A DNA stretch of 64,000 nucleotides, taken from positions 62,001 to 126,000 of the IMG/VR virus record IMGVR_UViG_3300045135_002615. One strand, 5' to 3'. The translations under genes were made by a program, and so were the position numbers. Below the pieces are notes generated by a model. It made no database searches. It worked only from the letters and a program-made list of their open reading frames with translations, and had not been told where the DNA came from. Of the stretch, positions 1 through 64,000 are shown piece after piece (positions within the stretch are counted from its first letter, which is position 1; every line of letters begins with the position of its first letter).

Positions 1-58
1 ACCCAAGTCCAAAGTTAAGGGCGGTAGTTGAGGGGGGTGAAATCTTAGATTTAATCAT
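1..58 (-). CDS. 5' end of a gene running off the window (MIKSKISPPSTTALNFGLG...), probably the next tail gene
   Basis: GGAGGA SD before ATG at 58; late-motif copy TTA-GTTGT-TCTAT at 96-108; frame open to the window edge. Confidence 0.6.
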   Translation of the reverse strand, partial: MIKSKISPPSTTALNFGLG

Positions 59-127
59 GCTATCCTCCATGCTCTTGGGGCACAGAGGTTAGCTGATAGA
101 ACAACTAAAAAAACGACCCTCTGTACC

Positions 128-850
128 TTACGCTTGGAACGTAAGAGTGTAAGTGATGGTCAGTGTACCATCATCAGTCTTCGTGATGGTGTTCGTAAGG
201 TGACGGCGGGCAAAGAGCCTCATGTTCGTGCTCGTAGCTGGCTGAGGACCCCCTGTAAAGCAGTCCGCATCTGCGTTGTCTCCCGCAGTCCAAATACCGA
301 TCTCTGCGATACCATCAGCGAGGTTTCCCTCAGTAGTGTCAAACTCAGCGGTGAACTGAATCTTGTTGGGCTCAGGGAAAGTGACTGAGTTGATCACTTT
401 GCAATAGATGGGGGTGACGCTCACAGGGTTGAAGTTACCATCAACCATGGTAGTGAGCTGAGATGAGTTCGCCACATCGGTGTTCTGAGAAGCATTGACA
501 GGAGATACGGTATTTGTCCCTAGTCCGTCATTGAGGTTGCTGCCGACAGCAATGAAAGAGATGCGGTTACGACCAAAGACATCAAGGGCATTACCCGTAG
601 CCATGTCAGGACCGATGTAGTCAGGTCCATTAGGGTATGCCGTACCATCAGCCGCCATGCCGAGCTGAGCCGCACGATCAGGGGCGGCGAGCGGGGTAAT
701 CCCGTCACTTGCGTAAATACGAGAGATGATCTGATCCATCAAGATGTTGTTGGACATCTTGACAACGGTGTTGGGACCCTCTGACTCTTGGATCACGTTG
801 CCCTGTGCATCCTTGAGGACAGCATGGACGTAGCCTTTGATATTGAACAT
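128..850 (-). CDS. Tail-collar/fibre-attachment protein (gpH N-terminal/DUF3751-like), 240 aa
   Basis: Motifs FIAVG, FTAEF..TEGN...IAEIGIW and LFARR....ITKT....LTITYTLTF; start moved to 850 (AAGGAG SD, late motif at 885-897). Confidence 0.7.
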   Translation of the reverse strand: MFNIKGYVHAVLKDAQGNVIQESEGPNTVVKMSNNILMDQIISRIYASDGITPLAAPDRAAQLGMAADGTAYPNGPDYIGPDMATGNALDVFGRNRISFIAVGSNLNDGLGTNTVSPVNASQNTDVANSSQLTTMVDGNFNPVSVTPIYCKVINSVTFPEPNKIQFTAEFDTTEGNLADGIAEIGIWTAGDNADADCFTGGPQPATSTNMRLFARRHLTNTITKTDDGTLTITYTLTFQA

Positions 851-884
851 AGTAGAACTCCTTGTGTGTCTATGAAGACACTCC

Positions 885-897
885 ATAAAAGATTTAT
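885..897 (-). promoter_or_regulatory. Late-promoter motif ATA-AATCT-TTTAT
   Basis: 35 nt upstream of ATG 850. Confidence 0.65.
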
Positions 898-3800
898 TAA
901 GCCGCACCACCATCGGTCTCCCAAATGATGAACCCGTCACGCCTCATTGTGAAGAAGTAATTCCATTGGAATTTATTGCCGTCAGTGTTCTGTATGAGCT
1001 CCATGTAGGGGAGAACACTTGAGGCGTTGTACACGGTAGTCGCACTCGATCCTCCATCATCTGCCCTCACCTCAAAGTACACCTCTACATCAGTAGCGTC
1101 ACCTTGAACCTCTAGTTGAAGCTGATGTCTCGTACCTAGTTGGAGCAACCAACTCGCCTGTGCTTCATTATCGGGGTTGAGCTTAGTTCCACCAGGGAAC
1201 TGCACATACCCGCCATCAACATAGACATAGGTGTAGTTTGCATCATGGAGATCAGGCTCAAGCCACCCTGTGAAGTCGGTAGACCCATCCGTTCCATTAG
1301 GAGATAGGACTGAAGAGTTATCAGGGGCTGGGCGGAGTCTCATCAAATCCGCATCATCACCCGCATCTGTGTATGTGTACTTGATGTACGCATACAGACG
1401 CACGGTCTCCGTCTTGTTGAAGTCAAAGTGTTGTTCACCATTAAAGGCAAACTTCACCGACTTGGTTAACGATTCAGGTGTGATCGTGTGGAGGTGATAG
1501 AGAGGTAGTGTATCAGCAGGTCCAGGGAATAGCTCCACATAGCTCTCACCCTTCAAGTACTGATAGGGTGACTCATTACTACCTCCGATCTTGAACGCAA
1601 GCTCCATGTCAGGGGGGCTCGTGTCATCAGATTCTGTAGAAGCATAGAGTTGATAGTCTCTGTCCCAGACAAGAGGTCCAATCTTAAAGAACGCATCATT
1701 ATTAGGGTTGTTGTACCCCGCAGTCAGCGTGGGGTGGACGGACAAGTCATTAGAGTCTCCTGTGATGACCTCTACAGGGACAGCACCTTGACTATCGGGC
1801 ATTAAAGTGGTGATGGCGGGATAGTTGAGTGTATTCAGTTGACCCTCATAGATACTGAACAGCTCTTCATCATTCACCGAGTTGGAGTTGTACCTCACCC
1901 CAATGTAGATATAAGGGTCTATGAGCACCTCAGTCTCGGTAGATGTGTCTGTTTGAGTAGGTAGTGAGTCCTCCATAACTAACGTCAAAGAGGTGGTTGT
2001 CTCATCTGTAGGTGATGGGACATTGAATTCACCTTGGCTCAAAAAGACCATCGAAGTAGTGACCTCGTCATCAATGACGTTGAGGGTATCCTCTTGTACG
2101 CTCTCAGCTACAACATCTCCAGCTAAGTGAGCATCAAGGATCAGAGGTAAGGTGTCTTCTAGGTTGATTGGGTCATACGAGTAAGTGTATGCCACCTCGT
2201 CAGTCATATTTAAGACATCATCAGAGGGGGTAAGGGTGAGGTTATATGTAGACTCATCTGTTACTTGAGCAAGGAACTCAGTTGCACTTGAAGGTGCTAG
2301 TAAGAGAGATGTGCTGTGATCATCAGACAGATTGTCAACCAAGTCTTCAGACGCAAGGCTCATAGTGAAAGAAGCATCGTCAATGACGAGTGCGGATGAG
2401 GACTCTTGTGTGCTGATTATGTCTAGAGTCGTAGTGTGTGTATCAACTACAGGCTCTATAGTGGAGCTCACTCTATAGGTGGAGATATAAGCGGTGTGTG
2501 TGTCAGTTGTCTGAGAGAGCATGTCAGTCTGTATAGAGTCATTCAAGTATGACCCAACTGAAAGCTCTTCTTTGATGGTGGGTATTAAGTCTTCAAAGTT
2601 CTGGGGTGTGTACTCATAGGTGTGTGTCTCTAGGGCGATCACTACAGGGACAAGATCATTAAAGGTATTCGCAGAGGCAAGTACTTGCTCCTCTTGTGTG
2701 AGAGGGAGTGTGTCCCCAACACTGAGAGACTGAGCTATGGACACTTGATCTGAGATCAATCCTGTTTGAGACTCAGAATATGATGACCATAGAGCTTGTG
2801 AGCTAGAACCAATCAATGGGATGATGTCATCTATTTGTGCAGACATCCTCAATGAGTATTCAAGATCATCTTCAACGGTAGCGGCGGGCTCGCTGATATT
2901 CGAGGGGAGGAGTAAGAGAGAGGCATCACTAACTGAGCCGACTAGCGGTACTTCATCCGTATAAGTTCTGTTGCTTGAATAGCTATGCTCATCAGTGATC
3001 GGGGCATTTGAGTCTTCTAGCTGTGCTTCCCATGGTGCGATAAAGGGCAAGGCATCGGGAGCGAAGTTGAGAGCCTTAACGCCATAGAGAGGTTCACTAG
3101 GGATGTACGCCCCTACTTGTATAGTGACTACAGCACCAACATCCTCTTCATCTTTAATGGCGGTGGGGTTGGGGTCTGTGATCTGTTCAAAGGTGACTAC
3201 TTCACCTGGGTTGGTTGCGAACGTGACGGCATATAAGAGGTTACCATCTCCACCGAACTCCTCATCTAATCTATATGTCTCTGCGGAGGTGTCCCATGAG
3301 GTATTCAATACATAAGGTGCGTTAGTCCCGCTTGAGAAGAAGTACCATGAGTCCGCCCCGCCTCCATCTTCCTCCATCGTGACTTCAATGTAGTAGGTCT
3401 GATAAGGGATGTGGTTAAAGGAAGCTGTGACTTCCGCTTCGTAGTTATTAGAGAAGTCCCCGTTGGAGTAGTTGTAAGCAAAACCCCCGCCCCCTCCTTC
3501 ATCTTGCAGCTTGTACGCTATAGGAGCCCCATTAGGAGGTACAATCTCTTGGAGTGCGGTAAAGCCATCTCCATTAGCTACGGGTGTAAGTGTTTGATAG
3601 TATTTAACTCCATCAACCCCTACCCTATAGATTGAGAAGTAGTACCCGTCACCACCTAGATCGTTTAAGAACGTGTAGTTGAAGAACAGGTGGGTGGGGA
3701 TCGTGTTGAAGGTCGTAGTCTCAAGAGCTGAAAGTGGACCTAAGAGGTATAGTGTGGGGTCTTGATAGAGTAGGGTGTCCTCTTGGGGCTTATTGAGATC

Positions 3801-6191
3801 ATGCAAAAAGCCAAGATTAGACCCTGAGATAGAGAGGCTAGAGAAGGAGTCCTCAAAGAATGAGAGTTCGCCTCTTACACCTGTAGAGGAGAGTTGTCTC
3901 TTGGCATAGATACGTCTATCAGCATCCTCACCATTGACATCAAGTCCAAGCGGGTTTTCGATGAGTTCTTCAGGGGTTGACTCAGATATGTTGGGTAAGA
4001 CATCAACATCAGTATATTGTAAAAAAGCCTGACCTTCTGCAAGAGTCTCTCCTTTGAACCATGACCCTTCGTAGGTAAGTGGGGTTGTTGAGAGTGCAGT
4101 AATGGTGAGGGTGGTGTGTCCACTCAAGTCTTTAACAAGAACACCTTGTTCTTGGATTGAGAAGGTGTAAGAGTTCCCTTGGTCGTCTACGATTGATGAG
4201 ATGTAGGAGGGGAAGAATCCAAGCTCAGTGTAAAGGATAAGAGAGTAGCTGGTTGATACGATAGCGACCGCAGGTCCTGAGACATTTGAAGGGTCGATGT
4301 CTTGACCAAGTGAAGCATTATTAAGGGTGAACCCTGAGTTGAGAACTTGGTTCTTTGTATGGATGATGTCCGAGGAGCTCACCGAGTAGGTTGATCTCTT
4401 CTCCTCTGTTGAATAGGGGCTTACGGGCGTAGCTGTATTCAACACATATGACATGGGGTTGGTGAGAACAGCTAGATTGTTATTGGGCTCACCTCTGCCA
4501 CTGAGACTGACAGATCTTGTGGGTCTTGAAGCGTTAAGAGTGAACTGCGTATCATTCAGTTCACTCAAGACCTTGATCTCTGATTTGGTCACCGGGTAAG
4601 TCAGGCTGACAACATCTCCGACTTGAAAGGCAACGCCATCAGAACTAAGTGTCCCTTGATCTGCATCATAGAATATATCACCTATATTGAGTGGTGTCCC
4701 CGCACGAGTGACTTCGACATTTAAGTCTGACCCCACGATAGGGAGTAAGCGATAAGACTTACGAATGAGGTCTGTGAAGTAAGAAGGGAGCTGTATATCG
4801 CCAGCTGTTTCATTAACAAAGGTGAGTGGCTCTCTTGTGAAGTCCTCACTAACTCTCCATGGGGAGCTTTGTCTAGTAAATAATACGATCCCTTGTTGAG
4901 CCACCTTAGAGTCAACTCGTACTACTTGAGCCGCGAGTCTAGTAGTCCCACCCAATAGAGTAGGGAAGTAGACTTTGCTGTCCGTGCTTAATAATAGTGG
5001 CTCACCATCGCCCACATAAGTCTGTGTTGGTTCTACAGAGAGGATGCCATTCGTCAAGGTGAAGTCTGAGCTAAAAGTAGTTTCCCCCACAGAGCGTATG
5101 AAGGTGAAGGATTCACCCGCTTGTGACACATCAGGAGGTAATGACTCATTAACGCTAATGACTCTAAGCCTCTGTGTATAGTACACCCCATCTTCTACCC
5201 ATCGTGCGATGAGCTCATCAGTCGTGTTGAGATTAGTGCGGAACAGCCTGACCTCATTACCATTCACATACCCGTAGAAGGTGTCCTCCCACACCCCCAC
5301 TCTTGCTTTCCTCATGTCTTCTTGGTAGAGACTGCCAAGACCTAATGAGATAGAGTCGAGTCCATCTATAGAGTCGGTCTCATTAGGTGCGATCCGATCA
5401 ACTTCTTGAAGGATCGAAGAGACAGAGCCCGTCTTAATATGGGCAGGCTTGATGACTTCAAAGACCTGTCTCAAGTTGTGTTGCAATCTCAAGATGTCTT
5501 GGGGCAAACCAAAGTAGACTTCGTGTGTGTGACTCACCCCTTCAGAGTTGGTGTGTGGTTGAACAACACCATCAATAATCTCATGTGTGTGGAGGTCATC
5601 ACCCCACCTGTAGTCTAGTGGTTTTAGTGTAGAACCTAGACCTGTAGCGGGGGCAAATGCGTAGTGTTTATGTTCGGGGATCACACCATCGGTATTGAAC
5701 TCAGTCGTAGCGAGAATAGAAGTCCTGATCTGAGCGATGTACCCGTTCACTTCAGATGTGACGTTAGAGTTGGTAATGCCATTAAGGGTCTGATCTATTG
5801 ATGTCTTAGTAGCACCCTCAAGTAGTCCCGCGTATACGCTTAAGAGCAACTCTAAGAGCTCACCTGTTTGGGTTGTTTGGGGAGCTGTACTCTCATCTAA
5901 AAAAAGAACGTAGAGTAGACGTGTAGACAGAAATTCCGCACGGAGCTGGCTGAGCTCCATATCATCAATATTATCTACGGAATCAACGAGGATACTTGAG
6001 AGGAGGCGAGCCACCCCTTCCATTAAAATCCTGTGGTTAGACCCATAGGCTTGGGTGAGATAGTTAGAGGCGGTGCCACTAGCCATTGTGGTGACGATCT
6101 GCTCGGTTAGGATGTCTTCTAAGAGCCTCCTCGAAGATGACCTAGTGTCCGTACCTTCTCTATTGAGTCTAGGGTCGTAGTCAAAGATCAT
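897..6191 (-). CDS. Large baseplate wedge/tail protein (P2 gpI-like N-terminus), acidic, with degenerate internal repeats
   Basis: LRQVFEVIKPAHI (KPAH motif typical of gpI-like wedge proteins); HxH cluster; coupled to the J-like gene; lies between J-like and collar genes. Confidence 0.65.
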   Translation of the reverse strand: MIFDYDPRLNREGTDTRSSSRRLLEDILTEQIVTTMASGTASNYLTQAYGSNHRILMEGVARLLSSILVDSVDNIDDMELSQLRAEFLSTRLLYVLFLDESTAPQTTQTGELLELLLSVYAGLLEGATKTSIDQTLNGITNSNVTSEVNGYIAQIRTSILATTEFNTDGVIPEHKHYAFAPATGLGSTLKPLDYRWGDDLHTHEIIDGVVQPHTNSEGVSHTHEVYFGLPQDILRLQHNLRQVFEVIKPAHIKTGSVSSILQEVDRIAPNETDSIDGLDSISLGLGSLYQEDMRKARVGVWEDTFYGYVNGNEVRLFRTNLNTTDELIARWVEDGVYYTQRLRVISVNESLPPDVSQAGESFTFIRSVGETTFSSDFTLTNGILSVEPTQTYVGDGEPLLLSTDSKVYFPTLLGGTTRLAAQVVRVDSKVAQQGIVLFTRQSSPWRVSEDFTREPLTFVNETAGDIQLPSYFTDLIRKSYRLLPIVGSDLNVEVTRAGTPLNIGDIFYDADQGTLSSDGVAFQVGDVVSLTYPVTKSEIKVLSELNDTQFTLNASRPTRSVSLSGRGEPNNNLAVLTNPMSYVLNTATPVSPYSTEEKRSTYSVSSSDIIHTKNQVLNSGFTLNNASLGQDIDPSNVSGPAVAIVSTSYSLILYTELGFFPSYISSIVDDQGNSYTFSIQEQGVLVKDLSGHTTLTITALSTTPLTYEGSWFKGETLAEGQAFLQYTDVDVLPNISESTPEELIENPLGLDVNGEDADRRIYAKRQLSSTGVRGELSFFEDSFSSLSISGSNLGFLHDLNKPQEDTLLYQDPTLYLLGPLSALETTTFNTIPTHLFFNYTFLNDLGGDGYYFSIYRVGVDGVKYYQTLTPVANGDGFTALQEIVPPNGAPIAYKLQDEGGGGGFAYNYSNGDFSNNYEAEVTASFNHIPYQTYYIEVTMEEDGGGADSWYFFSSGTNAPYVLNTSWDTSAETYRLDEEFGGDGNLLYAVTFATNPGEVVTFEQITDPNPTAIKDEEDVGAVVTIQVGAYIPSEPLYGVKALNFAPDALPFIAPWEAQLEDSNAPITDEHSYSSNRTYTDEVPLVGSVSDASLLLLPSNISEPAATVEDDLEYSLRMSAQIDDIIPLIGSSSQALWSSYSESQTGLISDQVSIAQSLSVGDTLPLTQEEQVLASANTFNDLVPVVIALETHTYEYTPQNFEDLIPTIKEELSVGSYLNDSIQTDMLSQTTDTHTAYISTYRVSSTIEPVVDTHTTTLDIISTQESSSALVIDDASFTMSLASEDLVDNLSDDHSTSLLLAPSSATEFLAQVTDESTYNLTLTPSDDVLNMTDEVAYTYSYDPINLEDTLPLILDAHLAGDVVAESVQEDTLNVIDDEVTTSMVFLSQGEFNVPSPTDETTTSLTLVMEDSLPTQTDTSTETEVLIDPYIYIGVRYNSNSVNDEELFSIYEGQLNTLNYPAITTLMPDSQGAVPVEVITGDSNDLSVHPTLTAGYNNPNNDAFFKIGPLVWDRDYQLYASTESDDTSPPDMELAFKIGGSNESPYQYLKGESYVELFPGPADTLPLYHLHTITPESLTKSVKFAFNGEQHFDFNKTETVRLYAYIKYTYTDAGDDADLMRLRPAPDNSSVLSPNGTDGSTDFTGWLEPDLHDANYTYVYVDGGYVQFPGGTKLNPDNEAQASWLLQLGTRHQLQLEVQGDATDVEVYFEVRADDGGSSATTVYNASSVLPYMELIQNTDGNKFQWNYFFTMRRDGFIIWETDGGAA

Positions 6192-9100
6192 TAGTTCACC
6201 TCCTCATACACGAAGCTGAAGTCTCCAGAGGTGAGGTAAGATAGAGAGTTGAGTTCAATCTGATTGACGAACCCAGAGCCATCACCTACCCTGTAGTTCA
6301 TCTCGATCTTGTAATCATTAGGTGTCTTACCTAATGGGAGTGAGACTAACACCCTCCTGCTGACACCACTGATGAGGGTGTATACTCCGTCTAAGGTGAG
6401 ATAGAAGTCCTCCTCACCCACGATGGTCGCACAGGTTGTGTTCCAATTTGTAGTCAAGGTACGTTGGTTCACACTCAAAATAGGTATCTCCTCACCATCT
6501 AAGAAAACCCTTGCTGAGTCGCCGCCAGCGGGTTGAGGGTTATGAGAGATAACGTGATCGCAAACCCACACTTGATGTGAAGAGGACACAACCTCTGTCA
6601 ATGCGGTTGGAGCTGTGTTAGAGACAAGCTCCCTTAGAACATCGGTACCTTGTGAAAGGGTGAGTTGAGTGAGGGGTACTTGTACATGGCTCACACCCGT
6701 GACGGCATCAAGCTCTCTGATCACATCAGAAGGGTAGAGGCGACCACCTTGACCTTCAGCTTCTATTCTTGTAGCGAGGTTGGCACGAACCACATTATCA
6801 ACAGTAGAGGGGTTAGAACCTCTCTCAAGATAGATGACCGCCTTCACATCTACAGGAGCGGGCAAGACTTCCTTGACGATGACATCCGCACCCATGTGCT
6901 TCTCTTCCTCTATGGTATCTTGGAGTGTTGAGAGCACTAGGTTTGTAGTGTAAGTGACAATCGTGTTCTCTAGATGATCATAGGAACACCCAATAGACGA
7001 GCCTTCAGGGATAGTGCTCGTTGAGGTACGCCTTACATAAGTCGTCCCTTGTGAGTCTGTATAGACTTCAAAGTCAGGAGTCTGTGATTTGAGTGAGCTT
7101 GCATATTCAACAAGTGTGGTGAGGTCGTATAGAGATACGGAGGTGATGTCTACACCCTTGTAGTTAAGTGCTTCAGGGTATGTTTGGTTGAACACTAGCT
7201 CCTCAGAGAAGGAGCTTAACCGATCACCTTCTCTGTTATTGATCTGAATATAGTCTTGAGCGGCTGTGCTGTACCCATTAACGAGGGGGTCTTCATTCTT
7301 GTAGAACGTATAGTCAGTGATCTCAGTGCCATCTGCGGTAGCTACTGAGATGACCTCACGGACAGGTTGTCGAGTAAGTATAATCTTCTCTGAAGTCTCA
7401 GTGCGGTAGTCACCTACGATGATGTCAGTGAACCTGTATGATGGTTGTAAGATTGTGGCATCTAGGGTGATGACTGCACCTTCACTGATGACAGCACCTG
7501 TGAGGTCAAAGAACTCACCACTAGTCTTGTTGTAGAGCCCATAGGAACCTTCCCTATCAATCATGGCAAATAGAGGGTTCTCAGAGGTTGCTGAAGAGGC
7601 TTTAAATACATATGAGCCCTCGCTATAGAGAGGGATGAAGCGATCACCTCTGATGGCATTGTAGGTGGGTGCTATGACATCAGTGACCTCATTAAGCACT
7701 TCGCCCTTAACCCATATATCTACCTTGCCTCCGAGTCCATTATCACGGATCATATACTGATCGCCCGCACCAACAATGAAGTAGCTTTCAACCCTAGCGG
7801 ATTCAGCGGCGAGCCTTGAATACCCTGCTCTTGTCCCATTATCTACTGAGCTGATGTACGAGAGAGCACGGGCGGAGAGTTGTCCATTAGTCTCTTCATC
7901 AAGACCACCAAAGGTGGGAGCTGTATTGGTGACCCTTAACCCACTTGGAGCCCCGCGTGTAATCTTGTTAGAGGTGAGATTACCCGCACTACCTGTGGTA
8001 GTGGCTTCTATGGGGACAGTGACTTCATACCTCTTGGTGAAGGGGTTGTAGTAGAGGTTTGAGTTGACGACGGGGATGCCATCACCTCGTGTTGTTCTGA
8101 AGCTAACAGACCCTGAAGATAGTATAGTCCCTGCGGGCACATCTAAGTTAAAGGTGGGGGCGGTGGTTGTATAGAAGACAACCTCACCAACAGACTTGGT
8201 TCCTCTTTTACGGGTAATTCCTAGATTGGAGGCGAGGCGATCAAAGCATTGGTTAATGAGCCCTTGAAGCTGTGTCTCACTCGTCATGAACAGAGCGTCT
8301 TGAAGTGTCTGTTTATAGCTTGAGTTGGCTACGGAGATAGAGGTACCCGTGTTAAGTGGGTCATCTATGCCGAGTAAGCTAATGAAGTTGGTTGTCCTAT
8401 ATGTGAAGTCTAAGATAAATCGAGTGCGAGATATCTCTGACACCATTGGATCAATGAACATGTCTCTTATAGCAGACCCTGCTGCGACATTAGCATCGGG
8501 ATCTGCTTGATATACTGCGGAGATCAACTCAGTTGTAAGTGCCTCATCAGAGACTGTCGGAAGCCCTAGATTTGATCTATTGATGTCTATAGGTGCGGCG
8601 ACTGCTTCAACGCTGAACTCGCTCTCAAGGGCAACACCATCAACCACCTTCACCGAAGTCGCCACATAGTAGAGTGGTGTAGTTGTGGGTAGCGTTGAGA
8701 ACTCACCTATTTGAAAGGTAGGGGGTTGAGAGTTTGGGGTGTTATTCCTGTTATGTGTGAAGGAGACCCTTGTGATGAGCTCCGTGGTGTAGACTTCACC
8801 TTTGATTCTTAGTCGGGTAGCTCCTTCAGGCACTTCTAAGCTACCTATAGTTGACGTGGTGAGGTCACTTTGGTTGCTAAGTATCTCTACGATAAGAGGG
8901 TCTGCTTCTTCTGCGGGGAGGTCAGATGTGACAGAGCCTACTAGGTTTGCTTGTTCTTCCGAAGAACCATACGCAACAGGACTTAACGGGATAGCGTTGA
9001 CTCTAACATACCCATTAGCTCCACCTCCTGATGTTTGAGATGCATAGATGTTGTAAGAGCTGACATCGGGGTCCGAGTGCAACCATGAGATTTCAACGGA

Positions 9101-9475
9101 GTTAGCACCTCGTGTAGCCTTAATGTTTAATGGGGGGCTTGGAGGGTTAAGGTTGAGGTCTTGAGGAAGTGAGACGATGAGAGTGATGGAGTTTTGGTTT
9201 CCTTGATCATCGGTGGCGGTAAGGAGGAACTCATTTGCCCCTTGTGAGAGCTCATACCCTTGTTCGTTATTAGGGAATACCCATGAACCATCTTCATTGA
9301 TGGTGATTTCAGGAGCTTCTCCAGCGGAGCTGTATGTGATGCCCTCGGATGAGACATCAATTTGTGAGTAGCCCTCAACAAGCCCGTATATGAAGTGTTC
9401 ATCTTGACCTACGGAATAGGTTGTGCTTGTAGAGGAGGAGACACCATCGGGTCTTACGATTTTAAAGTAGCTCAT
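6191..9475 (-). CDS. Baseplate J-like (T4 gp6-like) wedge protein with N-terminal Ig/FN3-like domains
   Basis: GSAIRDMFIDP, EAT..G.AGN, TFGGLDEET..QL.AR motifs; FN3-like ISW.HSD....YNIY. Confidence 0.85.
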   Translation of the reverse strand: MSYFKIVRPDGVSSSTSTTYSVGQDEHFIYGLVEGYSQIDVSSEGITYSSAGEAPEITINEDGSWVFPNNEQGYELSQGANEFLLTATDDQGNQNSITLIVSLPQDLNLNPPSPPLNIKATRGANSVEISWLHSDPDVSSYNIYASQTSGGGANGYVRVNAIPLSPVAYGSSEEQANLVGSVTSDLPAEEADPLIVEILSNQSDLTTSTIGSLEVPEGATRLRIKGEVYTTELITRVSFTHNRNNTPNSQPPTFQIGEFSTLPTTTPLYYVATSVKVVDGVALESEFSVEAVAAPIDINRSNLGLPTVSDEALTTELISAVYQADPDANVAAGSAIRDMFIDPMVSEISRTRFILDFTYRTTNFISLLGIDDPLNTGTSISVANSSYKQTLQDALFMTSETQLQGLINQCFDRLASNLGITRKRGTKSVGEVVFYTTTAPTFNLDVPAGTILSSGSVSFRTTRGDGIPVVNSNLYYNPFTKRYEVTVPIEATTTGSAGNLTSNKITRGAPSGLRVTNTAPTFGGLDEETNGQLSARALSYISSVDNGTRAGYSRLAAESARVESYFIVGAGDQYMIRDNGLGGKVDIWVKGEVLNEVTDVIAPTYNAIRGDRFIPLYSEGSYVFKASSATSENPLFAMIDREGSYGLYNKTSGEFFDLTGAVISEGAVITLDATILQPSYRFTDIIVGDYRTETSEKIILTRQPVREVISVATADGTEITDYTFYKNEDPLVNGYSTAAQDYIQINNREGDRLSSFSEELVFNQTYPEALNYKGVDITSVSLYDLTTLVEYASSLKSQTPDFEVYTDSQGTTYVRRTSTSTIPEGSSIGCSYDHLENTIVTYTTNLVLSTLQDTIEEEKHMGADVIVKEVLPAPVDVKAVIYLERGSNPSTVDNVVRANLATRIEAEGQGGRLYPSDVIRELDAVTGVSHVQVPLTQLTLSQGTDVLRELVSNTAPTALTEVVSSSHQVWVCDHVISHNPQPAGGDSARVFLDGEEIPILSVNQRTLTTNWNTTCATIVGEEDFYLTLDGVYTLISGVSRRVLVSLPLGKTPNDYKIEMNYRVGDGSGFVNQIELNSLSYLTSGDFSFVYEEVN

Positions 9476-10509
9476 GTTAACTCACCATTCAGTTGGATTG
9501 AACCAGGTACAGAGAATACTAGGTTCACGCTCACGGGCTGACCCGAAGCACTTCGGACCACTATATTACAGATGTACGCCGTCTGATCATCACCTACTTG
9601 ACTTGCGGTAATCGACTCAATACGGAGCAGGGTCTCTTCTAAAGAGATGGGTTGCAGTTGCTTCTGTATACGCTGTTGAGATTGGAACTTACTCAAAGCG
9701 GAGGTCACCGTCTCCCTAATCACAGACGAGACATTAGGACTAGACTTTCTACCGATGAGATCGAATACCCTTGAACCATAGAAGGGGTGAAAGGGATTAG
9801 AGCCTAGTTTAGTGAGTACCACCTTAGCGATGTTCTGATAGAGAAGATCAGCTCCTTCAGCAATCTCCATTGTTCCTTGTTCATCCCATCGAAGATCATT
9901 CTCGACACCCGTACTCGCACATCTTCGACAGTATCTCTTATCTGTCGTGTATGTCACCTCAAGTAGCCCTTCAGGTGTGAGTGTCTTTGAAAACACCACA
10001 TCGTACCCATCTATTCTCCTAATAAGACTCCAAGAGGGTGTTACCTTACGAGGTCGCACACTAACCTTATCTCGATTAAATCCGAGTGCTCTCAAGAGTG
10101 TCCCTGAGAGAGAGAAGCCAACCCCCATGAGGTTGTCTGTGAACTTGATTGATTTACCCTCCTCAACGAGGAGGATCACTCCGAGCTTCTTGTTAAAGAA
10201 GGACACCATCTCAGATGACTTGTACGTCTTAGATGGGAGCGTATAGGTGTAGCTATCACCCGCAGTTGTCTTTAGGGTTAAAGTGTTGGAGTTGGACTTA
10301 ACTCGATAAGGAGAAGCTTGAGGTGCATAGAGATATGCTTCACTTGTGTTCCCGCTTTGTGATAGAAGGACACCATCTCTCTTGATCTCAAGTAGACCTT
10401 GACCACTGATTGGGGATCTAGGCGATAAGAGCACACCATTAGTCAAGTTGACCCTCTCATTACGAATGAGATGGGGACAAGCATATGCAATTTTTATATC
10501 GTAGCTCAT
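9472..10509 (-). CDS. Baseplate wedge protein, C-terminal gp25/gpW-like domain, with CPH and CRRC Cys motifs
   Basis: ENDL...LYQNIAKVVLT.LGSNPFHP.YGS..FDLIG.K pattern; position upstream of the J-like gene. Confidence 0.8.
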   Translation of the reverse strand: MSYDIKIAYACPHLIRNERVNLTNGVLLSPRSPISGQGLLEIKRDGVLLSQSGNTSEAYLYAPQASPYRVKSNSNTLTLKTTAGDSYTYTLPSKTYKSSEMVSFFNKKLGVILLVEEGKSIKFTDNLMGVGFSLSGTLLRALGFNRDKVSVRPRKVTPSWSLIRRIDGYDVVFSKTLTPEGLLEVTYTTDKRYCRRCASTGVENDLRWDEQGTMEIAEGADLLYQNIAKVVLTKLGSNPFHPFYGSRVFDLIGRKSSPNVSSVIRETVTSALSKFQSQQRIQKQLQPISLEETLLRIESITASQVGDDQTAYICNIVVRSASGQPVSVNLVFSVPGSIQLNGELT

Positions 10510-10511
10510 GT

Positions 10512-10547
10512 CACCTCGTCTGTGTATATTGTCTCACAGACGAGGTG
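10512..10547 (-). promoter_or_regulatory. Perfect 13-bp hairpin covering the SD of the baseplate operon's first gene
   Basis: CACCTCGTCTGTG (10512-10524) / CACAGACGAGGTG (10535-10547). Confidence 0.7.
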
Positions 10548-10552
10548 TGTCT

Positions 10553-10565
10553 ATAAAGGGATTAT
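10553..10565 (-). promoter_or_regulatory. Late-promoter motif ATA-ATCCC-TTTAT
   Basis: 44 nt upstream of ATG 10509, head of the baseplate operon. Confidence 0.65.
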
Positions 10566-12289
10566 TGGGGAGCGACCTTGATCCCCGCTCCTTTGAGTGT
10601 GTCTTTAACTTCAGAGATAACCTCATCAACAACCACGTCTGAAGTCAAGTCTCTGACCGCATCAACGATAGGCTTGGGAATGTCGAGTAGGTTCCTCAAG
10701 GTCTGTCCACATGTGATGTAGTTATTAGTGGTGAGTTCCTTCTCGAACTTCTTTGGAAGTACAAGTTGTATGAGCCTCATTCTTGTAGCTTCTGCCATCG
10801 GTACGGCAATGATAGACTCTAGGTATTTTTTGTCCTTCTCTTTAAAGAGACCCTTACAATAGCTCCTGAACCTGATGTCGGGGTCAACATTTATATCAAG
10901 CTTTAAGTCTTGATACTTCATGGTGTACTTGAGCATGGTCTCCTTGAACTTTGTACGATCAAGCATCATAGACTCAACAGGCATATATCCATTAACAGCA
11001 CTCCACAAAGTGTCGATGACATGCTCTGGGTTCTCTGCTGTATTGACAATGTTGCGGATCATGGTTGACCATGCAGTAGGACCACCATGTAAAGACCCCT
11101 CAAGTACAACGCTTCTACCTCCTGAAGTGACCGTAAAAGGACCATTAACAGCTAGGAAGAGATTGACCCATTGGGGGACGGACTTCTCGTACTTCCTAAG
11201 TCTCTTGAAGTAGATGGTCTTACCTGCTCTCTTCTCACCAAAGTATCGGTGATTAGGGTCTATACAATCCTCTACGAAGTCTACGAGATTCTTGAGTTGA
11301 GGTAGGGTGAGGCGACTGAACCTCTTGATGACGAGAGGGGCGAGCTTAGAACTTGACACCTCTGAGCAGATCTCAGCGATTTGTTGTACGAGTTCATCAT
11401 TCCATTTAAGACCTACGATGAACATCCAATCCTCATCAACCATACGATTGACCTCAATACCGAGGTTGTACTTGATGTGGTTGATATAGTCGGGGTCCAT
11501 AGGGTCAATGTCTGTAGGGATAAGACCCTTACGACCCTCAACAATCAAGTCCTCCATCTCATCTCGGTAGTCATTGGGGGCGGCGAGAGAGTCCATCTCA
11601 TCGCCCTTGAAGTCTTCAGGTGCGAACCCACTTACAAGTGCTTGATCCACTTGGTTACCTGGTTTGGTCTTAACTTTGCGTACTCCCTTTGGGTTGTGTT
11701 GGCTGTTGATATAACCCATCACAGAACCGATGGCGGTGGCAATGCTTGAGAAGATACCTGGGTTCTTATGGAGACGATACCATACACCACCCTTAAGCTG
11801 TGAAGGGGACAGACCCATCGAGGTACGGGGTGGGTCAGGTGTGGCACTGTTTTGTGAGTGCGGTGTCAGGAAGTACCTGACATAAATCTCGGTTCCGAAG
11901 TCTTGGTGATCTGGAGCACCCCTATAGATGTAAGCACCCTTCTTGAGTAGCTTACCCCATGCCTTACCACCTTCACCTTTCCACTCTTGCATGATCTTGC
12001 TATGGGCTTCACGATCTTGAGCTTTGAGTTGCTTTTGAAGATTGTCGTAGTTACTAGGGTTTGTAGAAGGGGAAGGGACAGCGGAGGTCTCCCCAAGAGC
12101 ATGGAGTGCCGCCCAAGCGGTGTAGTAATACTGAGACTCCGTATGTTGCTTATTCTGAACAAGGTAGCCACCAAAAGCTGTCTTGACCCATGCTTGACAA
12201 GCGAACTTGATCACTGAGCTCTTATTCGATGCTCTTTTTGAGTTGAAGAAGAGCCACTCGCTCGCCATCTTTAATTGTTTTGAACCCAT
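10562..12289 (-). CDS. Uncharacterised late protein, 575 aa; N-terminus MGSKQLKMAS
   Basis: Long ORF; start moved to 12289 (GGAG SD; late motif at 12331-12343). Confidence 0.7.
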   Translation of the reverse strand: MGSKQLKMASEWLFFNSKRASNKSSVIKFACQAWVKTAFGGYLVQNKQHTESQYYYTAWAALHALGETSAVPSPSTNPSNYDNLQKQLKAQDREAHSKIMQEWKGEGGKAWGKLLKKGAYIYRGAPDHQDFGTEIYVRYFLTPHSQNSATPDPPRTSMGLSPSQLKGGVWYRLHKNPGIFSSIATAIGSVMGYINSQHNPKGVRKVKTKPGNQVDQALVSGFAPEDFKGDEMDSLAAPNDYRDEMEDLIVEGRKGLIPTDIDPMDPDYINHIKYNLGIEVNRMVDEDWMFIVGLKWNDELVQQIAEICSEVSSSKLAPLVIKRFSRLTLPQLKNLVDFVEDCIDPNHRYFGEKRAGKTIYFKRLRKYEKSVPQWVNLFLAVNGPFTVTSGGRSVVLEGSLHGGPTAWSTMIRNIVNTAENPEHVIDTLWSAVNGYMPVESMMLDRTKFKETMLKYTMKYQDLKLDINVDPDIRFRSYCKGLFKEKDKKYLESIIAVPMAEATRMRLIQLVLPKKFEKELTTNNYITCGQTLRNLLDIPKPIVDAVRDLTSDVVVDEVISEVKDTLKGAGIKVAPQ

Positions 12290-12330
12290 AGGACTACTCT
12301 CCCCCATGTCATTATTGATGTATGTAAAGG

Positions 12331-12343
12331 ATAAAGAAACTAT
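12331..12343 (-). promoter_or_regulatory. Late-promoter motif ATA-GTTTC-TTTAT
   Basis: 42 nt upstream of ATG 12289. Confidence 0.65.
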
Positions 12344-12352
12344 AACAGTGAC

Positions 12353-12381
12353 TTGACACGAGTTTACCATTAGTGTAAGGT
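12353..12381 (+). promoter_or_regulatory. Host sigma70-type promoter for the sigma-like gene
   Basis: TTGACA (12353-12358), 17 nt spacer, TAAGGT (12376-12381). Confidence 0.6.
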
Positions 12382-12451
12382 GACTTACGACCACGATCCG
12401 TCATAACGTGACATCATCCAGGTCGTATATAAACCCTTACGAGGAGTACCA

Positions 12452-13309
12452 ATGCTAAGACTAAAGAACCTTAAGGCGACTACCGTCATTGATGAGATGA
12501 ACCACCTCACCAAGATGGAGACCGCAAAGATTGATCTCCTAACAGAGATGAAGCGTGTGATGAAGTCCCCACGACCTTCTAGGCGGGCTGACCCCACCGC
12601 CGCGTGGAACGCCACACAGCGTTGGCTGTATGATGGCAAAGCGGAGAACTACGAGAAGCTCCGCAAACTCTGTCTCCGCCGTATTGAGGGTGACGAGTCA
12701 GCGGGTGATCTTGGTGACCAGCTCTATGAGGATTACTTCATGGATTGGATTGCTGACATCACCCGTAAAGACACACTTGACGAGAAGATCGAGAAGGGCG
12801 AGAAGATCAACTTCAACGCTCTCTATTGGTGGTATCGTCAGTTCGTCCAACGTGCCTCGATGAAGGCTGCCCAAGATGCACACAGCCGAGCACGAGGTGC
12901 TAAGACCCAAAGTGAACTGAGCCTCAACCGCCCTCACCTCCATGACCTTGACAAGATGGAGGGTACAGGTTTCGCTACTGCTAACGTAGTGTATAACCTA
13001 GATGCTGAAACAGGTGCTCAAATCGGTGAGCCTGACTACTACATTGAGGAGTACGAAAGTCCCGTGGAGCAAGAGCTCCACATGGAGAGTGTATACGCCC
13101 AAGTCAAGAACCTCCTCACCAATCGACATGGCGAGGAGGAGGGTGGCTCAAGGTACAAGCTCTTTGAGCAGATGATGGAAGGTAAGGGGGGCTTCCAAAA
13201 CAAAGACGAGTGGGCAGCCTCTTGGGGGGTCTCCCGCTCTGTACTCAACAAGCGTATTGAAGCGGTTGAGAAGCTCCTCCAACGCAACAAGAGCCTCTTT
13301 TACCCTTAA
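12452..13309 (+). CDS. Divergent sigma70-family (ECF-like) sigma factor
   Basis: Helical region-2-like segment (EDYFMDWI...ALYWWYRQFVQR); C-terminal HTH KDEWAASWGVSRSVLNKRIEAVEKLL; GAGGAG SD. Confidence 0.6.
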   Translation: MLRLKNLKATTVIDEMNHLTKMETAKIDLLTEMKRVMKSPRPSRRADPTAAWNATQRWLYDGKAENYEKLRKLCLRRIEGDESAGDLGDQLYEDYFMDWIADITRKDTLDEKIEKGEKINFNALYWWYRQFVQRASMKAAQDAHSRARGAKTQSELSLNRPHLHDLDKMEGTGFATANVVYNLDAETGAQIGEPDYYIEEYESPVEQELHMESVYAQVKNLLTNRHGEEEGGSRYKLFEQMMEGKGGFQNKDEWAASWGVSRSVLNKRIEAVEKLLQRNKSLFYP

Positions 13310-13689
13310 AGGTACTTGATGCTCTCAGCGTCGTAGAAGAACGCCTCTATGCTACTTTTGATCTGCTTAAAGTGGCGAGCGATAATGCGGGCTCTCCTTG
13401 CACCTTGTGGCAAGAGGAACATAGACCTCCTATCAAGGCTGATCTCAGCGATGATGGAGGGGTCATATTGGGTCCCCGCTTTAATCACCATGATCTGAGT
13501 GCCAGAGATTAAGACTTCATAATCCACATGAGATAATCCAACCTGCTTATCAAGCACCATTCTTGCAATGCCAAGAGTGGTGCTTTTTTTTGTCTTGGTC
13601 CTACGCATAGAATCGTACATGACGAGATCATAGCGGGGGTCTATCCCTTTGGTGTGGTGACGAAACTGTGAGATATAGTCTATCAGCAT
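13306..13689 (-). CDS. Hypothetical protein, 127 aa
   Basis: ORF directly downstream of 13691..14524 with AAGG SD. Confidence 0.6.
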   Translation of the reverse strand: MLIDYISQFRHHTKGIDPRYDLVMYDSMRRTKTKKSTTLGIARMVLDKQVGLSHVDYEVLISGTQIMVIKAGTQYDPSIIAEISLDRRSMFLLPQGARRARIIARHFKQIKSSIEAFFYDAESIKYL

Positions 13690-13690
13690 A

Positions 13691-14524
13691 TCAGATGACC
13701 TTCACCTTGTAACCCTTACGCATGAGATACTTAACAACACGCTCCTTAAGAGCCTTCATGTGGGTTTTATGCTGGGTCAAGCTGTCTTTGTAGATGTTTC
13801 CGGTGACTGAGATCGTTTGCTTAGAAAGCATGACCCACAGTATAGATGGCGGATAACTAAACGCCTTGTTCGCCAATATGAACCCAAAATGATTATTTGC
13901 ATCTGAGAGCTCAAGCACACCTCCCTGTAGGGCTTTTTTTGCATGAAGATCATCAATAGCCTTATAAATAGCACCCTCTTGACCCAAGGAGGGCTGCCAA
14001 CGTGAGCTAGGGTCAAACCCGTTGCGTACCCTGACCATATAAGGGGAGGACAACTTTGAGACAGTCTTCTCATAAGGCGAAGGACCAAAGAAACCTGCGG
14101 TCTTTTTGACTGAAGAGACACGGAGGGCTTTCTTTAGGGTGAATGCCATGTCTTTGAAAGAGTTAAGGGACGCCTCTTTGGATACCTTAAACTCATATTT
14201 TTCCATGAGCCTTATAACTGCGACAGATAAGTTGCCTCGATTTAACCAAACTGCCCCATTTGTATATTCAATGCTATAGGGCAGTCCCTCGTTAACCGTT
14301 GATTGAGGAGCAACCTTAATAAGGTACCTTATTGCGTCCACTCCCCTTAGCCCCCTTTTATCAATGTCCTTATCTGGACTAGGGACGTAAATGACCTCAT
14401 ATACAGGTAGGTCACCAAGCGTGCTCTCAATATTCTCTTTTCTTCCAAAGATCGCCTCTTTCTCAAGCTCTGCGATACGAGTTTCAAGTTGGGCGATTTT
14501 CTGACTTGCTGTTAAGTGTCTCAT
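13691..14524 (-). CDS. Leader-bearing protein A (277 aa), possibly two tandem related domains
   Basis: Starts MRHLTASQKIAQLETRIAELEKEA; GAAGGAG SD; internal KEAS and KTAG. Confidence 0.8.
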   Translation of the reverse strand: MRHLTASQKIAQLETRIAELEKEAIFGRKENIESTLGDLPVYEVIYVPSPDKDIDKRGLRGVDAIRYLIKVAPQSTVNEGLPYSIEYTNGAVWLNRGNLSVAVIRLMEKYEFKVSKEASLNSFKDMAFTLKKALRVSSVKKTAGFFGPSPYEKTVSKLSSPYMVRVRNGFDPSSRWQPSLGQEGAIYKAIDDLHAKKALQGGVLELSDANNHFGFILANKAFSYPPSILWVMLSKQTISVTGNIYKDSLTQHKTHMKALKERVVKYLMRKGYKVKVI

Positions 14525-14583
14525 GTGTACTCCTTCTATGTCTGTACCATGTGTAAACAAGAAGATAAAAGGAGTACAACATT

Positions 14584-14958
14584 ATGGGTGCAGGTATCAT
14601 GGTGAGATGCGGAGGTGAGGTTCTAATTCTCAAGAGAGCAAACTACAAAGAGGACAAGTATGCGGGCTATTGGAACTTCCCCGGTGGCACAGCAGATGAA
14701 GGTGAGACCCCATATGAAACCGCAGTCAGGGAGACTAGGGAAGAGATCGGGGTCTCCACCCCATATATCAAGATCGTTGACCATATAGGAGATCGCATCT
14801 ACACGATGTTCATCGGGCACGTCCCTATTAAGTTCAAACCAATCATAGATCATGAGCACACTGATTGGAGGTGGATACCAATCTCAGAAGTTAGTCATAT
14901 CGAGAATTTCCACCCCAAGGATAAGAGGCTCTTTGAGAGACTTAACGTGAGTTTCTGA
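14584..14958 (+). CDS. NUDIX hydrolase
   Basis: Complete Nudix box GGTADEGETPYETAVRETREEIG. Confidence 0.95.
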   Translation: MGAGIMVRCGGEVLILKRANYKEDKYAGYWNFPGGTADEGETPYETAVRETREEIGVSTPYIKIVDHIGDRIYTMFIGHVPIKFKPIIDHEHTDWRWIPISEVSHIENFHPKDKRLFERLNVSF

Positions 14959-15439
14959 GCCTATGCTTAGCGATCTCTCTTGCGTTGTTGTCCATCTCAT
15001 GTGAGGTGGGTCCCCCCTCGGTTGTAAAGGGAAAAGATAATATCAGACCAACTACTGAACCGAGCTGACCTGAGCCAAGAAGGAGACCAATGCTACCTGT
15101 TACAGTGACGAGGATTGCAATAATGGCTATCACCGCTATGGTCGCATTACTTAGTTTAAAGGTTTGTCGTAGCGAGAAATAGAAGTGGTCCCAAAGTTTT
15201 TTAAATGATGATCTCTTGGGTGCCTCCTCTAGGATCTGCATGAACTTCTCATCTTTTCGGAGTTGCTTGATCTGCCTAGCTATATCCTCCTCCCTCGCTC
15301 CTTGAGCGACCTCCACCACCGACCGAGGTATCGAGCTCAGCACTTTAGGTAGCTCCTTCAGAAGGCTGAAAATCGCCTCTTTTTCCATTTGAGCAACCTT
15401 AGCATGGGCGACTCTTTGTATCATTGCTTGTCTATTCAT
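14942..15439 (-). CDS. Membrane protein with leader variant (MNRQAMIQRVAHAKVAQMEKEAIF), 165 aa
   Basis: GGAGG SD at the revised start; long hydrophobic segment IAVIAIIAILVTVTGSIGLLLG...VVGLILSF. Confidence 0.75.
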   Translation of the reverse strand: MNRQAMIQRVAHAKVAQMEKEAIFSLLKELPKVLSSIPRSVVEVAQGAREEDIARQIKQLRKDEKFMQILEEAPKRSSFKKLWDHFYFSLRQTFKLSNATIAVIAIIAILVTVTGSIGLLLGSGQLGSVVGLILSFPFTTEGGPTSHEMDNNAREIAKHRLRNSR

Positions 15440-15499
15440 CTTGCACCTCCATATAGGACATATACATGGCAAGAGACATATAAAAAAAAATCTACTAAA

Positions 15500-16582
15500 T
15501 TACCATGCTTGGAAGTGAAGCCCTATAGACCATGTGTTAGACCCATCTGACCCATACACCCAACCCACACCCGGAGCTACATTCAATGCCTTCCCTGCAA
15601 ACATCATATGATAAGTCCCCATCACCCCTAAGTAGGGAACGCCCACCGTCAAGATCACGTTAGCCCCTAGTCGATACTTGCCTTCAACCGCATTGACCAA
15701 TGAAGCACCTACACTCAAACCGAACCCTGTGCTCTGATAGGTTGAACCGATTAGTAAAGAAGGCTCAAAGAGCTTAAGACCCCTCCCCGTTTGACTAGGG
15801 TCTACCTTTGGAGTGTAAGTGAATGACCCTTGTAAGTTGGGGTCTCCCTCTAACAGGGTCTGCTCTGCAATCGAGACAAAGCCTTTTTCAGGGTCTACAT
15901 AGCCTGCATAGATGTGAACCCCTTGATTTTGAGCAGCTCCTGAGCCGAGCTTGTTAGGGTCTTCACTATATCCTATCGTGACGACCTTGAAGGCAAGGTT
16001 GAGGTCAAGAGCATACTGACCCTCCCATAGATTAGGGGTCGAAAAGCGAGCAAGGGGTGAGCCATTGACCTTGTAAGGGCTCTCCCAACTAAACTCAAAA
16101 GGCTCACAACGCTCAGGATGATCCGCACACCTGACTTGGTCTTGCTTAGATACACCTTTCCATGTGCTTGGAGGAGGGGGCGTCTTAGCTCTATCTACTT
16201 TGCCTCCGATGCGGCGGATGCCTTCATTAAGGCGAGTCTCCATGTGTGTGAAGCGTACACCAATACTGTCTATACGAGCATTTGTCTGATCAAGGAAGCG
16301 GTCAAGCTCTCTGCGTGTACTCTCATCAAGACCTTCCATAACTTCACGGGTACGATTGATCACCTCAGCTTGAGTGACCATGCGGCTCTCGACCTGGTTG
16401 AGTTGAGTATTGAGCTGAGAGATGACGCGGGCTTGCTCAGATAGCTTACCCTCAAGCTGCTCCTTGATCGTTTGGTTGAGGCTTTGAGACTTGTAGTTTG
16501 TCCACCATGTGGAGCCGAGGTTAAGGATGACTAGAGTGGCGAGGGCATAAAGACCTCGATTAAAAAGCATAGTGGGTTCCAT
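15500..16582 (-). CDS. Envelope protein: N-terminal TM, coiled coil, C-terminal amphipathic beta-strands
   Basis: Hydrophobic residues about 9-28; heptad-rich 30-125; alternating-pattern strands ending WSIGLHFQAW. Confidence 0.65.
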   Translation of the reverse strand: MEPTMLFNRGLYALATLVILNLGSTWWTNYKSQSLNQTIKEQLEGKLSEQARVISQLNTQLNQVESRMVTQAEVINRTREVMEGLDESTRRELDRFLDQTNARIDSIGVRFTHMETRLNEGIRRIGGKVDRAKTPPPPSTWKGVSKQDQVRCADHPERCEPFEFSWESPYKVNGSPLARFSTPNLWEGQYALDLNLAFKVVTIGYSEDPNKLGSGAAQNQGVHIYAGYVDPEKGFVSIAEQTLLEGDPNLQGSFTYTPKVDPSQTGRGLKLFEPSLLIGSTYQSTGFGLSVGASLVNAVEGKYRLGANVILTVGVPYLGVMGTYHMMFAGKALNVAPGVGWVYGSDGSNTWSIGLHFQAW

Positions 16583-16681
16583 GATTTATCTCCATCTTAG
16601 GGTTGGTCTACTGAGATTACCATAGCCTTGAAGGGTAGGCTTACTATAAAGTAGACAACTATCATTTAACGGAGCACAGAC

Positions 16682-19285
16682 ATGAACTTCTTAGACGCAT
16701 TGACACAAGTCAATCGACCCAACATCAGCCCTAAGCCTTGGATGGCAGAGTGCGAGCTTATTTTCGGAACAAGAGACAACCTCGACAAGTGCATTGACGA
16801 GTGTATCAACTCTCCTACAGGCTTCTATGGTCTTGACACCGAGACTACAGGTCTTGACACGCGAGTATTCAACGGAAAGACAAGAGACACCATCGTGGGC
16901 ATCTGTCTCGCCCCGACCAAAGACAAGGGCTACTACTTCCCTGTCGCCCATAAAGAGGGAGTAGAGCACAACATTCCATGGAGGATCATGGGTCCTGCCC
17001 TTGAGCGTCTGTTTGATGTGTCTGTTAAGGCTATCCCTATCTTCCACAACAGCTCTTTTGATATGGAGGTGTTGGAGTTCAACGGATTCACCAAGCAACG
17101 TCTAGGTGAGAAGCGTTGGGACTCTCAGGCAGGGTGGCACGACACCTATATCTTGCAGTATCTCCTCAACCCTCGTGAGAAGGGCGGGCGTGGTCTTAAG
17201 CACTTGACGAACGTCCACCTCAAGAGGGAGATGATCGAGCTCTATGAGTTGTTTGGCATGGATAAGAAGGGTAGTAACTTGAACTACTCTCAACTAGACC
17301 CCTCATGGGAGCCTTGTGTGTGGTACGCCGCGAGTGATGCCATGTGTACGCTTGGGCTCTTTGAGATCCTCTATGCCGAGTATACAAGTAAGCCTGAGCA
17401 TACCAACTTCATCTATGCGTTGGAGAAGTCCTGTGCTTCCGCTACGCGGTGGATGCACCGCAACAGGGTCTACATTGATAGGGACACCGCCCTGAGCTAT
17501 GCCCAATCGGGTCAGAAGCTGTGGTTTGACTCTCTCGTAGAGGTCTACGAGGGTGCGTCAGAGATCCTTGGGCGTAATATTATGCCCAACTATGTACGCA
17601 TCTTGAAGGGAGAGCTGAAGGGTATGAACCGCTTCAATCCCGATGAGGTCGAGGGTATGAGCTACAAGGTACGCCTCGATGAAGCTCGTAAAGAGGCATT
17701 ACGCTTACACCCTGACCCTACAGAGGTGCTCACTAAGTCTGTCCCATACATTGACCGAGATGCAGGTACGGAGAGTGTTGAGTTCCCCTTAGTCTATGAC
17801 ATCATGTCACCACAGCAGTTCGGTCTGCTTTTGAGAGAGTTGGGTGTACCTGGCTTGAAGGCATCTGAGAAGTCGGGTCAAGTGGTCACGTCTAAAGATG
17901 TGATTGAAGTCGTGATCAAAGAGGCGAGTGAGACTTTCCCCTTCATGAAGAAGGTTAAGACCTTCCGTGAGCTAGGTAAGGCTATGGGTCAATACCTCAT
18001 CCCCTTCGTGGAGGATGTGGGTCCCGATGGGACACTCAAGCCCAAGTTTGATCAGTTCGCTGCCGATACGGGTCGCTTCTCATGTAAGACAAACAGCAAG
18101 CCTTGGAAGGTGCTTGATGGTGGCTGTCGTGTACCCTTTCAAGGTATTCCTGCGACCTATGATCCTAACAAGCCCGAAGCTATCGCCAAGATGCGTAAGT
18201 GTGTAGCTGTTAGAAACCCTGACTATTGGCTCGCGGCGATTGACTACGCAGGTGTAGAGTTAAGGCTCGTCACCAACTTGAGCGGTGAACCTCTATGGGA
18301 AGATGCCTTCTTCCGTTGTTCGGAGTGTGGTAAGGATTACCCTAAAGACATTCAAGAGGATGGATTTGCGGAAGCCCCTCCTGCGATCTGCTCATGTGGG
18401 TCGGATAAGATCGGTGATCTCCACACGATCACGGCGGTAGCCTTTTATGGAGAGGGAGCTAAGAAGCAAGACGATTGGAAGAAGCTCCGTGGTAACGGCA
18501 AGTCCTGTAACTTTGCTCTCTCTTATGGAGGTACGGGCAAGGCGGTACAGAGGTCTATTAAGGGTTGCTCAGCAGAGGAGGGTGAGGAGAAGTACAAGCT
18601 CTTTACCAAGACGTACAAGACGTTGACTGCGTGGTGGGCTCAGCAACACGCTTTTGGGCGTAAGCATGGTTTTGTAAAGACGGGCTTAGGTAGGGTTCAG
18701 CCCCTCCCTGACATCAACAACAAGAAGGAGTTTGGTCTCCGTTCTAAAGATGAGCGTAAGGCAGTTAATGGACCTGTACAGGGTACGAGTGCCGACATTA
18801 CTAAGCTCGCCATGAGTCTGATCTACAAAGCGGTCAAGGAGCGTGGTTGGGAAAACAAGCTCATGATGATCTTGACGGTACACGATGAGATTGTGTTTGA
18901 GATTCACAAGGACATCTTGAAGGAGGGTATTGAGCTACTCTGTGAGTTGATGACCCGTAATGAGGCGGTCAAGCGTATGAAGTGGCCTGTACCTTTGCTC
19001 GTAGACGTAGAGCTAGGTAAGGATTGGACAGTCCCTTACGACCTCAAAGAGATCAGAGAGGGCGAGGGGGATCCTGAGCTAGTCAAAATCTTTGGTGGTG
19101 TAAAGCCTTCGGAGAAGCCTGTTGAGGAGGAAGCTCCTAAGCAGGAGAAGCCGAAGGTGGACACACTTGAGATTGACGAGTTGACTGCGGATAGTGCGGT
19201 CAAGGTGGCGATGTGGGTTAGGGAGAGAGAGGGAGAGTGGGACGTGATCTATAGTGGGAGATCAGTCAAGGCACTACTCGTTTAA
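16682..19285 (+). CDS. polA: DNA polymerase family A with 3'-5' exonuclease (Phe762 type)
   Basis: ExoI DTETTG, ExoII HNSSFD, ExoIII YAASDA; motif A DYAGVELR; motif B RGNGKSCNFALSYG; motif C TVHDEIVFE. Confidence 0.97.
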   Translation: MNFLDALTQVNRPNISPKPWMAECELIFGTRDNLDKCIDECINSPTGFYGLDTETTGLDTRVFNGKTRDTIVGICLAPTKDKGYYFPVAHKEGVEHNIPWRIMGPALERLFDVSVKAIPIFHNSSFDMEVLEFNGFTKQRLGEKRWDSQAGWHDTYILQYLLNPREKGGRGLKHLTNVHLKREMIELYELFGMDKKGSNLNYSQLDPSWEPCVWYAASDAMCTLGLFEILYAEYTSKPEHTNFIYALEKSCASATRWMHRNRVYIDRDTALSYAQSGQKLWFDSLVEVYEGASEILGRNIMPNYVRILKGELKGMNRFNPDEVEGMSYKVRLDEARKEALRLHPDPTEVLTKSVPYIDRDAGTESVEFPLVYDIMSPQQFGLLLRELGVPGLKASEKSGQVVTSKDVIEVVIKEASETFPFMKKVKTFRELGKAMGQYLIPFVEDVGPDGTLKPKFDQFAADTGRFSCKTNSKPWKVLDGGCRVPFQGIPATYDPNKPEAIAKMRKCVAVRNPDYWLAAIDYAGVELRLVTNLSGEPLWEDAFFRCSECGKDYPKDIQEDGFAEAPPAICSCGSDKIGDLHTITAVAFYGEGAKKQDDWKKLRGNGKSCNFALSYGGTGKAVQRSIKGCSAEEGEEKYKLFTKTYKTLTAWWAQQHAFGRKHGFVKTGLGRVQPLPDINNKKEFGLRSKDERKAVNGPVQGTSADITKLAMSLIYKAVKERGWENKLMMILTVHDEIVFEIHKDILKEGIELLCELMTRNEAVKRMKWPVPLLVDVELGKDWTVPYDLKEIREGEGDPELVKIFGGVKPSEKPVEEEAPKQEKPKVDTLEIDELTADSAVKVAMWVREREGEWDVIYSGRSVKALLV

Positions 19286-19662
19286 ATGAAAATCCCATCC
19301 AACCTCCTGACGTTGGTTTTGTTTTGGAGTTCACGTTTTAACTCACGAGCAACTCTCTTAGGATTTGAGGCATAAGTGAGTTGCAACCAATCAACCCTGA
19401 TTGAAAATGAAGGGTCATTCCTACCAATGACTTCAACTTGCATATCAGCTTCTCTCCCCTGACTGTCAGTCAGCTCATATTTGACGTAGTAACCTCCGTG
19501 GGAATAAGAGTTCTTAAGGTTTATCTGCTCAACCTTATAACCTTCGTCCTCAAACACCTTCTCAATATCCTTTAAATATCTTAGGGGGTGTGCTTTTTTC
19601 TCAAGACGAGCGATACGGGATTCGAGGTGGGCGATTTTCTGACTGGCTGTTAGGTGTCTCAT
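19282..19662 (-). CDS. Leader-bearing protein B (126 aa)
   Basis: Starts MRHLTASQKIAHLESRIARLEKKA; AAAGGAGG SD 6 nt upstream. Confidence 0.8.
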   Translation of the reverse strand: MRHLTASQKIAHLESRIARLEKKAHPLRYLKDIEKVFEDEGYKVEQINLKNSYSHGGYYVKYELTDSQGREADMQVEVIGRNDPSFSIRVDWLQLTYASNPKRVARELKRELQNKTNVRRLDGIFI

Positions 19663-19728
19663 GAACATCCTCCTTTAGATTGGTTATGACTTGGGTACGA
19701 TAAAAGAACTATCAAAGGAGTGGACAAC

Positions 19729-20259
19729 ATGAGACCTAACAAAGACCTATATATGGAGTGCAACGATCAAGGCACTCTATCAGCTAAAGACTTTGAGGAC
19801 ACCTTCTGCAAAGTCTGCAAGAATAGAGAGTGTGTACGCTCAGGGTGGGCTTTCAGCACATGGGATAAACGTATCCTTACCCAAGTAGACCGACTACTCG
19901 TCAACCCCAACATCGTTGATCAAAACGAGTCTATGGATTGGAGAGAGATCGCCAACTTCGAGGTCTTCCAAGAGCCTGAGAAGATTGAGGTGTGGGGTGG
20001 CTCTCCTCCTCCACAAGCTATCATCATATCAGAACCCCCTCCTCCCAAAGAAGAGACAAAATCTGAGCCCGTAGCCCCCCAAACACCCCCTCAAGAGCCA
20101 ACCTATGAGCCCTTGAACTCAAGCCCCCCCTCTTTCAACACTTCAAGCCATGAGATCATACTTGGGTCAGGTCCACTACCACCACCAACCCCTCAAGCAG
20201 ACCCTTGGGCAGTCACCAACACGGTGAAGGTTGGTGGTAAGTTCAAGATGGGAGGGTGA
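19729..20259 (+). CDS. Cys-rich (putative Zn-binding) protein with Pro-rich C-terminal half
   Basis: ECN...FCKVCKNRECVRS; AAAGGAG SD before ATG at 19729. Confidence 0.7.
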   Translation: MRPNKDLYMECNDQGTLSAKDFEDTFCKVCKNRECVRSGWAFSTWDKRILTQVDRLLVNPNIVDQNESMDWREIANFEVFQEPEKIEVWGGSPPPQAIIISEPPPPKEETKSEPVAPQTPPQEPTYEPLNSSPPSFNTSSHEIILGSGPLPPPTPQADPWAVTNTVKVGGKFKMGG

Positions 20260-20260
20260 T

Positions 20261-20620
20261 ATGTCTTATAGGAGACCTGTCACACCTTCATCCGTCTTAC
20301 CGCCTGACTTAATACGGGGGTATTACAACCGAGACGAACAAGCTATGTTAGAGGTCAGGTCATGGGTAGACAGGAATGGACTGATACTTCTTTTCACCTT
20401 TGGTAAGGTTAGGGGTGATGAGAGAGTTATCGTTGATGAACAAGGGGGCATCTATGTCGAGTGGGAGGCTCTACCTAAGAAGAAGGACTTATGTAGATGG
20501 CTTGGTGACATCTCAGTAGATACCTTGAGAGAAGCACTCACTCAAGAGTGGACTCGCAAACAGATGTTTGACGAGATAATTAAGACACCAATTACTGCAC
20601 CCAATGGTATAAGGGGTTGA
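20261..20620 (+). CDS. Hypothetical protein
   Basis: GGAGGG SD before ATG at 20261, adjacent to the upstream stop. Confidence 0.65.
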   Translation: MSYRRPVTPSSVLPPDLIRGYYNRDEQAMLEVRSWVDRNGLILLFTFGKVRGDERVIVDEQGGIYVEWEALPKKKDLCRWLGDISVDTLREALTQEWTRKQMFDEIIKTPITAPNGIRG

Positions 20621-20661
20621 GGGACTTGATCCCACTAACCCATTCATTTAGGAGTAATGCC

Positions 20662-20853
20662 ATGAGCATTCAGACTCGTATCGCAGCACTTAAGGATGTC
20701 ATCGCCGCACTTGAGGCAGACGCAATCAAGACCGACAATGGTAACAAGTCAGCGGGCACTCGTGTCCGTAAGGCACTCCAAGAGGTTGTCAACACCTCTA
20801 AGGAGATCCGCAAGGAGGTTCTTGAGGCACGCAATGAGGAGAACGCTAACTAA
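20662..20853 (+). CDS. Histone H1-like nucleoid protein (Hc1 family), 63 aa
   Basis: Signature GNKSAGTRVRKALQ..KEIRKEV; AGGAG SD. Confidence 0.8.
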   Translation: MSIQTRIAALKDVIAALEADAIKTDNGNKSAGTRVRKALQEVVNTSKEIRKEVLEARNEENAN

Positions 20854-20883
20854 GAGTTAGCTCTTCTTCCTTAAGAAGCTGTT

Positions 20884-20926
20884 AAAGCCCCGCTACTCTC
20901 AACACAGAGGTGGCGGGGCTTTTTTA
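20884..20926 (+). terminator. Rho-independent terminator
   Basis: AAAGCCCCGC...GCGGGGCTTT stem followed by T-tract after the Hc1 gene. Confidence 0.85.
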
Positions 20927-20953
20927 TGGTCGTTTAAGGATGGCTATGCAGTG

Positions 20954-20966
20954 ATAGTTACTTTAT
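20954..20966 (+). promoter_or_regulatory. Late-promoter motif ATA-GTTAC-TTTAT
   Basis: 41 nt upstream of ATG 21007, just after a terminator. Confidence 0.65.
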
Positions 20967-21006
20967 ATCTCCACCTCAACCAACACAACCCATAAAGGAG
21001 ATGTCC

Positions 21007-21891
21007 ATGAGACACCTAACAGCTAGTCAGAAAATCGCTCAGCTTGAAAACCGTATCGCCCACCTAGAGAAGCAAGCCTTCCTAGAAGGCATCCAACAAA
21101 AAGTCTCAGCTTGGATTGAAGCCAAGCTACCCTATAAGAGAGAAGTGAAGAAGGCAGTTCTTTCTGAGTACTCTATCAGGGACATGAAGAGTGCTGAAAA
21201 AGCAGCTAAATATGTGGTGAGGGATCTTAAAGATCCTCATCACATGACCGCCCTCAGCATGATTGTGAAGTCCGAGTCTACGTTCAAGGGTCGAGTGGAG
21301 ATGGCTCTCAATATTAAGAATCACCCTGAGATGTTTGAGGGGCGTACAGCGTCAGCGTTTGCTGTTGCCGCGTTGAGCGTAACAGCGTTACTTGTGGGTG
21401 TTGTTTGGACCTCGATTAAGCAGGTGTTCCGCCTTGCGTCACACAATAAGCAAGGCGGAATTCCCGTGATCGTGGGTGTCATCATCTCCATTTTGGGAGG
21501 TGTCGCTTTTCATGAGCTTCTTCTGACTCCTGAGAAAAAAACAAAAGAGATTGGGCACGCCATCTCAAGGGGTTTGATCGGTGAGCTCCCCGGAATTAAA
21601 TCAATAGAGAAGGTCTCAGAGAACATGGATGAGGTGGTCATAAAACTTGAGATTGCAGACACAGCAATGAAATACCCTACCGACATAGCTACTTTTTATC
21701 TCACCTTTGATACAACAAAGGATTATGTTTTCGTTGAAAACAGCTACATCAACGGGATAGCAGGGACATATGAAAATGTTTTAAAGAAGCTAGAGTCTCC
21801 AAGAGTTGAGGCTGAGTTGAGAGAAAAAATTAAGATTTGGGAAGATGACGATATTTTTCTTGGGCGAGATGACGATGACATGTCCATATAG
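21007..21891 (+). CDS. Leader-bearing membrane protein C (294 aa, two hydrophobic segments)
   Basis: Starts MRHLTASQKIAQLENRIAHLEKQA; hydrophobic stretches follow RTAS and KQGG. Confidence 0.8.
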   Translation: MRHLTASQKIAQLENRIAHLEKQAFLEGIQQKVSAWIEAKLPYKREVKKAVLSEYSIRDMKSAEKAAKYVVRDLKDPHHMTALSMIVKSESTFKGRVEMALNIKNHPEMFEGRTASAFAVAALSVTALLVGVVWTSIKQVFRLASHNKQGGIPVIVGVIISILGGVAFHELLLTPEKKTKEIGHAISRGLIGELPGIKSIEKVSENMDEVVIKLEIADTAMKYPTDIATFYLTFDTTKDYVFVENSYINGIAGTYENVLKKLESPRVEAELREKIKIWEDDDIFLGRDDDDMSI

Positions 21892-21900
21892 TATGAGAAC

Positions 21901-22449
21901 TTAATAGGTCGCCTTGTCCAGTGAGTCCTCTAGACTCTTCATTGAGAACCCGTACTCTCCATACAAGCGATGGAGCTCCATCACACCTGCTTCAGTAGGT
22001 GCAACTAGGTGTGATGAGTCCATGCCAAACACATGAGCTCTCACAAAGGTGTTATCTTTTTGGCAGATGTCCATTAAGGTACACCATCCTTGTTGGGCAG
22101 GTTGTACATCCCAATGGTTCACTTCATAGAGTACACCCTGTACTACATTTTCAAAGCGGCTTGGTGTGATTGAAGCCACCCCCACCTTATTAGAGGGGTC
22201 TGTAAAGATCAGACGATAACCTCGGATACTGCCTTGACCTTTCACCCTTGCAGAGGGGTACTTAGCTATCATTGTAGTGGGGTTCATATCGAGTCCGTAT
22301 GCGAAGATAAGTGCTTTCATAGTTGTATTCTTTCGTATGTGTTCGCCCGTCCAACCTGAACAGGTTTGGTTGGGTCTTGTAAGGCATTGAGCCCCCCTCG
22401 ACTTTGAAAGCTGCCTACCGCAGTATTTACAGACGTAGTCGGGCTCCAT
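21901..22449 (-). CDS. Gamma-glutamylcyclotransferase (GGCT/AIG2-like) protein with N-terminal Cys4 motif
   Basis: IFAYGLDMN...GYRLIF...GVA.I....VQGVLYEV; N-terminal CKYC..C..C; ATG at 22449 overlaps the upstream TAA. Confidence 0.8.
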   Translation of the reverse strand: MEPDYVCKYCGRQLSKSRGAQCLTRPNQTCSGWTGEHIRKNTTMKALIFAYGLDMNPTTMIAKYPSARVKGQGSIRGYRLIFTDPSNKVGVASITPSRFENVVQGVLYEVNHWDVQPAQQGWCTLMDICQKDNTFVRAHVFGMDSSHLVAPTEAGVMELHRLYGEYGFSMKSLEDSLDKATY

Positions 22450-22628
22450 TAATACCCGCCTGTATTGAACCAACCAGGACCTTTAAGGACGAAGCTCGTC
22501 CCACCGACTTGTCTCTCGGTGGGACCTTCACACTTCTTGCATGGAGGGAGAGGGTCTTCAAACTTCTGCATCTTAGTTGTGACTTCTTTACATTCAGGGT
22601 TTTTACACTCGAAGTTATAGATAGGCAT
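22449..22628 (-). CDS. FmdB-family zinc-ribbon protein (59 aa, not in the ORF track)
   Basis: Manual translation MPIYNFECKNPEC...PCKKC...FVLKGPGWFNTGGY; AGGA SD. Confidence 0.85.
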   Translation of the reverse strand: MPIYNFECKNPECKEVTTKMQKFEDPLPPCKKCEGPTERQVGGTSFVLKGPGWFNTGGY

Positions 22629-22631
22629 AGG

Positions 22632-22877
22632 TCATTGTCCTTTCTTTTTGTTGGTGGTGTCTCCACGCACTTTGCTTTGACGCTCCTCACGAGCTTTATT
22701 TTGGAGGGTGTTAAGGAGAGCTTGTAGGTCACGCCTGATCTTTTTAGCCATCATGTGTACATCTTCATCTGCCCATCCATCAGGGTCACGATTGCAACAA
22801 GAGATGATTGAGTTGATGTTGTCTAAGCAAGAGCCCGCTTTATCCATAGCGGAGCGAGCTGATCTGAGTGGTCTCAT
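22632..22877 (-). CDS. Small helical hypothetical protein
   Basis: GAAGGAG SD before ATG at 22877; first gene of the minus-strand cluster. Confidence 0.65.
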   Translation of the reverse strand: MRPLRSARSAMDKAGSCLDNINSIISCCNRDPDGWADEDVHMMAKKIRRDLQALLNTLQNKAREERQSKVRGDTTNKKKGQ

Positions 22878-22907
22878 AGGTTTTTCTCCTTCATGGGTGT
22901 TATACCG

Positions 22908-22920
22908 ATAGATCATTTAT
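22908..22920. promoter_or_regulatory. Bidirectional late-promoter motif ATAGATCATTTAT
   Basis: Matches the consensus on both strands; between divergent genes 22877(-) and 22962(+). Confidence 0.65.
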
Positions 22921-22961
22921 GGGTCAATGTGAGTTGAACTCATCGTGCTGGAGCATATCAG

Positions 22962-24422
22962 ATGGCAAGAACTGACTCCGAGAAAAGAGACATCTACAAG
23001 AAGTGGCATGAGCTGATCAACATGAGTGAAACGGCTCTTAAGTCATGGGCAGAAGATGATGACAGGCTTCTTGCGTCTATCAATAGGCAAGAGGCAAAGT
23101 CTGAAGGGGGTATCCAATCGGGCTATGATTCCTTCCATCGCATAAAAAGGCGTAAAAAAAAGCCTTTTAAGGAATGGTCGGACTCGGATTTCGATAATGC
23201 TAATCAAGAGATAGGCTTCAACTCACGGATGCTAGGAGGCACCCCTGGGAAACCTGTGTCCAATTCAGGGCGATCTAAATGGGAGATCAGTCTTAGGAAT
23301 TGGGGACACGATCCTTCGTTGAAGTCAAGCCCCGCACATAATAAATGGAAGTCATGGAAGAAGAAGCAAGAGGAAACCAACATGAAGAAGTCACACCAAG
23401 TCCGCGTCCTGAAGAGGGCGATTATAGCCACGAGAAACCGCCCTGACCTAGCCCCACAGAGGGAGGAGTACATCCGCCTTTTGAAAGCTCATAATAGCAG
23501 GGTAGCTTCGGGTGACCCTAATAAAGAGTTAGAGAAGCCAGCTAAGAAGCTTGGTTTGTCTAGGAAAGATATGTACGAGGCATGGCTTCCACTTTTAAAA
23601 AAAGTATCGGGTCTTATCAAGCCTGAGTATCAGGTTCAGATTTCCAAGTTCATTTCGAGTTATGGTCTTTTGGGATTCTTCAATGGGCTCTACAAGGACA
23701 CCATGAAGGGTACAATCAAGCCCTCAAATCCCGTTGAAAAATTCCTTGCCTCGATCTTCAAAGGCTTGAGTATCTCAAAGACCGCCGAGATGACCATCCG
23801 TGTCCTCCAAGCGGAGTCCTTGGATGATATTGCCGAGGTCGGTAGAGCACAAGGTCGGGATATGTTGGGAGAGTGGGGTCTAGGAGACGCTAAACTCAAA
23901 AAGCGTATGTATGAGAATAAAGTGGGACGTAACGTCACTTGGGAGGAGTTCGCTGAACAAGTCGAAGATAAAAGGTTGTACACCATGTTGGTGAAGTATC
24001 TAACCTATATTGAGGATTCTAAAATCTTTGGGGTTAAGCTCTTGTTCACCATTGTCAAAGGTGCAGGTGTTGCTTGGTTATTAGGAGGCACTCTCGCAGG
24101 GATTACTTTCGGCGTGGTTGCATTCCTTAAGTTCATTTTTGCTTTGGCGGTGTGCTTCGGTTGGCGTAATGCAGCTCAGTTTCTTCGTAAGACAGGGATT
24201 ATGCTCACCGCACTCGCCCCTTCAGTGCTCATAGACCTTGGGAGGGTCTTAGGACTCCCGTTTGATATATTCCATGGCATTGTAAACAAAGTGAGTCAAG
24301 CCACAGATGCCGTCGTTAACTTCTTCTCGAAGAAGGCGGTACAAGAAATCCGTATGCTACTTAGAGAGGACATGGACTTCCGCAGGGAGTTCTTGATCAC
24401 TCAAAAACGCAGACACATCTAA
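22962..24422 (+). CDS. DUF3140-like domain fused to a helical/membrane protein
   Basis: INMS..AL.SW ... SKWEISLRNWGHDP; hydrophobic C-terminal segments; possible internal start at 23382. Confidence 0.7.
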   Translation: MARTDSEKRDIYKKWHELINMSETALKSWAEDDDRLLASINRQEAKSEGGIQSGYDSFHRIKRRKKKPFKEWSDSDFDNANQEIGFNSRMLGGTPGKPVSNSGRSKWEISLRNWGHDPSLKSSPAHNKWKSWKKKQEETNMKKSHQVRVLKRAIIATRNRPDLAPQREEYIRLLKAHNSRVASGDPNKELEKPAKKLGLSRKDMYEAWLPLLKKVSGLIKPEYQVQISKFISSYGLLGFFNGLYKDTMKGTIKPSNPVEKFLASIFKGLSISKTAEMTIRVLQAESLDDIAEVGRAQGRDMLGEWGLGDAKLKKRMYENKVGRNVTWEEFAEQVEDKRLYTMLVKYLTYIEDSKIFGVKLLFTIVKGAGVAWLLGGTLAGITFGVVAFLKFIFALAVCFGWRNAAQFLRKTGIMLTALAPSVLIDLGRVLGLPFDIFHGIVNKVSQATDAVVNFFSKKAVQEIRMLLREDMDFRREFLITQKRRHI

Positions 24423-24440
24423 TAATCTTTTAATAAGAGC

Positions 24441-24471
24441 ACCCCTCTCGGAGCACCAATCTGAGAGGGGT
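24441..24471 (+). promoter_or_regulatory. 9-bp hairpin covering the SD of the Ntn-hydrolase gene
   Basis: ACCCCTCTC / GAGAGGGGT. Confidence 0.65.
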
Positions 24472-24478
24472 CTGTTAT

Positions 24479-25879
24479 ATGGATAAGAAAGCATGTGTCA
24501 TAGGGGTCACCCATATCAATGGGAAGAAGTACATCTTTAAAAACAGGGACAGGAACTATATCCCTGAGATTAAAGTCTATCATGTGCTGAGCGAGAATGG
24601 TACAGAGATACTCTACTTCAAAGACGAGATATCAGGGTGGGTTGAAGGGATCAATGAGCACGGCATCGTAGTAGCTAATGCCGCCCTCATGGTCTTGGAA
24701 GATGAAAAGGCGGGGCTTAAGAAGGGTAAGAAGGTTAGATTCTCTAAAGATGCTCACCGTATGATCTATGCACTCGACACCAACTCATTGATGGAAGCCC
24801 TACATAGGGTCACCCACTTCAAAACAGGAGTCAAGGGTCATACAACAGTGTCCAACGCTGAACACACCTACGTCATCGAGCGTACAAGTAAACATGATCC
24901 AAAGGTCGAGCTCGTCAATGAACCCCACTTCGTAAGAACCAATCATGGCGTCCACTACCCAGATGCAGGTTATCAAGTAGGTGCTGATAAAGAGTCCTCA
25001 CACACCCGTTATGAGACCGCTATGTCGGTTATGGAGTCAAGGAATAGAAGCCCTTACGACATCGTCAAGAAGTTCTTTAACAAGAGATTGAAAGATGTAC
25101 CCAATCCCAATAATGTAGTCCGTAAGACGGACAATATGTTCACCTCTAATCAGTTCATATTTGAACCCGCTAAGAGGAGGATGAATATGATATTGATCGA
25201 GGACGATTGCGTATTCCTCGGATACGAAAAGCACTTCTCTAAACCCGCTAAGTGCTCCTTCTCTGTGCGTAAAGTCAAGCCTGGTAAAGACGGGAAAGCC
25301 ATGCTTGAAAAGATTGAAGCAAAGCCCATCCAAGTAACACTCCCACCCCCTAATGAGAACGTACTTAGAGTCTTTGCGTATGGCTCGCTCATGTATGAGC
25401 CTGAGCTACCTGATCTAATCTGCGGTCAGAAGGTCTGTCACTTGAACGGTATGAGGCGTGTCTTTAATATTTACTCTCCATCAAGGAAGCATTCAGTCTT
25501 GGGTACTTGCCCTGGCGGTGCCATGCAGGGACTACTCCTTGAGTACCCTATCGAGAACGCTGAAGAAGTCATCAAGGCTCTTGATAAGCGTGAAGGGTTT
25601 AAGGAAGGTGACTCAAACAGCCTATACTTGAGAGAAGTTCGTAGAGCTTACTCCACCGAACACCCTCAAGGTGTTCCTTGTATCGTATACATCACTAATG
25701 AAGAACATGACTCATATGTTGGTCCTCGTGACGATCTGATTCAAGAGACAGTAGAATCTGAAGACCTGCAAGGATACCTAAGAGGTTGTTCAAGGTCGAT
25801 GACAAGCCATGGTGTTGAGGACAAGTACCTTGATCGAATCATACTCAAACTGAAGGAAGACCATAAGGTAAGGATATGA
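24479..25879 (+). CDS. Cys-type Ntn-hydrolase (C45/AAT-like) fused to a ChaC/GGCT-like domain
   Basis: A-C6-VIG...KNRD...EGINEHG...RTNH; C-terminal RVFAYGSLMY...LDKREG. Confidence 0.8.
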   Translation: MDKKACVIGVTHINGKKYIFKNRDRNYIPEIKVYHVLSENGTEILYFKDEISGWVEGINEHGIVVANAALMVLEDEKAGLKKGKKVRFSKDAHRMIYALDTNSLMEALHRVTHFKTGVKGHTTVSNAEHTYVIERTSKHDPKVELVNEPHFVRTNHGVHYPDAGYQVGADKESSHTRYETAMSVMESRNRSPYDIVKKFFNKRLKDVPNPNNVVRKTDNMFTSNQFIFEPAKRRMNMILIEDDCVFLGYEKHFSKPAKCSFSVRKVKPGKDGKAMLEKIEAKPIQVTLPPPNENVLRVFAYGSLMYEPELPDLICGQKVCHLNGMRRVFNIYSPSRKHSVLGTCPGGAMQGLLLEYPIENAEEVIKALDKREGFKEGDSNSLYLREVRRAYSTEHPQGVPCIVYITNEEHDSYVGPRDDLIQETVESEDLQGYLRGCSRSMTSHGVEDKYLDRIILKLKEDHKVRI

Positions 25880-26388
25880 TACAACTCCTCGCTAAGTTGT
25901 TAGGGATTAGAGAGGTCATCGTACCTTCTCCCATCTTCCACCACCATGTAGATGAGCCCCGTAAGTCAGGTCATACATTCTCAACCACCATTGAAGATAC
26001 ATACATGGAGTGGGACGTTGAGACCCTGTGGACACATAGCGAGAGCCTACCTGTTACCCAATGGGAGATACCCGACAGCTTCCTTGAAGAATGGAACTGG
26101 GGGTCAGATCACCCTTCTGAGCATATTGAGAGATGTCTTGAAGCCGACCTCTGTTATCCCATTCTCGTATGGGATGGGATCATCGTAGATGGCTGCCACC
26201 GAGCGGTCAAGTCTATTGCTCTAGGGTTTTCAACGATACCTTGTAAGGTCATTAACACCATGCCTCCCACCAATCACGACATCCATCCCCATGAGGAAGA
26301 GGAAAGCACGGGTAAGTGGACCCACGATGACATGGTTAAGATTTTAAGGGTTGTCTTAGATCAAACCCTCACCCCAAAAGATAAGTAG
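25876..26388 (+). CDS. ParB/sulfiredoxin-like domain protein
   Basis: EADLCYPILV..GIIVDGCHRAVKS; ATGA overlap with the upstream gene. Confidence 0.7.
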   Translation: MIQLLAKLLGIREVIVPSPIFHHHVDEPRKSGHTFSTTIEDTYMEWDVETLWTHSESLPVTQWEIPDSFLEEWNWGSDHPSEHIERCLEADLCYPILVWDGIIVDGCHRAVKSIALGFSTIPCKVINTMPPTNHDIHPHEEEESTGKWTHDDMVKILRVVLDQTLTPKDK

Positions 26389-26748
26389 GGGTTTGTCCCC
26401 CTTGCGGGAGATGCGGTACTCTGAGACATTGTGGATGGTGAAGCTAACCTTCCCGGACTTGTCTTTTAGAACCACTCCCTCCAAGAGAGTCAACTCACCT
26501 TCAATCAAGTAGGCTTTCTCTACCTCAACCTTGATTGAGGTGATGACCCTGTGTCTATCTCGATTGAAGGTAATTAGGTAAGTTGTATCCTTGGTTGTGA
26601 CCATATCCAAGAGTACCTCAACTTGACCGCCTTTACGGGTTAAGGTAGCCCCTTTGATCTGATTATAAGAAGGATCGAGGCAGCCCTCTACAGGGCTTGC
26701 CATACAAGGTGTGTTAAGCACCATCAACATTAAAAGAGCTCTGATCAT
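26356..26748 (-). CDS. Secreted/exported hypothetical protein
   Basis: Signal-peptide-like MIRALLMLMVLNTPCMAS; GGAG SD; ATGA overlap with the Myb gene. Confidence 0.6.
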   Translation of the reverse strand: MIRALLMLMVLNTPCMASPVEGCLDPSYNQIKGATLTRKGGQVEVLLDMVTTKDTTYLITFNRDRHRVITSIKVEVEKAYLIEGELTLLEGVVLKDKSGKVSFTIHNVSEYRISRKGDKPLLIFWGEGLI

Positions 26749-27350
26749 TGTGTTAGTCTCCAATACATTTTCTGCACGGTTGATTTTTTACGATTTAACT
26801 TTTCTGAGATGTCCTTCCAAGACAACCCATCTTCCTTCATCTTGAGGAGTTCATCTTTCTCCTCATCTGTCCACTTCTTTGTCTTTGTCTTTGTCTCAAG
26901 CATCAGGTCGTAAGCCTTTTTCCTACAAGCAGTAGCGGTCTTACCTAATGCTTCACCGATGTCTGACCAACTCAAGCCATCTTCAATGAGTGCCTCTAGT
27001 TGTTCTACCTGCTCATCTTTCCAACCTCTAGGGTTTAAGGTGAGCCCTAGTCTTGAGGCTTTGCTCTTAACAGCGGAATGTGTCTTACCTAGCTTGTTAG
27101 CAATACGCACTCCGCTCATACACCACCTTCGGCTTCGCAAGTAGGCAAGTTCTTCATCAGTCCATGTATTGCTTCGGTCAACTACAATGAAATCCCGTTC
27201 TTCTCTCAAACGGATGCCGAGCTTCAGGAGCCGACCTTTAACGGAATATTCGGAACGGTTGAGCCTCTCTGCGAGTTCTTTAGTAGTGCAAAAAGAAGCC
27301 ATCGTTTTGAGGATCAAGTCCTCTTCTTTCGTCCATCTTTTGTAGGTCAT
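26745..27350 (-). CDS. Protein with four Myb/SANT-like HTH repeats
   Basis: WTKEED, WTDEEL, WKDEQV, WTDEEK repeats, each followed by IA/LA..L.R/K(S/T). Confidence 0.85.
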   Translation of the reverse strand: MTYKRWTKEEDLILKTMASFCTTKELAERLNRSEYSVKGRLLKLGIRLREERDFIVVDRSNTWTDEELAYLRSRRWCMSGVRIANKLGKTHSAVKSKASRLGLTLNPRGWKDEQVEQLEALIEDGLSWSDIGEALGKTATACRKKAYDLMLETKTKTKKWTDEEKDELLKMKEDGLSWKDISEKLNRKKSTVQKMYWRLTQ

Positions 27351-27393
27351 ATAAGTGCCTCTCTAATCAGTATGTTATAGAGGCACTTATATG
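27348..27393 (-). promoter_or_regulatory. Perfect 15-bp inverted repeat covering the SD and start codon of the Myb gene
   Basis: CATATAAGTGCCTCT (27348-27362) / AGAGGCACTTATATG (27379-27393), 16-nt loop. Confidence 0.75.
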
Positions 27394-27395
27394 TT

Positions 27396-28064
27396 TCAGT
27401 GCATACTACCCCTGAGCATCTTGAGCACCTTGACTATTTTTGACACATCTGCCGCACGGAACGAACTCTCTAACTCATTATACTTTGTACGCAAGGGTTT
27501 GCGAGCCTTCTTAATGAGTCCATCAATCGTCTTGATCGCGGGCTGTGATCTACGGTCTTTGAATTCGAGGAGGAAAGACCTCAGAGCTTCAAGGGGGCGA
27601 GGGTCAAGTTCAAGCCCTGCCTGGGTAAGACCAACCATAGGCTGTATACGATCAATCCAGTAGTCAAGCTCTTTAGCTTTGAAGAGTGTCCTATCACCCT
27701 TAAAGGCTTTTGGGTTCGTGTCTATGGGATACTTTCCATAGAGCACCTGACCTCCTCTATGAGGTCCTCTTTTACTGAAGATTGAGAAGTACCCTTGATG
27801 CACACGCTCTTTGATCTCCTCATGAAGAAACTGCATCGCTTCACTCTCTGTGTAGAACCGATGTGACTTCTTAACAGACATGCTGGGTGAAGATTCTAAG
27901 ACTTGTATCTCGTTGCCCTTGACCACAGCCTCATATTTCCTCCACTTCTTATGGGGGAAGAACAAGGCTACTGCGATTTGGTCTTTCAAGAGGTCGCCCT
28001 CATGATAAACCTTAGTGCCCTTTGGCATCTTCAAAGTGGGGGTTTCAAACGCTCTCTTTAACAT
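27396..28064 (-). CDS. Basic protein with possible WGR-like segment
   Basis: F.TESEAMQFLHEEIKERVHQGY resembles the WGR C-terminal helix; late motif at 28104-28116. Confidence 0.5.
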   Translation of the reverse strand: MLKRAFETPTLKMPKGTKVYHEGDLLKDQIAVALFFPHKKWRKYEAVVKGNEIQVLESSPSMSVKKSHRFYTESEAMQFLHEEIKERVHQGYFSIFSKRGPHRGGQVLYGKYPIDTNPKAFKGDRTLFKAKELDYWIDRIQPMVGLTQAGLELDPRPLEALRSFLLEFKDRRSQPAIKTIDGLIKKARKPLRTKYNELESSFRAADVSKIVKVLKMLRGSMH

Positions 28065-28103
28065 GACATCACACCTTTATCAATCGTTGGTGATAGAGCA
28101 ACG

Positions 28104-28116
28104 ATAAATCATCTAT
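28104..28116 (-). promoter_or_regulatory. Late-promoter motif ATA-GATGA-TTTAT
   Basis: 40 nt upstream of ATG 28064. Confidence 0.65.
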
Positions 28117-29003
28117 CAGAGAGCCGTGAACTCCTCCTCACCTGTAGGGGCATCGTCCAAGAGACACTGATAAAGGGTCGTCGGAGGTCTGATCCCCTTA
28201 TGACTATTGAAGTCAGGCACGAACACCCCATCTCTTTCAAGGGGGTTGTAGTACTCTAAGTCTATGTTCGTAACGATGTGGCTCAAGTGATTAGAATCAA
28301 GCATGATTGAAGGATCAAAGTCCTCAAGAACCAAAACCGAACCTGAGAGAGCATTGACTAGTAGCTCGTCCCTCTCTCGGATAAGTTGCTCTCTCAAGTC
28401 ACAGAGCTTCAGTATCCTCGCTTCAAGGTTATTCCTCAAGTGGCTGATCTCTTGAGCAAAGACCTTCTTTACCTTGCGTATCTGACCACCGATCTGATCA
28501 GCTTCTGGGAAGATGTTGGCTTCATTAGAACCGAGCTTACGAGGAGGGTATTTCCATAAGGGCAACCACCCACTCGTATCAACACCTTCAAACTCATCAT
28601 TAGACTCAGGGTACACAACCCCCCCATAAGGCTGTGTCTCTAAAACCCTGAACTCCCCTACTCTCCTCGTGTCATCATCAAAACGACCTTCTGTAAGGTC
28701 TTCGATGAAACGAAATGAGTCAGGGTGGAGGAACATAGAGATGTCAAAGGGGTTACCTCCTTGTGCAATATACGCACGCATGAGCTTCCCTAGTGATGTG
28801 TTAGGATCAACGACAAATCCGTCCCTTGCCTCGGTGCAGGAGTCCCCCTCCACCTTGTAGGCAATAGACACATTACCTATACGAGCAAGTTCAGCGTTAA
28901 TCAACGCAACCCTTGAAGGAGTGTTCTGTCTCTGTAGAAGAACGAACCTTCTAAACTCTAACCATGACCCATGACGAAACATACAAGTCCATCCGAAGCT
29001 CAT
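28116..29003 (-). CDS. Putative virion structural protein, 295 aa
   Basis: Last gene of the tightly coupled 28-41 kb operon; AGGAG SD. Confidence 0.65.
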   Translation of the reverse strand: MSFGWTCMFRHGSWLEFRRFVLLQRQNTPSRVALINAELARIGNVSIAYKVEGDSCTEARDGFVVDPNTSLGKLMRAYIAQGGNPFDISMFLHPDSFRFIEDLTEGRFDDDTRRVGEFRVLETQPYGGVVYPESNDEFEGVDTSGWLPLWKYPPRKLGSNEANIFPEADQIGGQIRKVKKVFAQEISHLRNNLEARILKLCDLREQLIRERDELLVNALSGSVLVLEDFDPSIMLDSNHLSHIVTNIDLEYYNPLERDGVFVPDFNSHKGIRPPTTLYQCLLDDAPTGEEEFTAL

Positions 29004-29004
29004 A

Positions 29005-31428
29005 TCAATCTCCTAACAAGGCTTTGAAGAGGTCTATCAGCGTGGTCGGTAAACCTCCCGCAACAACCATCGCTCCTGTGCCGTACCCGTTGTTGATAGG
29101 GGGCTTGTTCTGAGCTCCCATGATAGAGGTTACAAGACCTGCCGTACCATCTGAGATATGGTAAGTGGCGTAGATCCCTTCAGGGAGTCTGAAGTTTAAA
29201 ATGGCATCTATGATAGCTTTGATCTTAGCTATAAACTGCTGTAGTTGAGCGAGGCGTACTTGAAGCCTTTGTATGAACTTAACGACCTCACCCACAATCG
29301 TGTCTAAGCCTGCTACCAAACCCTTCAAGAACAACTTAGTCTCATCCATGAAGCTCAAAAACCCTGCAAGGTCAGTCTCGTAGAAGGGTCGGTAGTTAAT
29401 CCAATCACCTCTGTTCTCCTCACTGACCCCGACAGCAAGTATGCCAAAGCCATTGGTGATTACATCTGCTATGCCTGGTAGATCAAGAACAACTTTCTGT
29501 ACGGCATTGTCGGTAAGCACAAGGCGGAGATATGGGCTCTCATAGTACAGCCCACTACTAATGAACTTGCGAGAATTAGGCAGCCCGTAATCCTGCTGTT
29601 GATCCTCCCATGTGAAGCCGTTGTCCCGCCCATGAGAGAAGCTATAGATGACACCCTCATAATGAACCCCGCCCGAGGTTCCCGTCTTGAAGTATCCGTC
29701 TGCGTCATCTCCCTCTTTTGTCTTCTCAAGTATCTCATAGAGGTTGTACCTATAGTCGTTGATAGCCTCCACCATTGAAGATACACTCGAAAGTGATGAA
29801 GGTGTGGTGGTGTTGAACACCGCTTTGTCTACTAAATAAATAACCCTACTTGCGAAGCTCTCCCTTGAGAGATCAGCTCTAGCATAGAGATATTTACCAC
29901 ACTCCATGTACCCACTAAATCCCATCTTGTTGTAGATTGAGGCGATGTCACTACCATAGTCTGCAAACTCACCTAAAAGTTTATTATTCGCAGCGGTGTC
30001 CCCTACACGACACAACAAGAACGCAGCATAGAAGTTCCTCAGTGCCTTGTAGTACTCATTGAGTCTATTAGTAGGGAAGGTGAAGGTTGTCTCCCCAGAC
30101 CCTAAAGTCAACCCCTTGACTTTAGTCTTGACTTCGGGAACTACATCTATCGTGTATTCAACTAAGCCCTTAGTATTCAGCACCCTCTGCATACCATGTT
30201 GAGTAGTCGTATAGACGGCATCTTGTTCCGCTTCGAGACCATAGATGTTGACATAATATGAGTCTTGGAGGACACCTCCCACTTTTAATGCCTCTGATGG
30301 GATCTCCATACGGAACTCTGAGTCATCTGTGAAGGAGGCTAAGAGTGAAGAGTTGTCATACAAGAAGGTTCGGTAAACCTCCGATACATCTTGACCCTCT
30401 ATCTTGGAGGTGTATATATCATTGTCCCCATAGACCAATAGAGGGGAGTCATTGAAGTCAGGGGTAGGTGTCAAGTCCTTCATCAACCCCTTCTCGACAC
30501 TACCTGAAGATGGCGAGTACTTTGTATCTGAGTCTAACATCACGCTGTATAGATGAGCAGGTACGGGATCAGGGGTTGAGAGTATCTTAGGCTCTATTAC
30601 TTGAGGTTTTCCATACTCGTCATACTCAGCAGGTGTCGATGCCCTTAACACTCCTACACCTAGCTTTTCGTTCCTACTCCTAGATGACACACAAACCAAG
30701 AAGTAAGGTGGTGCAAGGCTCTCACGCAATCTTGTAGGCACACTTGAAGAAGGGGAGGAGCACTTCCATCGCACTACAACCCCATCCGCCTCTTGACCTG
30801 GCAGTCTTGGGTTTGCGGGCGTGGTCACCCCGCCAATCTTGCGGTAGTAGCCTATAGTCACTTGTGTGGGAGGTGGCGTTGAAGGTTGACTATCTTCACC
30901 TAAGAACACCTTCAAGAGCTTTTTGATGGGGAGGATGACATCCTTATAGATACGAGCGACCCCATCTGTACCCACACCCGCAAAGAAGTTCAACGCAAAA
31001 ACCTTCGTATTCTGTGTGAACGCAGGTCTTGTAGGGTCTTGCCTATTTGTCAACCTCTTGATCGCCCTCTGCTCGTATGCGGGGTAGCCCCCTTTTAAGA
31101 GTTGGAGAGGATCTCTCAGTTGCTCTCTATCGTAAGTGAAGTAAAACCCCGCGTTCCTGAAGTCCTCAATCAAGGAGTCCAAGAACGAGATGATTGCTTG
31201 AACAACCACTTTTAACGGGTCAGCTACGTCTAACAAGAAAGAAGACATCAAGTCGAGCACGCCATTGACCAACCTGAAGGTCAAGTTCAACGCTTCAAAG
31301 AAAGCGTCACTACTCTGCTTCGCAGAGATGAGTGCGTCATAGATCTCATTCTCTGCGGGGATGCCAACATGACCCCATGAGTCTCTTGATGGAGACAGAC
31401 TCCCATCTCTTGGATTAGGCTCAGCCAT
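29005..31428 (-). CDS. Putative baseplate/tail structural protein, 807 aa
   Basis: Long ORF in the operon with the giant acidic protein; helical termini, beta-rich middle. Confidence 0.65.
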   Translation of the reverse strand: MAEPNPRDGSLSPSRDSWGHVGIPAENEIYDALISAKQSSDAFFEALNLTFRLVNGVLDLMSSFLLDVADPLKVVVQAIISFLDSLIEDFRNAGFYFTYDREQLRDPLQLLKGGYPAYEQRAIKRLTNRQDPTRPAFTQNTKVFALNFFAGVGTDGVARIYKDVILPIKKLLKVFLGEDSQPSTPPPTQVTIGYYRKIGGVTTPANPRLPGQEADGVVVRWKCSSPSSSVPTRLRESLAPPYFLVCVSSRSRNEKLGVGVLRASTPAEYDEYGKPQVIEPKILSTPDPVPAHLYSVMLDSDTKYSPSSGSVEKGLMKDLTPTPDFNDSPLLVYGDNDIYTSKIEGQDVSEVYRTFLYDNSSLLASFTDDSEFRMEIPSEALKVGGVLQDSYYVNIYGLEAEQDAVYTTTQHGMQRVLNTKGLVEYTIDVVPEVKTKVKGLTLGSGETTFTFPTNRLNEYYKALRNFYAAFLLCRVGDTAANNKLLGEFADYGSDIASIYNKMGFSGYMECGKYLYARADLSRESFASRVIYLVDKAVFNTTTPSSLSSVSSMVEAINDYRYNLYEILEKTKEGDDADGYFKTGTSGGVHYEGVIYSFSHGRDNGFTWEDQQQDYGLPNSRKFISSGLYYESPYLRLVLTDNAVQKVVLDLPGIADVITNGFGILAVGVSEENRGDWINYRPFYETDLAGFLSFMDETKLFLKGLVAGLDTIVGEVVKFIQRLQVRLAQLQQFIAKIKAIIDAILNFRLPEGIYATYHISDGTAGLVTSIMGAQNKPPINNGYGTGAMVVAGGLPTTLIDLFKALLGD

Positions 31429-31621
31429 TGGGGTCTACCTTCCTGTTGGCTTGTTGCTCTTTGAGCTGTGTCTGAACTCTCTCAAGGGCATGTATCTGAG
31501 ACTGAACTTGACGAGCTTCCTTCTCATAGTAGTCCTTGAGAGCAATCAAGTTGCTCACAAAGTCCCCTAGCTGAGTACCCTCAAGGTTTGGTCTCTCTGA
31601 CTCACTCTTCCAATCACTCAT
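31421..31621 (-). CDS. Small coiled-coil protein
   Basis: Overlaps neighbours at both ends; heptad pattern. Confidence 0.6.
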   Translation of the reverse strand: MSDWKSESERPNLEGTQLGDFVSNLIALKDYYEKEARQVQSQIHALERVQTQLKEQQANRKVDPNG

Positions 31622-34600
31622 ATGATGTCCTCCAACGCTGTTAGGTCAGGGTTTTGATAGTCGATCCTATCCATGCGAGGTAAAGTACCTGTCACTCGGT
31701 TCGTCCTCGTATTAATCCATGCATACCTCTTACTCCTCATACCCATAGAAGAGATACCATTCCCTATGAGCGTAACCATACCCTCAAAGAGTGTATGCCC
31801 TTGAGCCTCAAGCTGAGGGTCTTCAACAAGTAGCCTACGATCCGTTAAAGACAGCATTGTGTCCGTGTAAGGGTACGGAGGCTCATGCGGCGTCAAAACC
31901 CCAAAAATCAGGTCATTAGATGGGTGTGTGGGGTCGTTCTCACCTACAAGGTAAATAGAGTCTGTCTGCTCATACGCAGCCCATGTCAAAGGTAGAGGCA
32001 CAAGTTGATTAAACAGCCTTACCCTCTCAGACCATGACAATACTCTCTCCCTGAAAAACAACACAACCTCCGCTAAGTTTCGATCAAGCAAGTCTCTCCT
32101 CTTAAGGATGCGATAAGAGAAGGGCTCTATGCTGTCTGAGCTTGTAGTGTATGTCCCATTGTCGATAGGAGAAGTCACCCTCAAAGGGTTCGAGGTGTCC
32201 CCATCTACAGAAGGTAGGAATATCTCATGTGGGTTTGAACTACCTGAGATAAACTCAACCGTCAAAGATGACCCGTCAACACTAATGACCCTATAGGATC
32301 CCCTGTTGTCATCTAAGGTGTTCGGCTGACCCACACCTAATGGTCCATCGCCTTGTGCAGGAGCACCCCTCTCTAATGGGGCACCCTCAAGAGCTCCTTG
32401 AGGGTCTATCACGAGATAATAATCTGAAGGTGTACCCGTGATTAGCTCAGAGAAGTCTACACTAGTGTCTTCAAGAGTATTCTCCGTAGGCACACGAGCT
32501 GTGGAACTATAGATGAGATCAAAACCATGCTCAAGGAACTCGTTGAAGCTCTGCTCTTGGGGGATCAAGTGTGTTCTTGTAGTCACCTTGAAAGATACCA
32601 TGTCACCATTAGGGTCACCCGATAATGAGATGCCTTTAGCTGAACCTGGTGTAGCCTCAACAATCTTCATCTTGAAGACCTCATCACTTGAGCTGTCGTA
32701 CATAGTGATGTAGTCACCAACCTTCAAGGCTTCATCAAAGTCACCCACTTGAGTGTCCTTGCCCCCTAGTGCCTCTACACCAAAGACATCAACCTTCTTA
32801 GAGGTGAGTGTATAGACGCCATCTGTGAAACTAAGATGGTCAACCAAACCTACCTTCTGCTCATAGAGGTTTTTGAGACCAAGTAGTGAGTTCAACATCT
32901 CAAGCATGATGCGAGAGAACCTCCTGAGCCTACGCACCTTGATCGTACTCACCTCTGTGAATGTCCAAGCAGGTAAGTTACCTAACCCAACTTCATCAGC
33001 AAGTGATCTTACTTGAGAAGTCCCATCATTAAACACCTTTGGTGTCGTACCCCTATAGTCTCTCATTAAGCGAGGGAATGCTCGATCAAGATGGATCGCT
33101 GCTTCCGCCGTGATGGTCAGAGTAAAGCTATCATTAGGCGTTAAGAACCCTTGCCCATAGGTGTTCCCTTGAGGCGTGTCTTCTATCGTAGGGAAGATAG
33201 ACTCCCATGAACCGCCTACTAAATTAGATGGGAGTAAGAGAGCTCTCATGATGCCCTCCTCATCCCTCTCAATATAACTCTCATCTACCGTGACGGATAC
33301 GGACAAACCACCCGCTAAGGTGAGGTCAATGGTTAATGGACTAGCTAATGAAGTTGGGACTTCATAAGGGAGCAAGCCTGTAGCCAAGAAGTTAAAAGGA
33401 ACCTTGTGGATGCCACAAACGACTTGACCACCTGACCCAATAACACTGTTCATCTGTTGGTAGGTGAGCTCCTCTACCTGGTTAGAGTCTACGTTGCCAT
33501 AAGTGGGGTTCTCAGTGCCATTGGCGGATGAGAAGGTGAACGTCATCGAACCGCCATTGATCGAGTCATACTTCAAGCGGATGTAAGACCGATAGAACAC
33601 TTCATCGAAGCTATTGTTCTGTGTAGACGCAGGCTGAGTCAGGTAGTTGTCATTCAAGAGGATGATGGCTTCCATCAAGCCCGACCCATTGTAGTAAAGA
33701 CTCAAGTCGCTGCTGTCTGTCACAAGCGTACCTGTACCATCACCATTATCGAGTACCTCCACTACAGTGGGGAACACTACAGGCAAGATATCGCTAGAAC
33801 CAATCTGCTCTGTGTATGTGGCACTTAACGCTGAAGGGGTTATCCTCTTGACTCGATGAACACCCGCGTTGTGACCTCGCTCAATATAGACCAAGTCACC
33901 CTCTTCAACATTAGCTAATGAACCTTCAAAAGACACAAGGTTCGTCAACTCAGCCGGGGCGGAGTCTGTTGTACCTGTTGGGTCAATCCTGCCATATTCA
34001 CCTGAACCAATGAAGATGACCTCTCCATCTCGAACCTCAGCACCTACAAACAAAGACATAGGATCGTTGGTTCGCTCAATGTCAAAGAGACTCCTTACCC
34101 TCAAGGTGTTGGCGTCAATCACATCCCATGCCTCACCTAGTCGAATATGAGAGTATCCGAAACGACTAAAGGCGTTAGCATAAGACTCAATAAGCTGTGT
34201 TCCTATGCCCCCATACTGCCATACGTTCATTAGTGACCCGTAGACATAGAATAGTGGTGTCACATCTAATGGGGCGACACCACCTCCCGCTGCCAATAAC
34301 ACAGAGGGGTCGGTGTCTGATTGTATCCATGTTGTGAAATCAGCATCTGCATCATAGAAGCTCAACCTGTCCGAGAGGACATACGAGTTAGTATTCAACC
34401 CGAACCTCATGTCGATGCGATAGTTCAAGAAGAAGTCAATAGAGAGCGTCCTCGTGTTTACCCCAATATCCGCAGTCACATCGAGGTCGATGAGGTCTGT
34501 CCATAACGTGTTAGTGATCCATGTCTCATAACCATTAAAAGGCCACTGAGGTTCCTCAGCTAAGGTCAACACATTAGGGATAGGTTGTTGGAGTACGCCA

Positions 34601-37600
34601 ATCGAGGTGGCGGAATAAGACACCGTCAAAATGTTAGTCGCAACCTCAACCACACCCGTAGGTGAAGTCGTTGAGACAATCCATGACGCCCCGTCATACC
34701 TGAACGTGATCTTGTAATGGAACTCATAAGTGGTTGGGGCATACACATGAAGGATGAACGTGCCATTAGTGTTGAACACCTTGTCCATGATGTCCCCTAC
34801 GGGAAAGCCATTACTGAACTCAAACTCCACCAACGACTGATCCCATTCAGAAGTAGCCACGTTGAAGATGAGCGTCTCTTGGAACGTCACACCCGACCCT
34901 AGACCCGAAGGCAACATGTGTACTTGAGCGTTCAAAACCTCATATGAAGCACCATCACTCGGTGTCTCAAAGAAAGGTGGACTCAACTGAGCCCCATCTA
35001 TAGACATGAGCTCCATGATGCCCGTTGCCCCACTACCATCTACCCCACTGTCATCTGGACGAAGTAGAATCAAGTCCCCCTGTCTAGGGGTCTGTTCAAT
35101 GAAGCCATTAAGGTTAGAGAAATCCTCAGATGTCACAAGATGACCACCCGTGATCTGTGTCAGATCATCACGAACCTCATCTGGGTACTCGTACTCTAGC
35201 TCACCTGAATACAAGTTCAACGTCTGTGCTGACCCCGCTTCAAAGTTGGGTTGTATCCCCTCTAATACCTCACGCTCCCCTAGCGTATTCAAGTAAGGGA
35301 GATCATGGTCTCCTGCGTCACATACATCAAGACCCTTGAGAGCAGGATACTCAAAAGGAGAGGTGTTCGTATTGTTGAACGTCACAATACCCTGTAGGGG
35401 AGCATACGCTTCCGGTACGTTCTGACCCGTCAGCTCTTGAAGGGGCCAACTTGGTTCACTCAAGCTCGGTAATGAGATGTCATAAAGCTCCCCCGTTGCT
35501 GTGTTCAACCCTACATCAACTCCGATGCGGAACGTAGAAGGTTGAGCATCAGACTCATCAAGGTCTGCTCTGTAGGAAAGAGCAAGTGTATCCCCCCTCT
35601 TGGGTACATATGTGTAAAGGTCATCCCCGTTGATCGAATACGAGGAAGGCACTCCATTAAGCACCACAAGACACCCTTGATATATCGCACCCACCCTAGC
35701 TGTCTTATATGCTGAAGCACCATCGTAAACAGCCAACTCCGCCTTGTTCAAAAGATCATGGAATACACCATCCACGCTGATCTTCAGCTTATCACCGACA
35801 CTCAACCCTCCAAAAACATGACTAGGGTCACCCGTCAATACATCAGGCGTATCTCCACCGTAAGTGATGAACTGAGAGACATCAGGATAACCTGTAGTAG
35901 AGTCTATCGGAAAGCTCTGTAGTTCCACCGCAGATAAAATGAACGTAGGCTTACCCGCTGACAATGGCTCAAAGTCCGCAAAGCCATCTCGTGAGTAGTT
36001 TACAATCCTGAATCGAGCGGGGCGGCGGGCTAACGTAAGTGAGGTGATGTCTGTAATCCGACCTTGTGCGTCATTCCCAACAAGGGCGATCACGCTGCCA
36101 TTAGTCGTTGAGTCTAAGTCACCTGGTACTCGGTAGGTGTAGTACTCTGTCCGCTCATTAAACAAGCGACTATAAATACTAGGCTCTGAAGCCCTCGCCC
36201 AACGAGCAACATAAGGGGAGACAGGCACTCCCGTAGTGAAGTCAAACACCCTAGACCTGTCCCAACCTACCATCAAGTAGTCGTCTATCTCGTTCTCCAC
36301 CAATGAACCCTGATCTTCCATCAAGGCTGTAAGCTCTCTCACATCATTGACCGACATGGGATCACTAGGCAACATATACCCTTGCTCTAAAGCACGAGCC
36401 GCCAACACTACATAACGAGGATACACCTCCATCGTTAATGGATCCTCAAAACCCGCTCCTCCCCAATCACCTGCTATCGGAAGCTCAAACTTGAACTGAC
36501 CATCATAGTCCCCAACCAAGCTCCCTGTTGCTGTTGAAAGCACACTATCTAAAGGTCTCAAGTACCCGTCATACTCCCGTATGCGATCTCTCGCCACAAA
36601 GTCATCCGCCAACAAGTCATACAGACCAAGCCCCACCCCCTTAAAGGTCTGTTCCGTAGCTACGCTCTTACCACTCGTAGTCCTTGACCTCAAAGACTCC
36701 GCCTTCAAGCGACTCGCCACAATAGACCCATATACACCCTTGTCCATAATCGTCACTTGGAACGTGTCCGGTGACTCAACTACACAACCTGCCGTCACGG
36801 GCAACCCCGTATAATCCGTAGGTACCCTCCTCTCCGTATAGCTCACACTATATCTAGGATAACTGACACGACCCCCCGCCACTTGAATAGGACTCAATAC
36901 ACCCCTTGCTGTGTGAAGGAAGTAATACTGATCACCTCCTACTACACCATCTACCAGCTCAACCTCACCCTCCCTTAACTCATAGTCACGACCCTCGATG
37001 AGTAGCGTAGCTACCCCTCCACGGTACCTAAGCAACTTGTAATCAATACCCACCACAGAGGTCGATAGGCTCAAGACCTTGTCTCCCTCAAAATAAGACG
37101 CCCTCAAGCTCACCAATAGACGAGTACCCGATGAGGTGTATGAGTGTGCCCTCACCTGACCCTCTGCAACCAAGATCGTCACACCCTCCTCTACCCTGAC
37201 CGTAGACACCCTGTAACACACACCATCCGTGATCACTAATGAGCCCGATCCCATTAACGGACTCAAGTCACCACTCAATCTCAACTCCGTACCCCGTGCT
37301 ACCGACTCTACACGCACCCCCTCAACCTGTCTAAATGATGAACGGAGCTCATACCCGTCATACACTACAACAGGTACGTTCAGCACATCAAAGCTCTCTG
37401 CCTCTAATGAACTCAGCGGCGTTGGACTCAAACCAACTTCACTCGCAGTAACGGAAGTCACAAAGAACTTTGAGAACCCTATAGAGATCAAATCACCCAC
37501 TGACACTCTGTCTCTCACGTCTACAGGACAAGTCATCGTTGACACACCACTCGACAACGAGAACTTCGGAACCTCAACTCCCGAAGACAACCTCAACACA

Positions 37601-40347
37601 CTCTCACCACCTAATGAACTCGTCACAAAGTAGCTCACATACACATTAGAACCCGTCACATCACTCGTGAACGTGACCTCCTCGTTGGTGAAGCTATACC
37701 CACTAGCTAATGAAGCCCCCACATATACGGCGAGGTCTCCAATAACTTCACGACCCTCACCATTGTAAGACCACTTGTACCCATTGATGGACTCCGCTGG
37801 CTCATCCACAATCGAGAACAACAACGTCTCCGTAACACGCTCATCAGATCCCAACGGAAAATAACTCGCCTCTACCCCAACACCACTCCTTAAAGGCTCC
37901 CTAAACCTTATCACCCCTCGGCTCGCCTCATACCTGATGTCACTAACCTCCTCTACAAGCTCATCATAAACACCCGTTAGAGAAGCCCCGTTGATGTCAC
38001 ACTCCGCATGATCTAACCCCGCTAAGGGAAGACGCCTCAAGAGAACTACACCTACCCAACTAGAGTCCTCTATCCCATCTAACTTAAATACCACATACCC
38101 ATCTACCACCTCGAAACTCTGACCACCTTGAGCTACTCCCTCTGTGTACTCCATATCATCTATCAAAAGCACATATGAACCACCCAACACATGTGCGTCA
38201 CCACCCACATAGTACGGGGCTTCAATACGCTCATCCTTCAACACCACTAATGGAACTAATGAACCCCCTGAAACCCTCACACTCAACGTGTCTAAACTAG
38301 ACACCAAACCTAAGTCTAAATCCCCGTCTATACCATAGACCTTGTAGACCTTCAATGCGTCTCCCGCACTCACCTTCTCAAATACCTCCCCTACTAAACG
38401 GGTCATGTCAGGTGTCTCCTCCGCTACATAACCCTCTCGATAACCCCTATACGCTTCCCAACTAGAACCCGACTCTAGTGTACCCCCCGACACCACAACA
38501 CTCAACCCCAATACAGACTCGATACGCACATACGACTCTCCATCCGTCAACCAATCCCCTGAACGTAGCCCTTCTACCTCTACATCTAACTCTACAGACC
38601 TCTCCCCCGTCACCACAAAAACCTCCCCTCCACCTAACCTCTCTCCATATACACTCTGTAGACTCAACACTCCACCAACGCCCACCTCATAGTCCCGACC
38701 CTCCACCAAAGTCTGAGACCCCGCTCCCTCTACATACACACTCAAGGTACTCGTACCCGATAACACACCCGGTGAACTACTCAAGAGACTCGTAGCCTCC
38801 TTCACGTCACCCTCTAACGTACCCGAACCTATCCACTCAAAACCATTCGGCACCTCTCCAAACCTGTAGCTAACCTCAACCCCCTCTACAAGATCCCTGT
38901 CCCCAACCTTGAAGTGCTTACCATACCCATATACACCCACCATGTCTAAACGAGGCTCAAAGTTCAATACCTGATATGTCGAGACACCACTCACCTGACC
39001 CACAGCCTCATCGTCAAATGAATAGTAACCCACCACCGAAGGACTCGTTAAGTCCAACCTTAAACCCAACTCCGTGTGCGGCACTAAACCCAACTCTCCT
39101 AACACAACCCTCTCCCCTATCGTAGGATAACTCACCTCCGCTCCCACTACCAAATGACCCCTCGTGTCTATATACGCATCTCCTCCAACCACTACCCCAT
39201 CTAACAACTCCACCATCGACCCATTGACCAACCTAAATGAACCACTCACTTGACCCACTGGTAACAACGAAACCAATGGATTCATATACACACAACCCAC
39301 TGAACTACCCACCGCACCCACTTCCAATGACTCCTCATAGTCCCCCTCCCCATTAACTAACCAACCCGTGCGGTCACTTAACGCCCACACTAAACCACTA
39401 CCATTCGGTCTCTCCCCCGTTGCCTCCCCAATAGGCTCAATACCACTACCATCAGGTACTGAGATACGCTCCACTAACCCTACACTATCCTCCCCCAACA
39501 CAAGACCCTCATACTCATAAATAACACCCTCCTCCCCAAGCAACTCACCCGTCAATAAATCTACTTGTACCTCTCCCCTACGCACAGCTCCAAACGAACC
39601 CTCTACATACACTACATCTACATAGCCCTTACCCTTCTCTCTCAAGAGAAGATACTCATGACGTAAAGGCACTGGGCTTAACCTATCCCCACTCACCACA
39701 CTCTCAACCCCTAAGAGCTCATCACTCACATAGATGGCACTACCCGATAACCCCTTTAAAATGCCCCCCTCCACATAAGCCACTACTCCCGAACTCTCTT
39801 CTAATGGTACATCCTCACTCCCTATCAAGTACACCCCATCTAACGTGTGTAACTCCCCACTCGTACCCACCTCGTCCCCATTAGATACCTCCACTCCCTT
39901 ACCACCACCCTTCAAAACCCAACGACCTCCCTTGTACTCGAACCTTGTACGCACCGCGTCATTCTGAGTCCACCAAAAACCCATACGCCCTATCGTAGCC
40001 ACCGCACTACTCAAGCCCGCTTGATCACTCTCAATCACCGTACCCCCATACAAAATACGCAACGCTCCCGTTACACTCTCTACTACACCATCCCTTAAAC
40101 CCGTAGCATAGTAATAGAGACCTCCCACCTCCTCTATGTACGTCAACGTGATCTCCCTCTCCCCACTCCATACTGAACCATCACCCTTAGCTATCCATAA
40201 GACATCTCCAAGAGATCCTATCTCATACGCTACTCGACCCCTCACCTCTCCACCACCCACCACTCGGTTGTCTATACGCCTTAACGCAAGACCTGTCTCC
40301 TTGTCGTTCTTCTCCCCACTACGGACATCAAGTAATACTTTGCTCAT
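31618..40347 (-). CDS. Giant acidic beta-rich virion protein (2909 aa), probable baseplate/tail-appendage component
   Basis: 8.7-kb uninterrupted ORF rich in D/E/G/V/S/T; start moved to 40347 (GGAG SD; late motif at 40393-40405). Confidence 0.75.
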   Translation of the reverse strand: MSKVLLDVRSGEKNDKETGLALRRIDNRVVGGGEVRGRVAYEIGSLGDVLWIAKGDGSVWSGEREITLTYIEEVGGLYYYATGLRDGVVESVTGALRILYGGTVIESDQAGLSSAVATIGRMGFWWTQNDAVRTRFEYKGGRWVLKGGGKGVEVSNGDEVGTSGELHTLDGVYLIGSEDVPLEESSGVVAYVEGGILKGLSGSAIYVSDELLGVESVVSGDRLSPVPLRHEYLLLREKGKGYVDVVYVEGSFGAVRRGEVQVDLLTGELLGEEGVIYEYEGLVLGEDSVGLVERISVPDGSGIEPIGEATGERPNGSGLVWALSDRTGWLVNGEGDYEESLEVGAVGSSVGCVYMNPLVSLLPVGQVSGSFRLVNGSMVELLDGVVVGGDAYIDTRGHLVVGAEVSYPTIGERVVLGELGLVPHTELGLRLDLTSPSVVGYYSFDDEAVGQVSGVSTYQVLNFEPRLDMVGVYGYGKHFKVGDRDLVEGVEVSYRFGEVPNGFEWIGSGTLEGDVKEATSLLSSSPGVLSGTSTLSVYVEGAGSQTLVEGRDYEVGVGGVLSLQSVYGERLGGGEVFVVTGERSVELDVEVEGLRSGDWLTDGESYVRIESVLGLSVVVSGGTLESGSSWEAYRGYREGYVAEETPDMTRLVGEVFEKVSAGDALKVYKVYGIDGDLDLGLVSSLDTLSVRVSGGSLVPLVVLKDERIEAPYYVGGDAHVLGGSYVLLIDDMEYTEGVAQGGQSFEVVDGYVVFKLDGIEDSSWVGVVLLRRLPLAGLDHAECDINGASLTGVYDELVEEVSDIRYEASRGVIRFREPLRSGVGVEASYFPLGSDERVTETLLFSIVDEPAESINGYKWSYNGEGREVIGDLAVYVGASLASGYSFTNEEVTFTSDVTGSNVYVSYFVTSSLGGESVLRLSSGVEVPKFSLSSGVSTMTCPVDVRDRVSVGDLISIGFSKFFVTSVTASEVGLSPTPLSSLEAESFDVLNVPVVVYDGYELRSSFRQVEGVRVESVARGTELRLSGDLSPLMGSGSLVITDGVCYRVSTVRVEEGVTILVAEGQVRAHSYTSSGTRLLVSLRASYFEGDKVLSLSTSVVGIDYKLLRYRGGVATLLIEGRDYELREGEVELVDGVVGGDQYYFLHTARGVLSPIQVAGGRVSYPRYSVSYTERRVPTDYTGLPVTAGCVVESPDTFQVTIMDKGVYGSIVASRLKAESLRSRTTSGKSVATEQTFKGVGLGLYDLLADDFVARDRIREYDGYLRPLDSVLSTATGSLVGDYDGQFKFELPIAGDWGGAGFEDPLTMEVYPRYVVLAARALEQGYMLPSDPMSVNDVRELTALMEDQGSLVENEIDDYLMVGWDRSRVFDFTTGVPVSPYVARWARASEPSIYSRLFNERTEYYTYRVPGDLDSTTNGSVIALVGNDAQGRITDITSLTLARRPARFRIVNYSRDGFADFEPLSAGKPTFILSAVELQSFPIDSTTGYPDVSQFITYGGDTPDVLTGDPSHVFGGLSVGDKLKISVDGVFHDLLNKAELAVYDGASAYKTARVGAIYQGCLVVLNGVPSSYSINGDDLYTYVPKRGDTLALSYRADLDESDAQPSTFRIGVDVGLNTATGELYDISLPSLSEPSWPLQELTGQNVPEAYAPLQGIVTFNNTNTSPFEYPALKGLDVCDAGDHDLPYLNTLGEREVLEGIQPNFEAGSAQTLNLYSGELEYEYPDEVRDDLTQITGGHLVTSEDFSNLNGFIEQTPRQGDLILLRPDDSGVDGSGATGIMELMSIDGAQLSPPFFETPSDGASYEVLNAQVHMLPSGLGSGVTFQETLIFNVATSEWDQSLVEFEFSNGFPVGDIMDKVFNTNGTFILHVYAPTTYEFHYKITFRYDGASWIVSTTSPTGVVEVATNILTVSYSATSIGVLQQPIPNVLTLAEEPQWPFNGYETWITNTLWTDLIDLDVTADIGVNTRTLSIDFFLNYRIDMRFGLNTNSYVLSDRLSFYDADADFTTWIQSDTDPSVLLAAGGGVAPLDVTPLFYVYGSLMNVWQYGGIGTQLIESYANAFSRFGYSHIRLGEAWDVIDANTLRVRSLFDIERTNDPMSLFVGAEVRDGEVIFIGSGEYGRIDPTGTTDSAPAELTNLVSFEGSLANVEEGDLVYIERGHNAGVHRVKRITPSALSATYTEQIGSSDILPVVFPTVVEVLDNGDGTGTLVTDSSDLSLYYNGSGLMEAIILLNDNYLTQPASTQNNSFDEVFYRSYIRLKYDSINGGSMTFTFSSANGTENPTYGNVDSNQVEELTYQQMNSVIGSGGQVVCGIHKVPFNFLATGLLPYEVPTSLASPLTIDLTLAGGLSVSVTVDESYIERDEEGIMRALLLPSNLVGGSWESIFPTIEDTPQGNTYGQGFLTPNDSFTLTITAEAAIHLDRAFPRLMRDYRGTTPKVFNDGTSQVRSLADEVGLGNLPAWTFTEVSTIKVRRLRRFSRIMLEMLNSLLGLKNLYEQKVGLVDHLSFTDGVYTLTSKKVDVFGVEALGGKDTQVGDFDEALKVGDYITMYDSSSDEVFKMKIVEATPGSAKGISLSGDPNGDMVSFKVTTRTHLIPQEQSFNEFLEHGFDLIYSSTARVPTENTLEDTSVDFSELITGTPSDYYLVIDPQGALEGAPLERGAPAQGDGPLGVGQPNTLDDNRGSYRVISVDGSSLTVEFISGSSNPHEIFLPSVDGDTSNPLRVTSPIDNGTYTTSSDSIEPFSYRILKRRDLLDRNLAEVVLFFRERVLSWSERVRLFNQLVPLPLTWAAYEQTDSIYLVGENDPTHPSNDLIFGVLTPHEPPYPYTDTMLSLTDRRLLVEDPQLEAQGHTLFEGMVTLIGNGISSMGMRSKRYAWINTRTNRVTGTLPRMDRIDYQNPDLTALEDII

Positions 40348-40392
40348 ATCTCTAGCTCCACTCAGATGGTCAGACCATAGACTACCACCCAC

Positions 40393-40405
40393 ATAGATAA
40401 AATAT
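40393..40405 (-). promoter_or_regulatory. Late-promoter motif ATA-TTTTA-TCTAT
   Basis: 46 nt upstream of ATG 40347. Confidence 0.55.
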
Positions 40406-40406
40406 C

Positions 40407-40979
40407 TCAGAACACCGATAACGATAACGGACTACTCAACGCAGCTCCACTACCCGCTCCCGCTATCACACCACTCACCGATACACCACTCATACCCAAC
40501 CATATACCCCTACCTATACCACTCGCTAAATCCCAAGCTCGCTCACCCCTCACCCCCTCACTTATCAATGAACCCCATATCAAGTCTTCTAAGTCACTCG
40601 ATGTACCCAATATACCAACCCCTACAAAACTACCCACCACCGCACTCTCACCCACTACATCGTACACACCCGCAACAGCCTCTCCAATAGCCCTAGAAAG
40701 AACGTTTACACCCATATCCTCACCTACCCCTAGACCCGCTCCTTTAAGGCTTAAAATGAGCTGTTCTGTTAAAGGTGGAACTATGAAGCTACCCTGAGCA
40801 TATCCTGTACCCGCTACTCCCGTTGCTATGACAGGTACTACCACTAAGCTACGCAGCCAATGATACAACCCCTTCTCTACACCTAAAGCAATCGCCCTAG
40901 GATAAGGAAGTCCTACCACCTCTGCCGTGATCGTGAGGTTCAACTCTATTCTCGATGATAAGGCTCCGTCTATTAGCAT
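40407..40979 (-). CDS. Gly/Val-rich putative structural protein
   Basis: First gene of the operon; AGGTGAG SD-like sequence. Confidence 0.6.
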   Translation of the reverse strand: MLIDGALSSRIELNLTITAEVVGLPYPRAIALGVEKGLYHWLRSLVVVPVIATGVAGTGYAQGSFIVPPLTEQLILSLKGAGLGVGEDMGVNVLSRAIGEAVAGVYDVVGESAVVGSFVGVGILGTSSDLEDLIWGSLISEGVRGERAWDLASGIGRGIWLGMSGVSVSGVIAGAGSGAALSSPLSLSVF

Positions 40980-41213
40980 ATGCTCTCACCTAACCCCATA
41001 GATGGTTCGTAAATAAAGTCTACCAAGTGCCCCCCCCCTACCCTCACTGACACTTAAATAGTTGTTGACACACCCACACACGAAGATGTGGTGGTATGTC
41101 GGTGTCTACAGGGTGACATACGCTTCGAGTATAAAAAGACTATTGAGAGTTAAACCGACACGAAAAATGAGAGCGTTGAGTTGAGTTGGGTTCTAAGGGT
41201 AGGTATTGGGTCA

Positions 41214-41226
41214 GTAGGTTATTTAT
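41214..41226 (+). promoter_or_regulatory. Late-promoter motif GTA-GGTTA-TTTAT
   Basis: 45 nt upstream of ATG 41271. Confidence 0.6.
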
Positions 41227-41270
41227 ATGCGTATGGTGTGTAGCCCCTTAGAACTATTGAGGAGAGAGAG

Positions 41271-41687
41271 ATGGCTAAACACGCAGAGAGAGAGATGGGC
41301 TTATTGCCTATCATGAATCCGCTATACAACTTGAGAGAGATCTCGAAGCAGATGGCGTTATTGGAGGATCACTTGAATCACCCTCGCAAGAGGTGTCCTG
41401 ATTGTATTAGGAAGCACTTCTTGACGATAGAGGCATTATTTGAGGAGGCGGTATCCTTGGACAAGGAGGGTAAGTATGTGGAGTTGCTTGATGGCAAGGC
41501 ACAGGAGATGAGAGATTTACAGGGGGCGTGGCTTGACGGCAGGGATGGTAGGGATGCGGACAAGGTATATATGGTAATAGCTCAGGGTATCCGTGCGATG
41601 CGTAAGGAGTTTGCCCCTATGTGTTTTGATGTGCGTAAGTTGGCTTCGTTGAGGGTAGCGAGCAGGTATCTTCTTAGGCGGAGGTGA
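41271..41687 (+). CDS. Helical CxxC protein (NLREISKQ..LLEDHL...RCPDCIRKHF)
   Basis: GAGGAG SD; late motif at 41214-41226; basic tail RKLASLRVASRY. Confidence 0.75.
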   Translation: MAKHAEREMGLLPIMNPLYNLREISKQMALLEDHLNHPRKRCPDCIRKHFLTIEALFEEAVSLDKEGKYVELLDGKAQEMRDLQGAWLDGRDGRDADKVYMVIAQGIRAMRKEFAPMCFDVRKLASLRVASRYLLRRR

Positions 41688-41697
41688 GTGGGGTTTC

Positions 41698-42954
41698 TTA
41701 GTATCTTCTTCTTAGGCGAGAATCCTGACGGCTGAACCCTTTAGGGAGGGTAGCACCTGTGAGATCAGCTCCACTGAGGTCTGCTCCACTGAGGCCAGCG
41801 TGACTGAGGCCAGCGTGACTGAGGTCTGCTCCACTGATTTTAGCGTATTCAAGGTCAGCGTGACTGAGGTTAGCATCATTGAGTTTAGCCCCATTGAGTT
41901 CAGCACCATTGAGTTTAGCCCCATTGAGTTCAGCCCCATCGAGTTTAGCCCCTTTGAGGTTAGCTTCACTGAGGTTAGCTTCAATGAGCTGAGCATCATA
42001 GAGTTTAGCTTTAGTGAGGTTAGCACCATTGAGATAAGCTCCTGTGAGATCAGCATAACTGAGGTCAGCCCCACTGAGGTCAGCTCCTGCGAGTTTAGCT
42101 TTAGTGAGGTTAGACCCCATGAGGTAAGCCTTAGTGAGCTTAGCCTTAGTGAGGTTCGCCCCTGTGAGTTTAAACCTAACGAGGTTAGTTCCACTGAGGT
42201 CAGCGTGACTGAGGTTCGCCCCATTGAGTTCAGCCTCATAGAGTTTAGCCCCTGTGAGTTTAGCCCCTGTGAGATCAGCATCTGTGAGATCAGCCCCCTC
42301 AAGGTTGGCTCCACTGAGGTCAGCCTTACTGAGATCTGCATCTGTGAGGTCAGCCTTTCTGAGATCAGCACCCTTGAGGTTAGCGTTATTGAGCTCAGCA
42401 TCTGTGAGATCAGCTTCAGTGAGGTTAGCCCCACTGAGATCAGCCTTACTGAGCTTAGCTCCTATTAGGTCAGCCCCTCTGAGATCAGCATCTGTGAGAT
42501 CAGCCTTACTGAGATCAGCGTTATTGAGATAAGCATCTGTGAGATCAGCCCCTCTGAGATCAGCACCCTTGAGGTTAGCGTTATTGAGCTCAGCGACAGT
42601 GAGATCTGCATCAGTGAGATCTGCATCAGTGAGGTCAGCCTTTGTGAGGTTAGCCCCTCTGAGGTTAGCCCCTCTGAGCTTAGCCCCAATGAGCTTAGCC
42701 CCAATGAGATCAGCCTTACTGAGCTCAGCCTCACTGAGATCAGTCCAACTGAGATCAACACCACTGAGATCAGTCCAACTGAGGTCAAGACCACTGAGGT
42801 CTTGACCTGAGAAGTCTTTCTCCCCCTTAGCGAGTGCCTCCACTAGGGACTCCCTAGTGTGCTTAAGATTGCCCTTTAGGGAGGCTTGCTTCTCTAGATG
42901 AGAGATACGGTTTTCGATTTGAGCGATTTTTTGACTGGTTGTTAAGTGTCTCAT
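41698..42954 (-). CDS. Pentapeptide-repeat protein carrying the conserved leader (protein D)
   Basis: About 70 A(D/N/K/E)Lxx repeats after MRHLTTSQKIAQIENRISHLEKQA. Confidence 0.95.
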   Translation of the reverse strand: MRHLTTSQKIAQIENRISHLEKQASLKGNLKHTRESLVEALAKGEKDFSGQDLSGLDLSWTDLSGVDLSWTDLSEAELSKADLIGAKLIGAKLRGANLRGANLTKADLTDADLTDADLTVAELNNANLKGADLRGADLTDAYLNNADLSKADLTDADLRGADLIGAKLSKADLSGANLTEADLTDAELNNANLKGADLRKADLTDADLSKADLSGANLEGADLTDADLTGAKLTGAKLYEAELNGANLSHADLSGTNLVRFKLTGANLTKAKLTKAYLMGSNLTKAKLAGADLSGADLSYADLTGAYLNGANLTKAKLYDAQLIEANLSEANLKGAKLDGAELNGAKLNGAELNGAKLNDANLSHADLEYAKISGADLSHAGLSHAGLSGADLSGADLTGATLPKGFSRQDSRLRRRY

Positions 42955-42997
42955 GAGTGAGTCCTTTCTTAGTTGAGTTGGTTAAGGTATAGATAAA

Positions 42998-43036
42998 TTA
43001 AAAAGGCGACCCGCTTCCTTGACTAGGAAGAGGTCT
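42998..43036 (-). terminator. Probable terminator of the leftward 43-47 kb operon
   Basis: GACC.CTTCCT...AGGAAG..GGTC stem then T-tract on the minus strand, right after the stop at 43040. Confidence 0.6.
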
Positions 43037-43039
43037 GTT

Positions 43040-43396
43040 TTAGTCCGCGTGGGTGATCTTTACGTTGTAGTCACCGCCCATGTCGTATGAAGGGATATGT
43101 AGGGTCATCCCCTCCCATGTGACGAGGCGGGGGTCAGTATAAACAAAGAGAGCATCCTCAGCATCCTCCTCATCACAGAGATGCTCAGGGCAGATAAGGA
43201 GAATGCCTGATTGAAGATAGAGGGTATCACCTGTAGACAGATGATAGTGACCGACCCCCAACCTAATGGCTACTAGAGGTGTGTGCCCGCCGACATAGAA
43301 CAGATTAGCTTGACCTTTGTTGGGGGTATTCTCCAATAGAGTCTCGATATGTTCCTCAGCAATAGCGTGTATGGGGTCTCCGAGATAGCACTTCAT
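43040..43396 (-). CDS. Hypothetical protein
   Basis: Start moved to 43396 (AAGGA SD just after the upstream stop). Confidence 0.6.
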   Translation of the reverse strand: MKCYLGDPIHAIAEEHIETLLENTPNKGQANLFYVGGHTPLVAIRLGVGHYHLSTGDTLYLQSGILLICPEHLCDEEDAEDALFVYTDPRLVTWEGMTLHIPSYDMGGDYNVKITHAD

Positions 43397-43400
43397 TAGT

Positions 43401-43811
43401 TTAATCCTTCTTAAGGAACTTGACTTGGTGGGTTGCAGGCTTGTTAGGCAACCTGTTGAGGAGTTGGTCCACCTCAGCTTGAGGGGCTTCCTTATAGAGA
43501 GCCCATCTGAGGTTGCGGCTCTCGGCAATGTACTTCTCATAGAGATCAATGCCGAGTGCTTCAATGAGTTGATCCCTTGACAGCCCCTCTAGGGAGACCG
43601 AGGGTCGTTGAGGTACAACGAGAGCCTTTGAGCGGATACCATTAAAGGTAATGGTCTCTTGTCCGTCACCTGTGTGGTCAATGAGCTCTTGTTTAAAGTC
43701 CCGTACAATGTCTTGAGCGAGGTGGCTGAGATACCACAGCTTAGAAGCGGCATCAATGCGGTGCTCAAGAGGTGCGTTCGTGTCTTGCACGATGTCAAAG
43801 AGATAGTTCAT
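43401..43811 (-). CDS. Hypothetical protein
   Basis: GGAGG SD; ATGA overlap with the upstream gene. Confidence 0.7.
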   Translation of the reverse strand: MNYLFDIVQDTNAPLEHRIDAASKLWYLSHLAQDIVRDFKQELIDHTGDGQETITFNGIRSKALVVPQRPSVSLEGLSRDQLIEALGIDLYEKYIAESRNLRWALYKEAPQAEVDQLLNRLPNKPATHQVKFLKKD

Positions 43812-44374
43812 GTCACCACCTCCCACTCATGGTACCACCTTGTCCTTGAAGTGCGATTTGTTGTCGCTGCGACCACAGGACCAAGTGATAGGGTAACCTC
43901 ATACTGAGCCCCACTCTTAGCCCCTTTGATAGTGACCTTCGAGCCCACGGGGATCGTCTCTAAGTTGTCAAAGAACGCCTTGACTGAGGCGAGTTCATTT
44001 TTTTCAGGGATGCGGTACTTGAGCTTTTTGAGCTCAACACGCCGCGTGTGTTTTGCAGGTTGGTTAGGGTGCCCTAAAACAACTAGGTCATCTTCCTTAT
44101 GGAGAATGAAGAAGTCCATACCCTTGAGGTACCCACTCGTCACAGAGACAGGTGTACCTACTTCAAGGGGTAGATTCTTGTAGTAGTCCTTAATCTCTTT
44201 GACCACCTTCCTCACAGGCTTGGGGTCATGGTAGGTGGTAGCCACATCAAGGCTGATACCACACAGAGGTTGCTCAACTAAGTCAATGTCATATCCATCA
44301 GGGTTGGTGCCGTTCATGGCGTAGTAGTTGATGCAGATCTGCTCCGCGAGGAGCTTGTTCTTGTTAAAGTCCAT
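43808..44374 (-). CDS. Paralog 3 of a tandem family (conserved N-cap plus SH3/KOW-like barrels)
   Basis: MDFNKNKLLAEQICINYYAMNGTNPDGYD...KEIKDYYKNLPLEVGT. Confidence 0.75.
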   Translation of the reverse strand: MDFNKNKLLAEQICINYYAMNGTNPDGYDIDLVEQPLCGISLDVATTYHDPKPVRKVVKEIKDYYKNLPLEVGTPVSVTSGYLKGMDFFILHKEDDLVVLGHPNQPAKHTRRVELKKLKYRIPEKNELASVKAFFDNLETIPVGSKVTIKGAKSGAQYEVTLSLGPVVAATTNRTSRTRWYHEWEVVT

Positions 44375-44964
44375 TATGACACCACCTCCAGCTCACAGGT
44401 GAGCCGATGAGGTCCCCATGTAGCATCCTTATCCTCAGCGACTCGAACATACAAGTTGTTCGGCTCAACCTCAATAACCCACCTTAACCCATCGAACGAA
44501 GGTGAGGTCACCTTGTCACCGACAGAGATATCTTTATGTTGGTACTCGACCTCGTCCTTGTTAAGAGGGCGAGACCTGAGCTGAGAGATCTTAACCCATG
44601 TGGTTGACACATAGGAGGTGAGGGGGCTCTCAGACTTTGGGTAGTCAAATGAGACCAAAGCATTGTCGCCCAAGACTTTTAAGATAATAGCCTGAGCCCC
44701 CTTGTACCTCCCCGACTTTGGCACAACAGTAGTACCTACCTCAAGGGGTAGGTTCTTGTAGTAGTCCTTGATCTCCTTGATCATCTTCTTAGCGACACTA
44801 GGTGTGCTGTAGGTGGTAGCCACATCAAGGCTGATACCACAAAGGGGGTAACCCACTAAGTCAATGTCATATCCATCAGGGAAGGTACCATGCATGGCGA
44901 AGTAGTTGATGCAGATCTGCTCCGCGAGACGGCGGTTGGCATCTTTGAATGGGTAGTCAATCAT
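44374..44964 (-). CDS. Paralog 2 of the tandem family
   Basis: LAEQICINYFAMHGTFPDGYD...KEIKDYYKNLPLEVGT. Confidence 0.75.
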   Translation of the reverse strand: MIDYPFKDANRRLAEQICINYFAMHGTFPDGYDIDLVGYPLCGISLDVATTYSTPSVAKKMIKEIKDYYKNLPLEVGTTVVPKSGRYKGAQAIILKVLGDNALVSFDYPKSESPLTSYVSTTWVKISQLRSRPLNKDEVEYQHKDISVGDKVTSPSFDGLRWVIEVEPNNLYVRVAEDKDATWGPHRLTCELEVVS

Positions 44965-45530
44965 GAGAGCACCTTGAGTTCCTCAGTTAAGAAGGTGAGA
45001 CCGTATAAAGCTTTGGGGTCGGGGCTGACGATGACTTTAAGTCCTTCAACTTTAATCACAAACATCACCTCACCCAACACATCCACCTTCGTACCAACCG
45101 CAGGAGGTGTCTTGGGGATCCAAAAGGTCTCCCCTCTAACGAGCGGGCGAGCCTTTACCTTCGCTGCCTTAACCCACACATACGACATGTAATCAAATTT
45201 CTGCCCAACATATGGGTCGAGGGTCACCAAGAGATGTCCATTTGACTTAATGATGACGTTTCCATTCCTGAAGCCACCATACATACGACCTGCATTGTAG
45301 GTAACAGCAAGACCCTCTGTGATGGGGAGATTCTTGTAGTAAATATTAATCTCCTTGACCACCTTACGCACCTCTGTGATTGGGGCATAATCCTCGACCT
45401 CCTTGAGGTTCATTCCACATAATGCTGTAGTAGATAAGGTGGGGTCATACCCATCAGGGTTGGTGCCGTGCATGGCGAAGTAGTTGGCACTAATGGTTTC
45501 AGAGAGTTGTAAATTCTTGTTAAAATCCAT
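44961..45530 (-). CDS. Paralog 1 of the tandem family
   Basis: MDFNKNLQLSETISANYFAMHGTNPDGYD...KEINIYYKNLP; AAGGAG SD. Confidence 0.75.
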   Translation of the reverse strand: MDFNKNLQLSETISANYFAMHGTNPDGYDPTLSTTALCGMNLKEVEDYAPITEVRKVVKEINIYYKNLPITEGLAVTYNAGRMYGGFRNGNVIIKSNGHLLVTLDPYVGQKFDYMSYVWVKAAKVKARPLVRGETFWIPKTPPAVGTKVDVLGEVMFVIKVEGLKVIVSPDPKALYGLTFLTEELKVLS

Positions 45531-45541
45531 GTTCATTCTCC

Positions 45542-45994
45542 TTATGCGTTGCGGTAGTCAAGGACAAGAGCAAGGACATCAGACTGAGCCCAACCCATTG
45601 AAGGGATGAATGTAGCCTGCTCACCTTGCTTGATGATGTCACCTGACAAGACACAGGTGACATCACACTTGACCTCGTGGACGGTTGCAGTTGAGAGCCC
45701 CGCTGAACGAGGGATCTTGATCTTCTTGAGATCTACCCCCCTGTCCTGCCCCATCTTGATGATTTCCGCCTTCACCTTGCGAGCCTCCTTGCGAGCCTCC
45801 TTGATCTCCTCCTTCTCACCTAAGCAGGCGGAGCGGAGGGGACACCCCTGACATACAGGGTCTGTCTTAACCCCCTTAGTGAAGCAAGGGGTAGCCCTCA
45901 TCATCAAAGCCATAGTGGTAGGGCATGAGGGGTCATAGAGGCTAGAGACAGCCTCGTTTGTTGCGTTCTCGATTTGCTTGTACTCGTTCATCAT
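45542..45994 (-). CDS. Cys-rich (Zn or Fe-S) protein
   Basis: CFTKGVKTDPVCQGCPLRSAC; AAGGAG SD. Confidence 0.65.
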   Translation of the reverse strand: MMNEYKQIENATNEAVSSLYDPSCPTTMALMMRATPCFTKGVKTDPVCQGCPLRSACLGEKEEIKEARKEARKVKAEIIKMGQDRGVDLKKIKIPRSAGLSTATVHEVKCDVTCVLSGDIIKQGEQATFIPSMGWAQSDVLALVLDYRNA

Positions 45995-46014
45995 GATGAT
46001 GTTCTCCTTTTCAA

Positions 46015-47154
46015 TCACATGTCAATGGGGGTAGGGGCGTCAACACTCTGCTCGTTGACAACGTCTGAGCTGAGGTAGGTGTCGATAGCACCCTGTAAGG
46101 CATCACGGTTGTGGTCCTCCATGAGGTGACCAACCACGCTCTCAAAGGTGTCCTTGAGAGCGTGGTTGAAGGTGTCTGCAAGACCCTCTGCGAGCCAATC
46201 AAGTGCGAGGCGACCCCACATCTTTGCTTGACGCAGCGTGACCTCGATACCCATGCGATCCTCGTGGCTTACACGGCGAACCGCACGAATACAATCAGAG
46301 AGGGTTTGCACCTCAAGCTCTGTGAGGACAGGGAAGGCAGCGGCGATCACCTTCTTCTCAAACGCTTGGGTGTGAGGTGGGACCATCACCGCTGAGAGGC
46401 GTGAAAGGAAGCTCGCATCCTTCGGGCGGGTGATGTTGCCACGACCCCCATCCCCATCAGCACCTGAATTGGAGGTGAGGATAACGCGAGTACCCTTGAG
46501 GACAGGGAACATCTTACCCGTCACAGGGTGGGCGATCTTCTCCTTGTCAAGCTCAGTCGTTTGGCGGAGGAACTCGACCTGCTCAGGGGTGGCTCGGTCA
46601 TAATCACTAAAGAGGATGATTGAGGGGACGGTGATCTTGAGAAGCCCCTTGTCGTCAAGCCTCTCCACCTTGTAGTTCTCCTCCTCCATCTGCTTGATGA
46701 GATCCTCACGAACCTCACTCTCAAGAGAGGAGAGATCACGCACACAGCTCACACCGCGTGTCGCACGGAGGAGATCACCATCAGTGACCTTCGTCACCGA
46801 AGCTCCGCGAACCTCAACGAGCTCAACACGAGCAAGGTAGTCAGCAGGGTTGACGCCCACCTTGAAGGCGAAGCGGGCGAGGGGGCGGTTGGTGGCATGG
46901 GCGAGGGCATCTGTCCACACCTCCTTACCCGTGCCCGCCGTGCCGTTCACTACGAGGTGGCTCTTCTTCTGAAAGAATGTGGCGAGGCGGAGAGGGTTCT
47001 TGCTTGTGGAGGTGTCCTCCACATAGTCATCAGCTCGCTCGCCTGGTAGGTAGCCTGCGTCGATGATCTCCTGCTCGGTGAGAGGGGATACGACTCGCTT
47101 GATGCCGAAGAACGACACCGTCTGAAGTTTATTAAAGTTAGGTGCTGAACGCAT
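46015..47154 (-). CDS. MoxR/CobS-like AAA+ ATPase with non-canonical Walker motifs
   Basis: GTAGTGKE; ILFSDYDRA; sensor-1 LTSNS; D.SFLSRL arginine finger; partner vWA genes adjacent. Confidence 0.8.
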   Translation of the reverse strand: MRSAPNFNKLQTVSFFGIKRVVSPLTEQEIIDAGYLPGERADDYVEDTSTSKNPLRLATFFQKKSHLVVNGTAGTGKEVWTDALAHATNRPLARFAFKVGVNPADYLARVELVEVRGASVTKVTDGDLLRATRGVSCVRDLSSLESEVREDLIKQMEEENYKVERLDDKGLLKITVPSIILFSDYDRATPEQVEFLRQTTELDKEKIAHPVTGKMFPVLKGTRVILTSNSGADGDGGRGNITRPKDASFLSRLSAVMVPPHTQAFEKKVIAAAFPVLTELEVQTLSDCIRAVRRVSHEDRMGIEVTLRQAKMWGRLALDWLAEGLADTFNHALKDTFESVVGHLMEDHNRDALQGAIDTYLSSDVVNEQSVDAPTPIDM

Positions 47155-47231
47155 CTATAGTTTCCTTTGTGTTAGGTGTTAGTGGTAGAGGCGATCAGTG
47201 CCTCTCTTGCTTACTTATATAAAGTAGAGAT

Positions 47232-47259
47232 CGGGGGGGAGTAGTTTAAGTCCCCCCCG
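47232..47259. repeat. 9-bp inverted repeat at the centre of the divergent block
   Basis: CGGGGGGGA-N10-TCCCCCCCG. Confidence 0.8.
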
Positions 47260-47287
47260 TACACTCTTTCATATAAATATGTACATG

Positions 47288-47330
47288 AGGAGACGCACAG
47301 TGTGTCTCCTACTCAATGACAGGAGACACA
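47288..47330 (+). promoter_or_regulatory. Two mutually exclusive hairpins at the RBS of the CobT-like gene
   Basis: AGGAGACGCA - TGTGTCTCCT - AGGAGACACA(TG). Confidence 0.65.
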
Positions 47331-49018
47331 TGAAAACTGACAAAGACAAAGACTACACGAAGCGTGACCCTCTCGCCTTCGCACAAGGGGCGTTTAAGGG
47401 TATCCTTAGCCACCTCCCACCAGGTGTACAGGTGAGACGGGGTGGTAATACATTTGCGATTGGGGCTAGGTTCCCTTGGCTCTGCTTCGCCTCCGCCATG
47501 AGCAGGGGCTCATCTCGGATCAGCGAAATATACTCCAACGCTGAGTACTATTACAGGAGGGGGTCGGAGAGTGTGGTGCTCTACCTCCCTGCCCCCTCCG
47601 CCGCAGGGGTGAGCACCATCAATGCCTCCGCAGCGGTGGGTGGTGGAATGCACGAGGCGGGGCATGGTATCTGTGATTGTGCAAACGACCCAATGCCGAC
47701 CCTTCAGGAGTTTAAGAACAAGGTGGGCAAGCACATCCGAGCGGATGTGAACTACATGAAGGCTGAGATCTTCAAGTGGACGAACGTCTACGCGGACATT
47801 CGCCTTGAGAACGGAATGGCTAAGCTCTTCCCCCTCACGAAGGTTCGCTTCTTCGCTATTCAGAAGTGGATCCACACCCTTGAGTCTAAGGGTCGTGGTA
47901 AGACCTTCGCGGGAGACTTCCTCATGGCTCTTAGAGATAAGGGCAAGGGGTGGGTCAACGAGGAGAGCGAGGCGGTCTATCAAGAGTACTCACAAGATGC
48001 CCGTGACCTAGTAGACGAGATGGAGGAGTACATCAAGATGGTTCTCCCCAAGACCACCGATTGGACTACGACTGCACACACGCCGTTGCTCGCGGCGATC
48101 TTGACCATCAACAAGCTCCATGACATGAAGCAAGAGCAAGAGAAGGAGCAAGAGAAGGAGCAACAGGAGCAGAGTCAACAGGAGCAGAGTCAACAGGAGC
48201 AGAGTCAACCTGACGATCAGTCTCAAGGTAGTGGTGACTCACAAGGTGAGGGTCAAAGCTCTCAGCAAGAGTGTGATCAATCTCAAGGTGGTCAGGGTGG
48301 TCAAGAGAGTGGTGGTCAAGAGAGTGGTGGTCAAGAGAGTGGTGATCAAGAGAGTGGTGATCAAGAGAGTGGTGGTCAAGAGAGTGGTGATCAAGAGAGT
48401 GGTGGTCAAGAGAGTGGTGATCAAGAGAGTGGTGGTCAAGGTGATCAAGAGAGTGGTGGTCAAGGTGATCAAGAGAGTGGTGGTCAAGCTCAAGGCGGTC
48501 AAGGAGGGCTAGACGACCTGCTCAACTCAAACAGAGGTGACCTCATGGACACTGCCAAGAAGTCACTAAGTGACCTCTCCAATGACCGCCTCTCAGATGG
48601 TATGAGAGACCTCCTTAATGAGAAGGTAGATGAGGCTCTTGAGGAGGTTGAAAAATACCTTCAAGGAGACAAGGATGCTCTCAGTGATCTTACTCAGATG
48701 GAGAAGCTCATATACATTCATGCCCTTGAGATGATCAAAGACGCTCTAGAGAGTGGTGACGATGAGGCTCTTGAGGAGGCACTCAAGAAGTTACTCCAAC
48801 AACAGGGCGAGGGCGAGGAGAAGGGTACAGAGGCAGGTAAGGAAGAGACCCAATGGATTGACATCGACAGCCTCCTTGATGGTCAGGGTGAAGTCCTCGA
48901 CCCCTCATCAGCCATGAAGAAGGACTTTAAGGCTCAAGAGGCACTCCTTGACCACAAGGTCTATGTGCCAAATGGCATCCCCATGATTCGCTCTAAGGTC
49001 AACCCCCGTATCCGCTAA
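47330..49018 (+). CDS. CobT-like N-terminal protein (HExxH) with acidic QESGG/QESGD linker
   Basis: MHEAGH; TNVYADIRLE; AGGAG SD before ATG at 47330. Confidence 0.7.
   Translation: MKTDKDKDYTKRDPLAFAQGAFKGILSHLPPGVQVRRGGNTFAIGARFPWLCFASAMSRGSSRISEIYSNAEYYYRRGSESVVLYLPAPSAAGVSTINASAAVGGGMHEAGHGICDCANDPMPTLQEFKNKVGKHIRADVNYMKAEIFKWTNVYADIRLENGMAKLFPLTKVRFFAIQKWIHTLESKGRGKTFAGDFLMALRDKGKGWVNEESEAVYQEYSQDARDLVDEMEEYIKMVLPKTTDWTTTAHTPLLAAILTINKLHDMKQEQEKEQEKEQQEQSQQEQSQQEQSQPDDQSQGSGDSQGEGQSSQQECDQSQGGQGGQESGGQESGGQESGDQESGDQESGGQESGDQESGGQESGDQESGGQGDQESGGQGDQESGGQAQGGQGGLDDLLNSNRGDLMDTAKKSLSDLSNDRLSDGMRDLLNEKVDEALEEVEKYLQGDKDALSDLTQMEKLIYIHALEMIKDALESGDDEALEEALKKLLQQQGEGEEKGTEAGKEETQWIDIDSLLDGQGEVLDPSSAMKKDFKAQEALLDHKVYVPNGIPMIRSKVNPRIR
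48302..48487 (+). repeat. 15-bp tandem repeat CAAGAGAGTGGTG(G/A)T encoding QESG(G/D)
   Basis: About 11 copies read directly; preceded by three QQEQS-coding repeats. Confidence 0.9.
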
Positions 49019-49054
49019 TCACACCCACACACAAACCCCTAAAGGAGGGAACAC

Positions 49055-49873
49055 ATGACACAACGTAAAACAAAAGAACTCATCGCTAAGATGAACAAGA
49101 GCGTCAACAAGCTACGCCGCGAGCTTGAGGTGCAGAACCTCGCAGAGGGTACTCACTACATGGGCACACAGCTCAACCGATCAGCCCTCGTCAAGGGCGT
49201 GGTTCAAGCTAAGGTTCATATGCAACCCCGCGACCTCTACCACAAGGTCTACCGTGACCCTGATGTCGATGCCGCCTTCTCCTTTGCAATCGACAGCTCA
49301 AGCTCGATGCATTGGAACTACACCCCAGAAGGCACTGACTATTGGAAGGAGTGTCACTACCTACTAGACGCACTCCACCTCACGCTTGATCGTATCGGCA
49401 TCAAGACCGCCTCTGCCTCTGCGGGCTACTCAGGGAGTTATTATGAAAAAGGGGCTACGGGTGCTTCCACATCACTCACACCTGTCGCAAAGGTCTACAA
49501 GGAGTTCCATGAGAGATGGACTCCAAGTAGCTACAAGAAGTTCACCCTCAAGGCGAACAGCGGAACGTGCATCATCTCATGGGCGGAGGTTGCATGGCAA
49601 CTCGCTCGTGAGAGCGATGCTCAATACCGCATGGCGTTCTTCCTCACTGATGGAGAGGATATTGGAGCACGACCTTACCTTGAGAGTATGAGGGTTCAAG
49701 CCCTCTCTGAGGGTATCATCCTTGTAGGTATCGGACTTGGAATGAGCGGGGTCGGATTACCAAATGGTATCAGCGGTCTAAATGCTGAGCAGATTTCCGC
49801 ACATATGCTCGATCACTTGTATAAGATCATCAAGGCAGGTGGTCAAGCATCTGTCGAGACCAAAGTGGGCTGA
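49055..49873 (+). CDS. Stand-alone vWA (CobT C-terminal-like) domain protein
   Basis: MIDAS DSSSS, T (NSGT), FFLTDGE; own AAAGGAGG SD. Confidence 0.85.
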   Translation: MTQRKTKELIAKMNKSVNKLRRELEVQNLAEGTHYMGTQLNRSALVKGVVQAKVHMQPRDLYHKVYRDPDVDAAFSFAIDSSSSMHWNYTPEGTDYWKECHYLLDALHLTLDRIGIKTASASAGYSGSYYEKGATGASTSLTPVAKVYKEFHERWTPSSYKKFTLKANSGTCIISWAEVAWQLARESDAQYRMAFFLTDGEDIGARPYLESMRVQALSEGIILVGIGLGMSGVGLPNGISGLNAEQISAHMLDHLYKIIKAGGQASVETKVG

Positions 49874-49910
49874 CCATTGGGGTCGCCCCCTTAACCATTG
49901 GAGTTCCATT

Positions 49911-50264
49911 ATGGACACTTCTAAAAGCAAGCTCCTTCTCCTCTCCTCTCTCAAGCTTCAAGGACCTCTCACGGCGATTGAGGCGGCCGAGACCCTCGGT
50001 GGTGACTACTCCTCTGTGTACTCACAGCTTCAGTCCCTCACCATCGCGGGCATGATCCGCAAGGTCGGCACTCGCAAGAACGCCACCTACGAGCTCGTGG
50101 AGAACTTCTCTATCTCTCCCTCAGAGGGCATCGCCCTCATGGAGCACCTCAAGGCTAACACCGACGAGGTCAACCGCCTGGAGCTGATCGTGAAGCACAA
50201 GAAGGCTGAGCTTGAGGTCACCCGTGACGCTATCAAGTCGATGATCGAGGATCACCTCAACTGA
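49911..50264 (+). CDS. Winged-HTH DNA-binding protein with C-terminal coiled coil
   Basis: LTAIEAAETLGGDYSSVYSQLQSL..AGMI.K; GGAG SD. Confidence 0.75.
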   Translation: MDTSKSKLLLLSSLKLQGPLTAIEAAETLGGDYSSVYSQLQSLTIAGMIRKVGTRKNATYELVENFSISPSEGIALMEHLKANTDEVNRLELIVKHKKAELEVTRDAIKSMIEDHLN

Positions 50265-50293
50265 TAGAACCGCTCACAACGTGACCGCTCCCT

Positions 50294-50356
50294 GAGCCCC
50301 CCTCTCTCCCACACGCCCCCTCAAGGGCAGGGTTGAGAGGGGGGCTCTTTTTTTTT
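50294..50356 (+). terminator. Strong rho-independent terminator
   Basis: Perfect 13-bp stem GAGCCCCCCTCTC / GAGAGGGGGGCTC plus T-tract. Confidence 0.85.
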
Positions 50357-50430
50357 CATTAAGCCCCTCCGCCCACTAATGAAATCAGATAATGGAGACA
50401 CAACACACACATGACACAAGGACAGCACAC

Positions 50431-50943
50431 ATGCAGAAGTACACACAAGTCAAACTCTCCAATCAGGACAAGGGCTACACCTTCACTCTCGATTACACCA
50501 TCCCTTACCGCCAGGTACTCCTTGAGCGAGTACGCCGCCTTGAGTGGTTCATCAACAACAACTCATTAGAGCAGGCTACAAGCCTCATCCAAGAGGTTTT
50601 GGGCGACAGGGCTACCATCACCACCAAAGAGGTTGATAAGGCTCTTAGAGGACAGAAGGGGATGCTCACGAGTCACTACCTCTCACTTGAGGGTAAGAAC
50701 AACCTCGGACCTCGCAACCTCCCACTCACTCGTCACGAGGGTACACCCATCATGACCGATGCTGAAGGCGGTGAGTGGGTGCGTGGTGTCGTGGTTGACG
50801 GGCGTGTACCCCGCCTCCGTAACGTCACTAACAGCCTCTCTATGATTCGACTCATCGTTGAAGCCAAACTTGAGCTGCCCATCTACACCAGGTGGCGGCT
50901 CCAATCAGGCGATGAGACCGTTGACCGCAACCCTATCAACTAA
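50431..50943 (+). CDS. Hypothetical protein (start could be 50392)
   Basis: ORF with block-typical C-ending codons; AAGGA SD. Confidence 0.65.
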   Translation: MQKYTQVKLSNQDKGYTFTLDYTIPYRQVLLERVRRLEWFINNNSLEQATSLIQEVLGDRATITTKEVDKALRGQKGMLTSHYLSLEGKNNLGPRNLPLTRHEGTPIMTDAEGGEWVRGVVVDGRVPRLRNVTNSLSMIRLIVEAKLELPIYTRWRLQSGDETVDRNPIN

Positions 50944-50955
50944 GGAACACTACAC

Positions 50956-51195
50956 ATGGCACTCACCAAAGACACGTTCAAGACACCCCTCAAGCGTATC
51001 GTCACAGGCACAATCGACCTTGACGGCTTCACTCTCCATCAGGTAGCCATCACCCAAGACGACTACCAAGCACTCATCGAGTTCACCAAGGTCGCATCTA
51101 ACGTCACCCTCGTAGACTCCCCCGCTGTGCTTGAGGTCGGGGATACCATCATCACACCAACTACGCTCACTCAGCTCATCAAGGAGAACACCTAA
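50956..51195 (+). CDS. Hypothetical protein
   Basis: AAGGA SD; coupled to the next gene. Confidence 0.65.
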   Translation: MALTKDTFKTPLKRIVTGTIDLDGFTLHQVAITQDDYQALIEFTKVASNVTLVDSPAVLEVGDTIITPTTLTQLIKENT

Positions 51196-51968
51196 TGGCT
51201 AACCTCTTTGCAACCATCATGCGTGACAACATCACCTTCGTCCTCCAAGACAGGACGCTGAAGAAGAAGGACATCCTCACTGAGTACTGCACCCACCAAG
51301 GCGTCGCTGACAAGGAAGCGTTCGGACACCTACCCTCTGGCGGTAGCCTCCTTGAGTCCAATGCCACCAATACGCTTACATGGCTCATCAAGGCGGGTAC
51401 GATCAAGTCACCTAAGCGAGGCGTCTATCAGATGGTCGAGGGGGTCGCTCCTGCAACTGCCTTTACAAAGCACGCTCTCAACGAAGAGACACACGATGAC
51501 GCAGAGACCTCTCAAGAGACCCTACCAAGCCTTGAGGAGTACCTAGAGGAGCAACCCCTCCACACCCTTGAGCATGAGCTCATGTCTACTCTTGAGTTCC
51601 ACCCTCTCCATCTCAAGTACACGCTCCAAAGCGGCGAGGTCGTTGAAGGCAAGTTCATGGTGTCACGCACACCCGATGCCTTCGTCATCACTCAGAAGGG
51701 GCGTAAGGACTCTGTCCTCGTACCCGTCAATGACCTCGTCAGTACTGACCCTGAGATCCAAGCCTTCGCGGACACCGTCAAGAATGACTTCGACCACGCA
51801 GGCTCTCACAAGGGGGCTGCCAACCGACTGCTCAAGATGCTGCTCATCTGTGGACTCAAGCATGAGCACGAAGACCCCCTCGCAGGCTTCGTGGCTCCAT
51901 GCCCTGACCTCTGCCCCATCCAAGAGCTGTGGGCAGGTAAGGCTCAGATCATCAAGGAGAGCATCTGA
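51195..51968 (+). CDS. Protein with N-terminal winged-HTH-like segment
   Basis: LTWLIKAGTIKSPKRGVYQM; AAGGAG SD. Confidence 0.6.
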   Translation: MANLFATIMRDNITFVLQDRTLKKKDILTEYCTHQGVADKEAFGHLPSGGSLLESNATNTLTWLIKAGTIKSPKRGVYQMVEGVAPATAFTKHALNEETHDDAETSQETLPSLEEYLEEQPLHTLEHELMSTLEFHPLHLKYTLQSGEVVEGKFMVSRTPDAFVITQKGRKDSVLVPVNDLVSTDPEIQAFADTVKNDFDHAGSHKGAANRLLKMLLICGLKHEHEDPLAGFVAPCPDLCPIQELWAGKAQIIKESI

Positions 51969-52777
51969 TGAAGCACCTCATCGGCATGAACCTCACCCAA
52001 GCTAAAGAGGCTCTCAAGCGTGAACAGGGCGTCAAGAGGATGGGGGAGAACCGCTTCCAAGCACTCCTCAACAAGGCAATCTCTATGGGTCAGATCGCCC
52101 TTCAAGGTGACCTCATCACTGCACCCTCAGCATCCATCTTCGGGGAGACACCCTCCACTGAGACACCCAAGCCCAAGAGTGATGAGGGTACTAACCCCCT
52201 CCCTGTCAGAGCACCCCTCCCTAATGAGCTCTCTGTCGATCACCTCATCGCCCCTCGCTCATGTCCAACCACCATCACCGATGACATCCACAAGGTCAAC
52301 GCATGGCTCAAGGACATCAGCGAGGAGGCAAGGTGGCACGGGATCACCAACTTCCATGCTACCGCCACTCACCCTGAACACCCTCAAGGTGGTGGGTCGG
52401 TGTCCTTCACTCAAGACGATTCACACCCTGTCAACACCCTCAACGCTCACGCTCTCGCTCTTCTCGGTCTCACTGATCAAGCCGTACCCGACCTCTCAGA
52501 GCTACCCCGCCTCGGTGACCTCTACCACTACCGCACCTATCAAGGAAACATCGTTCAAGGTGAGGTGCTCGGTGTCTACTGCTTCATGGAGGTTGCCAAC
52601 CCTGACGGCTCCTATCAAACCGTGAGCCTCACTGAGGCGGCGGTCAAGAAGAACAAGACACCCAAGCCATACAGCCTCACTACATACCTCAGCGACAACC
52701 GCAAGCTCACCGCTGAGCGTGACCGACTGCTCAAAGAGATCGAGGAGCTCAAGGCTCTTAAGGAGGGGCTCTCTTGA
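51968..52777 (+). CDS. Hypothetical multidomain protein
   Basis: TGATG coupling; C-terminal coiled coil. Confidence 0.65.
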   Translation: MKHLIGMNLTQAKEALKREQGVKRMGENRFQALLNKAISMGQIALQGDLITAPSASIFGETPSTETPKPKSDEGTNPLPVRAPLPNELSVDHLIAPRSCPTTITDDIHKVNAWLKDISEEARWHGITNFHATATHPEHPQGGGSVSFTQDDSHPVNTLNAHALALLGLTDQAVPDLSELPRLGDLYHYRTYQGNIVQGEVLGVYCFMEVANPDGSYQTVSLTEAAVKKNKTPKPYSLTTYLSDNRKLTAERDRLLKEIEELKALKEGLS

Positions 52778-52989
52778 TGATCGACCTACTCACCGCCACC
52801 AAGTACTCATGGAGCTTCACGGGCGTCCTCGTTGCCCTCGTCATCGCCCTCACCATCTCGACCTACAACGACCTACAAGACAAAGTCGAAGCCCCCCTCC
52901 TCCGTGTCACTGGCTACGCTGTCACCCTCAGCCTCGTGCTCTCTATGAGCTACCTGATCGTGTCTCTGTCTAGGTGGGCTCTATCTTGA
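52774..52989 (+). CDS. Small two-TM membrane protein
   Basis: Two hydrophobic segments; AAGGAGG SD. Confidence 0.65.
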   Translation: MMIDLLTATKYSWSFTGVLVALVIALTISTYNDLQDKVEAPLLRVTGYAVTLSLVLSMSYLIVSLSRWALS

Positions 52990-52990
52990 G

Positions 52991-53128
52991 CGGGCGTAGC
53001 CCCTCGCCCTGCGGTCGGGCGTAGCCCCCCTCGCCCCTGCGGTCGGGCTCGATCTGCCAGAACCGCGTTAAAAAACGCGGGGTTGATGGCGGGGGTCCCA
53101 AATTGCCATATTGAAAACGCATTGAAAA
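52991..53128. repeat. GC-rich direct repeats, inverted repeat and phased TTGAAAA pair
   Basis: CGGGCGTAGC(C)nTCGC(C)nTGCGGT x2 (52991-53043); CCGCGTT/AACGCGG (53063-53080); TTGAAAA at 53111 and 53122. Confidence 0.8.
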
Positions 53129-53181
53129 TGTGACCCCGAATTTGGAACCATGTTTATAAAGAGGGTTGAAAGGACACACAC

Positions 53182-53502
53182 ATGACACTATCAAGAATAC
53201 ACAACGGAAGAAGAGAGTGGACACCACTAGCCAAACTGAGACTTAAGAGAGAGGGGGGGAGTATCTCTCCTAGCTTTGGTCAAGAGTTATTAGTTGAGCT
53301 AGAGTCCTGTAGCTTTGAAAATTATGGTCAAGCGGCATTTATGAAAGACGACTCAGGAGTATGGCTTAAGTATCATGGACCTAGTAATGGGGTGATACTC
53401 TATTGTCGCAACACACAGAAGTCAATGACATACAAAGAGATGGGTGACCTCATTAACTTATGGGGAGACATCCGTACCTTGTGGAGAGAGAGTAAAGGTT
53501 AA
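53182..53502 (+). CDS. Hypothetical protein
   Basis: AAAGGA SD; isolated ORF. Confidence 0.6.
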   Translation: MTLSRIHNGRREWTPLAKLRLKREGGSISPSFGQELLVELESCSFENYGQAAFMKDDSGVWLKYHGPSNGVILYCRNTQKSMTYKEMGDLINLWGDIRTLWRESKG

Positions 53503-53670
53503 GCCTCTCAGGGAGGGGGGGTCTTATATATGAGCCGTTTCCGTGTTCAAGGGTGAGGTGGGCTTGCCTCGTATATTATTTGGGTTTGGTTTTTTGAGGG
53601 TTGATTTCAAACCCCATATCAGTTGTCGTTCTATAATCGTGTTAGGAACACACACATAAAGGAGAGCCAA

Positions 53671-54321
53671 ATGGCGAAGAAGTTACCGAAGAGTTATGTA
53701 GAGAAGATGAAGATCCTAGACATGTTGAAGTCTAGGTCATTGAATAGTCTCCGTAAGGAGTGGATTGTGGCGGCGGCTAAGAATCGTCATTTACCTAAAG
53801 AGGTGAAGGCGGGGTTACGTTTGCATTTAAAGCGAAGGGCTAAGATAGAGGAGTTAGAAGATGCTCAGAGGTTACTTAGTCGAGAGGTAGGTAGGATGAG
53901 TGCGGAGGAGTACGAGAGGAGTGTTGTCTCTTTGGATGCTGAGATTGCGGGGGTGGTGAAGAAGGTAGAAGAGGTATTGAAGAGTGTAGAGGTGACCTAC
54001 AAGGGTAAGAGGGGGAAGATATATGGTTACCTCAAGAGAGGGAGTAGTCCAGGTTATGTGCTTAATGTGGATTTGATGATAGGGCAGTTTGAGCGTAACT
54101 ATTGGGGTCGTGCGGGTACGTTCATGGCTCGTGGGACAATGGTTTCACTATTGAGTGAGGATGAGAGTGAGGAGTTACGGGCAGAGGTGAGTAAAGAGTT
54201 AAGGCGTAAGATGGAGAGGGCAGGTATGGAGGGCAAGTTGCTTGAGACGAGTAGCTTGATTTATGGGGCGGGTTGGTATTTGACGAAGCAACAGGTATTG
54301 AACTATTTAGCGGGGGGGTGA
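53671..54321 (+). CDS. Basic late protein, 216 aa
   Basis: AAAGGAG SD before ATG at 53671; TCTATAAT about 37 nt upstream. Confidence 0.7.
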   Translation: MAKKLPKSYVEKMKILDMLKSRSLNSLRKEWIVAAAKNRHLPKEVKAGLRLHLKRRAKIEELEDAQRLLSREVGRMSAEEYERSVVSLDAEIAGVVKKVEEVLKSVEVTYKGKRGKIYGYLKRGSSPGYVLNVDLMIGQFERNYWGRAGTFMARGTMVSLLSEDESEELRAEVSKELRRKMERAGMEGKLLETSSLIYGAGWYLTKQQVLNYLAGG

Positions 54322-54326
54322 GTTCA

Positions 54327-54339
54327 ATAAAGCCTTTAT
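54327..54339 (+). promoter_or_regulatory. Late-promoter motif ATA-AAGCC-TTTAT
   Basis: 47 nt upstream of ATG 54386. Confidence 0.65.
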
Positions 54340-54385
54340 TAGTGTGTATGGAGCATGAAGTCCCGCATAGAGAGGATCATGTGAC

Positions 54386-55810
54386 ATGGATACACTAGTT
54401 AAGCTTGCCACCTTAGAAGAGAGATTTGGGTTAGAGAGCAAGGGGGGTTCTTTAGAAGCCAGGATAGCGAGTCTTGAGAGTTTTGCCGTAACTAAGTTAG
54501 CGGGGCGTGTTGCGATAGAGGTGGGGAAGAAGGTTCCGAGTGAGGTGCAAGGTGTTTTGGGGAAGGGTTTAAGGGATGAGTTTGGTGTGAGTAGCTTAGA
54601 TGGTTTAGCATCTAATCTAGAAGCAATCCGCATTGGCTTACAGGACTCTAAGAACAAAGAGGTAGCGGACTATGTGAGGAAGCAGAGTAATACTTTAAGG
54701 GGTCAGGTAGAGCTATTACTTGAGTTGAAGAGTTCGGACAGGGTGGGCAGTTTTAAGAACTATTTCTTTGGTTTCTCAATACCTTTAGTGATCATGCTTT
54801 TGGTCATGTCGTTGTTTTCTCAGATGACGTTCTTCCAGTTGCTTTTAAGTTTTGGGGGTCACATTGTAGAGAACTTTTTTGTGATCGTAGTGGGTGGGGT
54901 ATGTGTGGTAAAGGTAGCTCAGTTCTTAATGTGGGTCTCGGACAAGATCGAAAAGTTTGAAAAGGCTGTCTTTGGATTTTGGAAGCCAAAACCAAAGAAG
55001 AAGAGGAGGAGGAGGAGGGCTACCAAAGAGGCGAGGGCGTTAGAGACCTTGAACAAGGTGGTGGAGTTCTTACCGTTGGTGAGCCGTTTGAAGGGAGCGG
55101 GTAAGGAGCTTTTACGTTTAGTGGGTAGTTCATTTCAGGACTTGGTGAGCACGTTTGAGCTAATGGTAAGGAAGGACAAGTGGAAGATACTTGAGGCGTT
55201 GAAGAAGAACTTTGACTCTCAGATGTCGAATGCTTTTCAGACATTTACGTCAGTGAAGGAGCCTCCGAAGTTGAAGGAGATAAACTTTGAGAAGCTTTTA
55301 GACTCGGTGTATGAGCATAAGGGGGAGAAGTTCAAGTTGAGGGAGTTATTGGAGGCGGATTCGATAGTGGGTCAGGGGGCATATACGACGTACAATAGTT
55401 GGGTAATGGAGTACGGGTATATCTTAGATCATGCTTTGGGTCGTCCTGCGAAGATGACGGGTAAGCAAGAGAGGGATTTATTAAAGAAGGGTGCGAGTGC
55501 TTTGAAGAGAGCATCGAACACATTCTACAGGTTCTTAGGTTTATGGTTGAAGGCAACTTCGCAGTCGGCGTTGGTGACTTCATTGTGGGTATCCGTAACG
55601 GCGATGTCATTAGCTTATGGTGGGAAGGTCATATTAAGGAAGCTGGTAGACATGTTTAACTCAAAGGTGACGGAGGAGATTAAGGAAGACAAGGGTGGTC
55701 CGATGTCTGAGTTATTCACGCCATCAAGAGTAGCGAGTAGGGGAGGTCATACGTTAGTGTTAGTGAATGAGTATCTTGAGTGTTTGAACTACATAGAGGG
55801 TAGGGTCTAG
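54386..55810 (+). CDS. Membrane protein with doubled RhxxhE leader variant
   Basis: KLATLEERFG...KGGSLEARIASLE; hydrophobic segments; late motif at 54327-54339. Confidence 0.75.
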   Translation: MDTLVKLATLEERFGLESKGGSLEARIASLESFAVTKLAGRVAIEVGKKVPSEVQGVLGKGLRDEFGVSSLDGLASNLEAIRIGLQDSKNKEVADYVRKQSNTLRGQVELLLELKSSDRVGSFKNYFFGFSIPLVIMLLVMSLFSQMTFFQLLLSFGGHIVENFFVIVVGGVCVVKVAQFLMWVSDKIEKFEKAVFGFWKPKPKKKRRRRRATKEARALETLNKVVEFLPLVSRLKGAGKELLRLVGSSFQDLVSTFELMVRKDKWKILEALKKNFDSQMSNAFQTFTSVKEPPKLKEINFEKLLDSVYEHKGEKFKLRELLEADSIVGQGAYTTYNSWVMEYGYILDHALGRPAKMTGKQERDLLKKGASALKRASNTFYRFLGLWLKATSQSALVTSLWVSVTAMSLAYGGKVILRKLVDMFNSKVTEEIKEDKGGPMSELFTPSRVASRGGHTLVLVNEYLECLNYIEGRV

Positions 55811-55812
55811 GT

Positions 55813-56880
55813 TTATCTTTTCTTCTTGTTTGAGGGCTTCTTCTTGGTCGAGGGCTTCTTTGGAGTATTCTTTTTGAGCTCTTTAGGGATAGCTTTAACT
55901 ACGGGGTCTTGTGTTCCGAGTTGGGTTTCAGCTTGGACTACCGCACCATCTACGAGCATTTGTGGTCCAGAGAGCATCTTGTATAGCCCTTTGCCGATCA
56001 TATGCAAAAACTTAAGGACCATCTTAAGAGGTGTTTCCACGAAGAGCTTACCGGGTAGTCGTTGAGTTTTGAACACACCCCATGAGATAAGCATGAGGAC
56101 ATAGTAAATGACGACAGCAACACCTAAGAATTTCAGGGTTGTGAAAAAGGAGATATGACCTCCGAGCCAACCAAGAAGTGTCATGATTGCGGAACCTATA
56201 GCGTTAATAGCAGTGAACAAACCTCCCCACGCCAAACCTACCGCCTTAGCCATTCCAATATATGCCGCATTGGAAGTGATTGATGTGGGTAGTATGAAGT
56301 TAAAGAGCCACCCTGCTCCCACACCAATGTAATAAACAATTTGTGTGGCAATCCATCCGGACCACCCAAGTGCCGAAACCATATATGCCCATAGGATGTT
56401 AGAGGACTTCTCCATAGAGCCTGTCTTCATAAACTCAGGCATCACCCCTGTCTTATTGACCCACAGTGATTTATCATCGCGGACGTACCATAGTAGAACA
56501 ACGGTCATCGTTTCGGGGGCGACATCTACAATCTTCGCCATCTCTTCAATTTTCTTATTCTTGAAGGCTACTTGGAACGAACCTACGATGTTGCTCGCCT
56601 CTTCGGGTGTTTTTACTTTTGAGAGCCTATCACTCAACATCTTCTGTATAGGGTCGTCTCGATCAACCTTAGCTTTGGTCATTTGAGAGAGGCTCATTTT
56701 ATGAGAAGAGAAGAGGTCTTGGATGCCTTTGAGGGCGGTCCCCGAAATACCTTTTCTTATCTTTAGTGCTTCATTAACAACGACAGCCTTAGTGACCTTC
56801 TCCTTAAGATCATCAACTATGCCTGCTCGCTTTTGCATCTTAGCGAGATGTAGACTTGCGACACGTTTTGAGTTAGCCAT
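55813..56880 (-). CDS. Multi-TM protein with leader variant MANSKRVASLHLAKMQKRAG
   Basis: GAGGAG SD; long hydrophobic region after KTGS. Confidence 0.75.
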   Translation of the reverse strand: MANSKRVASLHLAKMQKRAGIVDDLKEKVTKAVVVNEALKIRKGISGTALKGIQDLFSSHKMSLSQMTKAKVDRDDPIQKMLSDRLSKVKTPEEASNIVGSFQVAFKNKKIEEMAKIVDVAPETMTVVLLWYVRDDKSLWVNKTGVMPEFMKTGSMEKSSNILWAYMVSALGWSGWIATQIVYYIGVGAGWLFNFILPTSITSNAAYIGMAKAVGLAWGGLFTAINAIGSAIMTLLGWLGGHISFFTTLKFLGVAVVIYYVLMLISWGVFKTQRLPGKLFVETPLKMVLKFLHMIGKGLYKMLSGPQMLVDGAVVQAETQLGTQDPVVKAIPKELKKNTPKKPSTKKKPSNKKKR

Positions 56881-56920
56881 GTTCTTACTCCTCTAGATTA
56901 TGTATGACTACAGGGGTTTA

Positions 56921-56933
56921 ATAAACAATCTAT
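56921..56933. promoter_or_regulatory. Bidirectional late-promoter motif ATAAACAATCTAT
   Basis: Matches the consensus on both strands; 41 nt from ATG 56880(-) and 36 nt from ATG 56969(+). Confidence 0.65.
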
Positions 56934-56968
56934 AGCTCTCACCTACCTATACGCATGGAGGTAAGAAC

Positions 56969-57646
56969 ATGGAACATAGAATCGCATCATTAGAGAGAAG
57001 ACTTGGGGTCACACCCTCAAGAGGTGCAAGCCTTAATGTGAGACTTGCAAACCTTGAGGAGTTAGCCACTGATAAGGCATCTAATCAGATAGAGCGTATC
57101 GCTCAGAAGAAGTTGCCCACTGAGGCTAAGAGAGTGGCTCAAATCGTTTTGGGTAAAGAGATGGGCATTACAAGCTATGCGGGCTTCAAATCGAAGGCAG
57201 CACAGATTTACAAAGAGGTGCAGAAAGCTGAGACAAAGAAGATTGGGCAGAGGATCATCAGGGCACACCCGAACGATTTAAAGGCTCAGTTCCGTATGGC
57301 GATTGGTCTCAATCTCTCAGAGGGCAAGCAGGCGGGCTTTGGGAGCAACTTTGTCTTAGGGGTTACAGTTACAGCGGTGCTGTTGTATCTAGTAATGGTT
57401 GCCATTGCGGACACGATTACTGCCTTTGGTCTAATATGGCTTCTCCCTAATATTCTTGGAGAGATGTCACTCTTACTCCTTGCTGGAGGCTTGGTTTTTG
57501 GGGTGATGGGTTCCGTGTTCTCATGGCTCATCAACTTGAAAAAAAGCCGTCAAGCTTCGCTCAAGTTGATGGGTCAAGAAGTCGTGACGAGGAAGAAGTC
57601 TCTAGGTAAAGAGCTTTTAGAGACTTTATTCGATCTACTCTCATAA
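56969..57646 (+). CDS. Membrane protein, N-terminus paralogous to 54386..55810
   Basis: RIASLERRLG..SRGASL.VRLANLE; hydrophobic block between KQAG and RQAS. Confidence 0.75.
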   Translation: MEHRIASLERRLGVTPSRGASLNVRLANLEELATDKASNQIERIAQKKLPTEAKRVAQIVLGKEMGITSYAGFKSKAAQIYKEVQKAETKKIGQRIIRAHPNDLKAQFRMAIGLNLSEGKQAGFGSNFVLGVTVTAVLLYLVMVAIADTITAFGLIWLLPNILGEMSLLLLAGGLVFGVMGSVFSWLINLKKSRQASLKLMGQEVVTRKKSLGKELLETLFDLLS

Positions 57647-57663
57647 GAGAGTTTGGGGGGGGC

Positions 57664-58020
57664 TTGAGTGTGTACACGAGCATCGTAAAAGGCAAAAGGG
57701 TATGGCTTGAAAGCACGATAGGTCTGTATGAAGGAGTTGATGAAAGAAGTCGATTTGACTTGATCTCAAAAGGGCTCTTAGAGGCCAACTGTGTGTTGGA
57801 GAATGAGCTCGAAGACCCTTTACCTCCTGTGATAAGGATGAACACATACAAGATAGGCGGTAAGCTCGTGTTCTTCTTGTATCTTGTAGAGATACAGGGG
57901 TCGTTTAAATGTTGTTTTAAGGTGGGTAAGGGTGACATAAAAGTTCAAGGCGTATATCGTCTTGAGGCAGATACGATCTTCAAAGACATAAGAGAAGAGT
58001 GGAAGTCCTCATTTTCATAG
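57664..58020 (+). CDS. Hypothetical protein
   Basis: ORF fills the gap; GTG start. Confidence 0.5.
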   Translation: MSVYTSIVKGKRVWLESTIGLYEGVDERSRFDLISKGLLEANCVLENELEDPLPPVIRMNTYKIGGKLVFFLYLVEIQGSFKCCFKVGKGDIKVQGVYRLEADTIFKDIREEWKSSFS

Positions 58021-58029
58021 GCTTTTTAT
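58017..58029 (+). promoter_or_regulatory. Late-promoter motif ATA-GGCTT-TTTAT
   Basis: 34 nt upstream of ATG 58063. Confidence 0.65.
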
Positions 58030-58062
58030 AGTCAATCCGTTTGGGTGTAAAGGAGGTCTGCT

Positions 58063-58401
58063 ATGCCAGGAGACACATCAAAAATGACCGAGCTTGGCTT
58101 CAAGCTCTTGTCAGGTCTTATCATTCCTGTGGGGATCTACATCATCAATATGAGCACCAATGTTAAGTTGCTTGAACAGAAGGTAGAGACACAGGAGACA
58201 AGGATACAAGAGCTCAAAGACCATTCAGAACGAATGGTCGAGAATCTTAAAGAGTACGAGGTTAAGATCAACGCCTTCTGGCGAGCATTAGACTCCAACA
58301 ACAAAGACATCCTCTTGATCAAAGACTCAGTCAAGCTACAGAGTGAGATGGTCAAAGATGTATACGAATACATCCTCAAGCAACAAGGACGTACCCCATG
58401 A
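58063..58401 (+). CDS. N-terminal TM plus coiled-coil protein
   Basis: LLSGLIIPVGIYII then heptads; AAAGGAGG SD; late motif at 58017-58029. Confidence 0.7.
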   Translation: MPGDTSKMTELGFKLLSGLIIPVGIYIINMSTNVKLLEQKVETQETRIQELKDHSERMVENLKEYEVKINAFWRALDSNNKDILLIKDSVKLQSEMVKDVYEYILKQQGRTP

Positions 58402-58700
58402 AAAGTCTAATCGTAGTGCTAGCGAGCTCTTTTTTGTTCTATCTTGTAGCAATGGCATCGACCACTGAGAAGAAGGTCGAAGAGCCCAAAGAGAAGACGA
58501 GTACTCCACTTAAACCAAAAAGTATGACCGCGTGTGCTCCTCGCTTGGTAGAAGATACTGTCCTTTCAAACAGAGCAGAGACCTTGGGTGAACTCAAGAC
58601 AACCTCTAATGAGCTTCTAGAGGACACTATCCTTTTACACCAAGCCATCTTGGAGGGCTATCATGTCAACAACCAACACACAATCAGTAGGCAACCTTAA
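58398..58700 (+). CDS. Exported/membrane-anchored small protein
   Basis: Signal-like N-terminus; ATGA overlap. Confidence 0.6.
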   Translation: MKSLIVVLASSFLFYLVAMASTTEKKVEEPKEKTSTPLKPKSMTACAPRLVEDTVLSNRAETLGELKTTSNELLEDTILLHQAILEGYHVNNQHTISRQP

Positions 58701-58947
58701 CGAGGAAGAGACTCAAGCCATTGCTCGTCATCGTCAGATTGCGAATGAGATCCTCGGACAGATCGGTCAGATCGAGGTCCGTAAGGCTCGTCTCCTCGCA
58801 CTTGTCGAGCGTAATGAGGCTCAGGCTCAACAAGTCCTTAAGGATGTGGCAACACGCCTTGAGATCGCAGAGGGTTCTACATGGCAGGTTCAGCCTGACG
58901 GCTCTGTTGTTGTCAGTACTGAGAGTGAGACAACCACCGAGGGTTAA
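58663..58947 (+). CDS. Small coiled-coil protein
   Basis: GGAGG SD; heptads IARHRQIANEIL..IGQIEVRK..LLA. Confidence 0.65.
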   Translation: MSTTNTQSVGNLNEEETQAIARHRQIANEILGQIGQIEVRKARLLALVERNEAQAQQVLKDVATRLEIAEGSTWQVQPDGSVVVSTESETTTEG

Positions 58948-58972
58948 ACAACCAAACTCTTGAGAGTGATCT

Positions 58973-59013
58973 AAAAGAGGGGTTTCCTTGAAAGAGGCAA
59001 CTCCTCTTTTTTT
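58973..59013 (+). terminator. Probable (possibly bidirectional) terminator
   Basis: AAAAGAGG.GTT.CCT...AGG.AAC.CCTCTTTT plus T-tract. Confidence 0.7.
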
Positions 59014-59062
59014 ATCTCTTTATATTCATATTCTCATAGGACATCTATGGGAGGAAAACCTC

Positions 59063-60433
59063 ATGGCTCACGGTTGGTATGACAGACGTTCAGCGTGGCC
59101 GTTGCCACCGCAAAACACAACAGCCGTGTCCCCCTTCCTGAAAGGGGAGATAGATGTACGATGGGACGACCCTTCATTACAACATGGGAATGAAGGGTGG
59201 ATCATTAGGGGGGTTAATATCTATCGGTCATCGAACTCAGATCGAGGTCCCTATAGGAGAGTTAACATAGTCCCTGTAGGTGGCTCCTTCTATCGTGATC
59301 GAATAGCCACTTGGACTGTCCATGAAGAAGAGGTTCAACCATATCAATGGTTCTCTAAGGGAGACCATACAGAAGACCCCTATAAGTTTAAGACGAAGTA
59401 CCCCATTGCTAAGTTGAATAGCCACACCGACCCAGGTGACTCTCCCAAAGATGTGGTGGTCACTGTAGATGGTCAAACCTTCCCCGTTACAAGAGTTATA
59501 GGTCAACTAGGCGAAGTCACTCTAGCATATAGAGCAAGACCTGCTGATGAAGCCATCACGATGAGGGACGGTTTATTCCCTGAGATCACAGACACCTCTG
59601 TAGTTAAGGTAAGCTACCTTGCCTATGACATGAGTAGTCGTTTAAGGGTAGGTCCTGATAAGAGAGACTTTTATCGCGTGACTACAGTAGCGTCTGACCC
59701 TCTTACTGATAAGCTATATGAGACACCACTTGATCAATGTAAGCCTTTCTCTGATAGGGAGATAGAGCAAGTGGACTACATGTGGAGAGAGGGCATCCGT
59801 AGGAACAATTGGATACTTGAGCAAGGTGGTGAGAGAGTGAAATTATTCACCCGCCGTATTGCGGGTGAACCATGTTTCTGTACGGCTTTCAATCCTGAGA
59901 CACTTGTGAACTCAAAGCATCCAGATAGTCTTTGCAAGATATGCTTTGGTGTGGGTATCAAGGGGGGTTATGACGGACCTTTTGATATAATCATCGGACC
60001 TGATGATGCGGAGAAGAGGGTGAGCCAATCTGATCGAGGTCGAAAGAAGGAACACTCGTATGAGGTATGGATAGGACCTAGTCCTATTGTATCTCAAAGG
60101 GACTTCATAGTTAAGATGAACAATGACCGCTACTCTATTGGTGCGGTTAGATACCCCTCTAATAGAGGTAACATCTTACAGCAACACTTCAACATAGGCT
60201 ACTTAGACTCAGGGGACATCAGGTATAAGTTCCCCTTAGAGGGAGTGCCTGTCACATGGGACAAAACCCAATATGGATATTGGTCACAAAGAGACACATA
60301 CAGTGCTAGGTCTGATGCTCAATATCCTATAATAGAAGATAGAGGCTATCCTCAACAAACCCAAAAAACAACCACGAGTGATGCCCTTGAGAAGAAGGGT
60401 CGTACAGCAACGTGGGAGAACCAAAACTACTAA
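59063..60433 (+). CDS. Neck/head-closure-like protein with FN3-like N-terminus and CxC...CxxC motif
   Basis: VRWDDP...VNIYRS; GGE.VKLF.R...PCFC...CKICFG.G; closure-like barrel RYSIGAV...ILQQHFNI; GGGAGG SD. Confidence 0.6.
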   Translation: MAHGWYDRRSAWPLPPQNTTAVSPFLKGEIDVRWDDPSLQHGNEGWIIRGVNIYRSSNSDRGPYRRVNIVPVGGSFYRDRIATWTVHEEEVQPYQWFSKGDHTEDPYKFKTKYPIAKLNSHTDPGDSPKDVVVTVDGQTFPVTRVIGQLGEVTLAYRARPADEAITMRDGLFPEITDTSVVKVSYLAYDMSSRLRVGPDKRDFYRVTTVASDPLTDKLYETPLDQCKPFSDREIEQVDYMWREGIRRNNWILEQGGERVKLFTRRIAGEPCFCTAFNPETLVNSKHPDSLCKICFGVGIKGGYDGPFDIIIGPDDAEKRVSQSDRGRKKEHSYEVWIGPSPIVSQRDFIVKMNNDRYSIGAVRYPSNRGNILQQHFNIGYLDSGDIRYKFPLEGVPVTWDKTQYGYWSQRDTYSARSDAQYPIIEDRGYPQQTQKTTTSDALEKKGRTATWENQNY

Positions 60434-60445
60434 GGAGGTGCTCAC

Positions 60446-60994
60446 ATGAGCATGATTAAACGTGTCGCAGCTGCACATATGAAAAAGCCCCGCAACCTTG
60501 AGGAAGCACTACAGCCTTGGATCCCAGGAATCAAGCTAGAGAGACTTGAGGAGACTGCTACCTTTGAGATCATCTCAGGTAAAGTTGATGATGGCGAGGA
60601 GCATGAAGACACACGCTTTGATTACTCTTACGGGAGCATTAATGGGGTGCATGGGAGGGTGTACACCACTAAGCAGTCTAGCATTAATGGGAAGTTCCAC
60701 CTTTGCCTTGATCCTTCACAGGTAGGTCTGAAACTAGGGAGGATTACCCGAAAGCAATCAAACCAAGCGTTGGTCTACTTGAAGCCATACATTGATGATC
60801 TAATTGATGAGGTCTATTATGACGCGATCAGTGATGTCCTCTATGATGAAGAGTGGTACGGAGATGGTCACTATGCTTCAATGGACATTACGGGAGTATT
60901 CATAAAGAGAGGGAAGCTCTGTCTATCCTTGAAAGGCTATCTCGAAGCGTCTGAGCCTGTAGAGGTTGAAGACGATTTTGATTACTACCCATGA
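60446..60994 (+). CDS. Acidic protein with leader variant MSMIKRVAAAHMKK
   Basis: AAGGAGG SD. Confidence 0.65.
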   Translation: MSMIKRVAAAHMKKPRNLEEALQPWIPGIKLERLEETATFEIISGKVDDGEEHEDTRFDYSYGSINGVHGRVYTTKQSSINGKFHLCLDPSQVGLKLGRITRKQSNQALVYLKPYIDDLIDEVYYDAISDVLYDEEWYGDGHYASMDITGVFIKRGKLCLSLKGYLEASEPVEVEDDFDYYP

Positions 60995-61539
60995 AGTTCG
61001 ATCCACGCAAAGCCCGTAATCAGAGGTCTGCTTCTAGGGGTGAGTGGGATCTCCGTAATGTGAAGATACAGAAGAGCTTCATGGGAAACAACAACCTCAA
61101 GATTACAACTCAGCTATTGGACATCTTTGGTGAGGAGATCATCAAGGGTATTCAGTATGAAGCGGCTAAGGCTGCTCGTATCTCTAGTGCGATACCCTCT
61201 ACTCGTAAATTCATTAACTCCTTCTACTATGAGATTACGGAAAAAGGGGCATTGAAGATCACGTCAACGTGGCCGTGGGTTAAGAAGTACTTGAACCGCA
61301 AGTACGACTACCCGATGAAATGGTTGACCCGTGCTCGTGGAGCTAAGAGAGTCATCGCCCTCAGATCAAAGAACGGAAACGTAATCTTCAGGAACGCCCC
61401 TCTACAGTTAAACCAAGCATGGGTACACCCATCTGTAGCTCGGTTCGACTTCATTGAAAAAGGCATCAATAGGGGTAAGCAAAAGGCTCTTTTGAGAATA
61501 CGTCAGATGGGTGCCATGAACTTGCTTGGTAATGATTAA
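60991..61539 (+). CDS. Putative tail-completion/morphogenesis protein (HK97 gp10-like)
   Basis: Basic; helix, then ..INSFYYEI.., then WVHP..ARFDFIEKGI pattern; next to the neck gene. Confidence 0.45.
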   Translation: MKFDPRKARNQRSASRGEWDLRNVKIQKSFMGNNNLKITTQLLDIFGEEIIKGIQYEAAKAARISSAIPSTRKFINSFYYEITEKGALKITSTWPWVKKYLNRKYDYPMKWLTRARGAKRVIALRSKNGNVIFRNAPLQLNQAWVHPSVARFDFIEKGINRGKQKALLRIRQMGAMNLLGND

Positions 61540-61563
61540 GACAACCCATAACAAGGAGGTCTT

Positions 61564-61767
61564 ATGAAGACTACCGATCCGATGGAACACGTCAAGGTAC
61601 ACCTAAACAACGAGACTCCCAAGAGCACATGGTCAGACTTCTCTTTAGAAGATGAAGTCTTTAAGGGTGTTACCTTAGTTGACTCTAAGGGCAACGTGCT
61701 TCGCTTTGAGGGTGACTACACCATGACTAAGAATAAGCAAGGTGGTCTAGACATCAAGGCTTGTTAG
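61564..61767 (+). CDS. Small hypothetical protein
   Basis: AAGGAGG SD. Confidence 0.65.
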   Translation: MKTTDPMEHVKVHLNNETPKSTWSDFSLEDEVFKGVTLVDSKGNVLRFEGDYTMTKNKQGGLDIKAC

Positions 61768-61812
61768 TTTGTTTATAGCTACAGTCCACCGCTAACTGAA
61801 AGGACTATAGCT

Positions 61813-62154
61813 ATGAAGAATCTACTTACTATTGTAATCTGCCTCTCACTTGTCGCTTGTGAAGAGGAGAAGACTGAGACCACACCCTGCGGTGGCGAAG
61901 CCGTTGCAGGAACACCCGTACCTGCCGTTGTTGGTGGCGAGATTGCAGGTGTGCCCATGACATCAGGCGTTGACGCAGGTGAGGAGCCTGTGGCAGAGGG
62001 CGAGCCTGTCGCGGGTACACCTATGGGCGGTGAGGATGTCGCGGGTGTTGAGGCTGACATGATGGCAGGTGAGCCTGTTGAAGCTGACATGGGTGCTGAA
62101 GGTGGTATGCCTGTTGAGGCGGACATGGAGATGATTGGTGGTGTCGAAGGTTAA
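61813..62154 (+). CDS. Lipoprotein with acidic G/A/E/P/M low-complexity repeats
   Basis: Signal MKNLLTIVICLS plus lipobox LVA-C; AGEPV/VEADM repeats. Confidence 0.75.
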   Translation: MKNLLTIVICLSLVACEEEKTETTPCGGEAVAGTPVPAVVGGEIAGVPMTSGVDAGEEPVAEGEPVAGTPMGGEDVAGVEADMMAGEPVEADMGAEGGMPVEADMEMIGGVEG

Positions 62155-62175
62155 TGGTTTTTCTATAATGGGAGT

Positions 62176-62625
62176 ATGACACACACAAGGAGTACTCCCA
62201 TTATGATTAACCGATACGCTAATTTCCCTTCAACAGGCATCGCCGTCTACCCTGGACAAGCAGATTTGAAGGGTATGTTGATCAGATTAAAGACAGACCA
62301 CATCCATCAGGTCTATCGAAGACTCGATATACCTGGTGGGGGATATGAAGAGAAGCTCGTGACACTCCATCTTAAGAGAGGTACTACCTTAAGGGTCTCC
62401 CAACTTAATATATATGGGTTCATCTTTGAGATAGAAGCCGCCAAATACGGTCATCTACATACGGCAGAGGGAGTTACTCGCTTCCGTATAAGCACAACCA
62501 TGCGAGATAAGATGGGGAGGGATGCGATTTGGGTTTGGACCCCCTTCAGCATTTTTTATGCTGACGTGAAGATTGACCAACGCTTCATCAAGATCTTAAA
62601 AGATCACCATTCACGCCTTCAGTGA
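62176..62625 (+). CDS. Hypothetical protein
   Basis: ORF with SD-like GGAG (start uncertain). Confidence 0.55.
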   Translation: MTHTRSTPIMINRYANFPSTGIAVYPGQADLKGMLIRLKTDHIHQVYRRLDIPGGGYEEKLVTLHLKRGTTLRVSQLNIYGFIFEIEAAKYGHLHTAEGVTRFRISTTMRDKMGRDAIWVWTPFSIFYADVKIDQRFIKILKDHHSRLQ

Positions 62626-63099
62626 TTAGCGGTTATCCCCACTACCGCCAATCACACCACGAGCCTTGCGGTCTAAGAGCTTGTCCATATTGTCCTCTGC
62701 GATCTGAGAGAGACTAAGACCAAGCTCATCTGCAAGGCGAGCAAGATACCAAAGCACATCACCCATCTCAGATGCCATCATCTGAACCCACTCCTCAGAT
62801 GGATTATTAGGGTCTGCATCTCGGATGAGCTTCTTGAGCTTACCTGCTACCTCACCTGCCTCGGATGTAAGACCGAGAGTGAGGTACTCAACAGCCTTGT
62901 CCTTTGGGTACTTGGCAGTTTGAGCTGTTGCCTCTTGATACTCACGAAAGGACTCGTCTGAGTAATGATCCCAACCTTGAGCATTGATGAAGTCCTCAAC
63001 ATTGTCCTCACCGACTAAGTGAATGAGTTCATCATGTGTCACCACTACGAGGACAATGTCACCATTCACCTCTTCGTACCTAGAATACTTCTTACTCAT
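62626..63099 (-). CDS. mazG: MazG-like NTP pyrophosphohydrolase
   Basis: LGLTSEAGEVAGKLKK...EMGDVLWYLARLA...NMDKL; start moved to 63099 (GGAG SD). Confidence 0.9.
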   Translation of the reverse strand: MSKKYSRYEEVNGDIVLVVVTHDELIHLVGEDNVEDFINAQGWDHYSDESFREYQEATAQTAKYPKDKAVEYLTLGLTSEAGEVAGKLKKLIRDADPNNPSEEWVQMMASEMGDVLWYLARLADELGLSLSQIAEDNMDKLLDRKARGVIGGSGDNR

Positions 63100-63220
63100 C
63101 GTTAGACTCCAAGTATTGAGCTGACCAATCATGGAGGGCATTGCCCCATGCTCTTGGAAGGAAAGGCATGAGGGGATGAGCTACGCAGTTATGCAAGACA
63201 GAGCCGAGCCAAGACTTCAT
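63092..63220 (-). CDS. 42-aa protein not in the ORF track (MKSWLGSVLHNCVAHPLMPF...LHDWS)
   Basis: ATGA overlap with the upstream stop; overlaps the mazG start; fills the gap exactly. Confidence 0.65.
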   Translation of the reverse strand: MKSWLGSVLHNCVAHPLMPFLPRAWGNALHDWSAQYLESNDE

Positions 63221-63684
63221 AGGTAGTCCGTTTCCGCGATGTCCTTCTTAGCCTCATCCTCTGGGTCAGGCTCAGGAGTGAGGTCAGGTCGCCAAGAACC
63301 GTTACGCTCAACCTCCTCAGAGAAGTAGAAGATGTCGGGTGAGCGGAGGTGATACTTCATCTCTGCGGTCTTCTCATCTTCTGAACCACCGATAAAGCAG
63401 AGCTGATGGTCGAGGAGAGCCTTCTTTTGATCGGGGTCGAGTTGATTCCAACAATCTGCACCAAGCTCGATAACGAACTTGTAATCAGCCTCCCCAAGAA
63501 CAGAGAGGATAGCGGGTGCTTTAGAGGTTTTACCGAGGATGGGGGTGTTACCCTTGCGTGAGCACTTATCTTTGAAAATAACCACAATCTCGTCAGCGAT
63601 ATCTGCAAGATGAGGGTGTGCCTCACCGATGAGTGTGTTGATCATGAGCTGGATCTCGTCCCCAGCCTTCCACTTGTCGCTCAT
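63217..63684 (-). CDS. Putative phage metallopeptidase-family protein with degenerate active site
   Basis: FVIEL..DCW..L...QK.ALLDHQLCF (HExxH changed to HQxxF); AGGAGG SD. Confidence 0.7.
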   Translation of the reverse strand: MSDKWKAGDEIQLMINTLIGEAHPHLADIADEIVVIFKDKCSRKGNTPILGKTSKAPAILSVLGEADYKFVIELGADCWNQLDPDQKKALLDHQLCFIGGSEDEKTAEMKYHLRSPDIFYFSEEVERNGSWRPDLTPEPDPEDEAKKDIAETDYL

Positions 63685-63750
63685 AATGAGCCTCCTGTGT
63701 CTTAAAGGTTAAAATCGAACATGACCTTTATACAAGGGCTCAGCGTGGAG

Positions 63751-63993
63751 TCAATCATTTTTAGAGAAGAAGCCCCACAGGTAGTGAAAGAACCCCTCTA
63801 TAAGTAAGACGGATTTAAGCATAAAGCTAGGGTCAGAACAGAGCATCATACGCATACTCATCTCTAATTGCTTAGGGTTCTGAGCAACCTTTTTTTCATT
63901 CATTAAGACGGACACATCACCATCTTCGTGGACGACAACGACGACATTACCTTGTAAGAGTTCATCTAATAGTTCAGGCTCAATAGGATCCAT
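63751..63993 (-). CDS. Small hypothetical protein
   Basis: ORF; upstream context cut by the window edge. Confidence 0.5.
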   Translation of the reverse strand: MDPIEPELLDELLQGNVVVVVHEDGDVSVLMNEKKVAQNPKQLEMSMRMMLCSDPSFMLKSVLLIEGFFHYLWGFFSKND

Positions 63994-64000
63994 GTAGCAC

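What the first reader, a model, noticed from the sequence alone, without database searches (positions are those of the whole stretch)
24479..24520. K/R-x-A motif as a probable maturation-protease site; it sits directly before the Ntn-hydrolase nucleophile
Seen: the leader always ends K-x-A. The same K/R-x-(A/G)-(S/G) pattern recurs at domain borders of late proteins: KEAS and KTAG (protein A); RTAS and KQGG (protein C, each just before a hydrophobic segment); RVAS and KTAE (22962); KQAG and RQAS (56969, flanking the TM block); KRAG and KTGS (55813); KMAS (12289); KRA (28064). The Ntn-hydrolase begins MDKKA-C. Established: Cys-type Ntn hydrolases work only after the Cys becomes the N-terminus. 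Established: phiKZ-like and T4 head proteases process many head proteins at short consensus motifs, with Glu at P1. Inference: cleavage after K/R-x-A, a different specificity, strips leaders, splits polyproteins and activates this enzyme. Alternatively the Ntn enzyme autocleaves here and may itself recognise the motif.
Basis: partly seen in the sequence, partly recalled or inferred. Interest (0 to 1): 0.85.

Follow-up and report, generated by a model that had tools for sequence, protein, structure and literature searches.

The report
Conserved cleavage-like motif before enzyme's catalytic cysteine
In this uncultured giant phage, a short K/R-x-A motif ends a shared protein leader and also sits directly before the cysteine that an Ntn-hydrolase enzyme must expose to work. 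It therefore looks like a processing site of a new specificity, but cleavage has not been shown.

Summary
ORF 24479-25879 starts MDKKA-C and is an Ntn hydrolase (C45/AAT type) fused to a ChaC-like gamma-glutamyl cyclotransferase. Cys6 is invariant and opens the first strand.

Among 159 distinct homologue N-termini, the residues before the Cys fall into three classes only:
- [K/R]-x-[A/S/G]|C: 95 sequences, P3 always K or R.
- [L/I/V/F]-x-E|C: 46 sequences.
- M|C: 18 sequences.

The Glu class matches the T4 gp21-type cleavage motif. Those phages encode a Peptidase_S77 protease, and neighbouring proteins carry leaders with the same ending.

The K/R-x-A class occurs only in phages carrying the M-R-x-x-A-S-…-R-[I/V]-A-x-L-E-K-x-A leader seen on four window proteins. 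About three quarters of 44 such leaders end [K/R]-x-[A/S/G].

In the window, [KR]-x-A is enriched 1.4-fold while mirror and offset controls are not. [KR]-x-A-[SG] is enriched 4-fold in genes with the late promoter-like motif.

Best reading (about 0.55): a phage maturation protease cuts after K/R-x-A, strips leaders and unmasks the nucleophile. Autoprocessing remains a serious rival.

The split between the K/R-x-A and Glu classes is a single phylogenetic event. No protease was found in the 94 kb of the phage's own contig that I read. Cleavage at internal sites is unproven.

The parts
24479..24493 (+). Five-residue propeptide M-D-K-K-A, with P3 = Lys and P1 = Ala, directly before the nucleophile
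   Evidence: Homologues show [K/R]-x-[A/S/G] at this place in 95 of 95 sequences of this class.
24494..24496 (+). TGT codon for Cys6, the predicted N-terminal nucleophile
   Evidence: Invariant in the 48-sequence alignment and in 159 unique N-termini. The first beta strand starts at residue 7. In 18 homologues it directly follows the initiator Met.
24494..25210 (+). Ntn-hydrolase domain (C45/AAT-like), residues about 6-244
   Evidence: Pfam PF03417 at 3e-10. Foldseek matches 2x1c/2x1d/2x1e, 3gvz, bile-salt hydrolases and penicillin V acylase. Invariant K21 R23 D24 R25 Y27 N155 H156.
25358..25741 (+). ChaC/GGACT-like gamma-glutamyl cyclotransferase domain, residues about 294-421
   Evidence: Pfam PF04752 at 1.7e-7 and PF06094 at 7.6e-6, both above cut-off. 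Foldseek matches human ChaC2 6ky1 at 2.7e-9. phrog_2520 also matches.
21007..21078 (+). 24-aa leader MRHLTASQKIAQLENRIAHLEKQA on a 294-aa membrane protein
   Evidence: Leader HMM E 1e-15. Homology to other leader proteins stops after K-Q-A.
19591..19662 (-). Leader MRHLTASQKIAHLESRIARLEKKA on a 126-aa protein
14453..14524 (-).
42883..42954 (-). Leader MRHLTTSQKIAQIENRISHLEKQA on a 418-aa pentapeptide-repeat protein
15374..15439 (-). Variant leader MNRQAMIQRVAHAKVAQMEKEA on a membrane protein
56821..56880 (-). N-terminus MANSKRVASLHLAKMQKRAG, with an R-V-A-S box followed by K-R-A. It is the same type as the long leaders on Ntn homologues of other phages.
   Evidence: Compare HRIASAHIASMTREA|C and YRRVASRFISKHA|C.
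54386..54520 (+). N-terminal 45 residues with four [KR]-x-A copies: KLA, RIA, KLA, RVA
   Evidence: The whole protein has 12 copies against 4.5 expected.
56969..57148 (+). N-terminal 60 residues with five [KR]-x-A copies: RIA, RGA, RLA, RIA, RVA
   Evidence: The whole protein has 9 copies against 3.1 expected.
22962..24422 (+). Upstream partner gene with a DUF3140-like N-domain and C-terminal membrane segments. It is conserved next to the Ntn gene and fused to it in some phages.
25876..26388 (+). Downstream partner gene (phrog_17560), conserved in relatives

Best explanation
The tripeptide [K/R]-x-[A/S/G] is most likely the recognition site of a phage-encoded maturation protease of this giant-phage lineage, and the protease cuts after it.

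Such cleavage would do two things. First, it would remove a shared amphipathic N-terminal leader of about 23 residues (M-R-x-x-A-S-x-x-I-x-x-L-E-x-R-[I/V]-A-x-L-E-K-x-A). That leader sits on diverse late proteins and probably acts as a targeting signal, as the T4 capsid-targeting sequence does. Second, on the Ntn-hydrolase/ChaC fusion, it would remove the five-residue propeptide MDKKA. Cys6 would then become the free N-terminal nucleophile and the enzyme would switch on.

Shown: the motif, its conservation, its enrichment, the fold and the invariant Cys.

Inferred: that cleavage happens in trans, that the enzyme responsible is the head protease, and that the leader is a packaging signal.
For: 1. 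Three discrete classes. 159 unique homologue N-termini fall into three classes with no exception.
- P1 = A/S/G goes with P3 = K (68) or R (27).
- P1 = E goes with P3 = L, I, V or F (46 of 46).
- The rest are M|C (18).
P2 and P4 vary freely within each class.

2. Minimal propeptides keep only the motif: M-x-K-x-A, M-I-N-E, M-L-N-E. No arbitrary extension is seen.

3. The Glu class fits a known protease.
- It matches the I/L-x-E sites of T4 gp21, for example Alt cut at ITE-6 (PMC5694885).
- Locus L047 (…ILGE|C) encodes a Peptidase_S77 protease (Pfam 6.4e-28; phrog_207 7.6e-52) beside a major head protein.
- Its neighbours carry leaders ending …LIGE|Q, …LLGE|I and …LVGE|V.
- The authors of the paper on cultured Chryseobacterium phage MA9V-1 annotated a prohead core serine protease in it (PMC10537231). 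The Ntn gene of its sister phage MA9V-2 reads …FINE|C, and MA9V-1 carries the same homologue.

4. Leaders co-occur with the K/R-x-A class. R-[I/V]-A leaders are found in 47 of 884 ORFs of K/R-x-A-class loci. They are found in 1 of 536 ORFs in Glu-class loci and 0 of 132 in Met-class loci. About 33 of 44 distinct leaders end [K/R]-x-[A/S/G], and similarity stops there.

5. Some Ntn homologues carry the leader box themselves, followed by the motif: HRIASAHIASMTREA|C, YRRVASRFISKHA|C.

6. A candidate protease exists in one sub-group. In the sub-group whose Ntn gene carries such a leader and lies in the head-gene module (example contigs are binned with Actinobacteria), there is a family of about 480 aa with a prohead-protease-like predicted fold. 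BFVD Foldseek gives E 1e-5 to 1e-12 against annotated prohead proteases. It has conserved [K/R]-x-A-[S/T] at residue about 26 (34 of 43 sequences) and about 415 (38 of 43). These positions flank the protease-like domain, where self-processing sites are usually found.

7. Window statistics. [KR].A is enriched 1.41x with flat controls. [KR].A[SG] is enriched 4.2x in late-motif genes against 1.3x elsewhere. The motif is about three times denser in the first 45 residues.
Against: - No cleavage is observed. There is no proteomic or biochemical evidence for any member.
- C45 enzymes such as isopenicillin-N acyltransferase are autoprocessing, and short propeptides are removed autocatalytically in penicillin V acylase. 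A trans protease is therefore not required.
- On a tree of 184 domains the K/R-x-A class is a single clade. The contrast with the Glu class is one event, not repeated co-variation.
- The window enzyme has no targeting leader, so its access to a prohead-confined protease is unexplained.
- No protease was found in the 94 kb of the phage's own contig that I could read.
- The candidate protease family was found only in that one sub-group and gave no PDB match.
- About a quarter of leaders lack the terminal motif.
Confidence: 0.55

Rival explanations
1. Autoprocessing. The Ntn domain cleaves its own K-x-A|C bond in cis, as C45, penicillin V acylase and ceramidase-type enzymes do. The resemblance to the leader ends is either coincidence or reflects a separate event.
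For: The NCBIfam family that partly matches is named for autoproteolysis. The closest structures include the autoprocessing precursor 2x1c and the penicillin V acylase precursor 2iwm. The window enzyme has no targeting leader. The M|C class arose four or five times, so the domain folds and works without help.
Against: Autoprocessing gives no reason for two exclusive P3/P1 patterns: basic with small, or aliphatic with Glu, 141 of 141. It gives no reason for each pattern to equal the leader ending in the same genomes. It also gives no reason for the Glu pattern to equal the S77 protease motif. Active-site residues are invariant across both classes.
Confidence: 0.27
2. The Ntn hydrolase is itself the leader peptidase. 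It autoactivates at K-x-A|C and then cuts other proteins after K/R-x-A.
For: Its own site has the same motif as the leader ends. In locus L003 the gene lies between the portal gene and a putative major capsid gene, with several other genes in between. Proteases often sit in that region.
Against: The same enzyme family is kept in phages that have no such leaders and that carry their own S77 protease. It is fused to unrelated effector-like domains: ChaC, topoisomerase IB, RNA ligase and an ADP-ribosyltransferase-like domain. Its structural relatives act on small amides.
Confidence: 0.06
3. Most K/R-x-A copies, above all the internal ones, are structural and not cleavage sites. They reflect the repeat pattern of an amphipathic helix in the leaders and basic residues flanking membrane segments. 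Only the pre-Cys bond is cut.
For: The leader is a heptad-like repeat, K-I-A-x-L-E-x / R-I-A-x-L-E-K. Many motif-rich proteins carry membrane blocks. 28% of [KR].A[SG] sites in those proteins lie within 12 residues of a hydrophobic block, against 9% of all K/R. Cargo regions barely align between phages, so site conservation could be tested in only one pair.
Against: Mirror and shifted motifs are not enriched. The enrichment persists outside leaders. Both R-x-A-S sites around the first membrane segment of ORF 21001 are kept in a homologue with 28% identity.
Confidence: 0.45

Closest known systems
T4 capsid-targeting sequences and gp21 (Peptidase_S77) processing of internal proteins and Alt
   Same: Short N-terminal leaders of 6-20 aa sit on diverse cargo. 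They end in a three-residue motif after which the prohead protease cuts. An enzyme (Alt) is among the substrates. The sister class of the Ntn family carries exactly this I/L-x-E ending and lives in S77-encoding phages.
   Different: In the window the motif is basic-x-small instead of aliphatic-x-Glu. The leader is a 23-aa coiled-coil-like helix. Here the cut would create a catalytic N-terminus, not merely trim a tag. No S77 protease was found in the window.
Giant-phage prohead proteases (phiKZ gp175, SPN3US gp245; Peptidase_S80), motif S/A/G-x-E or A-x-E
   Same: Many head and ejection proteins are processed. Propeptides contain several motif copies. The protease processes itself.
   Different: P1 is Glu in all characterised cases. 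Here P1 would be Ala, Ser or Gly, with an obligatory basic P3.
Autoprocessing Cys-Ntn hydrolases: isopenicillin-N acyltransferase (C45) and penicillin V acylase; bile-salt hydrolase (Met removal only)
   Same: They share the fold, the N-terminal Cys nucleophile and the need to remove what precedes it. The M|C class of the family behaves like bile-salt hydrolase.
   Different: Known members need no foreign protease and show no conserved P3. The NCBIfam C45_proenzyme score is below its cut-off (48 against 85). The long pro-region of isopenicillin-N acyltransferase is absent.
Herpesvirus assemblin and HK97-type prohead proteases (from general knowledge, not tested here)
   Same: These are capsid maturation serine proteases of the same virus lineage. 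Assemblin cuts at (V/L)-x-A|S, with a small residue at P1. The candidate protease of about 480 aa resembles prohead proteases in predicted fold.
   Different: An obligatory basic P3 is not described for them. The link between the candidate protease and the motif is inferred only.

Membership tests
Ntn hydrolase, C45/AAT family (PF03417) | Family profile match above the curated threshold | tested here: met
   PF03417 E 3e-10, 40.6 bits against cut-off 23.2, residues 15-239.
Ntn hydrolase, C45/AAT family (PF03417) | Four-layer alpha-beta-beta-alpha fold shared with solved members | tested here: met
   The model (pLDDT 90.4) matches 2x1c/2x1d/2x1e at E about 1e-7, 3gvz, bile-salt hydrolases and penicillin V acylase.
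Ntn hydrolase, C45/AAT family (PF03417) | Invariant nucleophile (Cys) at the start of the first strand, exposed as the N-terminus | tested here: met
   Cys6 is invariant. The strand starts at residue 7. Cys directly follows Met in 18 homologues. Actual exposure was not tested.
Ntn hydrolase, C45/AAT family (PF03417) | Autoproteolytic activation of the proenzyme | not testable with these tools
   This needs expression of the precursor. NCBIfam C45_proenzyme scores 48.1 bits, below its cut-off of 85, and covers only model positions 128-313.
ChaC / gamma-glutamyl cyclotransferase (PF04752, PF06094) | Profile match above threshold and shared fold | tested here: met
   31.9 bits against 21 and 26.9 bits against 22.8. 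Foldseek matches ChaC2 6ky1 at 2.7e-9 and GGCT 3cry.
ChaC / gamma-glutamyl cyclotransferase (PF04752, PF06094) | Substrate-binding YGSL motif and catalytic Glu | tested here: inconclusive
   AYGSL (residues 300-304) and LDKREG (368-373) are read directly. Their equivalence to the family's catalytic positions rests on my recollection and was not aligned to a solved structure.
Substrates of T4-type (S77) or phiKZ-type (S80) prohead proteases | Cleavage motif with Glu at P1 (I/L-x-E or S/A/G-x-E) | tested here: not met
   The window has K-K-A before the Cys and K-x-A at the leader ends. The Glu motif is found only in the sister class.
Substrates of T4-type (S77) or phiKZ-type (S80) prohead proteases | Such a protease is encoded by the same genome | tested here: inconclusive
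   None was found in the window or in contig positions 42.6-136.4 kb. About 200 kb of the 296.6-kb contig was not read.
Capsid-targeting leader or propeptide system (functional class) | One N-terminal peptide shared by unrelated cargo proteins, under selection at protein level | tested here: met
   Four window proteins and 44 distinct proteins in relatives carry it. Synonymous differences occur in the leader DNA.
Capsid-targeting leader or propeptide system (functional class) | Cargo present in virions with the leader removed | not testable with these tools
   No cultured relative carries the leader. A tblastn search of the phage collection found only a chance-level match in P1 Pro.

The most novel reading that the evidence does not exclude
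A lineage of giant phages uses a maturation protease with a specificity not described for phages: basic P3 and small P1. One of its substrates is an Ntn-hydrolase zymogen whose catalytic N-terminus is created by that foreign protease rather than by autoprocessing. Across phage lineages the pro-motif of this enzyme has been rewritten to fit whichever protease the phage has: K/R-x-A, I/L-x-E, or none. This would tie the activity of an injected or late metabolic enzyme (a gamma-glutamyl amidase/cyclotransferase) to virion maturation.
Probability: 0.45. Interest if true: 0.8.

Novelty: new variant of a known kind. Interest (0 to 1): 0.62.

Why it matters
If correct, the finding does four things.

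1. It gives a simple sequence rule for mature protein ends in a large uncultured group of giant phages: cut after K/R-x-A/S/G. That helps annotate virion and ejected proteins.

2. It defines a portable leader of about 23 residues that may direct cargo into these capsids, in the way the T4 targeting sequence has been used for protein packaging.

3. It would be the first case known to me of an Ntn hydrolase whose nucleophile is unmasked by another protease. That adds a way of keeping an enzyme silent until virion assembly.

4. It offers a cultured test system. The Chryseobacterium phages MA9V-1 and MA9V-2 carry the Glu-class version of the enzyme.

If autoprocessing is the answer, the finding reduces to an ordinary proenzyme plus an unexplained conserved leader ending.

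Tried and rejected
1. Phage P1 Pro. The leader gave a 65%-identical match inside P1 Pro that also ends L-E-K-T-A. It is at chance level (E = 4). P1 cuts its capsid protein after Glu120 (PMC9024508). I dropped it as evidence.

2. Near-identical DNA in cultured phages: none. The nearest genome by DNA polymerase, LR745208.1, lacks both the leaders and the Ntn gene in the 45 kb I read.

3. Sequence search of solved structures, with the single protein and with a profile, found nothing relevant. Only the fold comparison worked.

4. A PHROG scan of ten MA9V-2 candidate head genes found no protease. I used the published MA9V-1 annotation instead.

5. Search for the window phage's own protease.
- Exact-protein look-ups failed because the contig is not in that collection.
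- Walking the IMG/VR contig gave replication genes to the right.
- To the left it gave tail-fibre and baseplate giants, then an intein-bearing helicase.
- An iterative search with the S77 protease and a profile of the 480-aa family found nothing in the window.

6. The 480-aa family first looked like a capsid protein because of its high conservation. Its invariant His, Ser and Cys residues and its BFVD matches point to a protease. The PDB search gave no match, so this stays tentative.

7. Repeated co-variation between motif class and phage type. The tree shows one switch only between K/R-x-A and Glu, so I do not claim it.

8. Literature searches on polyvalent proteins and jumbo phages found no mention of this enzyme, leader or motif.
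Full report
**What is there.** The window is part of a 296,642-bp uncultured giant-phage contig, IMGVR_UViG_3300045135_002615. The window corresponds to contig positions 62,001-126,000. No similar DNA exists among cultured phages. The window carries T4-like baseplate genes, a family A DNA polymerase and many late-looking genes of unknown function.

ORF 24479-25879 begins ATG GAT AAG AAA GCA TGT, that is M-D-K-K-A-C. It has two domains.
- Residues 15-239 match Pfam AAT/C45 (3e-10, above threshold).
- Residues 298-418 match ChaC and GGACT, both above threshold.

An AlphaFold model built on 48 homologues has mean pLDDT 90.4. It matches human ChaC2 and the precursor and mature forms of isopenicillin-N acyltransferase. 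It also matches protein CV2077, bile-salt hydrolases and penicillin V acylase. Cys6 is invariant, together with K21, R23, D24, R25, Y27, N155 and H156. The first strand starts at residue 7.

**The pre-Cys residues across the family.** I collected 120 database homologues and 80 IMG/VR loci, most from contigs of 50-375 kb. This gave 159 distinct mature N-termini, which fall into three classes with no exception.

| Class | Sequences | P1 | P3 |
|---|---|---|---|
| [K/R]-x-[A/S/G]\|C | 95 | A 68, S 24, G 3 | K 68, R 27 |
| [L/I/V/F]-x-E\|C | 46 | E 46 | L 23, I 18, V 4, F 1 |
| M\|C | 18 | Met only | – |

P2 and P4 vary widely in both motif classes. The shortest propeptides retain only the motif: M-x-K-x-A, M-I-N-E, M-L-N-E.

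Longer forms carry leaders or whole domains upstream but keep the same last three residues. Examples are HRIASAHIASMTREA|C, YRRVASRFISKHA|C and …TASRIASRIASRFMAKRA|C. Fusions of the DUF3140-like upstream protein end …KKMKKEA|C.

A basic P3 in internal positions, often as Arg, argues against a mere translation-start effect of Lys codons.

**The Glu class.** T4 gp21 and the giant-phage proteases cut after Glu. T4 Alt loses six residues at I-T-E and a C-terminal piece at L-T-E. T4 targeting sequences are 10-20 residues long (PMC5694885).
- Locus L047 has an Ntn gene that reads M-N-N-L-F-D-K-I-M-L-G-E|C. It encodes a Peptidase_S77 protease 7 kb away (Pfam 6.4e-28; phrog_207 7.6e-52), next to a major head protein and the large terminase.
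- Neighbouring genes in these loci have N-termini ending the same way: …L-I-G-E|Q on an 846-aa protein, …L-L-G-E|I and …L-V-G-E|V. In a second group they end M-K-L-K-x-L-I-L-E|G and …L-I-I-E|V.
- Another Glu-class contig has T4-type gp32, UvsX-like, DnaB and family B polymerase genes.
- The cultured Chryseobacterium phage MA9V-2 has …F-I-N-E|C. Its sister MA9V-1, which carries the same Ntn homologue, has a gene that its authors annotated as a prohead core protein serine protease (PMC10537231).

In this class the propeptide therefore looks like an ordinary substrate tag of the resident head protease.

**The K/R-x-A class and the leader.** Four window proteins start with M-R-H-L-T-A-S-Q-K-I-A-x-L-E-x-R-I-A-x-L-E-K-x-A, and a fifth has a variant ending M-E-K-E-A. 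The leader DNA shows synonymous differences, so selection acts on the peptide.

In loci of the K/R-x-A class I found 44 distinct proteins with this leader. Their cargo is unrelated: pentapeptide-repeat proteins, membrane proteins and small soluble proteins. About 33 of the 44 end [K/R]-x-[A/S/G], and similarity stops there. The exceptions end L-E-R-Q-M, L-E-N-L-T-A, L-E-Q-G-G-S and similar.

N-termini with an R-[I/V]-A box occur in 47 of 884 ORFs in K/R-x-A-class loci. They occur in 1 of 536 ORFs in Glu-class loci and 0 of 132 in Met-class loci. The set of P1 residues at leader ends (A, S, rarely G) is the same as before the Cys.

**Statistics in the window.**

| Motif | Gene set | Observed | Expected | Note |
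|---|---|---|---|---|
| [KR].A | all 64 genes | 203 | 144 | z 5.5 |
| [KR].AS | all 64 genes | 26 | 10.3 | |
| [KR].A[SG] | 16 late-motif genes | 21 | 5.0 | |
| [KR].A[SG] | other 48 genes | 21 | 15.8 | |
| [KR].A[SG] | late-motif genes, first 45 aa removed | 15 | 3.9 | |

- Expected counts come from shuffling each protein.
- Control motifs are not enriched: A.[KR] 0.98x, [KR]..A 0.74x, [DE].A 0.92x, [KR].S 0.91x, [KR].G 1.04x.
- The motif is about three times denser in the first 45 residues. ORFs 54386 and 56969 have four and five copies there. This is what multi-site propeptides look like in SPN3US.

One caution applies. Many of these proteins have membrane segments. 28% of the sites in them lie next to a hydrophobic block, against 9% of all K/R. 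Part of the signal may therefore be ordinary membrane-flank chemistry. Only one homologous pair could be aligned well enough to check site conservation; both R-x-A-S sites were kept.

**A candidate protease.** One sub-group of the K/R-x-A class carries long R-[I/V]-A leaders on its Ntn gene (loci L003, L029-L031, L036-L037; example contigs are binned with Actinobacteria). There the Ntn gene lies in the head-gene module, after the terminase and portal genes.

About 8 kb downstream lies a very conserved family of about 480 aa with more than 1,200 members. It has invariant His, Ser and Cys residues.
- Language-model neighbours include S78 and S77 prohead proteases, at lead level only.
- The model is of moderate quality (pLDDT 70.9). 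It matches many predicted structures annotated as prohead proteases in BFVD, at E 1e-5 to 1e-12. It matches nothing in the PDB.
- The family has conserved [K/R]-x-A-[S/T] sites at residue about 26 (34 of 43 sequences) and about 415 (38 of 43). These flank the protease-like domain, where self-processing sites usually lie.

This fits the model but is circumstantial. The family was not seen in the window.

**Limits.**
- On a tree of 184 Ntn domains the K/R-x-A class is one clade. The tree needs only one change between it and the Glu class, and four or five changes between Glu and Met-only. The class contrast is therefore a single event.
- The independent evidence is the long-term constancy of P3 and P1 inside each clade. 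Added to this is the match of each motif to the leaders, and in one case to the protease, of the same genomes.
- I could not find the window phage's protease. Of its contig I read 42.6-136.4 kb. The flanks hold replication genes on one side and tail-fibre-like giants plus a helicase on the other.
- The window enzyme has no leader, so how it would meet a prohead-confined protease is open. Its conserved neighbours, one of which is fused to it in other phages, may matter.

The most likely mechanism is trans-cleavage after [K/R]-x-[A/S/G] by a phage maturation protease, which removes leaders and unmasks Cys6 (about 0.55). Autoprocessing of the Ntn domain is the main rival (about 0.27). The idea that the Ntn enzyme is itself the leader peptidase is unlikely, because the enzyme persists in phages without such leaders. 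The claim that internal sites split polyproteins is not established.

I found no description of this leader, motif or enzyme in the searchable literature.

The enzyme's substrate is unknown. A gamma-glutamyl compound such as glutathione is a reasonable guess from the ChaC domain, and because isopenicillin-N acyltransferase acts on an aminoadipyl amide.

Noticed in passing
window 24441-24471: A hairpin with a 12-bp stem lies between ORF 22962-24422 and the Ntn gene. The likely ribosome-binding purines (GAGAGGGG) sit in its 3' arm, 8 nt before the ATG. It could be a terminator or a translational control element.
   Followed up: partly
window 22962-26388; L006 7785-11253; L007 8543-12003: A three-gene cassette is conserved: a DUF3140-like protein with C-terminal membrane segments, the Ntn/ChaC enzyme, and a phrog_17560 protein. 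In several phages the DUF3140-like or a DUF5661-like N-domain is fused directly upstream of the K-x-A|C site.
   Followed up: partly
window 41698-42954 (-); L006 448-7237, 11780-12724, 14423-17997: Pentapeptide-repeat proteins, possibly DNA mimics, carry the leader. One relative has at least five leader-bearing copies and three leaderless ones in 18 kb.
   Followed up: no
window, 35-45 nt upstream of 14524, 19662, 21007, 42954 and about a dozen other starts: A conserved T-rich element ([C/T]TTTAT[A/T], for example GTTCTTTTATCG and GTTACTTTATATC) precedes leader genes and other late-looking genes. It resembles a late promoter.
   Followed up: partly
homologues P0068, P0074, P0080, P0082, P0086, P0100, P0064, P0083: In other phages the Ntn domain is the N-terminal module of long proteins. 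Its C-terminal partners include topoisomerase IB, RNA ligase, poly(A) polymerase-like nucleotidyltransferase, Ham1, an ADP-ribosyltransferase-like domain and SWIM. This architecture recalls polyvalent proteins.
   Followed up: no
window 41271-41687 (+), C-terminus: This protein ends …KLASLRVASRYLLRRR. The same R-V-A-S-R-Y-L box opens the leader of Ntn homologue P0086 (MRSDRVASRYLQSRIRTA|C). The box is therefore not strictly N-terminal.
   Followed up: no
window 43808-45536 (-): Three tandem paralogues of 188, 196 and 191 aa share the segment AEQICINY[YF]AM[NH]GT.PDGYDIDLV. They have no family match.
   Followed up: no
L003 645-4853 and 15783-18482; L121 18676-20889: Inteins interrupt the large terminase and the candidate prohead protease of one relative. 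A SNF2-type helicase left of the window on the phage's own contig also looks intein-bearing.
   Followed up: no
L002 2320-3339 (phage P1 pro): P1 Pro residues about 230-252 (RHLEAMAKIADAEARIALLEKTA) resemble the leader and end K-T-A. The match is at chance level (E = 4), and P1 cuts after Glu.
   Followed up: yes
window 31618-40392 (-): A 2,924-aa ORF has no PHROG match. It is depleted in the motif, with 2 [KR].[AG][SG] sites against 6.7 expected.
   Followed up: no

What the first reader, a model, noticed from the sequence alone, without database searches (positions are those of the whole stretch)
27348..27393. 15-bp perfect inverted repeat burying both SD and AUG of a four-Myb-repeat regulator
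Seen: on the minus-strand mRNA the 3' arm is AGAGGCACTTATATG (SD plus start). A TATAAC hexamer lies at the 5' arm/loop junction. Established: T4 silences some late genes on early read-through transcripts with RBS hairpins that late promoters inside the stem avoid. Inference: the same timing logic applies here, or the palindrome is an operator for autoregulation by the tandem Myb protein.
Basis: partly seen in the sequence, partly recalled or inferred. Interest (0 to 1): 0.6.

Follow-up and report, generated by a model that had tools for sequence, protein, structure and literature searches.

The report
Promoter-embedded hairpin hiding a regulator's start
A very stable RNA hairpin hides the ribosome-binding site and start codon of a phage DNA-binding regulator, a promoter-like box sits inside the hairpin's first arm, and the same design recurs at dozens of genes in this ~300-kb uncultivated phage and its relatives, so translation is probably licensed by where the transcript starts, as in a few phage T4 genes.

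Summary
On the minus strand, 27393-27379 pairs perfectly with 27362-27348: 15 bp, or 19 bp with one mismatch. The hairpin fills the 45-nt spacer between a 222-aa ORF and a 201-aa gene with four Myb/HTH repeats, and buries the SD, the spacer and the AUG.

It is not an isolated oddity.
- In this 296.6-kb phage, 20 of 306 genes have stems of 9 bp or more between the RBS and upstream sequence, against about 1 expected.
- The 5' arm usually begins inside a promoter-like box. The box is TTTAT of a late-type motif, ATAGnnCnTTTAT, or TATAA, which is found at replication genes.
- Two related genomes (~54% aa identity where measured) show the same enrichment.

Five orthologous leaders of this gene (100-33% protein identity) all fold into an RBS-occluding hairpin.
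- CATATAA in the 5' arm is invariant in the four closest.
- One relative shows 5 of 15 compensatory pair changes.
- No operator-like features were found.

Best reading (confidence 0.55): T4 gene e/soc/I-TevI logic. Transcripts entering from upstream are silent for this gene. Transcripts starting after the TATAAG box lack the 5' arm and are translatable. The timing is probably reversed relative to T4, with an early/middle promoter inside a late operon. No transcript ends could be mapped.

The parts
27379..27393 (-). 5' arm of the RNA hairpin (CATATAAGTGCCTCT). With the imperfect extension it runs 27375-27393.
27386..27391 (-). TATAAG, a -10-like box inside the 5' arm. CATATAA is invariant in four orthologous leaders. 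The predicted start of its transcripts, about 27377-27380, would exclude the 5' arm.
27374..27379 (-). It is present but not conserved in relatives.
27367..27374 (-). 8-nt terminal loop (CAUACUGA). It varies among relatives.
27348..27362 (-). 3' arm, AGAGGCACTTATATG. It holds the SD core, the 7-nt spacer and the ATG (27350-27348). The full SD, GAGAGG, is 27358-27363.
26745..27350 (-). Gene for a 201-aa protein with four Myb/HTH repeats (P0001), whose translation start is occluded.
26356..26748 (-). 130-aa ORF (P0003) whose ATG overlaps the Myb gene's stop (ATGA). It is probably translationally coupled to the Myb gene and so under the same gate. It is the last gene of the leftward unit and is convergent with + strand genes.
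27396..28064 (-). Upstream 222-aa ORF (P0002). It matches no family but has normal codon usage and is conserved in L184 and L185. Its stop, TGA 27398-27396, lies 2 nt before the stem.
28104..28118 (-). Late-type (class A) promoter-like motif TGATAGATGATTTAT, 44 nt upstream of P0002's ATG. It overlaps the stop of the 295-aa gene and is conserved in L184 and L185. It is a likely source of the read-through transcripts.

Best explanation
The inverted repeat acts as an RNA stem-loop, not as a DNA site.

On any mRNA that enters from upstream, the stem pairs the whole SD-spacer-AUG of the Myb-repeat gene. Such mRNAs would come from the late-type promoter in front of P0002 or from the long virion-gene unit above it. 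Ribosomes then cannot start there, nor at the overlapping downstream P0003 gene.

A conserved -10-like box, TATAAG, lies inside the 5' arm. RNA polymerase starting about 7 nt downstream of it makes an mRNA that lacks the 5' arm and has an open ribosome-binding site. Translation of the regulator is therefore licensed by which promoter made the transcript. This is the logic known for T4 genes e, soc, 49 and I-TevI.

TATAA boxes in this phage precede replication genes and the upstream promoter is of the virion-gene class. The likely outcome is that the regulator is made early or in mid-infection and is shut off translationally when late transcription reads through it.

Shown: the structure, its stability, its conservation with compensatory changes, the conserved box, and the genome-wide recurrence of the design. 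Inferred: promoter activity, the start sites, the temporal classes and the translational block.
For: Structure and occlusion: the fold is -27 kcal/mol with z = -4.4. The RBS unpaired probability is 0.08 in the read-through form. It rises to 0.59 or 0.61 if the RNA starts after TATAAG or after TATAAC.

Conservation at this gene: orthologous leaders at 90, 82, 45 and 33% protein identity all fold into a hairpin (-17 to -22 kcal/mol). Each has a TATAA box in the 5' arm and the SD in the 3' arm. All open up (unpaired 0.58-0.89) when truncated 13 nt after the start of the box. CATATAA is invariant in four of them, while the 3'-arm complement tolerates a mismatch or a 2-nt deletion. Window versus L186 shows 5 of 15 pairs changed on both sides and kept.

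Genome-wide design:
- Stems of 9 bp or more between the RBS and upstream sequence occur in 20 of 306 genes, against 1.1 expected from shuffles.
- Within the late-promoter class the count is 14, against 0.85 when upstream regions are swapped between genes.
- 17 of 65 late-class genes have RBS unpaired below 0.2, against 9 of 242 others. None do if the RNA starts 12 nt after the box.
- The box usually overlaps the first bases of the 5' arm, with a modal offset of -2.
- TATAA-in-5'-arm hairpins recur at five other genes.

Relatives: G001 shows 13 against 1.9 expected and G002 shows 8 against 0.8. Seven orthologous gene pairs carry hairpins with unrelated stem sequences.

Promoter classes: TATAA boxes peak 25-45 nt upstream of ATGs and precede DNA polymerase, helicases, clamp loader and SbcCD genes. 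The ATAGnnCnTTTAT motif precedes baseplate and other virion-type genes.

T4 precedent: PMC3014915. My metric recovers T4 soc, 49 and e.
Against: TATAAG has no recognisable -35. A strict sigma-70 scan finds nothing here, although TATAA boxes in this genome generally lack a -35. The RNA polymerase or sigma factor that reads either promoter class is unknown. Temporal classes are inferred from gene functions only. If the polymerase starts upstream of the stem, the hairpin would be present on every transcript. Among TATAA-class genes only 2-3 have perfect stems of 8 bp or more, so the strongest statistics come from the other promoter class. The Myb-like gene in G002 has a TATAAC box but no strong hairpin.
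Confidence: 0.55

Rival explanations
1. Constitutive throttle with translational coupling. All Myb mRNA carries the hairpin. It keeps the regulator's synthesis low and ties it to translation of P0002, because ribosomes terminating at the TGA 2 nt before the stem melt its outer half and free the AUG.
For: The stop codon 27398-27396 lies 2 nt from the stem, and the same geometry is kept in L184 and L185. Regulators are often made in small amounts. No internal start site has been shown.
Against: A terminating ribosome would open only about 7-9 outer pairs, leaving the GC-rich inner stem on the SD. In L186 the upstream stop is 13 nt from the stem, in L006 it is about 25 nt away, and the upstream gene differs, yet the hairpin and box persist. 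At late-class cassettes the stop lies 7-10 nt before the stem, too far for melting. Coupling does not explain why CATATAA is invariant while its pairing partner drifts.
Confidence: 0.15
2. An RNA 3'-end, processing or insulation element. The stem-loop ends or stabilises the upstream P0002 message, by factor-dependent termination, as a 3' exonuclease block, or as an RNase III-type cut site. Occlusion of the next RBS is secondary.
For: The stem is stable, immediately follows a stop codon and fills the spacer. The 19-bp duplex is near the lower size limit for RNase III substrates (general knowledge).
Against: No U-tract follows the stem, so it is not an intrinsic terminator. The relatives' stems are 11-17 bp with bulges, which are poor RNase III substrates. 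Genome-wide, the 3' arms coincide with SD/AUG (arm ends at -8 to +3), and gene-specific complementarity targets the RBS. The genome has ordinary GC-stem plus T-run terminators elsewhere.
Confidence: 0.1
3. A DNA operator. The palindrome is bound by the Myb-repeat protein, or by another dimer, to autoregulate transcription. The TATAAG box on each strand makes it a repressible or bidirectional promoter.
For: It is a perfect palindrome directly upstream of a DNA-binding protein gene, and the TATAAG box appears on both strands by symmetry. A palindrome is present at the orthologue in L006.
Against: There are no further copies. Every other GAGGCACT lies inside coding sequence and the 15-mer is unique. 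The half-sites are unequally conserved and their spacing ranges from 5 to 28 nt among orthologues. Compensatory changes preserve pairing rather than sequence. Dozens of unrelated genes carry equivalent hairpins with unrelated stem sequences. A single chain of four tandem HTH repeats is not expected to need a two-fold symmetric site (general knowledge). 34 Myb-family genes in other phages lack such structures.
Confidence: 0.07

Closest known systems
Phage T4 gene e (lysozyme) leader, and likewise soc, 49 and I-TevI (Uzan & Miller review, PMC3014915)
   Same: A stem-loop pairs the SD and AUG. Promoter boxes lie in the DNA that encodes the 5' strand and the loop; T4 e has two TATAAATA boxes, this locus has TATAAG and TATAAC. 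Longer transcripts from upstream are predicted to be silent and promoter-proximal transcripts open. My metric scores T4 e, 49 and soc as occluded.
   Different: In T4 the embedded promoter is late and the silent transcripts are early. Here the embedded box belongs to the replication-gene class and the upstream promoter to the virion-gene class, so the timing is probably inverted. T4 uses the device at a handful of genes: 2 of 159 genes in its first 100 kb have stems of 9 bp or more. This phage uses it at 20 of 306 genes. Nothing here has been tested experimentally.
Homing-endonuclease gene control in T4-like phages (I-TevI; Aeh1 mobE, cited in PMC3014915 and PMC2988022)
   Same: An RBS-sequestering hairpin keeps a DNA-binding protein's synthesis off on read-through transcripts within a foreign transcription unit.
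   Different: Those genes are mobile endonucleases expressed late. This gene is a four-repeat HTH regulator conserved within its phage clade.
Translational operator hairpins of RNA phages (MS2/PP7 replicase start bound by coat protein)
   Same: A hairpin contains the start codon of the regulated gene.
   Different: Those hairpins are short, with conserved loop and bulge nucleotides recognised by a protein. Here the loop varies among close relatives and the stems differ from gene to gene.
Translational coupling through intercistronic secondary structure (e.g. MS2 coat to replicase or lysis, and many bacterial operons)
   Same: The structure sits between cistrons and occludes the downstream RBS. 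The upstream stop codon lies next to the stem at this locus.
   Different: The stop-to-stem distance is not conserved among orthologues, and a conserved promoter-like box sits in the 5' arm.

Membership tests
T4-type promoter-embedded RBS-sequestering hairpin (e / soc / 49 / I-TevI) | A stable stem-loop that pairs the SD and/or the AUG of the regulated gene | tested here: met
   15-bp perfect stem (19 bp with one mismatch), -27 kcal/mol, z = -4.4, RBS unpaired probability 0.08. It is conserved in four orthologues, with 5 of 15 compensatory pairs against L186.
T4-type promoter-embedded RBS-sequestering hairpin (e / soc / 49 / I-TevI) | A promoter within the DNA encoding the 5' strand, so that its transcripts lack that strand | tested here: inconclusive
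   TATAAG lies in the 5' arm. CATATAA is invariant in four orthologues at -34 to -41 from the ATG, inside the genome-wide positional peak of TATAA boxes. No -35 is present and no start site was mapped.
T4-type promoter-embedded RBS-sequestering hairpin (e / soc / 49 / I-TevI) | Longer transcripts of another temporal class read through from upstream | tested here: inconclusive
   A late-type motif lies 44 nt upstream of P0002 and no terminator-like site lies between it and the hairpin. Class timing is inferred from gene functions.
T4-type promoter-embedded RBS-sequestering hairpin (e / soc / 49 / I-TevI) | Translation is repressed on long transcripts and active on short ones | not testable with these tools
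   This needs reporter, toeprint or ribosome-profiling data. Only folding predictions are available.
Palindromic DNA operator of an autoregulated HTH protein | Two equally conserved half-sites at fixed spacing, often with further copies in the genome | tested here: not met
   The 5' half is invariant while the 3' half carries a mismatch or a deletion in relatives. Spacing ranges from 5 to 28 nt. There are no non-coding copies elsewhere.
Protein-bound translational operator hairpin (MS2/PP7 type) | Conserved loop or bulge nucleotides | tested here: not met
   The loop and junction differ among the 90%, 82% and 45% relatives. There is no Rfam match.
Intrinsic (Rho-independent) terminator | A GC-rich stem followed directly by a U-tract | tested here: not met
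   The 3' arm is followed by ACCUACAAAAG. The terminator scan does not list it.
Myb/SANT-like tandem HTH regulator (PHROG 323, 'D5-like') | Repeated W-x-x-E-E... helix-turn-helix units matching Myb/HTH profiles above cut-off | tested here: met
   There are four repeats. The protein scores 37.4 bits on PF13921 (cut-off 22.9), 31.9 on PF00249 (24.4) and 48.1 on PF07750 (26.9), and matches phrog_323 at 3.7e-38.

The most novel reading that the evidence does not exclude
A clade of uncultivated ~300-kb phages (this genome, G001, G002 and the L186 genome) has turned the T4 'promoter inside an RBS hairpin' trick into a general rule of genome organisation. Most late promoters are fused to gene-specific RBS-sequestering stems as compact ~52-nt intercistronic cassettes. 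The promoter motif, ATAGnnCnTTTAT, also contains the upstream gene's stop codon. A few early/middle genes embedded in late units, including this regulator, use the mirror arrangement. Translation of dozens of genes would then be licensed by promoter choice rather than by the mere presence of the mRNA.
Probability: 0.4. Interest if true: 0.75.

Novelty: new variant of a known kind. Interest (0 to 1): 0.58.

Why it matters
Sequestering an RBS on read-through transcripts is a textbook curiosity known from a handful of T4 genes. Here the same architecture is statistically overwhelming across a whole genome and is kept by compensatory evolution across a clade of huge phages that nobody has cultured.

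If it works as predicted, transcript abundance would be a poor proxy for protein output in these phages. Gene order could then mix temporal classes freely, because translation is insulated cassette by cassette.

It would also provide a set of natural, sequence-diverse 'promoter-gated' translation switches, and a way to predict promoters and timing classes in metagenomic phage genomes from sequence alone.

For this locus, it predicts that a four-repeat HTH regulator sitting at the end of a virion-gene unit is nonetheless an early/middle protein.

Tried and rejected
- Canonical sigma-70 scan of 26300-29300: no site found. TATAA boxes show no -35 enrichment over random positions.
- Late-class motif at the Myb gene itself: the best PWM score is only 5.5 bits, so there is none.
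- Rfam, permissive search: no family matched.
- Exact 15-mer scan of IMG/VR: 12 single chance matches and no palindrome.
- The search for related loci with P0002, and with P0001 in IMG/VR and in JGI metagenomes: nothing close. The close relatives came only from the word-indexed protein search.
- blastn of the locus against GenBank phages: no match. The nearest polymerase is in an uncultured 485-kb phage at 48% identity.
- RNA polymerase search: no multisubunit RNAP (PF00562) and no NADFDGD-type motif. PF00940 gave nothing, but its control was silent, so that result is uninformative. Only a weak sigma-like ORF was found, with no similarity to T4 gp55.
- Giant ORFs against Pfam, PHROGs and PDB sequences: nothing.
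- RNAalifold on a MAFFT alignment of the four leaders: no covariation reported, because the 3' arms were misaligned by end gaps. An AUG-anchored ungapped register was used instead.
- Mirror ORF on the + strand (27391-27663): rejected as non-coding.
- Hairpin as a trait of the Myb gene family in general: rejected. In 34 loci from other phages the median RBS unpaired probability is 0.49 and none is below 0.2.
- Broader clade loci L005-L059: only 4 of 503 genes have stems of 9 bp or more, so the trait is confined to the nearer relatives or to other genome regions.

Full report
**Setting**

The window is bases 62001-126000 of a 296,642-bp IMG/VR virus record, 47% GC, estimated 95% complete. It has no nucleotide match in GenBank phages. 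Its family-A DNA polymerase is 48% identical to that of an uncultured 485-kb phage. It is an uncultivated huge phage with T4-like baseplate genes. No multisubunit RNA polymerase was detected, and there is a weak sigma-like ORF.

**The observation**

On the minus strand, the 45-nt spacer between ORF 27396-28064 and ORF 26745-27350 is entirely a stem-loop.
- ORF 27396-28064 is P0002, 222 aa. It matches no family but has normal codon usage.
- ORF 26745-27350 is P0001, 201 aa.
- The 5' arm is 27393-27379, CATATAAGTGCCTCT.
- The 3' arm is 27362-27348, AGAGGCACTTATATG.
- The pairing is 15 bp perfect, or 19 bp with one mismatch, with an 8-nt loop.
- The 3' arm carries the SD, a 7-nt spacer and the ATG.
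- Folding gives -27.1 kcal/mol, z = -4.4.

P0001 has four W-x-x-E-E helix-turn-helix repeats. It passes the Pfam cut-offs for Myb and GcrA and matches phrog_323 at 4e-38. The next ORF, P0003, starts in an ATGA overlap with the Myb gene's stop. TATAAC is at 27379-27374.

**The hairpin is one of many**

I called 306 genes and asked, for each, for the longest perfect stem between its RBS window (-16 to +6) and the 54 nt upstream.
- Twenty genes have stems of 9 bp or more, against 1.1 expected from dinucleotide shuffles.
- Eleven have stems of 12 bp or more, against 0 expected.
- The Myb hairpin is the second longest.

The stems differ in sequence from gene to gene, and their 3' arms end between -8 and +3 of the ATG.

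**Two promoter-like motif classes**

Upstream k-mer enrichment revealed two motifs.
- Class A is ttnATAGnTCnTTTAT. About 65 genes have it, with TTTAT 32-55 nt before the ATG.
- Class B is a bare TATAA box, peaking 25-45 nt upstream, with no -35 enrichment.

Class A behaves as a promoter. It occurs back-to-back in divergent intergenic regions where no upstream gene exists. At tight junctions its TAA or TAG doubles as the upstream gene's stop codon.

The two classes precede different kinds of genes.
- Class A precedes baseplate and other virion-type or unknown genes.
- Class B precedes DNA polymerase, two helicases, a Dda-like helicase, clamp loader, SbcCD and exonucleases.

I therefore take A as late and B as early/middle. 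This assignment is an inference from gene function.

**Where the hairpins sit**

- 17 of 65 class A genes have an RBS unpaired probability below 0.2 on read-through RNA, against 9 of 242 other genes.
- None of the 65 would be occluded if the RNA began 12 nt after the start of TTTAT.
- The promoter box overlaps the first bases of the 5' arm, with a modal offset of -2.
- Swapping upstream regions among class A genes removes the signal: 14 genes with stems of 9 bp or more against 0.85 expected. The complementarity is therefore gene-specific and not a by-product of shared motifs.
- Class A promoters that directly follow a same-strand ORF are more occluded than the others (Mann-Whitney p = 0.03).
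- Hairpins with a TATAA box in the 5' arm also occur at five other genes.

**Relatives**

The neighbouring 295-aa gene led to 55 related IMG/VR loci. I fetched two whole relatives.
- G002 is 290 kb and shares 148 reciprocal best hits with this genome at a mean of 54% identity. It has 8 genes with stems of 9 bp or more, against 0.8 expected.
- G001 is 312 kb, 38% GC. It has 13 against 1.9 expected.
- Seven orthologous gene pairs between G000 and G002 carry hairpins built from unrelated stem sequences (odds ratio 4.4, p = 0.01).
- As a control, the first 100 kb of T4 gives 2 genes against 0.8 expected. The metric recovers soc, 49, e and segB.

**This hairpin's own history**

The word-indexed protein search found P0001 relatives at 90%, 82% and 45% identity. 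Their contigs keep the gene and, in the two closest, the whole gene order. Together with the 33% orthologue in G001 (L006), this gives five leaders to compare. All five fold into an RBS-occluding hairpin with a TATAA box in the 5' arm. The energies are -17 to -25 kcal/mol and the RBS unpaired probability is 0.08-0.36. All five open up (0.58-0.89) when truncated 13 nt after the start of the box.

- CATATAA is invariant in four leaders. Its pairing partner carries a T-to-G mismatch in L184 and a 2-nt deletion in L185.
- The junction box TATAAC is not conserved.
- Between the window and L186, 5 of 15 pairs changed on both sides and stayed paired.
- In L006 the anti-SD lies outside the box rather than inside it. 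The design there was rebuilt rather than inherited base for base.
- The upstream gene and the stop-to-stem distance differ among these loci.

**Interpretation**

The asymmetric conservation, with a fixed box and a drifting complement, argues for two things. One is an RNA structure. The other is a sequence-specific DNA element in the 5' arm. The compensatory inner-stem changes and the genome-wide recurrence with unrelated stems point the same way. [quoted passage not shown]

P0002 has its own class A motif (28118-28104), conserved in the close relatives. No terminator-like site lies between it and the hairpin. Late transcripts should therefore run into the Myb gene with the hairpin intact. The box in the arm is of the replication-gene class. 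I conclude that the regulator is probably translated from early/middle transcripts that start at about 27377-27380 and is silenced on late read-through. This is the T4 logic with the timing inverted.

**Rivals**

- Translational coupling is plausible at this locus, where the stop lies 2 nt from the stem. The geometry is not conserved, and coupling does not explain the invariant box.
- A terminator is excluded because there is no U-tract.
- An RNase III site is unlikely, given the short, bulged stems in relatives.
- An operator is not supported. All other GAGGCACT copies lie inside coding sequence. Half-site conservation is unequal and the spacing varies. Myb-family genes elsewhere show no such structure.
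- The palindrome also writes an SD and an ATG on the + strand, but that 90-aa ORF scores as non-coding.

**Limits**

No transcript ends were available. Promoter activity, start sites, temporal classes and the translational block are all inferred. If class A transcripts start at the stem base rather than inside it, the class A hairpins would be 5'-terminal structures with a different role. The conserved TATAA-in-arm design at the Myb gene would still stand.

Noticed in passing
window 28104-28118 (-); also window 10548-10565, 24420-24440 and about 60 other sites genome-wide: Promoter-like motif ttnATAGnTCnTTTAT, present in about 65 copies 32-55 nt upstream of ATGs. At 27 of 37 tight gene junctions the TAA or TAG inside 'TAATAG' is the upstream gene's stop codon, giving a stereotyped ~52-nt intercistronic cassette.
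   Followed up: yes
window 10512-10547 (-), 24441-24471 (+), 62165-62204 (+), 14526-14578 (both strands): Other RBS-occluding hairpins in the window. They precede the baseplate-wedge gene (13 bp), a 466-aa gene (9 bp) and a 140-aa gene (12 bp, with TATAAT in the 5' arm). A fourth is a 10-bp pairing of the two SDs of a divergent gene pair.
   Followed up: partly
window 27391-27663 (+): Because the palindrome is perfect, it also writes AGAGGCACTTATATG (an SD plus an ATG) and a TATAAG box on the + strand. These head a 90-aa ORF antisense to P0002. Its codon score is -0.215, against 0.225 for P0002, so it is not coding. An antisense transcript remains possible.
   Followed up: yes
window 31618-40347 (-) and 897-6191 (-); G000 258473-267814 (L060:174-9515): Giant ORFs of 2909, 1764 and 3113 aa. 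The first two match nothing in Pfam, PHROGs or PDB sequences. The third has only an Mtd_N (major tropism determinant N-terminal) domain and carries one of the strongest promoter-plus-hairpin leaders.
   Followed up: partly
G000 241403-242029 (-) (L003:1174-1800): A 208-aa ORF with weak Sigma70_r2 similarity (E = 1e-3) and a phrog_1740 'RNA polymerase sigma factor' match (2e-6). It shows no detectable similarity to T4 gp55. It is a candidate reader of one of the two promoter classes.
   Followed up: partly
G000 9873, 12321, 17709, 108015, 109300, 169723, 231755 (gene starts; e.g. window 46015-47300 region): A subset of TATAA boxes is preceded by a C-run about 13-16 nt upstream (...CCCCCC-N13-TTCATATAAG). 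This may be a third promoter flavour or terminator remnants.
   Followed up: no
G000 11063-11117 (L158): A 14-bp perfect palindrome, TCACTTGACTTATA...TATAAGTCAAGTGA, that places TTGACTTATAAG on both strands upstream of gene 10580(-). It looks like a symmetric or bidirectional promoter or a true operator, unlike the RBS hairpins.
   Followed up: no
G000 147725 and 149700 (L163): Two paralogous genes of about 315 aa, 2 kb apart, share identical promoter-plus-hairpin leaders (TAACTCCTTC/GAAGGAGTTA).
   Followed up: no
window 26356-26748 (-): P0003 (130 aa) starts in an ATGA overlap with the Myb gene and has a hydrophobic, signal-like N-terminus (MIRALLMLMVLNTPCMASP). It matches no family and is conserved in L184 and L185.
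   Followed up: no
G001 (L140: about 18770-18845): In the 312-kb relative, a sigma-70-like promoter (TTGACC-N16-TATAAG) has its -10 box inside the 5' arm of an 11-bp hairpin that pairs with the ATG region of a 424-aa gene. This is the same design as at the Myb gene, here with a recognisable -35.
   Followed up: partly

What the first reader, a model, noticed from the sequence alone, without database searches (positions are those of the whole stretch)
41000..53500. Symmetric G/C skew switches at about 41.1, 47.2 and 53.1 kb: candidate 12-kb terminal repeat or paired origins
Seen, from hand counts per 60-nt line on the + strand: 40441 has 30 C/5 G, 41461 has 6 C/22 G, 52861 has 24 C/10 G, 54181 has 4 C/27 G. 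The + strand is G-rich near 46-47.2 kb and C-rich over 47.3-53 kb. At 53.1 kb genes are on + on both sides, so coding-strand bias cannot explain that flip. The two C-to-G switches lie about 6 kb either side of the divergent centre at 47.24 kb, each in a long non-coding gap, and the skew seems to fade with distance. Established: T5 and SPO1 have long direct terminal repeats (about 10-13 kb) carrying first-expressed host-takeover genes. Inference: 41.1-53.1 kb is a collapsed terminal repeat bounded by terminase or nick sites, or two strand-displacement origins.
Basis: partly seen in the sequence, partly recalled or inferred. Interest (0 to 1): 0.72.

Follow-up and report, generated by a model that had tools for sequence, protein, structure and literature searches.

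The report
Outward G-rich operons flanking phage module
In a clade of ~300-kb aquatic jumbo phages, the genes that run outward from both edges of a variable 8–30-kb gene block have swapped almost all their C for G on the sense strand for several kilobases. The pattern is conserved and looks selected. It is not shown to mark a terminal repeat, and its function is unknown.

Summary
The skew switches are real. There is no real skew switch at 47.2 kb, only a gene-orientation divergence.

The skew follows transcription units. It is sense-strand G-richness in units running outward from the block edges:
- It starts at a conserved promoter-like site and decays over 1–6.5 kb.
- It affects all codon positions and the untranslated parts.
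- It spares an embedded opposite-strand gene.

At four-fold sites it is a pure C→G exchange (C −0.11, G +0.11, A and T unchanged), so it is not deamination or replication-type mutation bias.

At least 12 independently assembled relatives (GC 38–50 %) show it, at homologous protein positions but with different reach. More distant homologs lack it.

A collapsed terminal repeat is not supported. The block is single-copy in all assemblies, and close relatives show no depth step at 41.07 kb. One 1.7-kb contig inside the block has 2× depth, which remains unexplained.

Best guess (about 0.3): selected R-loop-prone tracts, possibly transcript-primed start zones. The main rival is Rho-proofing.

The parts
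36193..40392 (-). 5' 1400 codons of the 2924-aa giant ORF: strongly G-rich, C-poor sense strand
   Evidence: pos3 GC skew is 0.46-0.74 and pos3 C fraction 0.06-0.14. Four-fold sites: A .22, C .05, G .40, T .33. 70 % of codons contain no C.
31618..36192 (-). 3' 1524 codons of the same giant ORF: ordinary composition, used as an internal control
   Evidence: pos3 skew is -0.20 to +0.29. Protein conservation equals that of the 5' half, 0.48 vs 0.44 to L001. Weak fold matches to phage tail-fibre and baseplate proteins.
40407..40979 (-). 190-aa Gly/Val/Ala-rich gene, first gene of the leftward skewed unit
   Evidence: pos3 skew is +0.59. Homologs in L006, L007 and L004 are also skewed, +0.32 to +0.67. 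No Pfam or PHROG hit.
40980..41270 (.). Divergent intergenic region holding skew switch 1 at about 41,075. Both untranslated leaders are already skewed.
   Evidence: 100-nt profile. The left leader has sense skew +0.48 and the 41271-gene leader +0.44. A run of nine G on the sense strand sits at 41030-41038.
41127..41148 (-). Conserved promoter-like block at the onset of the left skew (core AATAGT-N-TTTTTATACT)
   Evidence: Aligned in WIN, L001, L002, L004, L009 and L010, and preceded by hairpin plus T-run terminators in L001 and L004. It is the top PWM hit in the genome. The same motif class lies upstream of unskewed genes.
41271..41687 (+). 138-aa gene diverging from the left unit, also with a G-rich sense strand
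   Evidence: pos3 skew is +0.52. Its L006 homolog is 78 % identical with pos3 skew +0.40.
41698..52989 (.). Central variable module. Contents: pentapeptide-repeat gene 41698-42954(-); three tandem paralogs 43808-45536(-); AAA+ ATPase-like 46015-47154(-); divergent intergenic 47155-47278; acidic-repeat protein 47279-49018(+); further + strand genes to 52989. GC is raised (0.53-0.57 from 45.5 kb) and codons are C-ending.
   Evidence: Pfam hits: Pentapeptide 2e-114; AAA_5 and Sigma54_activat weak; Mrr_N weak. Four-fold sites have C .42 and G .125. The module is 8 kb in G1, 12 kb in L006 and about 30 kb in G2. No bounding direct or inverted repeats. No AAA homolog found in the outgroup LR745208.
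52991..53095 (+). GC-rich (0.72) 28-nt tandem repeat (2.2 copies) plus a short hairpin at the end of the central module; terminator-like
   Evidence: Sequence, Tandem Repeats Finder, composition.
53182..55810 (+). Rightward skewed unit(s): genes 53182-53502, 53671-54321 (true ATG at 53671) and 54386-55810 (membrane protein). A promoter-like site lies at 53617-53638.
   Evidence: pos3 skew is +0.16, +0.77 and +0.57. Intergenic pieces are +0.25 and +0.26. Four-fold sites: A .21, C .08, G .39, T .33. PWM hit at 53617. No homologs in L006, although the same position is skewed there.
55813..56880 (-). Embedded opposite-strand gene that is exempt from the skew
   Evidence: pos3 skew is +0.02 on its own sense strand. 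Its L006 homolog is 36 % identical with pos3 skew -0.25, within 1.2 sd of the mean.
56969..58020 (+). Fading tail of the rightward skew. Gene 56969-57646 is a paralog of 54386-55810.
   Evidence: pos3 skew is +0.25 and +0.17, then about 0 beyond 58.9 kb. Paralogy: 27 % identity, E = 2e-16.

Best explanation
WHAT IT IS (shown; confidence about 0.9). The window comes from a contractile-tailed jumbo phage from seawater. In its clade, a variable central gene module of 8-30 kb is flanked on both sides by transcription units that run outward and whose sense (non-template) strand has exchanged C for G. The exchange begins at a conserved promoter-like site, is strongest in the first 1-3 kb and fades by 1-6.5 kb depending on lineage. 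It affects leaders, intergenic spacers and all three codon positions, and it has reshaped the amino-acid composition of a conserved 2900-3100-aa virion-type protein. It is maintained across lineages whose synonymous sites are saturated. It therefore reflects a persistent position- and direction-specific pressure, most simply selection on the transcript or on the transcribed DNA, and not protein function, codon adaptation or replication-type mutation bias.

HOW IT MOST LIKELY WORKS (inferred; about 0.3). A G-rich non-template strand downstream of a promoter is the classic sequence determinant of co-transcriptional R-loops. I propose that these tracts make transcripts leaving the module re-anneal to the C-rich template, producing kilobase-scale RNA:DNA hybrids with a displaced G-rich strand. 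The symmetric outward arrangement would then give paired, transcript-primed start zones for DNA synthesis or recombination. The phage has a family-A polymerase, as in ColE1 priming, and in T4 one R-loop origin lies inside a tail-fibre gene (both from my own knowledge). Alternatively the tracts could act as topological or termination barriers around the module.

The confidence value given for this field (0.32) refers to the mechanistic part.
For: - Uniqueness and size of the skew.
- Tie to transcription units:
  - onset at a conserved promoter-like block in six lineages;
  - skewed leaders and spacers;
  - exempt opposite-strand gene in WIN and L006;
  - the divergent gene 41271-41687 is G-rich on its own sense strand.
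- Position rather than protein:
  - homologous alignment columns are skewed in some lineages and not in others;
  - the right-block genes are non-homologous between WIN and L006, yet both are skewed;
  - the paralogs 54386 and 56969 differ according to distance from the boundary.
- Not mutation of the usual kinds: at four-fold sites within the same gene in 12 genomes, C falls by 0.107 and G rises by 0.109, while A changes by -0.009 and T by +0.007.
- Conservation and polarity: seven homologs, eleven IMG/VR loci, and whole genomes G1 and G2.
- The trait is derived and arose in situ: the outgroups are flat, and the skewed half is collinear with the outgroup protein at E = 1e-19.
- R-loop plausibility: in a nearest-neighbour estimate, the left tract has the genome's largest RNA:DNA-over-DNA:DNA advantage, -0.12 to -0.16 against a mean of -0.045 kcal/mol per step. 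The right tract is within roughly the top 5-15 %.
- A PolA gene is present.
Against: - There is no direct evidence for R-loops or for initiation here.
- These RNAs are translated, which normally suppresses R-loops in bacteria.
- No RNase H gene was found.
- G-clusters are no denser than composition predicts, and there are no canonical G4 motifs. The G9 run in the window's leader is not conserved in relatives.
- Hybrid stability should also favour A over U, yet A and T are untouched.
- The right tract's thermodynamic advantage is unremarkable.
- The left unit's promoter class is shared with the prohead-protease region and the giant protein looks virion-like, so the unit may be late, whereas origin firing is usually early.
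- The genome-wide gene-orientation minimum lies in the module only in this genome, not in G1 or G2.
- Kilobase length is much more than known phage or plasmid R-loop origins need.
Confidence: 0.32

Rival explanations
1. Rho-proofing or directional insulation. Rho loads on C-rich, G-poor, unstructured nascent RNA. Exchanging C for G makes the outward transcripts poor Rho substrates where the RNA is most often ribosome-free, near the 5' end before coupling is established. It also makes any inward (antisense) transcript an ideal Rho substrate, which would shield the module from read-in transcription.
For: The signature is exactly a C-versus-G exchange with A and T untouched, which matches the known C>G determinant of rut sites (established knowledge; see also PMC9160355, found). 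The polar decay from the start site fits exposure of the RNA before the first ribosome catches up. Predicted sense RNA keeps normal structure (-28.7 kcal/mol per 120 nt), while the antisense RNA is C-rich and nearly unstructured (-13.3). The embedded opposite-strand gene is exempt.
Against: This does not explain why only these units are treated so. Other giant genes and other genes with the same promoter class are not. The host is unknown and may lack Rho; cyanobacteria do, and several weak matches point to cyanophage-like proteins. The extreme degree, with 70-80 % of codons lacking C, seems more than translated genes need.
Confidence: 0.2
2. One reading: 41.1-53.1 kb is a collapsed long direct terminal repeat of T5/SPO1 type, and the skew switches mark its boundaries or the adjacent first-entering DNA.
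For: A 1,696-nt contig at 42,565-44,260 in the probable source run has word depth 38, against 18.6 for the 83-kb contig to its left (2.04x), and that segment is not repeated in the assembly. The block holds many small, variable genes, like host-takeover modules. The genome closes on itself with a 212-nt near-identical overlap, which is compatible with a collapsed repeat. The phage has PolA, as T5 and SPO1 do (the comparison is from my own knowledge).
Against: Skew is not evidence for a repeat, and it is explained by transcription units. In two runs with about 92 % relatives, depth is equal on both sides of 41.07 kb. The 2x contig begins inside the pentapeptide gene, not at a skew switch, and its mean may be inflated by repeat k-mers. 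Neighbouring small contigs read 32x and 69x. The block is single-copy in four IMG/VR genomes, and no assembly ends at the boundaries except L008, which starts 255 nt upstream of the giant gene. The centre varies from 8 to 30 kb.
Confidence: 0.07
3. Mutational replication skew: two strand-displacement or bidirectional origins leave the displaced or leading strand G-rich through single-strand damage.
For: The polarity fits: the + strand is C-rich on the left and G-rich on the right, and the cumulative G-C minimum lies at window 53,078. The skew fades with distance.
Against: The exchange is C->G and T does not rise, so it is not deamination. The opposite-strand gene inside the right zone is unaffected. 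Gene 41271-41687 has the opposite + strand sign to its left neighbour. Third-position skew split by gene strand shows no replication-type signal anywhere in the genome. The onset coincides with a promoter, not with a point origin, in lineages where the upstream genes are co-oriented.
Confidence: 0.04
4. Arrays of oriented G/T-rich recombination or translocase signals (Chi- or KOPS-like) protect or orient processing of the central module against nucleases or motors that approach from outside.
For: The G-rich strands are oriented so that an enzyme moving toward the module meets them from the 3' side, as Chi requires (established knowledge). The left tract is 66 % G+T, and frequent hexamers resemble Chi-like GTGGTG or GGTGAG.
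Against: No oligomer of 5-7 nt is over-represented beyond Markov expectation or shared between the left and right tracts or with relatives. The right tract's common words are different and A/G-rich. A DNA-level signal should not respect transcription-unit borders or spare the opposite-strand gene.
Confidence: 0.06
5. A translational codon class: these genes are tuned to the phage's own tRNAs, which mostly read purine-ending codons, or to slow translation.
For: Eleven phage tRNAs (Val-TAC, Thr-TGT, Gly-TCC, Glu-TTC, Lys-TTT, Arg-CCT/TCT, Leu-TAG and others) read codons that are enriched in the skewed genes.
Against: Untranslated leaders and spacers are skewed too. First and second codon positions and amino-acid content shift as well. 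The bias decays inside a single ORF, and does so at different points in different lineages.
Confidence: 0.05

Closest known systems
GC-skewed R-loop-forming tracts (vertebrate CpG-island promoters; immunoglobulin class-switch regions)
   Same: A G-rich non-template strand that starts just downstream of a promoter. Kilobase scale with variable length. About 37-46 % G and few C on the sense strand. Skew rather than GC content is the variable.
   Different: Here the tracts are protein-coding and translated, in a bacteriophage. G-clustering is no more than composition predicts. R-loop formation is untested.
Transcript-primed origins (ColE1 RNA II; T4 oriF and ori(34); mitochondrial OriH/CSBII). 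Comparison from my own knowledge.
   Same: A promoter followed by a G-rich RNA / C-rich template segment. A family-A polymerase is available. T4 ori(34) also lies inside a tail-fibre gene. The outward orientation would launch synthesis away from the module.
   Different: Known origins use tens to hundreds of bases, not 1-6.5 kb. No DNA unwinding element or RNase H gene was identified. Origin activity is not shown.
Replication-associated GC-skew switch at bacterial and phage origins (Lobry-type)
   Same: A sign change of skew with the G-rich strand pointing away from a centre, and a cumulative-skew minimum at the switch.
   Different: The skew is local rather than replichore-wide and 5-10 times stronger. 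It follows gene orientation, and it is a C->G rather than a C->T signature.
Long direct terminal repeats carrying early or host-takeover genes (T5, SPO1; XacN1 with 66-kb DTRs, PMC5852040)
   Same: A 10-kb-scale block of small, variable genes with its own divergent promoters, in a large PolA phage.
   Different: No second copy, fixed termini or depth step at the proposed borders was found. The block size varies from 8 to 30 kb.
'Extreme GC skew' peaks over gene-transfer-agent and core genes in Alphaproteobacteria (PMC9836097)
   Same: Gene-cluster-specific skew that arises from preferring codons with G over C in phage-derived structural genes.
   Different: That case is much milder, chromosome-embedded and aligned with the leading strand. 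It shows no polar within-gene gradient, and it too is unexplained.
Rho utilisation (rut) determinants / Szybalski's transcription-direction rule
   Same: The C/G ratio of the nascent RNA is the discriminating variable, and purines are enriched on the mRNA-synonymous strand.
   Different: The magnitude is far greater, and the effect is restricted to two unit sets flanking one module rather than being a genome-wide tendency.

Membership tests
Long direct terminal repeat (T5/SPO1 type) | Two-fold read depth over the whole repeat, with sharp steps at its borders | tested here: inconclusive
   Only contig-mean depths were available. One 1.7-kb contig (42,565-44,260) is at 2.04x. In runs X2 and X4, with about 92 % relatives, depth is equal on both sides of 41.07 kb.
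Long direct terminal repeat (T5/SPO1 type) | Fixed physical termini (read-start pile-ups, or ends in long reads of virion DNA) | not testable with these tools
   The runs are held only as Logan contigs. No pile-ups were reported (table 6), but contigs cannot show them.
Long direct terminal repeat (T5/SPO1 type) | The repeat is present at both ends of uncollapsed or complete assemblies | tested here: not met
   The AAA gene of the block is single-copy and mid-contig in G001-G004. G001's 'DTR' is a 127-nt overlap. G002 has a 410-nt 96 % end overlap and WIN a 212-nt one. Short-read assemblies would collapse a true repeat, so this is weak.
Replication-origin mutational GC skew | The skew sign depends on position relative to the origin, irrespective of gene orientation | tested here: not met
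   The opposite-strand gene 55813-56880 and its L006 homolog are unskewed. Gene 41271-41687 has the opposite + strand sign to the adjacent left unit. There is no strand-independent pos3 signal genome-wide.
Replication-origin mutational GC skew | Deamination-type spectrum (loss of C with gain of T on the exposed strand) | tested here: not met
   Four-fold-site changes are C -0.107, G +0.109, A -0.009 and T +0.007 in 12 genes.
R-loop-forming GC-skew tract / transcript-primed origin | G-rich non-template strand starting downstream of a promoter | tested here: met
   The onset lies at a conserved promoter-like block, and leaders are skewed +0.44 to +0.48.
R-loop-forming GC-skew tract / transcript-primed origin | RNA:DNA hybrid thermodynamically favoured over the DNA duplex | tested here: inconclusive
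   The left tract is the genome's extreme, -0.12 to -0.16 kcal/mol per step. The right tract is only -0.066 to -0.091, against a mean of -0.045.
R-loop-forming GC-skew tract / transcript-primed origin | G-clusters (initiation zone) or G4 potential at the start | tested here: not met
   GGG density equals the composition expectation and there are no canonical G4 motifs. The G9 run in the WIN leader is not conserved.
R-loop-forming GC-skew tract / transcript-primed origin | Detected RNase-H-sensitive hybrids, or replication starting there | not testable with these tools
   Needs DRIP, in-vitro transcription or marker-frequency data. No isolate or host is known.
Rho-resistant transcripts | Nascent RNA that is C-poor and G-rich, with no C>G stretches | tested here: met
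   The sense strand has C at 10-13 % and G at 33-40 %. The antisense RNA is the reverse and unstructured.
Rho-resistant transcripts | The host encodes Rho, and these units are transcribed by a Rho-sensitive polymerase | not testable with these tools
   The host is unknown. No psbA or HSP70 clues were found.
Chi/KOPS-like oriented motif array | A specific oriented oligomer over-represented beyond composition | tested here: not met
   Maximal-order Markov test for k = 5-7 in six tracts found no shared enriched word.

The most novel reading that the evidence does not exclude
A clade of aquatic jumbo phages has evolved kilobase-long, protein-coding tracts resembling immunoglobulin switch regions. 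In them, selection for a G-rich non-template strand overrides codon and amino-acid preferences, so that transcripts leaving a variable central module form long R-loops. The paired R-loops would serve as outward-firing, transcript-primed replication or recombination start zones, or as barriers that isolate the module. This would be a way of encoding a DNA-level function inside conserved structural genes that has not been described in phages.
Probability: 0.25. Interest if true: 0.8.

Novelty: new variant of a known kind. Interest (0 to 1): 0.6.

Why it matters
Synonymous-site G-over-C skews of 0.6-0.9 are far beyond ordinary transcription- or replication-linked asymmetry. Here they are confined to a few kilobases, polar from a promoter, and conserved across genomes that share only 30-45 % protein identity. 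They show that a nucleotide-level requirement can remodel about 1,000-2,000 codons of a conserved virion protein.

The system is a natural experiment: the same gene has treated and untreated halves, there are treated and untreated clades, and the reach differs between lineages. That makes it usable for asking what strand composition does during transcription in bacteria and phages, whether through R-loops, Rho or topology.

It is also a caution for phage genomics. Cumulative-skew minima and skew flips in large phage genomes can be produced by a few such units, and should not be read as origins or termini without read-level evidence.

Tried and rejected
- Assembly artefact or chimera: rejected. 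The pattern recurs in at least 12 independent assemblies from JGI, ENA/TARA, Logan and IMG/VR.
- Protein-domain composition: rejected. The two halves are equally conserved, and homologous columns are skewed or unskewed depending on lineage.
- Foreign origin of the skewed half: rejected. It is collinear with the unskewed outgroup protein.
- Cytosine or adenine deamination: rejected.
- Need for unstructured mRNA: rejected. Sense RNA folds almost normally, -28.7 vs -31.1 kcal/mol.
- G-quadruplexes or G-clusters: none beyond composition.
- Oriented motif arrays: none.
- Promoter class as the determinant: rejected. The same motif lies upstream of unskewed genes.
- Mobile-element borders: no direct or inverted repeats flank the block.
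- Membership of the 'moraphage' lineage: not supported. No HSP70 or T4-type terminase N-domain was found.
- Searches that gave nothing:
  - Pfam and PHROGs on all skewed genes;
  - megablast against phages;
  - single-protein scans of IMG/VR;
  - ESM Atlas;
  - tRNA scan of the window;
  - RNase H and psbA in the genome.
- Structure prediction of the giant protein's C-terminal 1000 aa gave a mediocre model (pLDDT 58) and only weak tail-fibre or baseplate matches (TM <= 0.1), so it is a lead only.
- Genome-wide gene-orientation divergence at the module: true for this genome but not for G1 or G2, so I dropped it as evidence for an origin.
- My first four-fold-site table had one gene misframed by 1 nt. 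It was redone cleanly with the same conclusion.

Full report
**1. Setting**

The window is bases 62,001-126,000 of a single 296,642-bp virus record: IMG/VR, rated 'linear', CheckV about 95 % complete, GC 47.2 %. Its first 212 nt recur at the end with two mismatches, so the assembly closes on itself.

It is a contractile-tailed jumbo phage. The identified genes are:
- Baseplate_J and gp25-like genes, and a family-A DNA polymerase, in the window;
- TerL, portal, prohead protease, DnaB-like helicase, RecD/Dda-like helicase and ribonucleotide reductase elsewhere;
- eleven tRNAs.

Public runs that hold it are seawater, estuary and other aquatic metagenomes. The nearest GenBank record is the 485-kb uncultured phage LR745208.1, with TerL 64 % and PolA 48 % identical. 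The host is unknown.

**2. The observation**

In 1-kb bins the + strand skew reaches -0.61 at 39-40 kb and +0.47 at 54-55 kb. Against a background of 0.03 +/- 0.09 these are z = -7.1 and +4.8. In 2-kb bins no other place in the genome exceeds |0.25|.

The sign flips at about 41,075, inside the 291-nt gap 40980-41270, and at about 53,100-53,200.

The rest of the description is less accurate:
- 46-47.2 kb is not G-rich (+0.02 to +0.04).
- 47.5-49 kb is G-rich, because of a 15-nt tandem repeat in gene 47279-49018.
- Only 49-53 kb is mildly C-rich.

So there is no skew switch at 47.2 kb. There is a divergence of gene orientation there, and in this genome it is the global minimum of cumulative orientation. 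The strong skew lies outside the proposed block.

**3. What carries the skew**

Everywhere it is the sense strand that is G-rich and C-poor. The skewed units are:
- the first ~1400 codons of a 2924-aa ORF (31618-40392, -);
- the 190-aa gene upstream of it (40407-40979, -);
- the divergent 138-aa gene (41271-41687, +);
- the + strand genes 53182-55810, with a weaker tail to about 58 kb.

Among 284 ORFs, third-position skew averages -0.03 +/- 0.18. These genes score +0.52 to +0.77 and are the only strong positive outliers.

All three codon positions are affected, and so are untranslated leaders and spacers (+0.25 to +0.48).

The opposite-strand gene 55813-56880, which sits inside the right zone, is unaffected (+0.02). 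The upstream + strand genes of the central block have the opposite tendency, with pos3 C at 0.41-0.47. The flip separates two composition classes of + strand genes.

**4. Nature of the change**

Synonymous choices avoid C and prefer G:
- Leu TTR 0.69 vs 0.23;
- Ser AGT 0.41 vs 0.16;
- Ile ATA 0.45 vs 0.11;
- Thr ACG 0.48 vs 0.19;
- GAG and AAG above 0.9.

The cleanest control is within the giant gene itself. In 12 ingroup genomes, four-fold sites in the first 700 codons differ from those in the last 1200 by A -0.009, C -0.107, G +0.109 and T +0.007. Four outgroup genes show no difference.

This is a pure C-to-G exchange at constant GC and constant A/T. Cytosine or adenine deamination on an exposed strand would raise T, so the classical replication- or transcription-associated mutational skews are excluded.

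The protein pays for it. G+V+E+D rises to 0.39-0.47 from 0.28-0.35. A+T+P+Q+H+N falls to 0.08-0.18 from 0.21-0.33. Between 67 and 80 % of codons contain no C.

**5. Conservation, polarity and origin of the trait**

Homologs of the giant protein (29-48 % identity) were recovered from JGI, ENA/TARA, Logan and IMG/VR contigs.

In every ingroup genome the third-position skew is maximal at the 5' end (+0.27 to +0.86) and decays with distance. The reach differs between lineages: about 300-1200 codons in L004, L002 and L009, about 1650 in the window and L001, and about 2200 in L008. At identical alignment columns some lineages are skewed and others are not, although both halves of the protein are equally conserved. 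The skew therefore depends on position from the 5' end, not on the protein domain.

The onset coincides in six lineages with a conserved promoter-like block. In two of them a hairpin plus T-run terminator precedes it, even where the upstream genes are co-oriented.

The whole arrangement recurs:
- in L006;
- in the complete relative G1 (312 kb, GC 38 %), with tracts at 130-134 kb and 142-146 kb around an 8-kb centre;
- in G2 (376 kb), with tracts at 330-332 kb and 362-364 kb around a centre of about 30 kb.

The right-hand skewed genes of the window have no detectable homologs in L006, yet the same position is skewed there. The embedded opposite-strand gene is conserved and exempt. The paralogs 54386 and 56969 differ in skew according to their distance from the border.

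More distant homologs are flat along their length. These are the ~3500-3660-aa proteins at 24-28 % identity and the one in LR745208.1. The skewed half of the window's protein is collinear with the outgroup protein (E = 1e-19). No homolog of the module's AAA gene or of the 54386 protein was found in LR745208.1.

The trait therefore arose in situ in the ancestor of this clade. As far as can be seen, it arose together with the central module.

**6. The terminal-repeat idea**

There are no direct or inverted repeats at the block's borders and no large repeats anywhere in the assembly.

The single read-laying run returned only Logan contigs:
- In the probable source run, an 83,100-nt contig (depth 18.6) runs without mismatch from 42,387 leftwards through the 41.07-kb switch.
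- A 1,696-nt contig covering 42,565-44,260 has depth 38 (2.04x).
- The break between them lies in the pentapeptide-repeat gene, where two small contigs read 32x and 69x.

A collapsed terminal repeat makes no branch in an assembly graph, so the long contig does not exclude one. However, the 2x contig starts 1.5 kb away from the skew switch, inside a gene, and its mean may be inflated by repeat words.

In two other runs with about 92 %-identical relatives, contigs on either side of 41.07 kb have equal depth: 8.9 vs 9.7, and 3.1-5.5 vs 3.7-4.7. That argues against a step at that point.

The block's AAA gene is single-copy and mid-contig in four IMG/VR genomes. G001's 'direct terminal repeat' is a 127-nt assembler overlap.

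I conclude that the skew is not evidence for a repeat and that a repeat bounded by the switches is not supported. The 2x contig remains unexplained. It could be a collapsed duplication, a sequence shared with a co-occurring phage, over-replication near an origin, or repeat inflation.

**7. Mechanism**

The facts to explain are these: sense-strand specificity; onset at a promoter; polar decay with lineage-specific reach; indifference to which proteins are encoded; a pure C->G exchange; symmetry around a variable module; persistence despite saturated synonymous sites.

These point to selection acting on the nascent transcript or the transcribed duplex.

Tests of specific ideas:
- No over-represented oriented oligomer.
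- No G4 motifs or excess G-clusters.
- The sense RNA is not unstructured, at -28.7 vs -31.1 kcal/mol per 120 nt. The antisense RNA would be, at -13.3.
- The left unit's promoter motif recurs upstream of unskewed genes, including the prohead-protease region. So promoter class does not determine the skew, and the unit may be late.
- The giant protein's C-terminal model matches tail-fibre and baseplate proteins only weakly.
- A nearest-neighbour estimate places the left tract at the genome's extreme for RNA:DNA-hybrid advantage. The right tract falls only in the upper 5-15 %.
- No RNase H gene was found.

I rank selected R-loop-prone tracts first, at about 0.3. They might act as paired transcript-primed start zones or as barriers. 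Rho-proofing with antisense insulation comes second, at about 0.2, and it fits the C/G-only signature particularly well. Terminal-repeat, mutational-origin, Chi-like and codon-class readings each rank at 0.07 or less. A substantial remainder is 'something not yet thought of'.

**8. Comparison and novelty**

The closest analogues in how it might work:
- GC-skewed R-loop regions of vertebrate promoters and immunoglobulin switch regions;
- transcript-primed origins (ColE1, T4 oriF and ori(34), mitochondrial OriH). This comparison is from my own knowledge.

The closest in kind is the unexplained 'extreme GC skew' produced by G-over-C codon choice in alphaproteobacterial GTA clusters (PMC9836097). 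That case is much milder and not polar.

My searches of the paper library found no description of kilobase-long, promoter-polar, synonymous C->G exchange in phage genes. I rate it a new variant of a known kind, namely transcription-linked strand asymmetry or GC-skew tracts.

It is also a practical warning. In this genome two such units set the cumulative-skew minimum, and standard practice would label that minimum an origin.

Noticed in passing
window 42565-44260: In the probable source run, a 1,696-nt Logan contig has word depth 38 against 18.6 for the adjoining 83-kb contig (2.04x). The segment is not repeated in the assembled genome.
   Followed up: partly
genome 1-212 and 296431-296642 (window -61999 to -61788 and 234431-234642): The contig ends overlap by 212 nt at 99 % identity (two mismatches), which is not a clean assembler k-mer overlap. 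IMG/VR calls the record 'linear'. G002 shows a similar 410-nt, 96 % end overlap.
   Followed up: partly
window 41698-42954 (-): A 418-aa protein that is almost entirely pentapeptide repeats (Pfam 2e-114; about 70 copies of a 15-nt period). Weaker relatives lie at genome positions ~4.2 kb and ~9.2 kb. Its pos3 skew is -0.36 on the sense strand.
   Followed up: partly
window 43808-45536 (-): Three tandem paralogous genes (188, 196 and 191 aa; 578-nt period; up to 89 % identical over 120 nt), with no family assignment.
   Followed up: no
window 47279-49018 (+), repeats at 48134-48488: A 579-aa protein with a long acidic Gln/Glu/Ser/Gly repeat encoded by near-perfect 15-nt tandem repeats. By eye it and its neighbours (AAA+ 46015-47154; 49055-49873) recall the CobS/CobT/vWA-type trios seen in large phages. 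Pfam gave only weak AAA_5 and Sigma54 hits and nothing for the other two.
   Followed up: partly
window 47155-47278: The central divergent intergenic region carries a G7-N12-C7 hairpin, a second short hairpin and a TATAAATA box that abuts the annotated start. The real start of gene 47279 may lie downstream.
   Followed up: no
window 41271-41687 (+): This 138-aa protein is 78 % identical to its L006 homolog, whereas neighbouring proteins are 30-50 % identical. It is unusually conserved, of unknown function, and sits exactly at the skew switch.
   Followed up: no
window 45500-53000: The central module has raised GC (0.53-0.57) and strongly C-ending codons (four-fold C 0.42, G 0.125), the opposite of its flanks. 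The same contrast is seen in L006 and G2.
   Followed up: partly
genome 20640-21735, 233276-233788, 287199-287534: Eleven tRNA genes in three clusters, mostly with anticodons that read purine-ending codons (Val-TAC, Thr-TGT, Gly-TCC, Glu-TTC, Lys-TTT, Arg-CCT, Arg-TCT, Leu-TAG).
   Followed up: partly
upstream of many genes, e.g. window 53648, 62179; genome 20378, 183649, 238283: A recurrent arrangement of a TATAAT-like box, an ACACACA-rich leader and an AAGGAG ribosome-binding site. An (AC)n run directly follows a tRNA-like 3' end at genome position 20378.
   Followed up: partly
G1 (L047-L062) 302-304 kb, and ORFs at 4319, 6940 and 239116; G2 ORF at 138018: Relatives have a few additional small genes or regions with pos3 skew above 0.4, away from the central module. 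The trait may therefore not be strictly limited to the two flanks in every genome.
   Followed up: no
LR745208.1 284981-289924: The outgroup's PolA match is split into three pieces spread over 4.9 kb for an 867-aa query, which suggests intervening sequences (introns or inteins) in that polymerase gene.
   Followed up: no
L008 (JGI Ga0194129_10000281) position 1: This 102-kb contig begins only 255 nt upstream of the giant gene, inside the small upstream gene. It is the only relative's contig that ends near the left switch.
   Followed up: no
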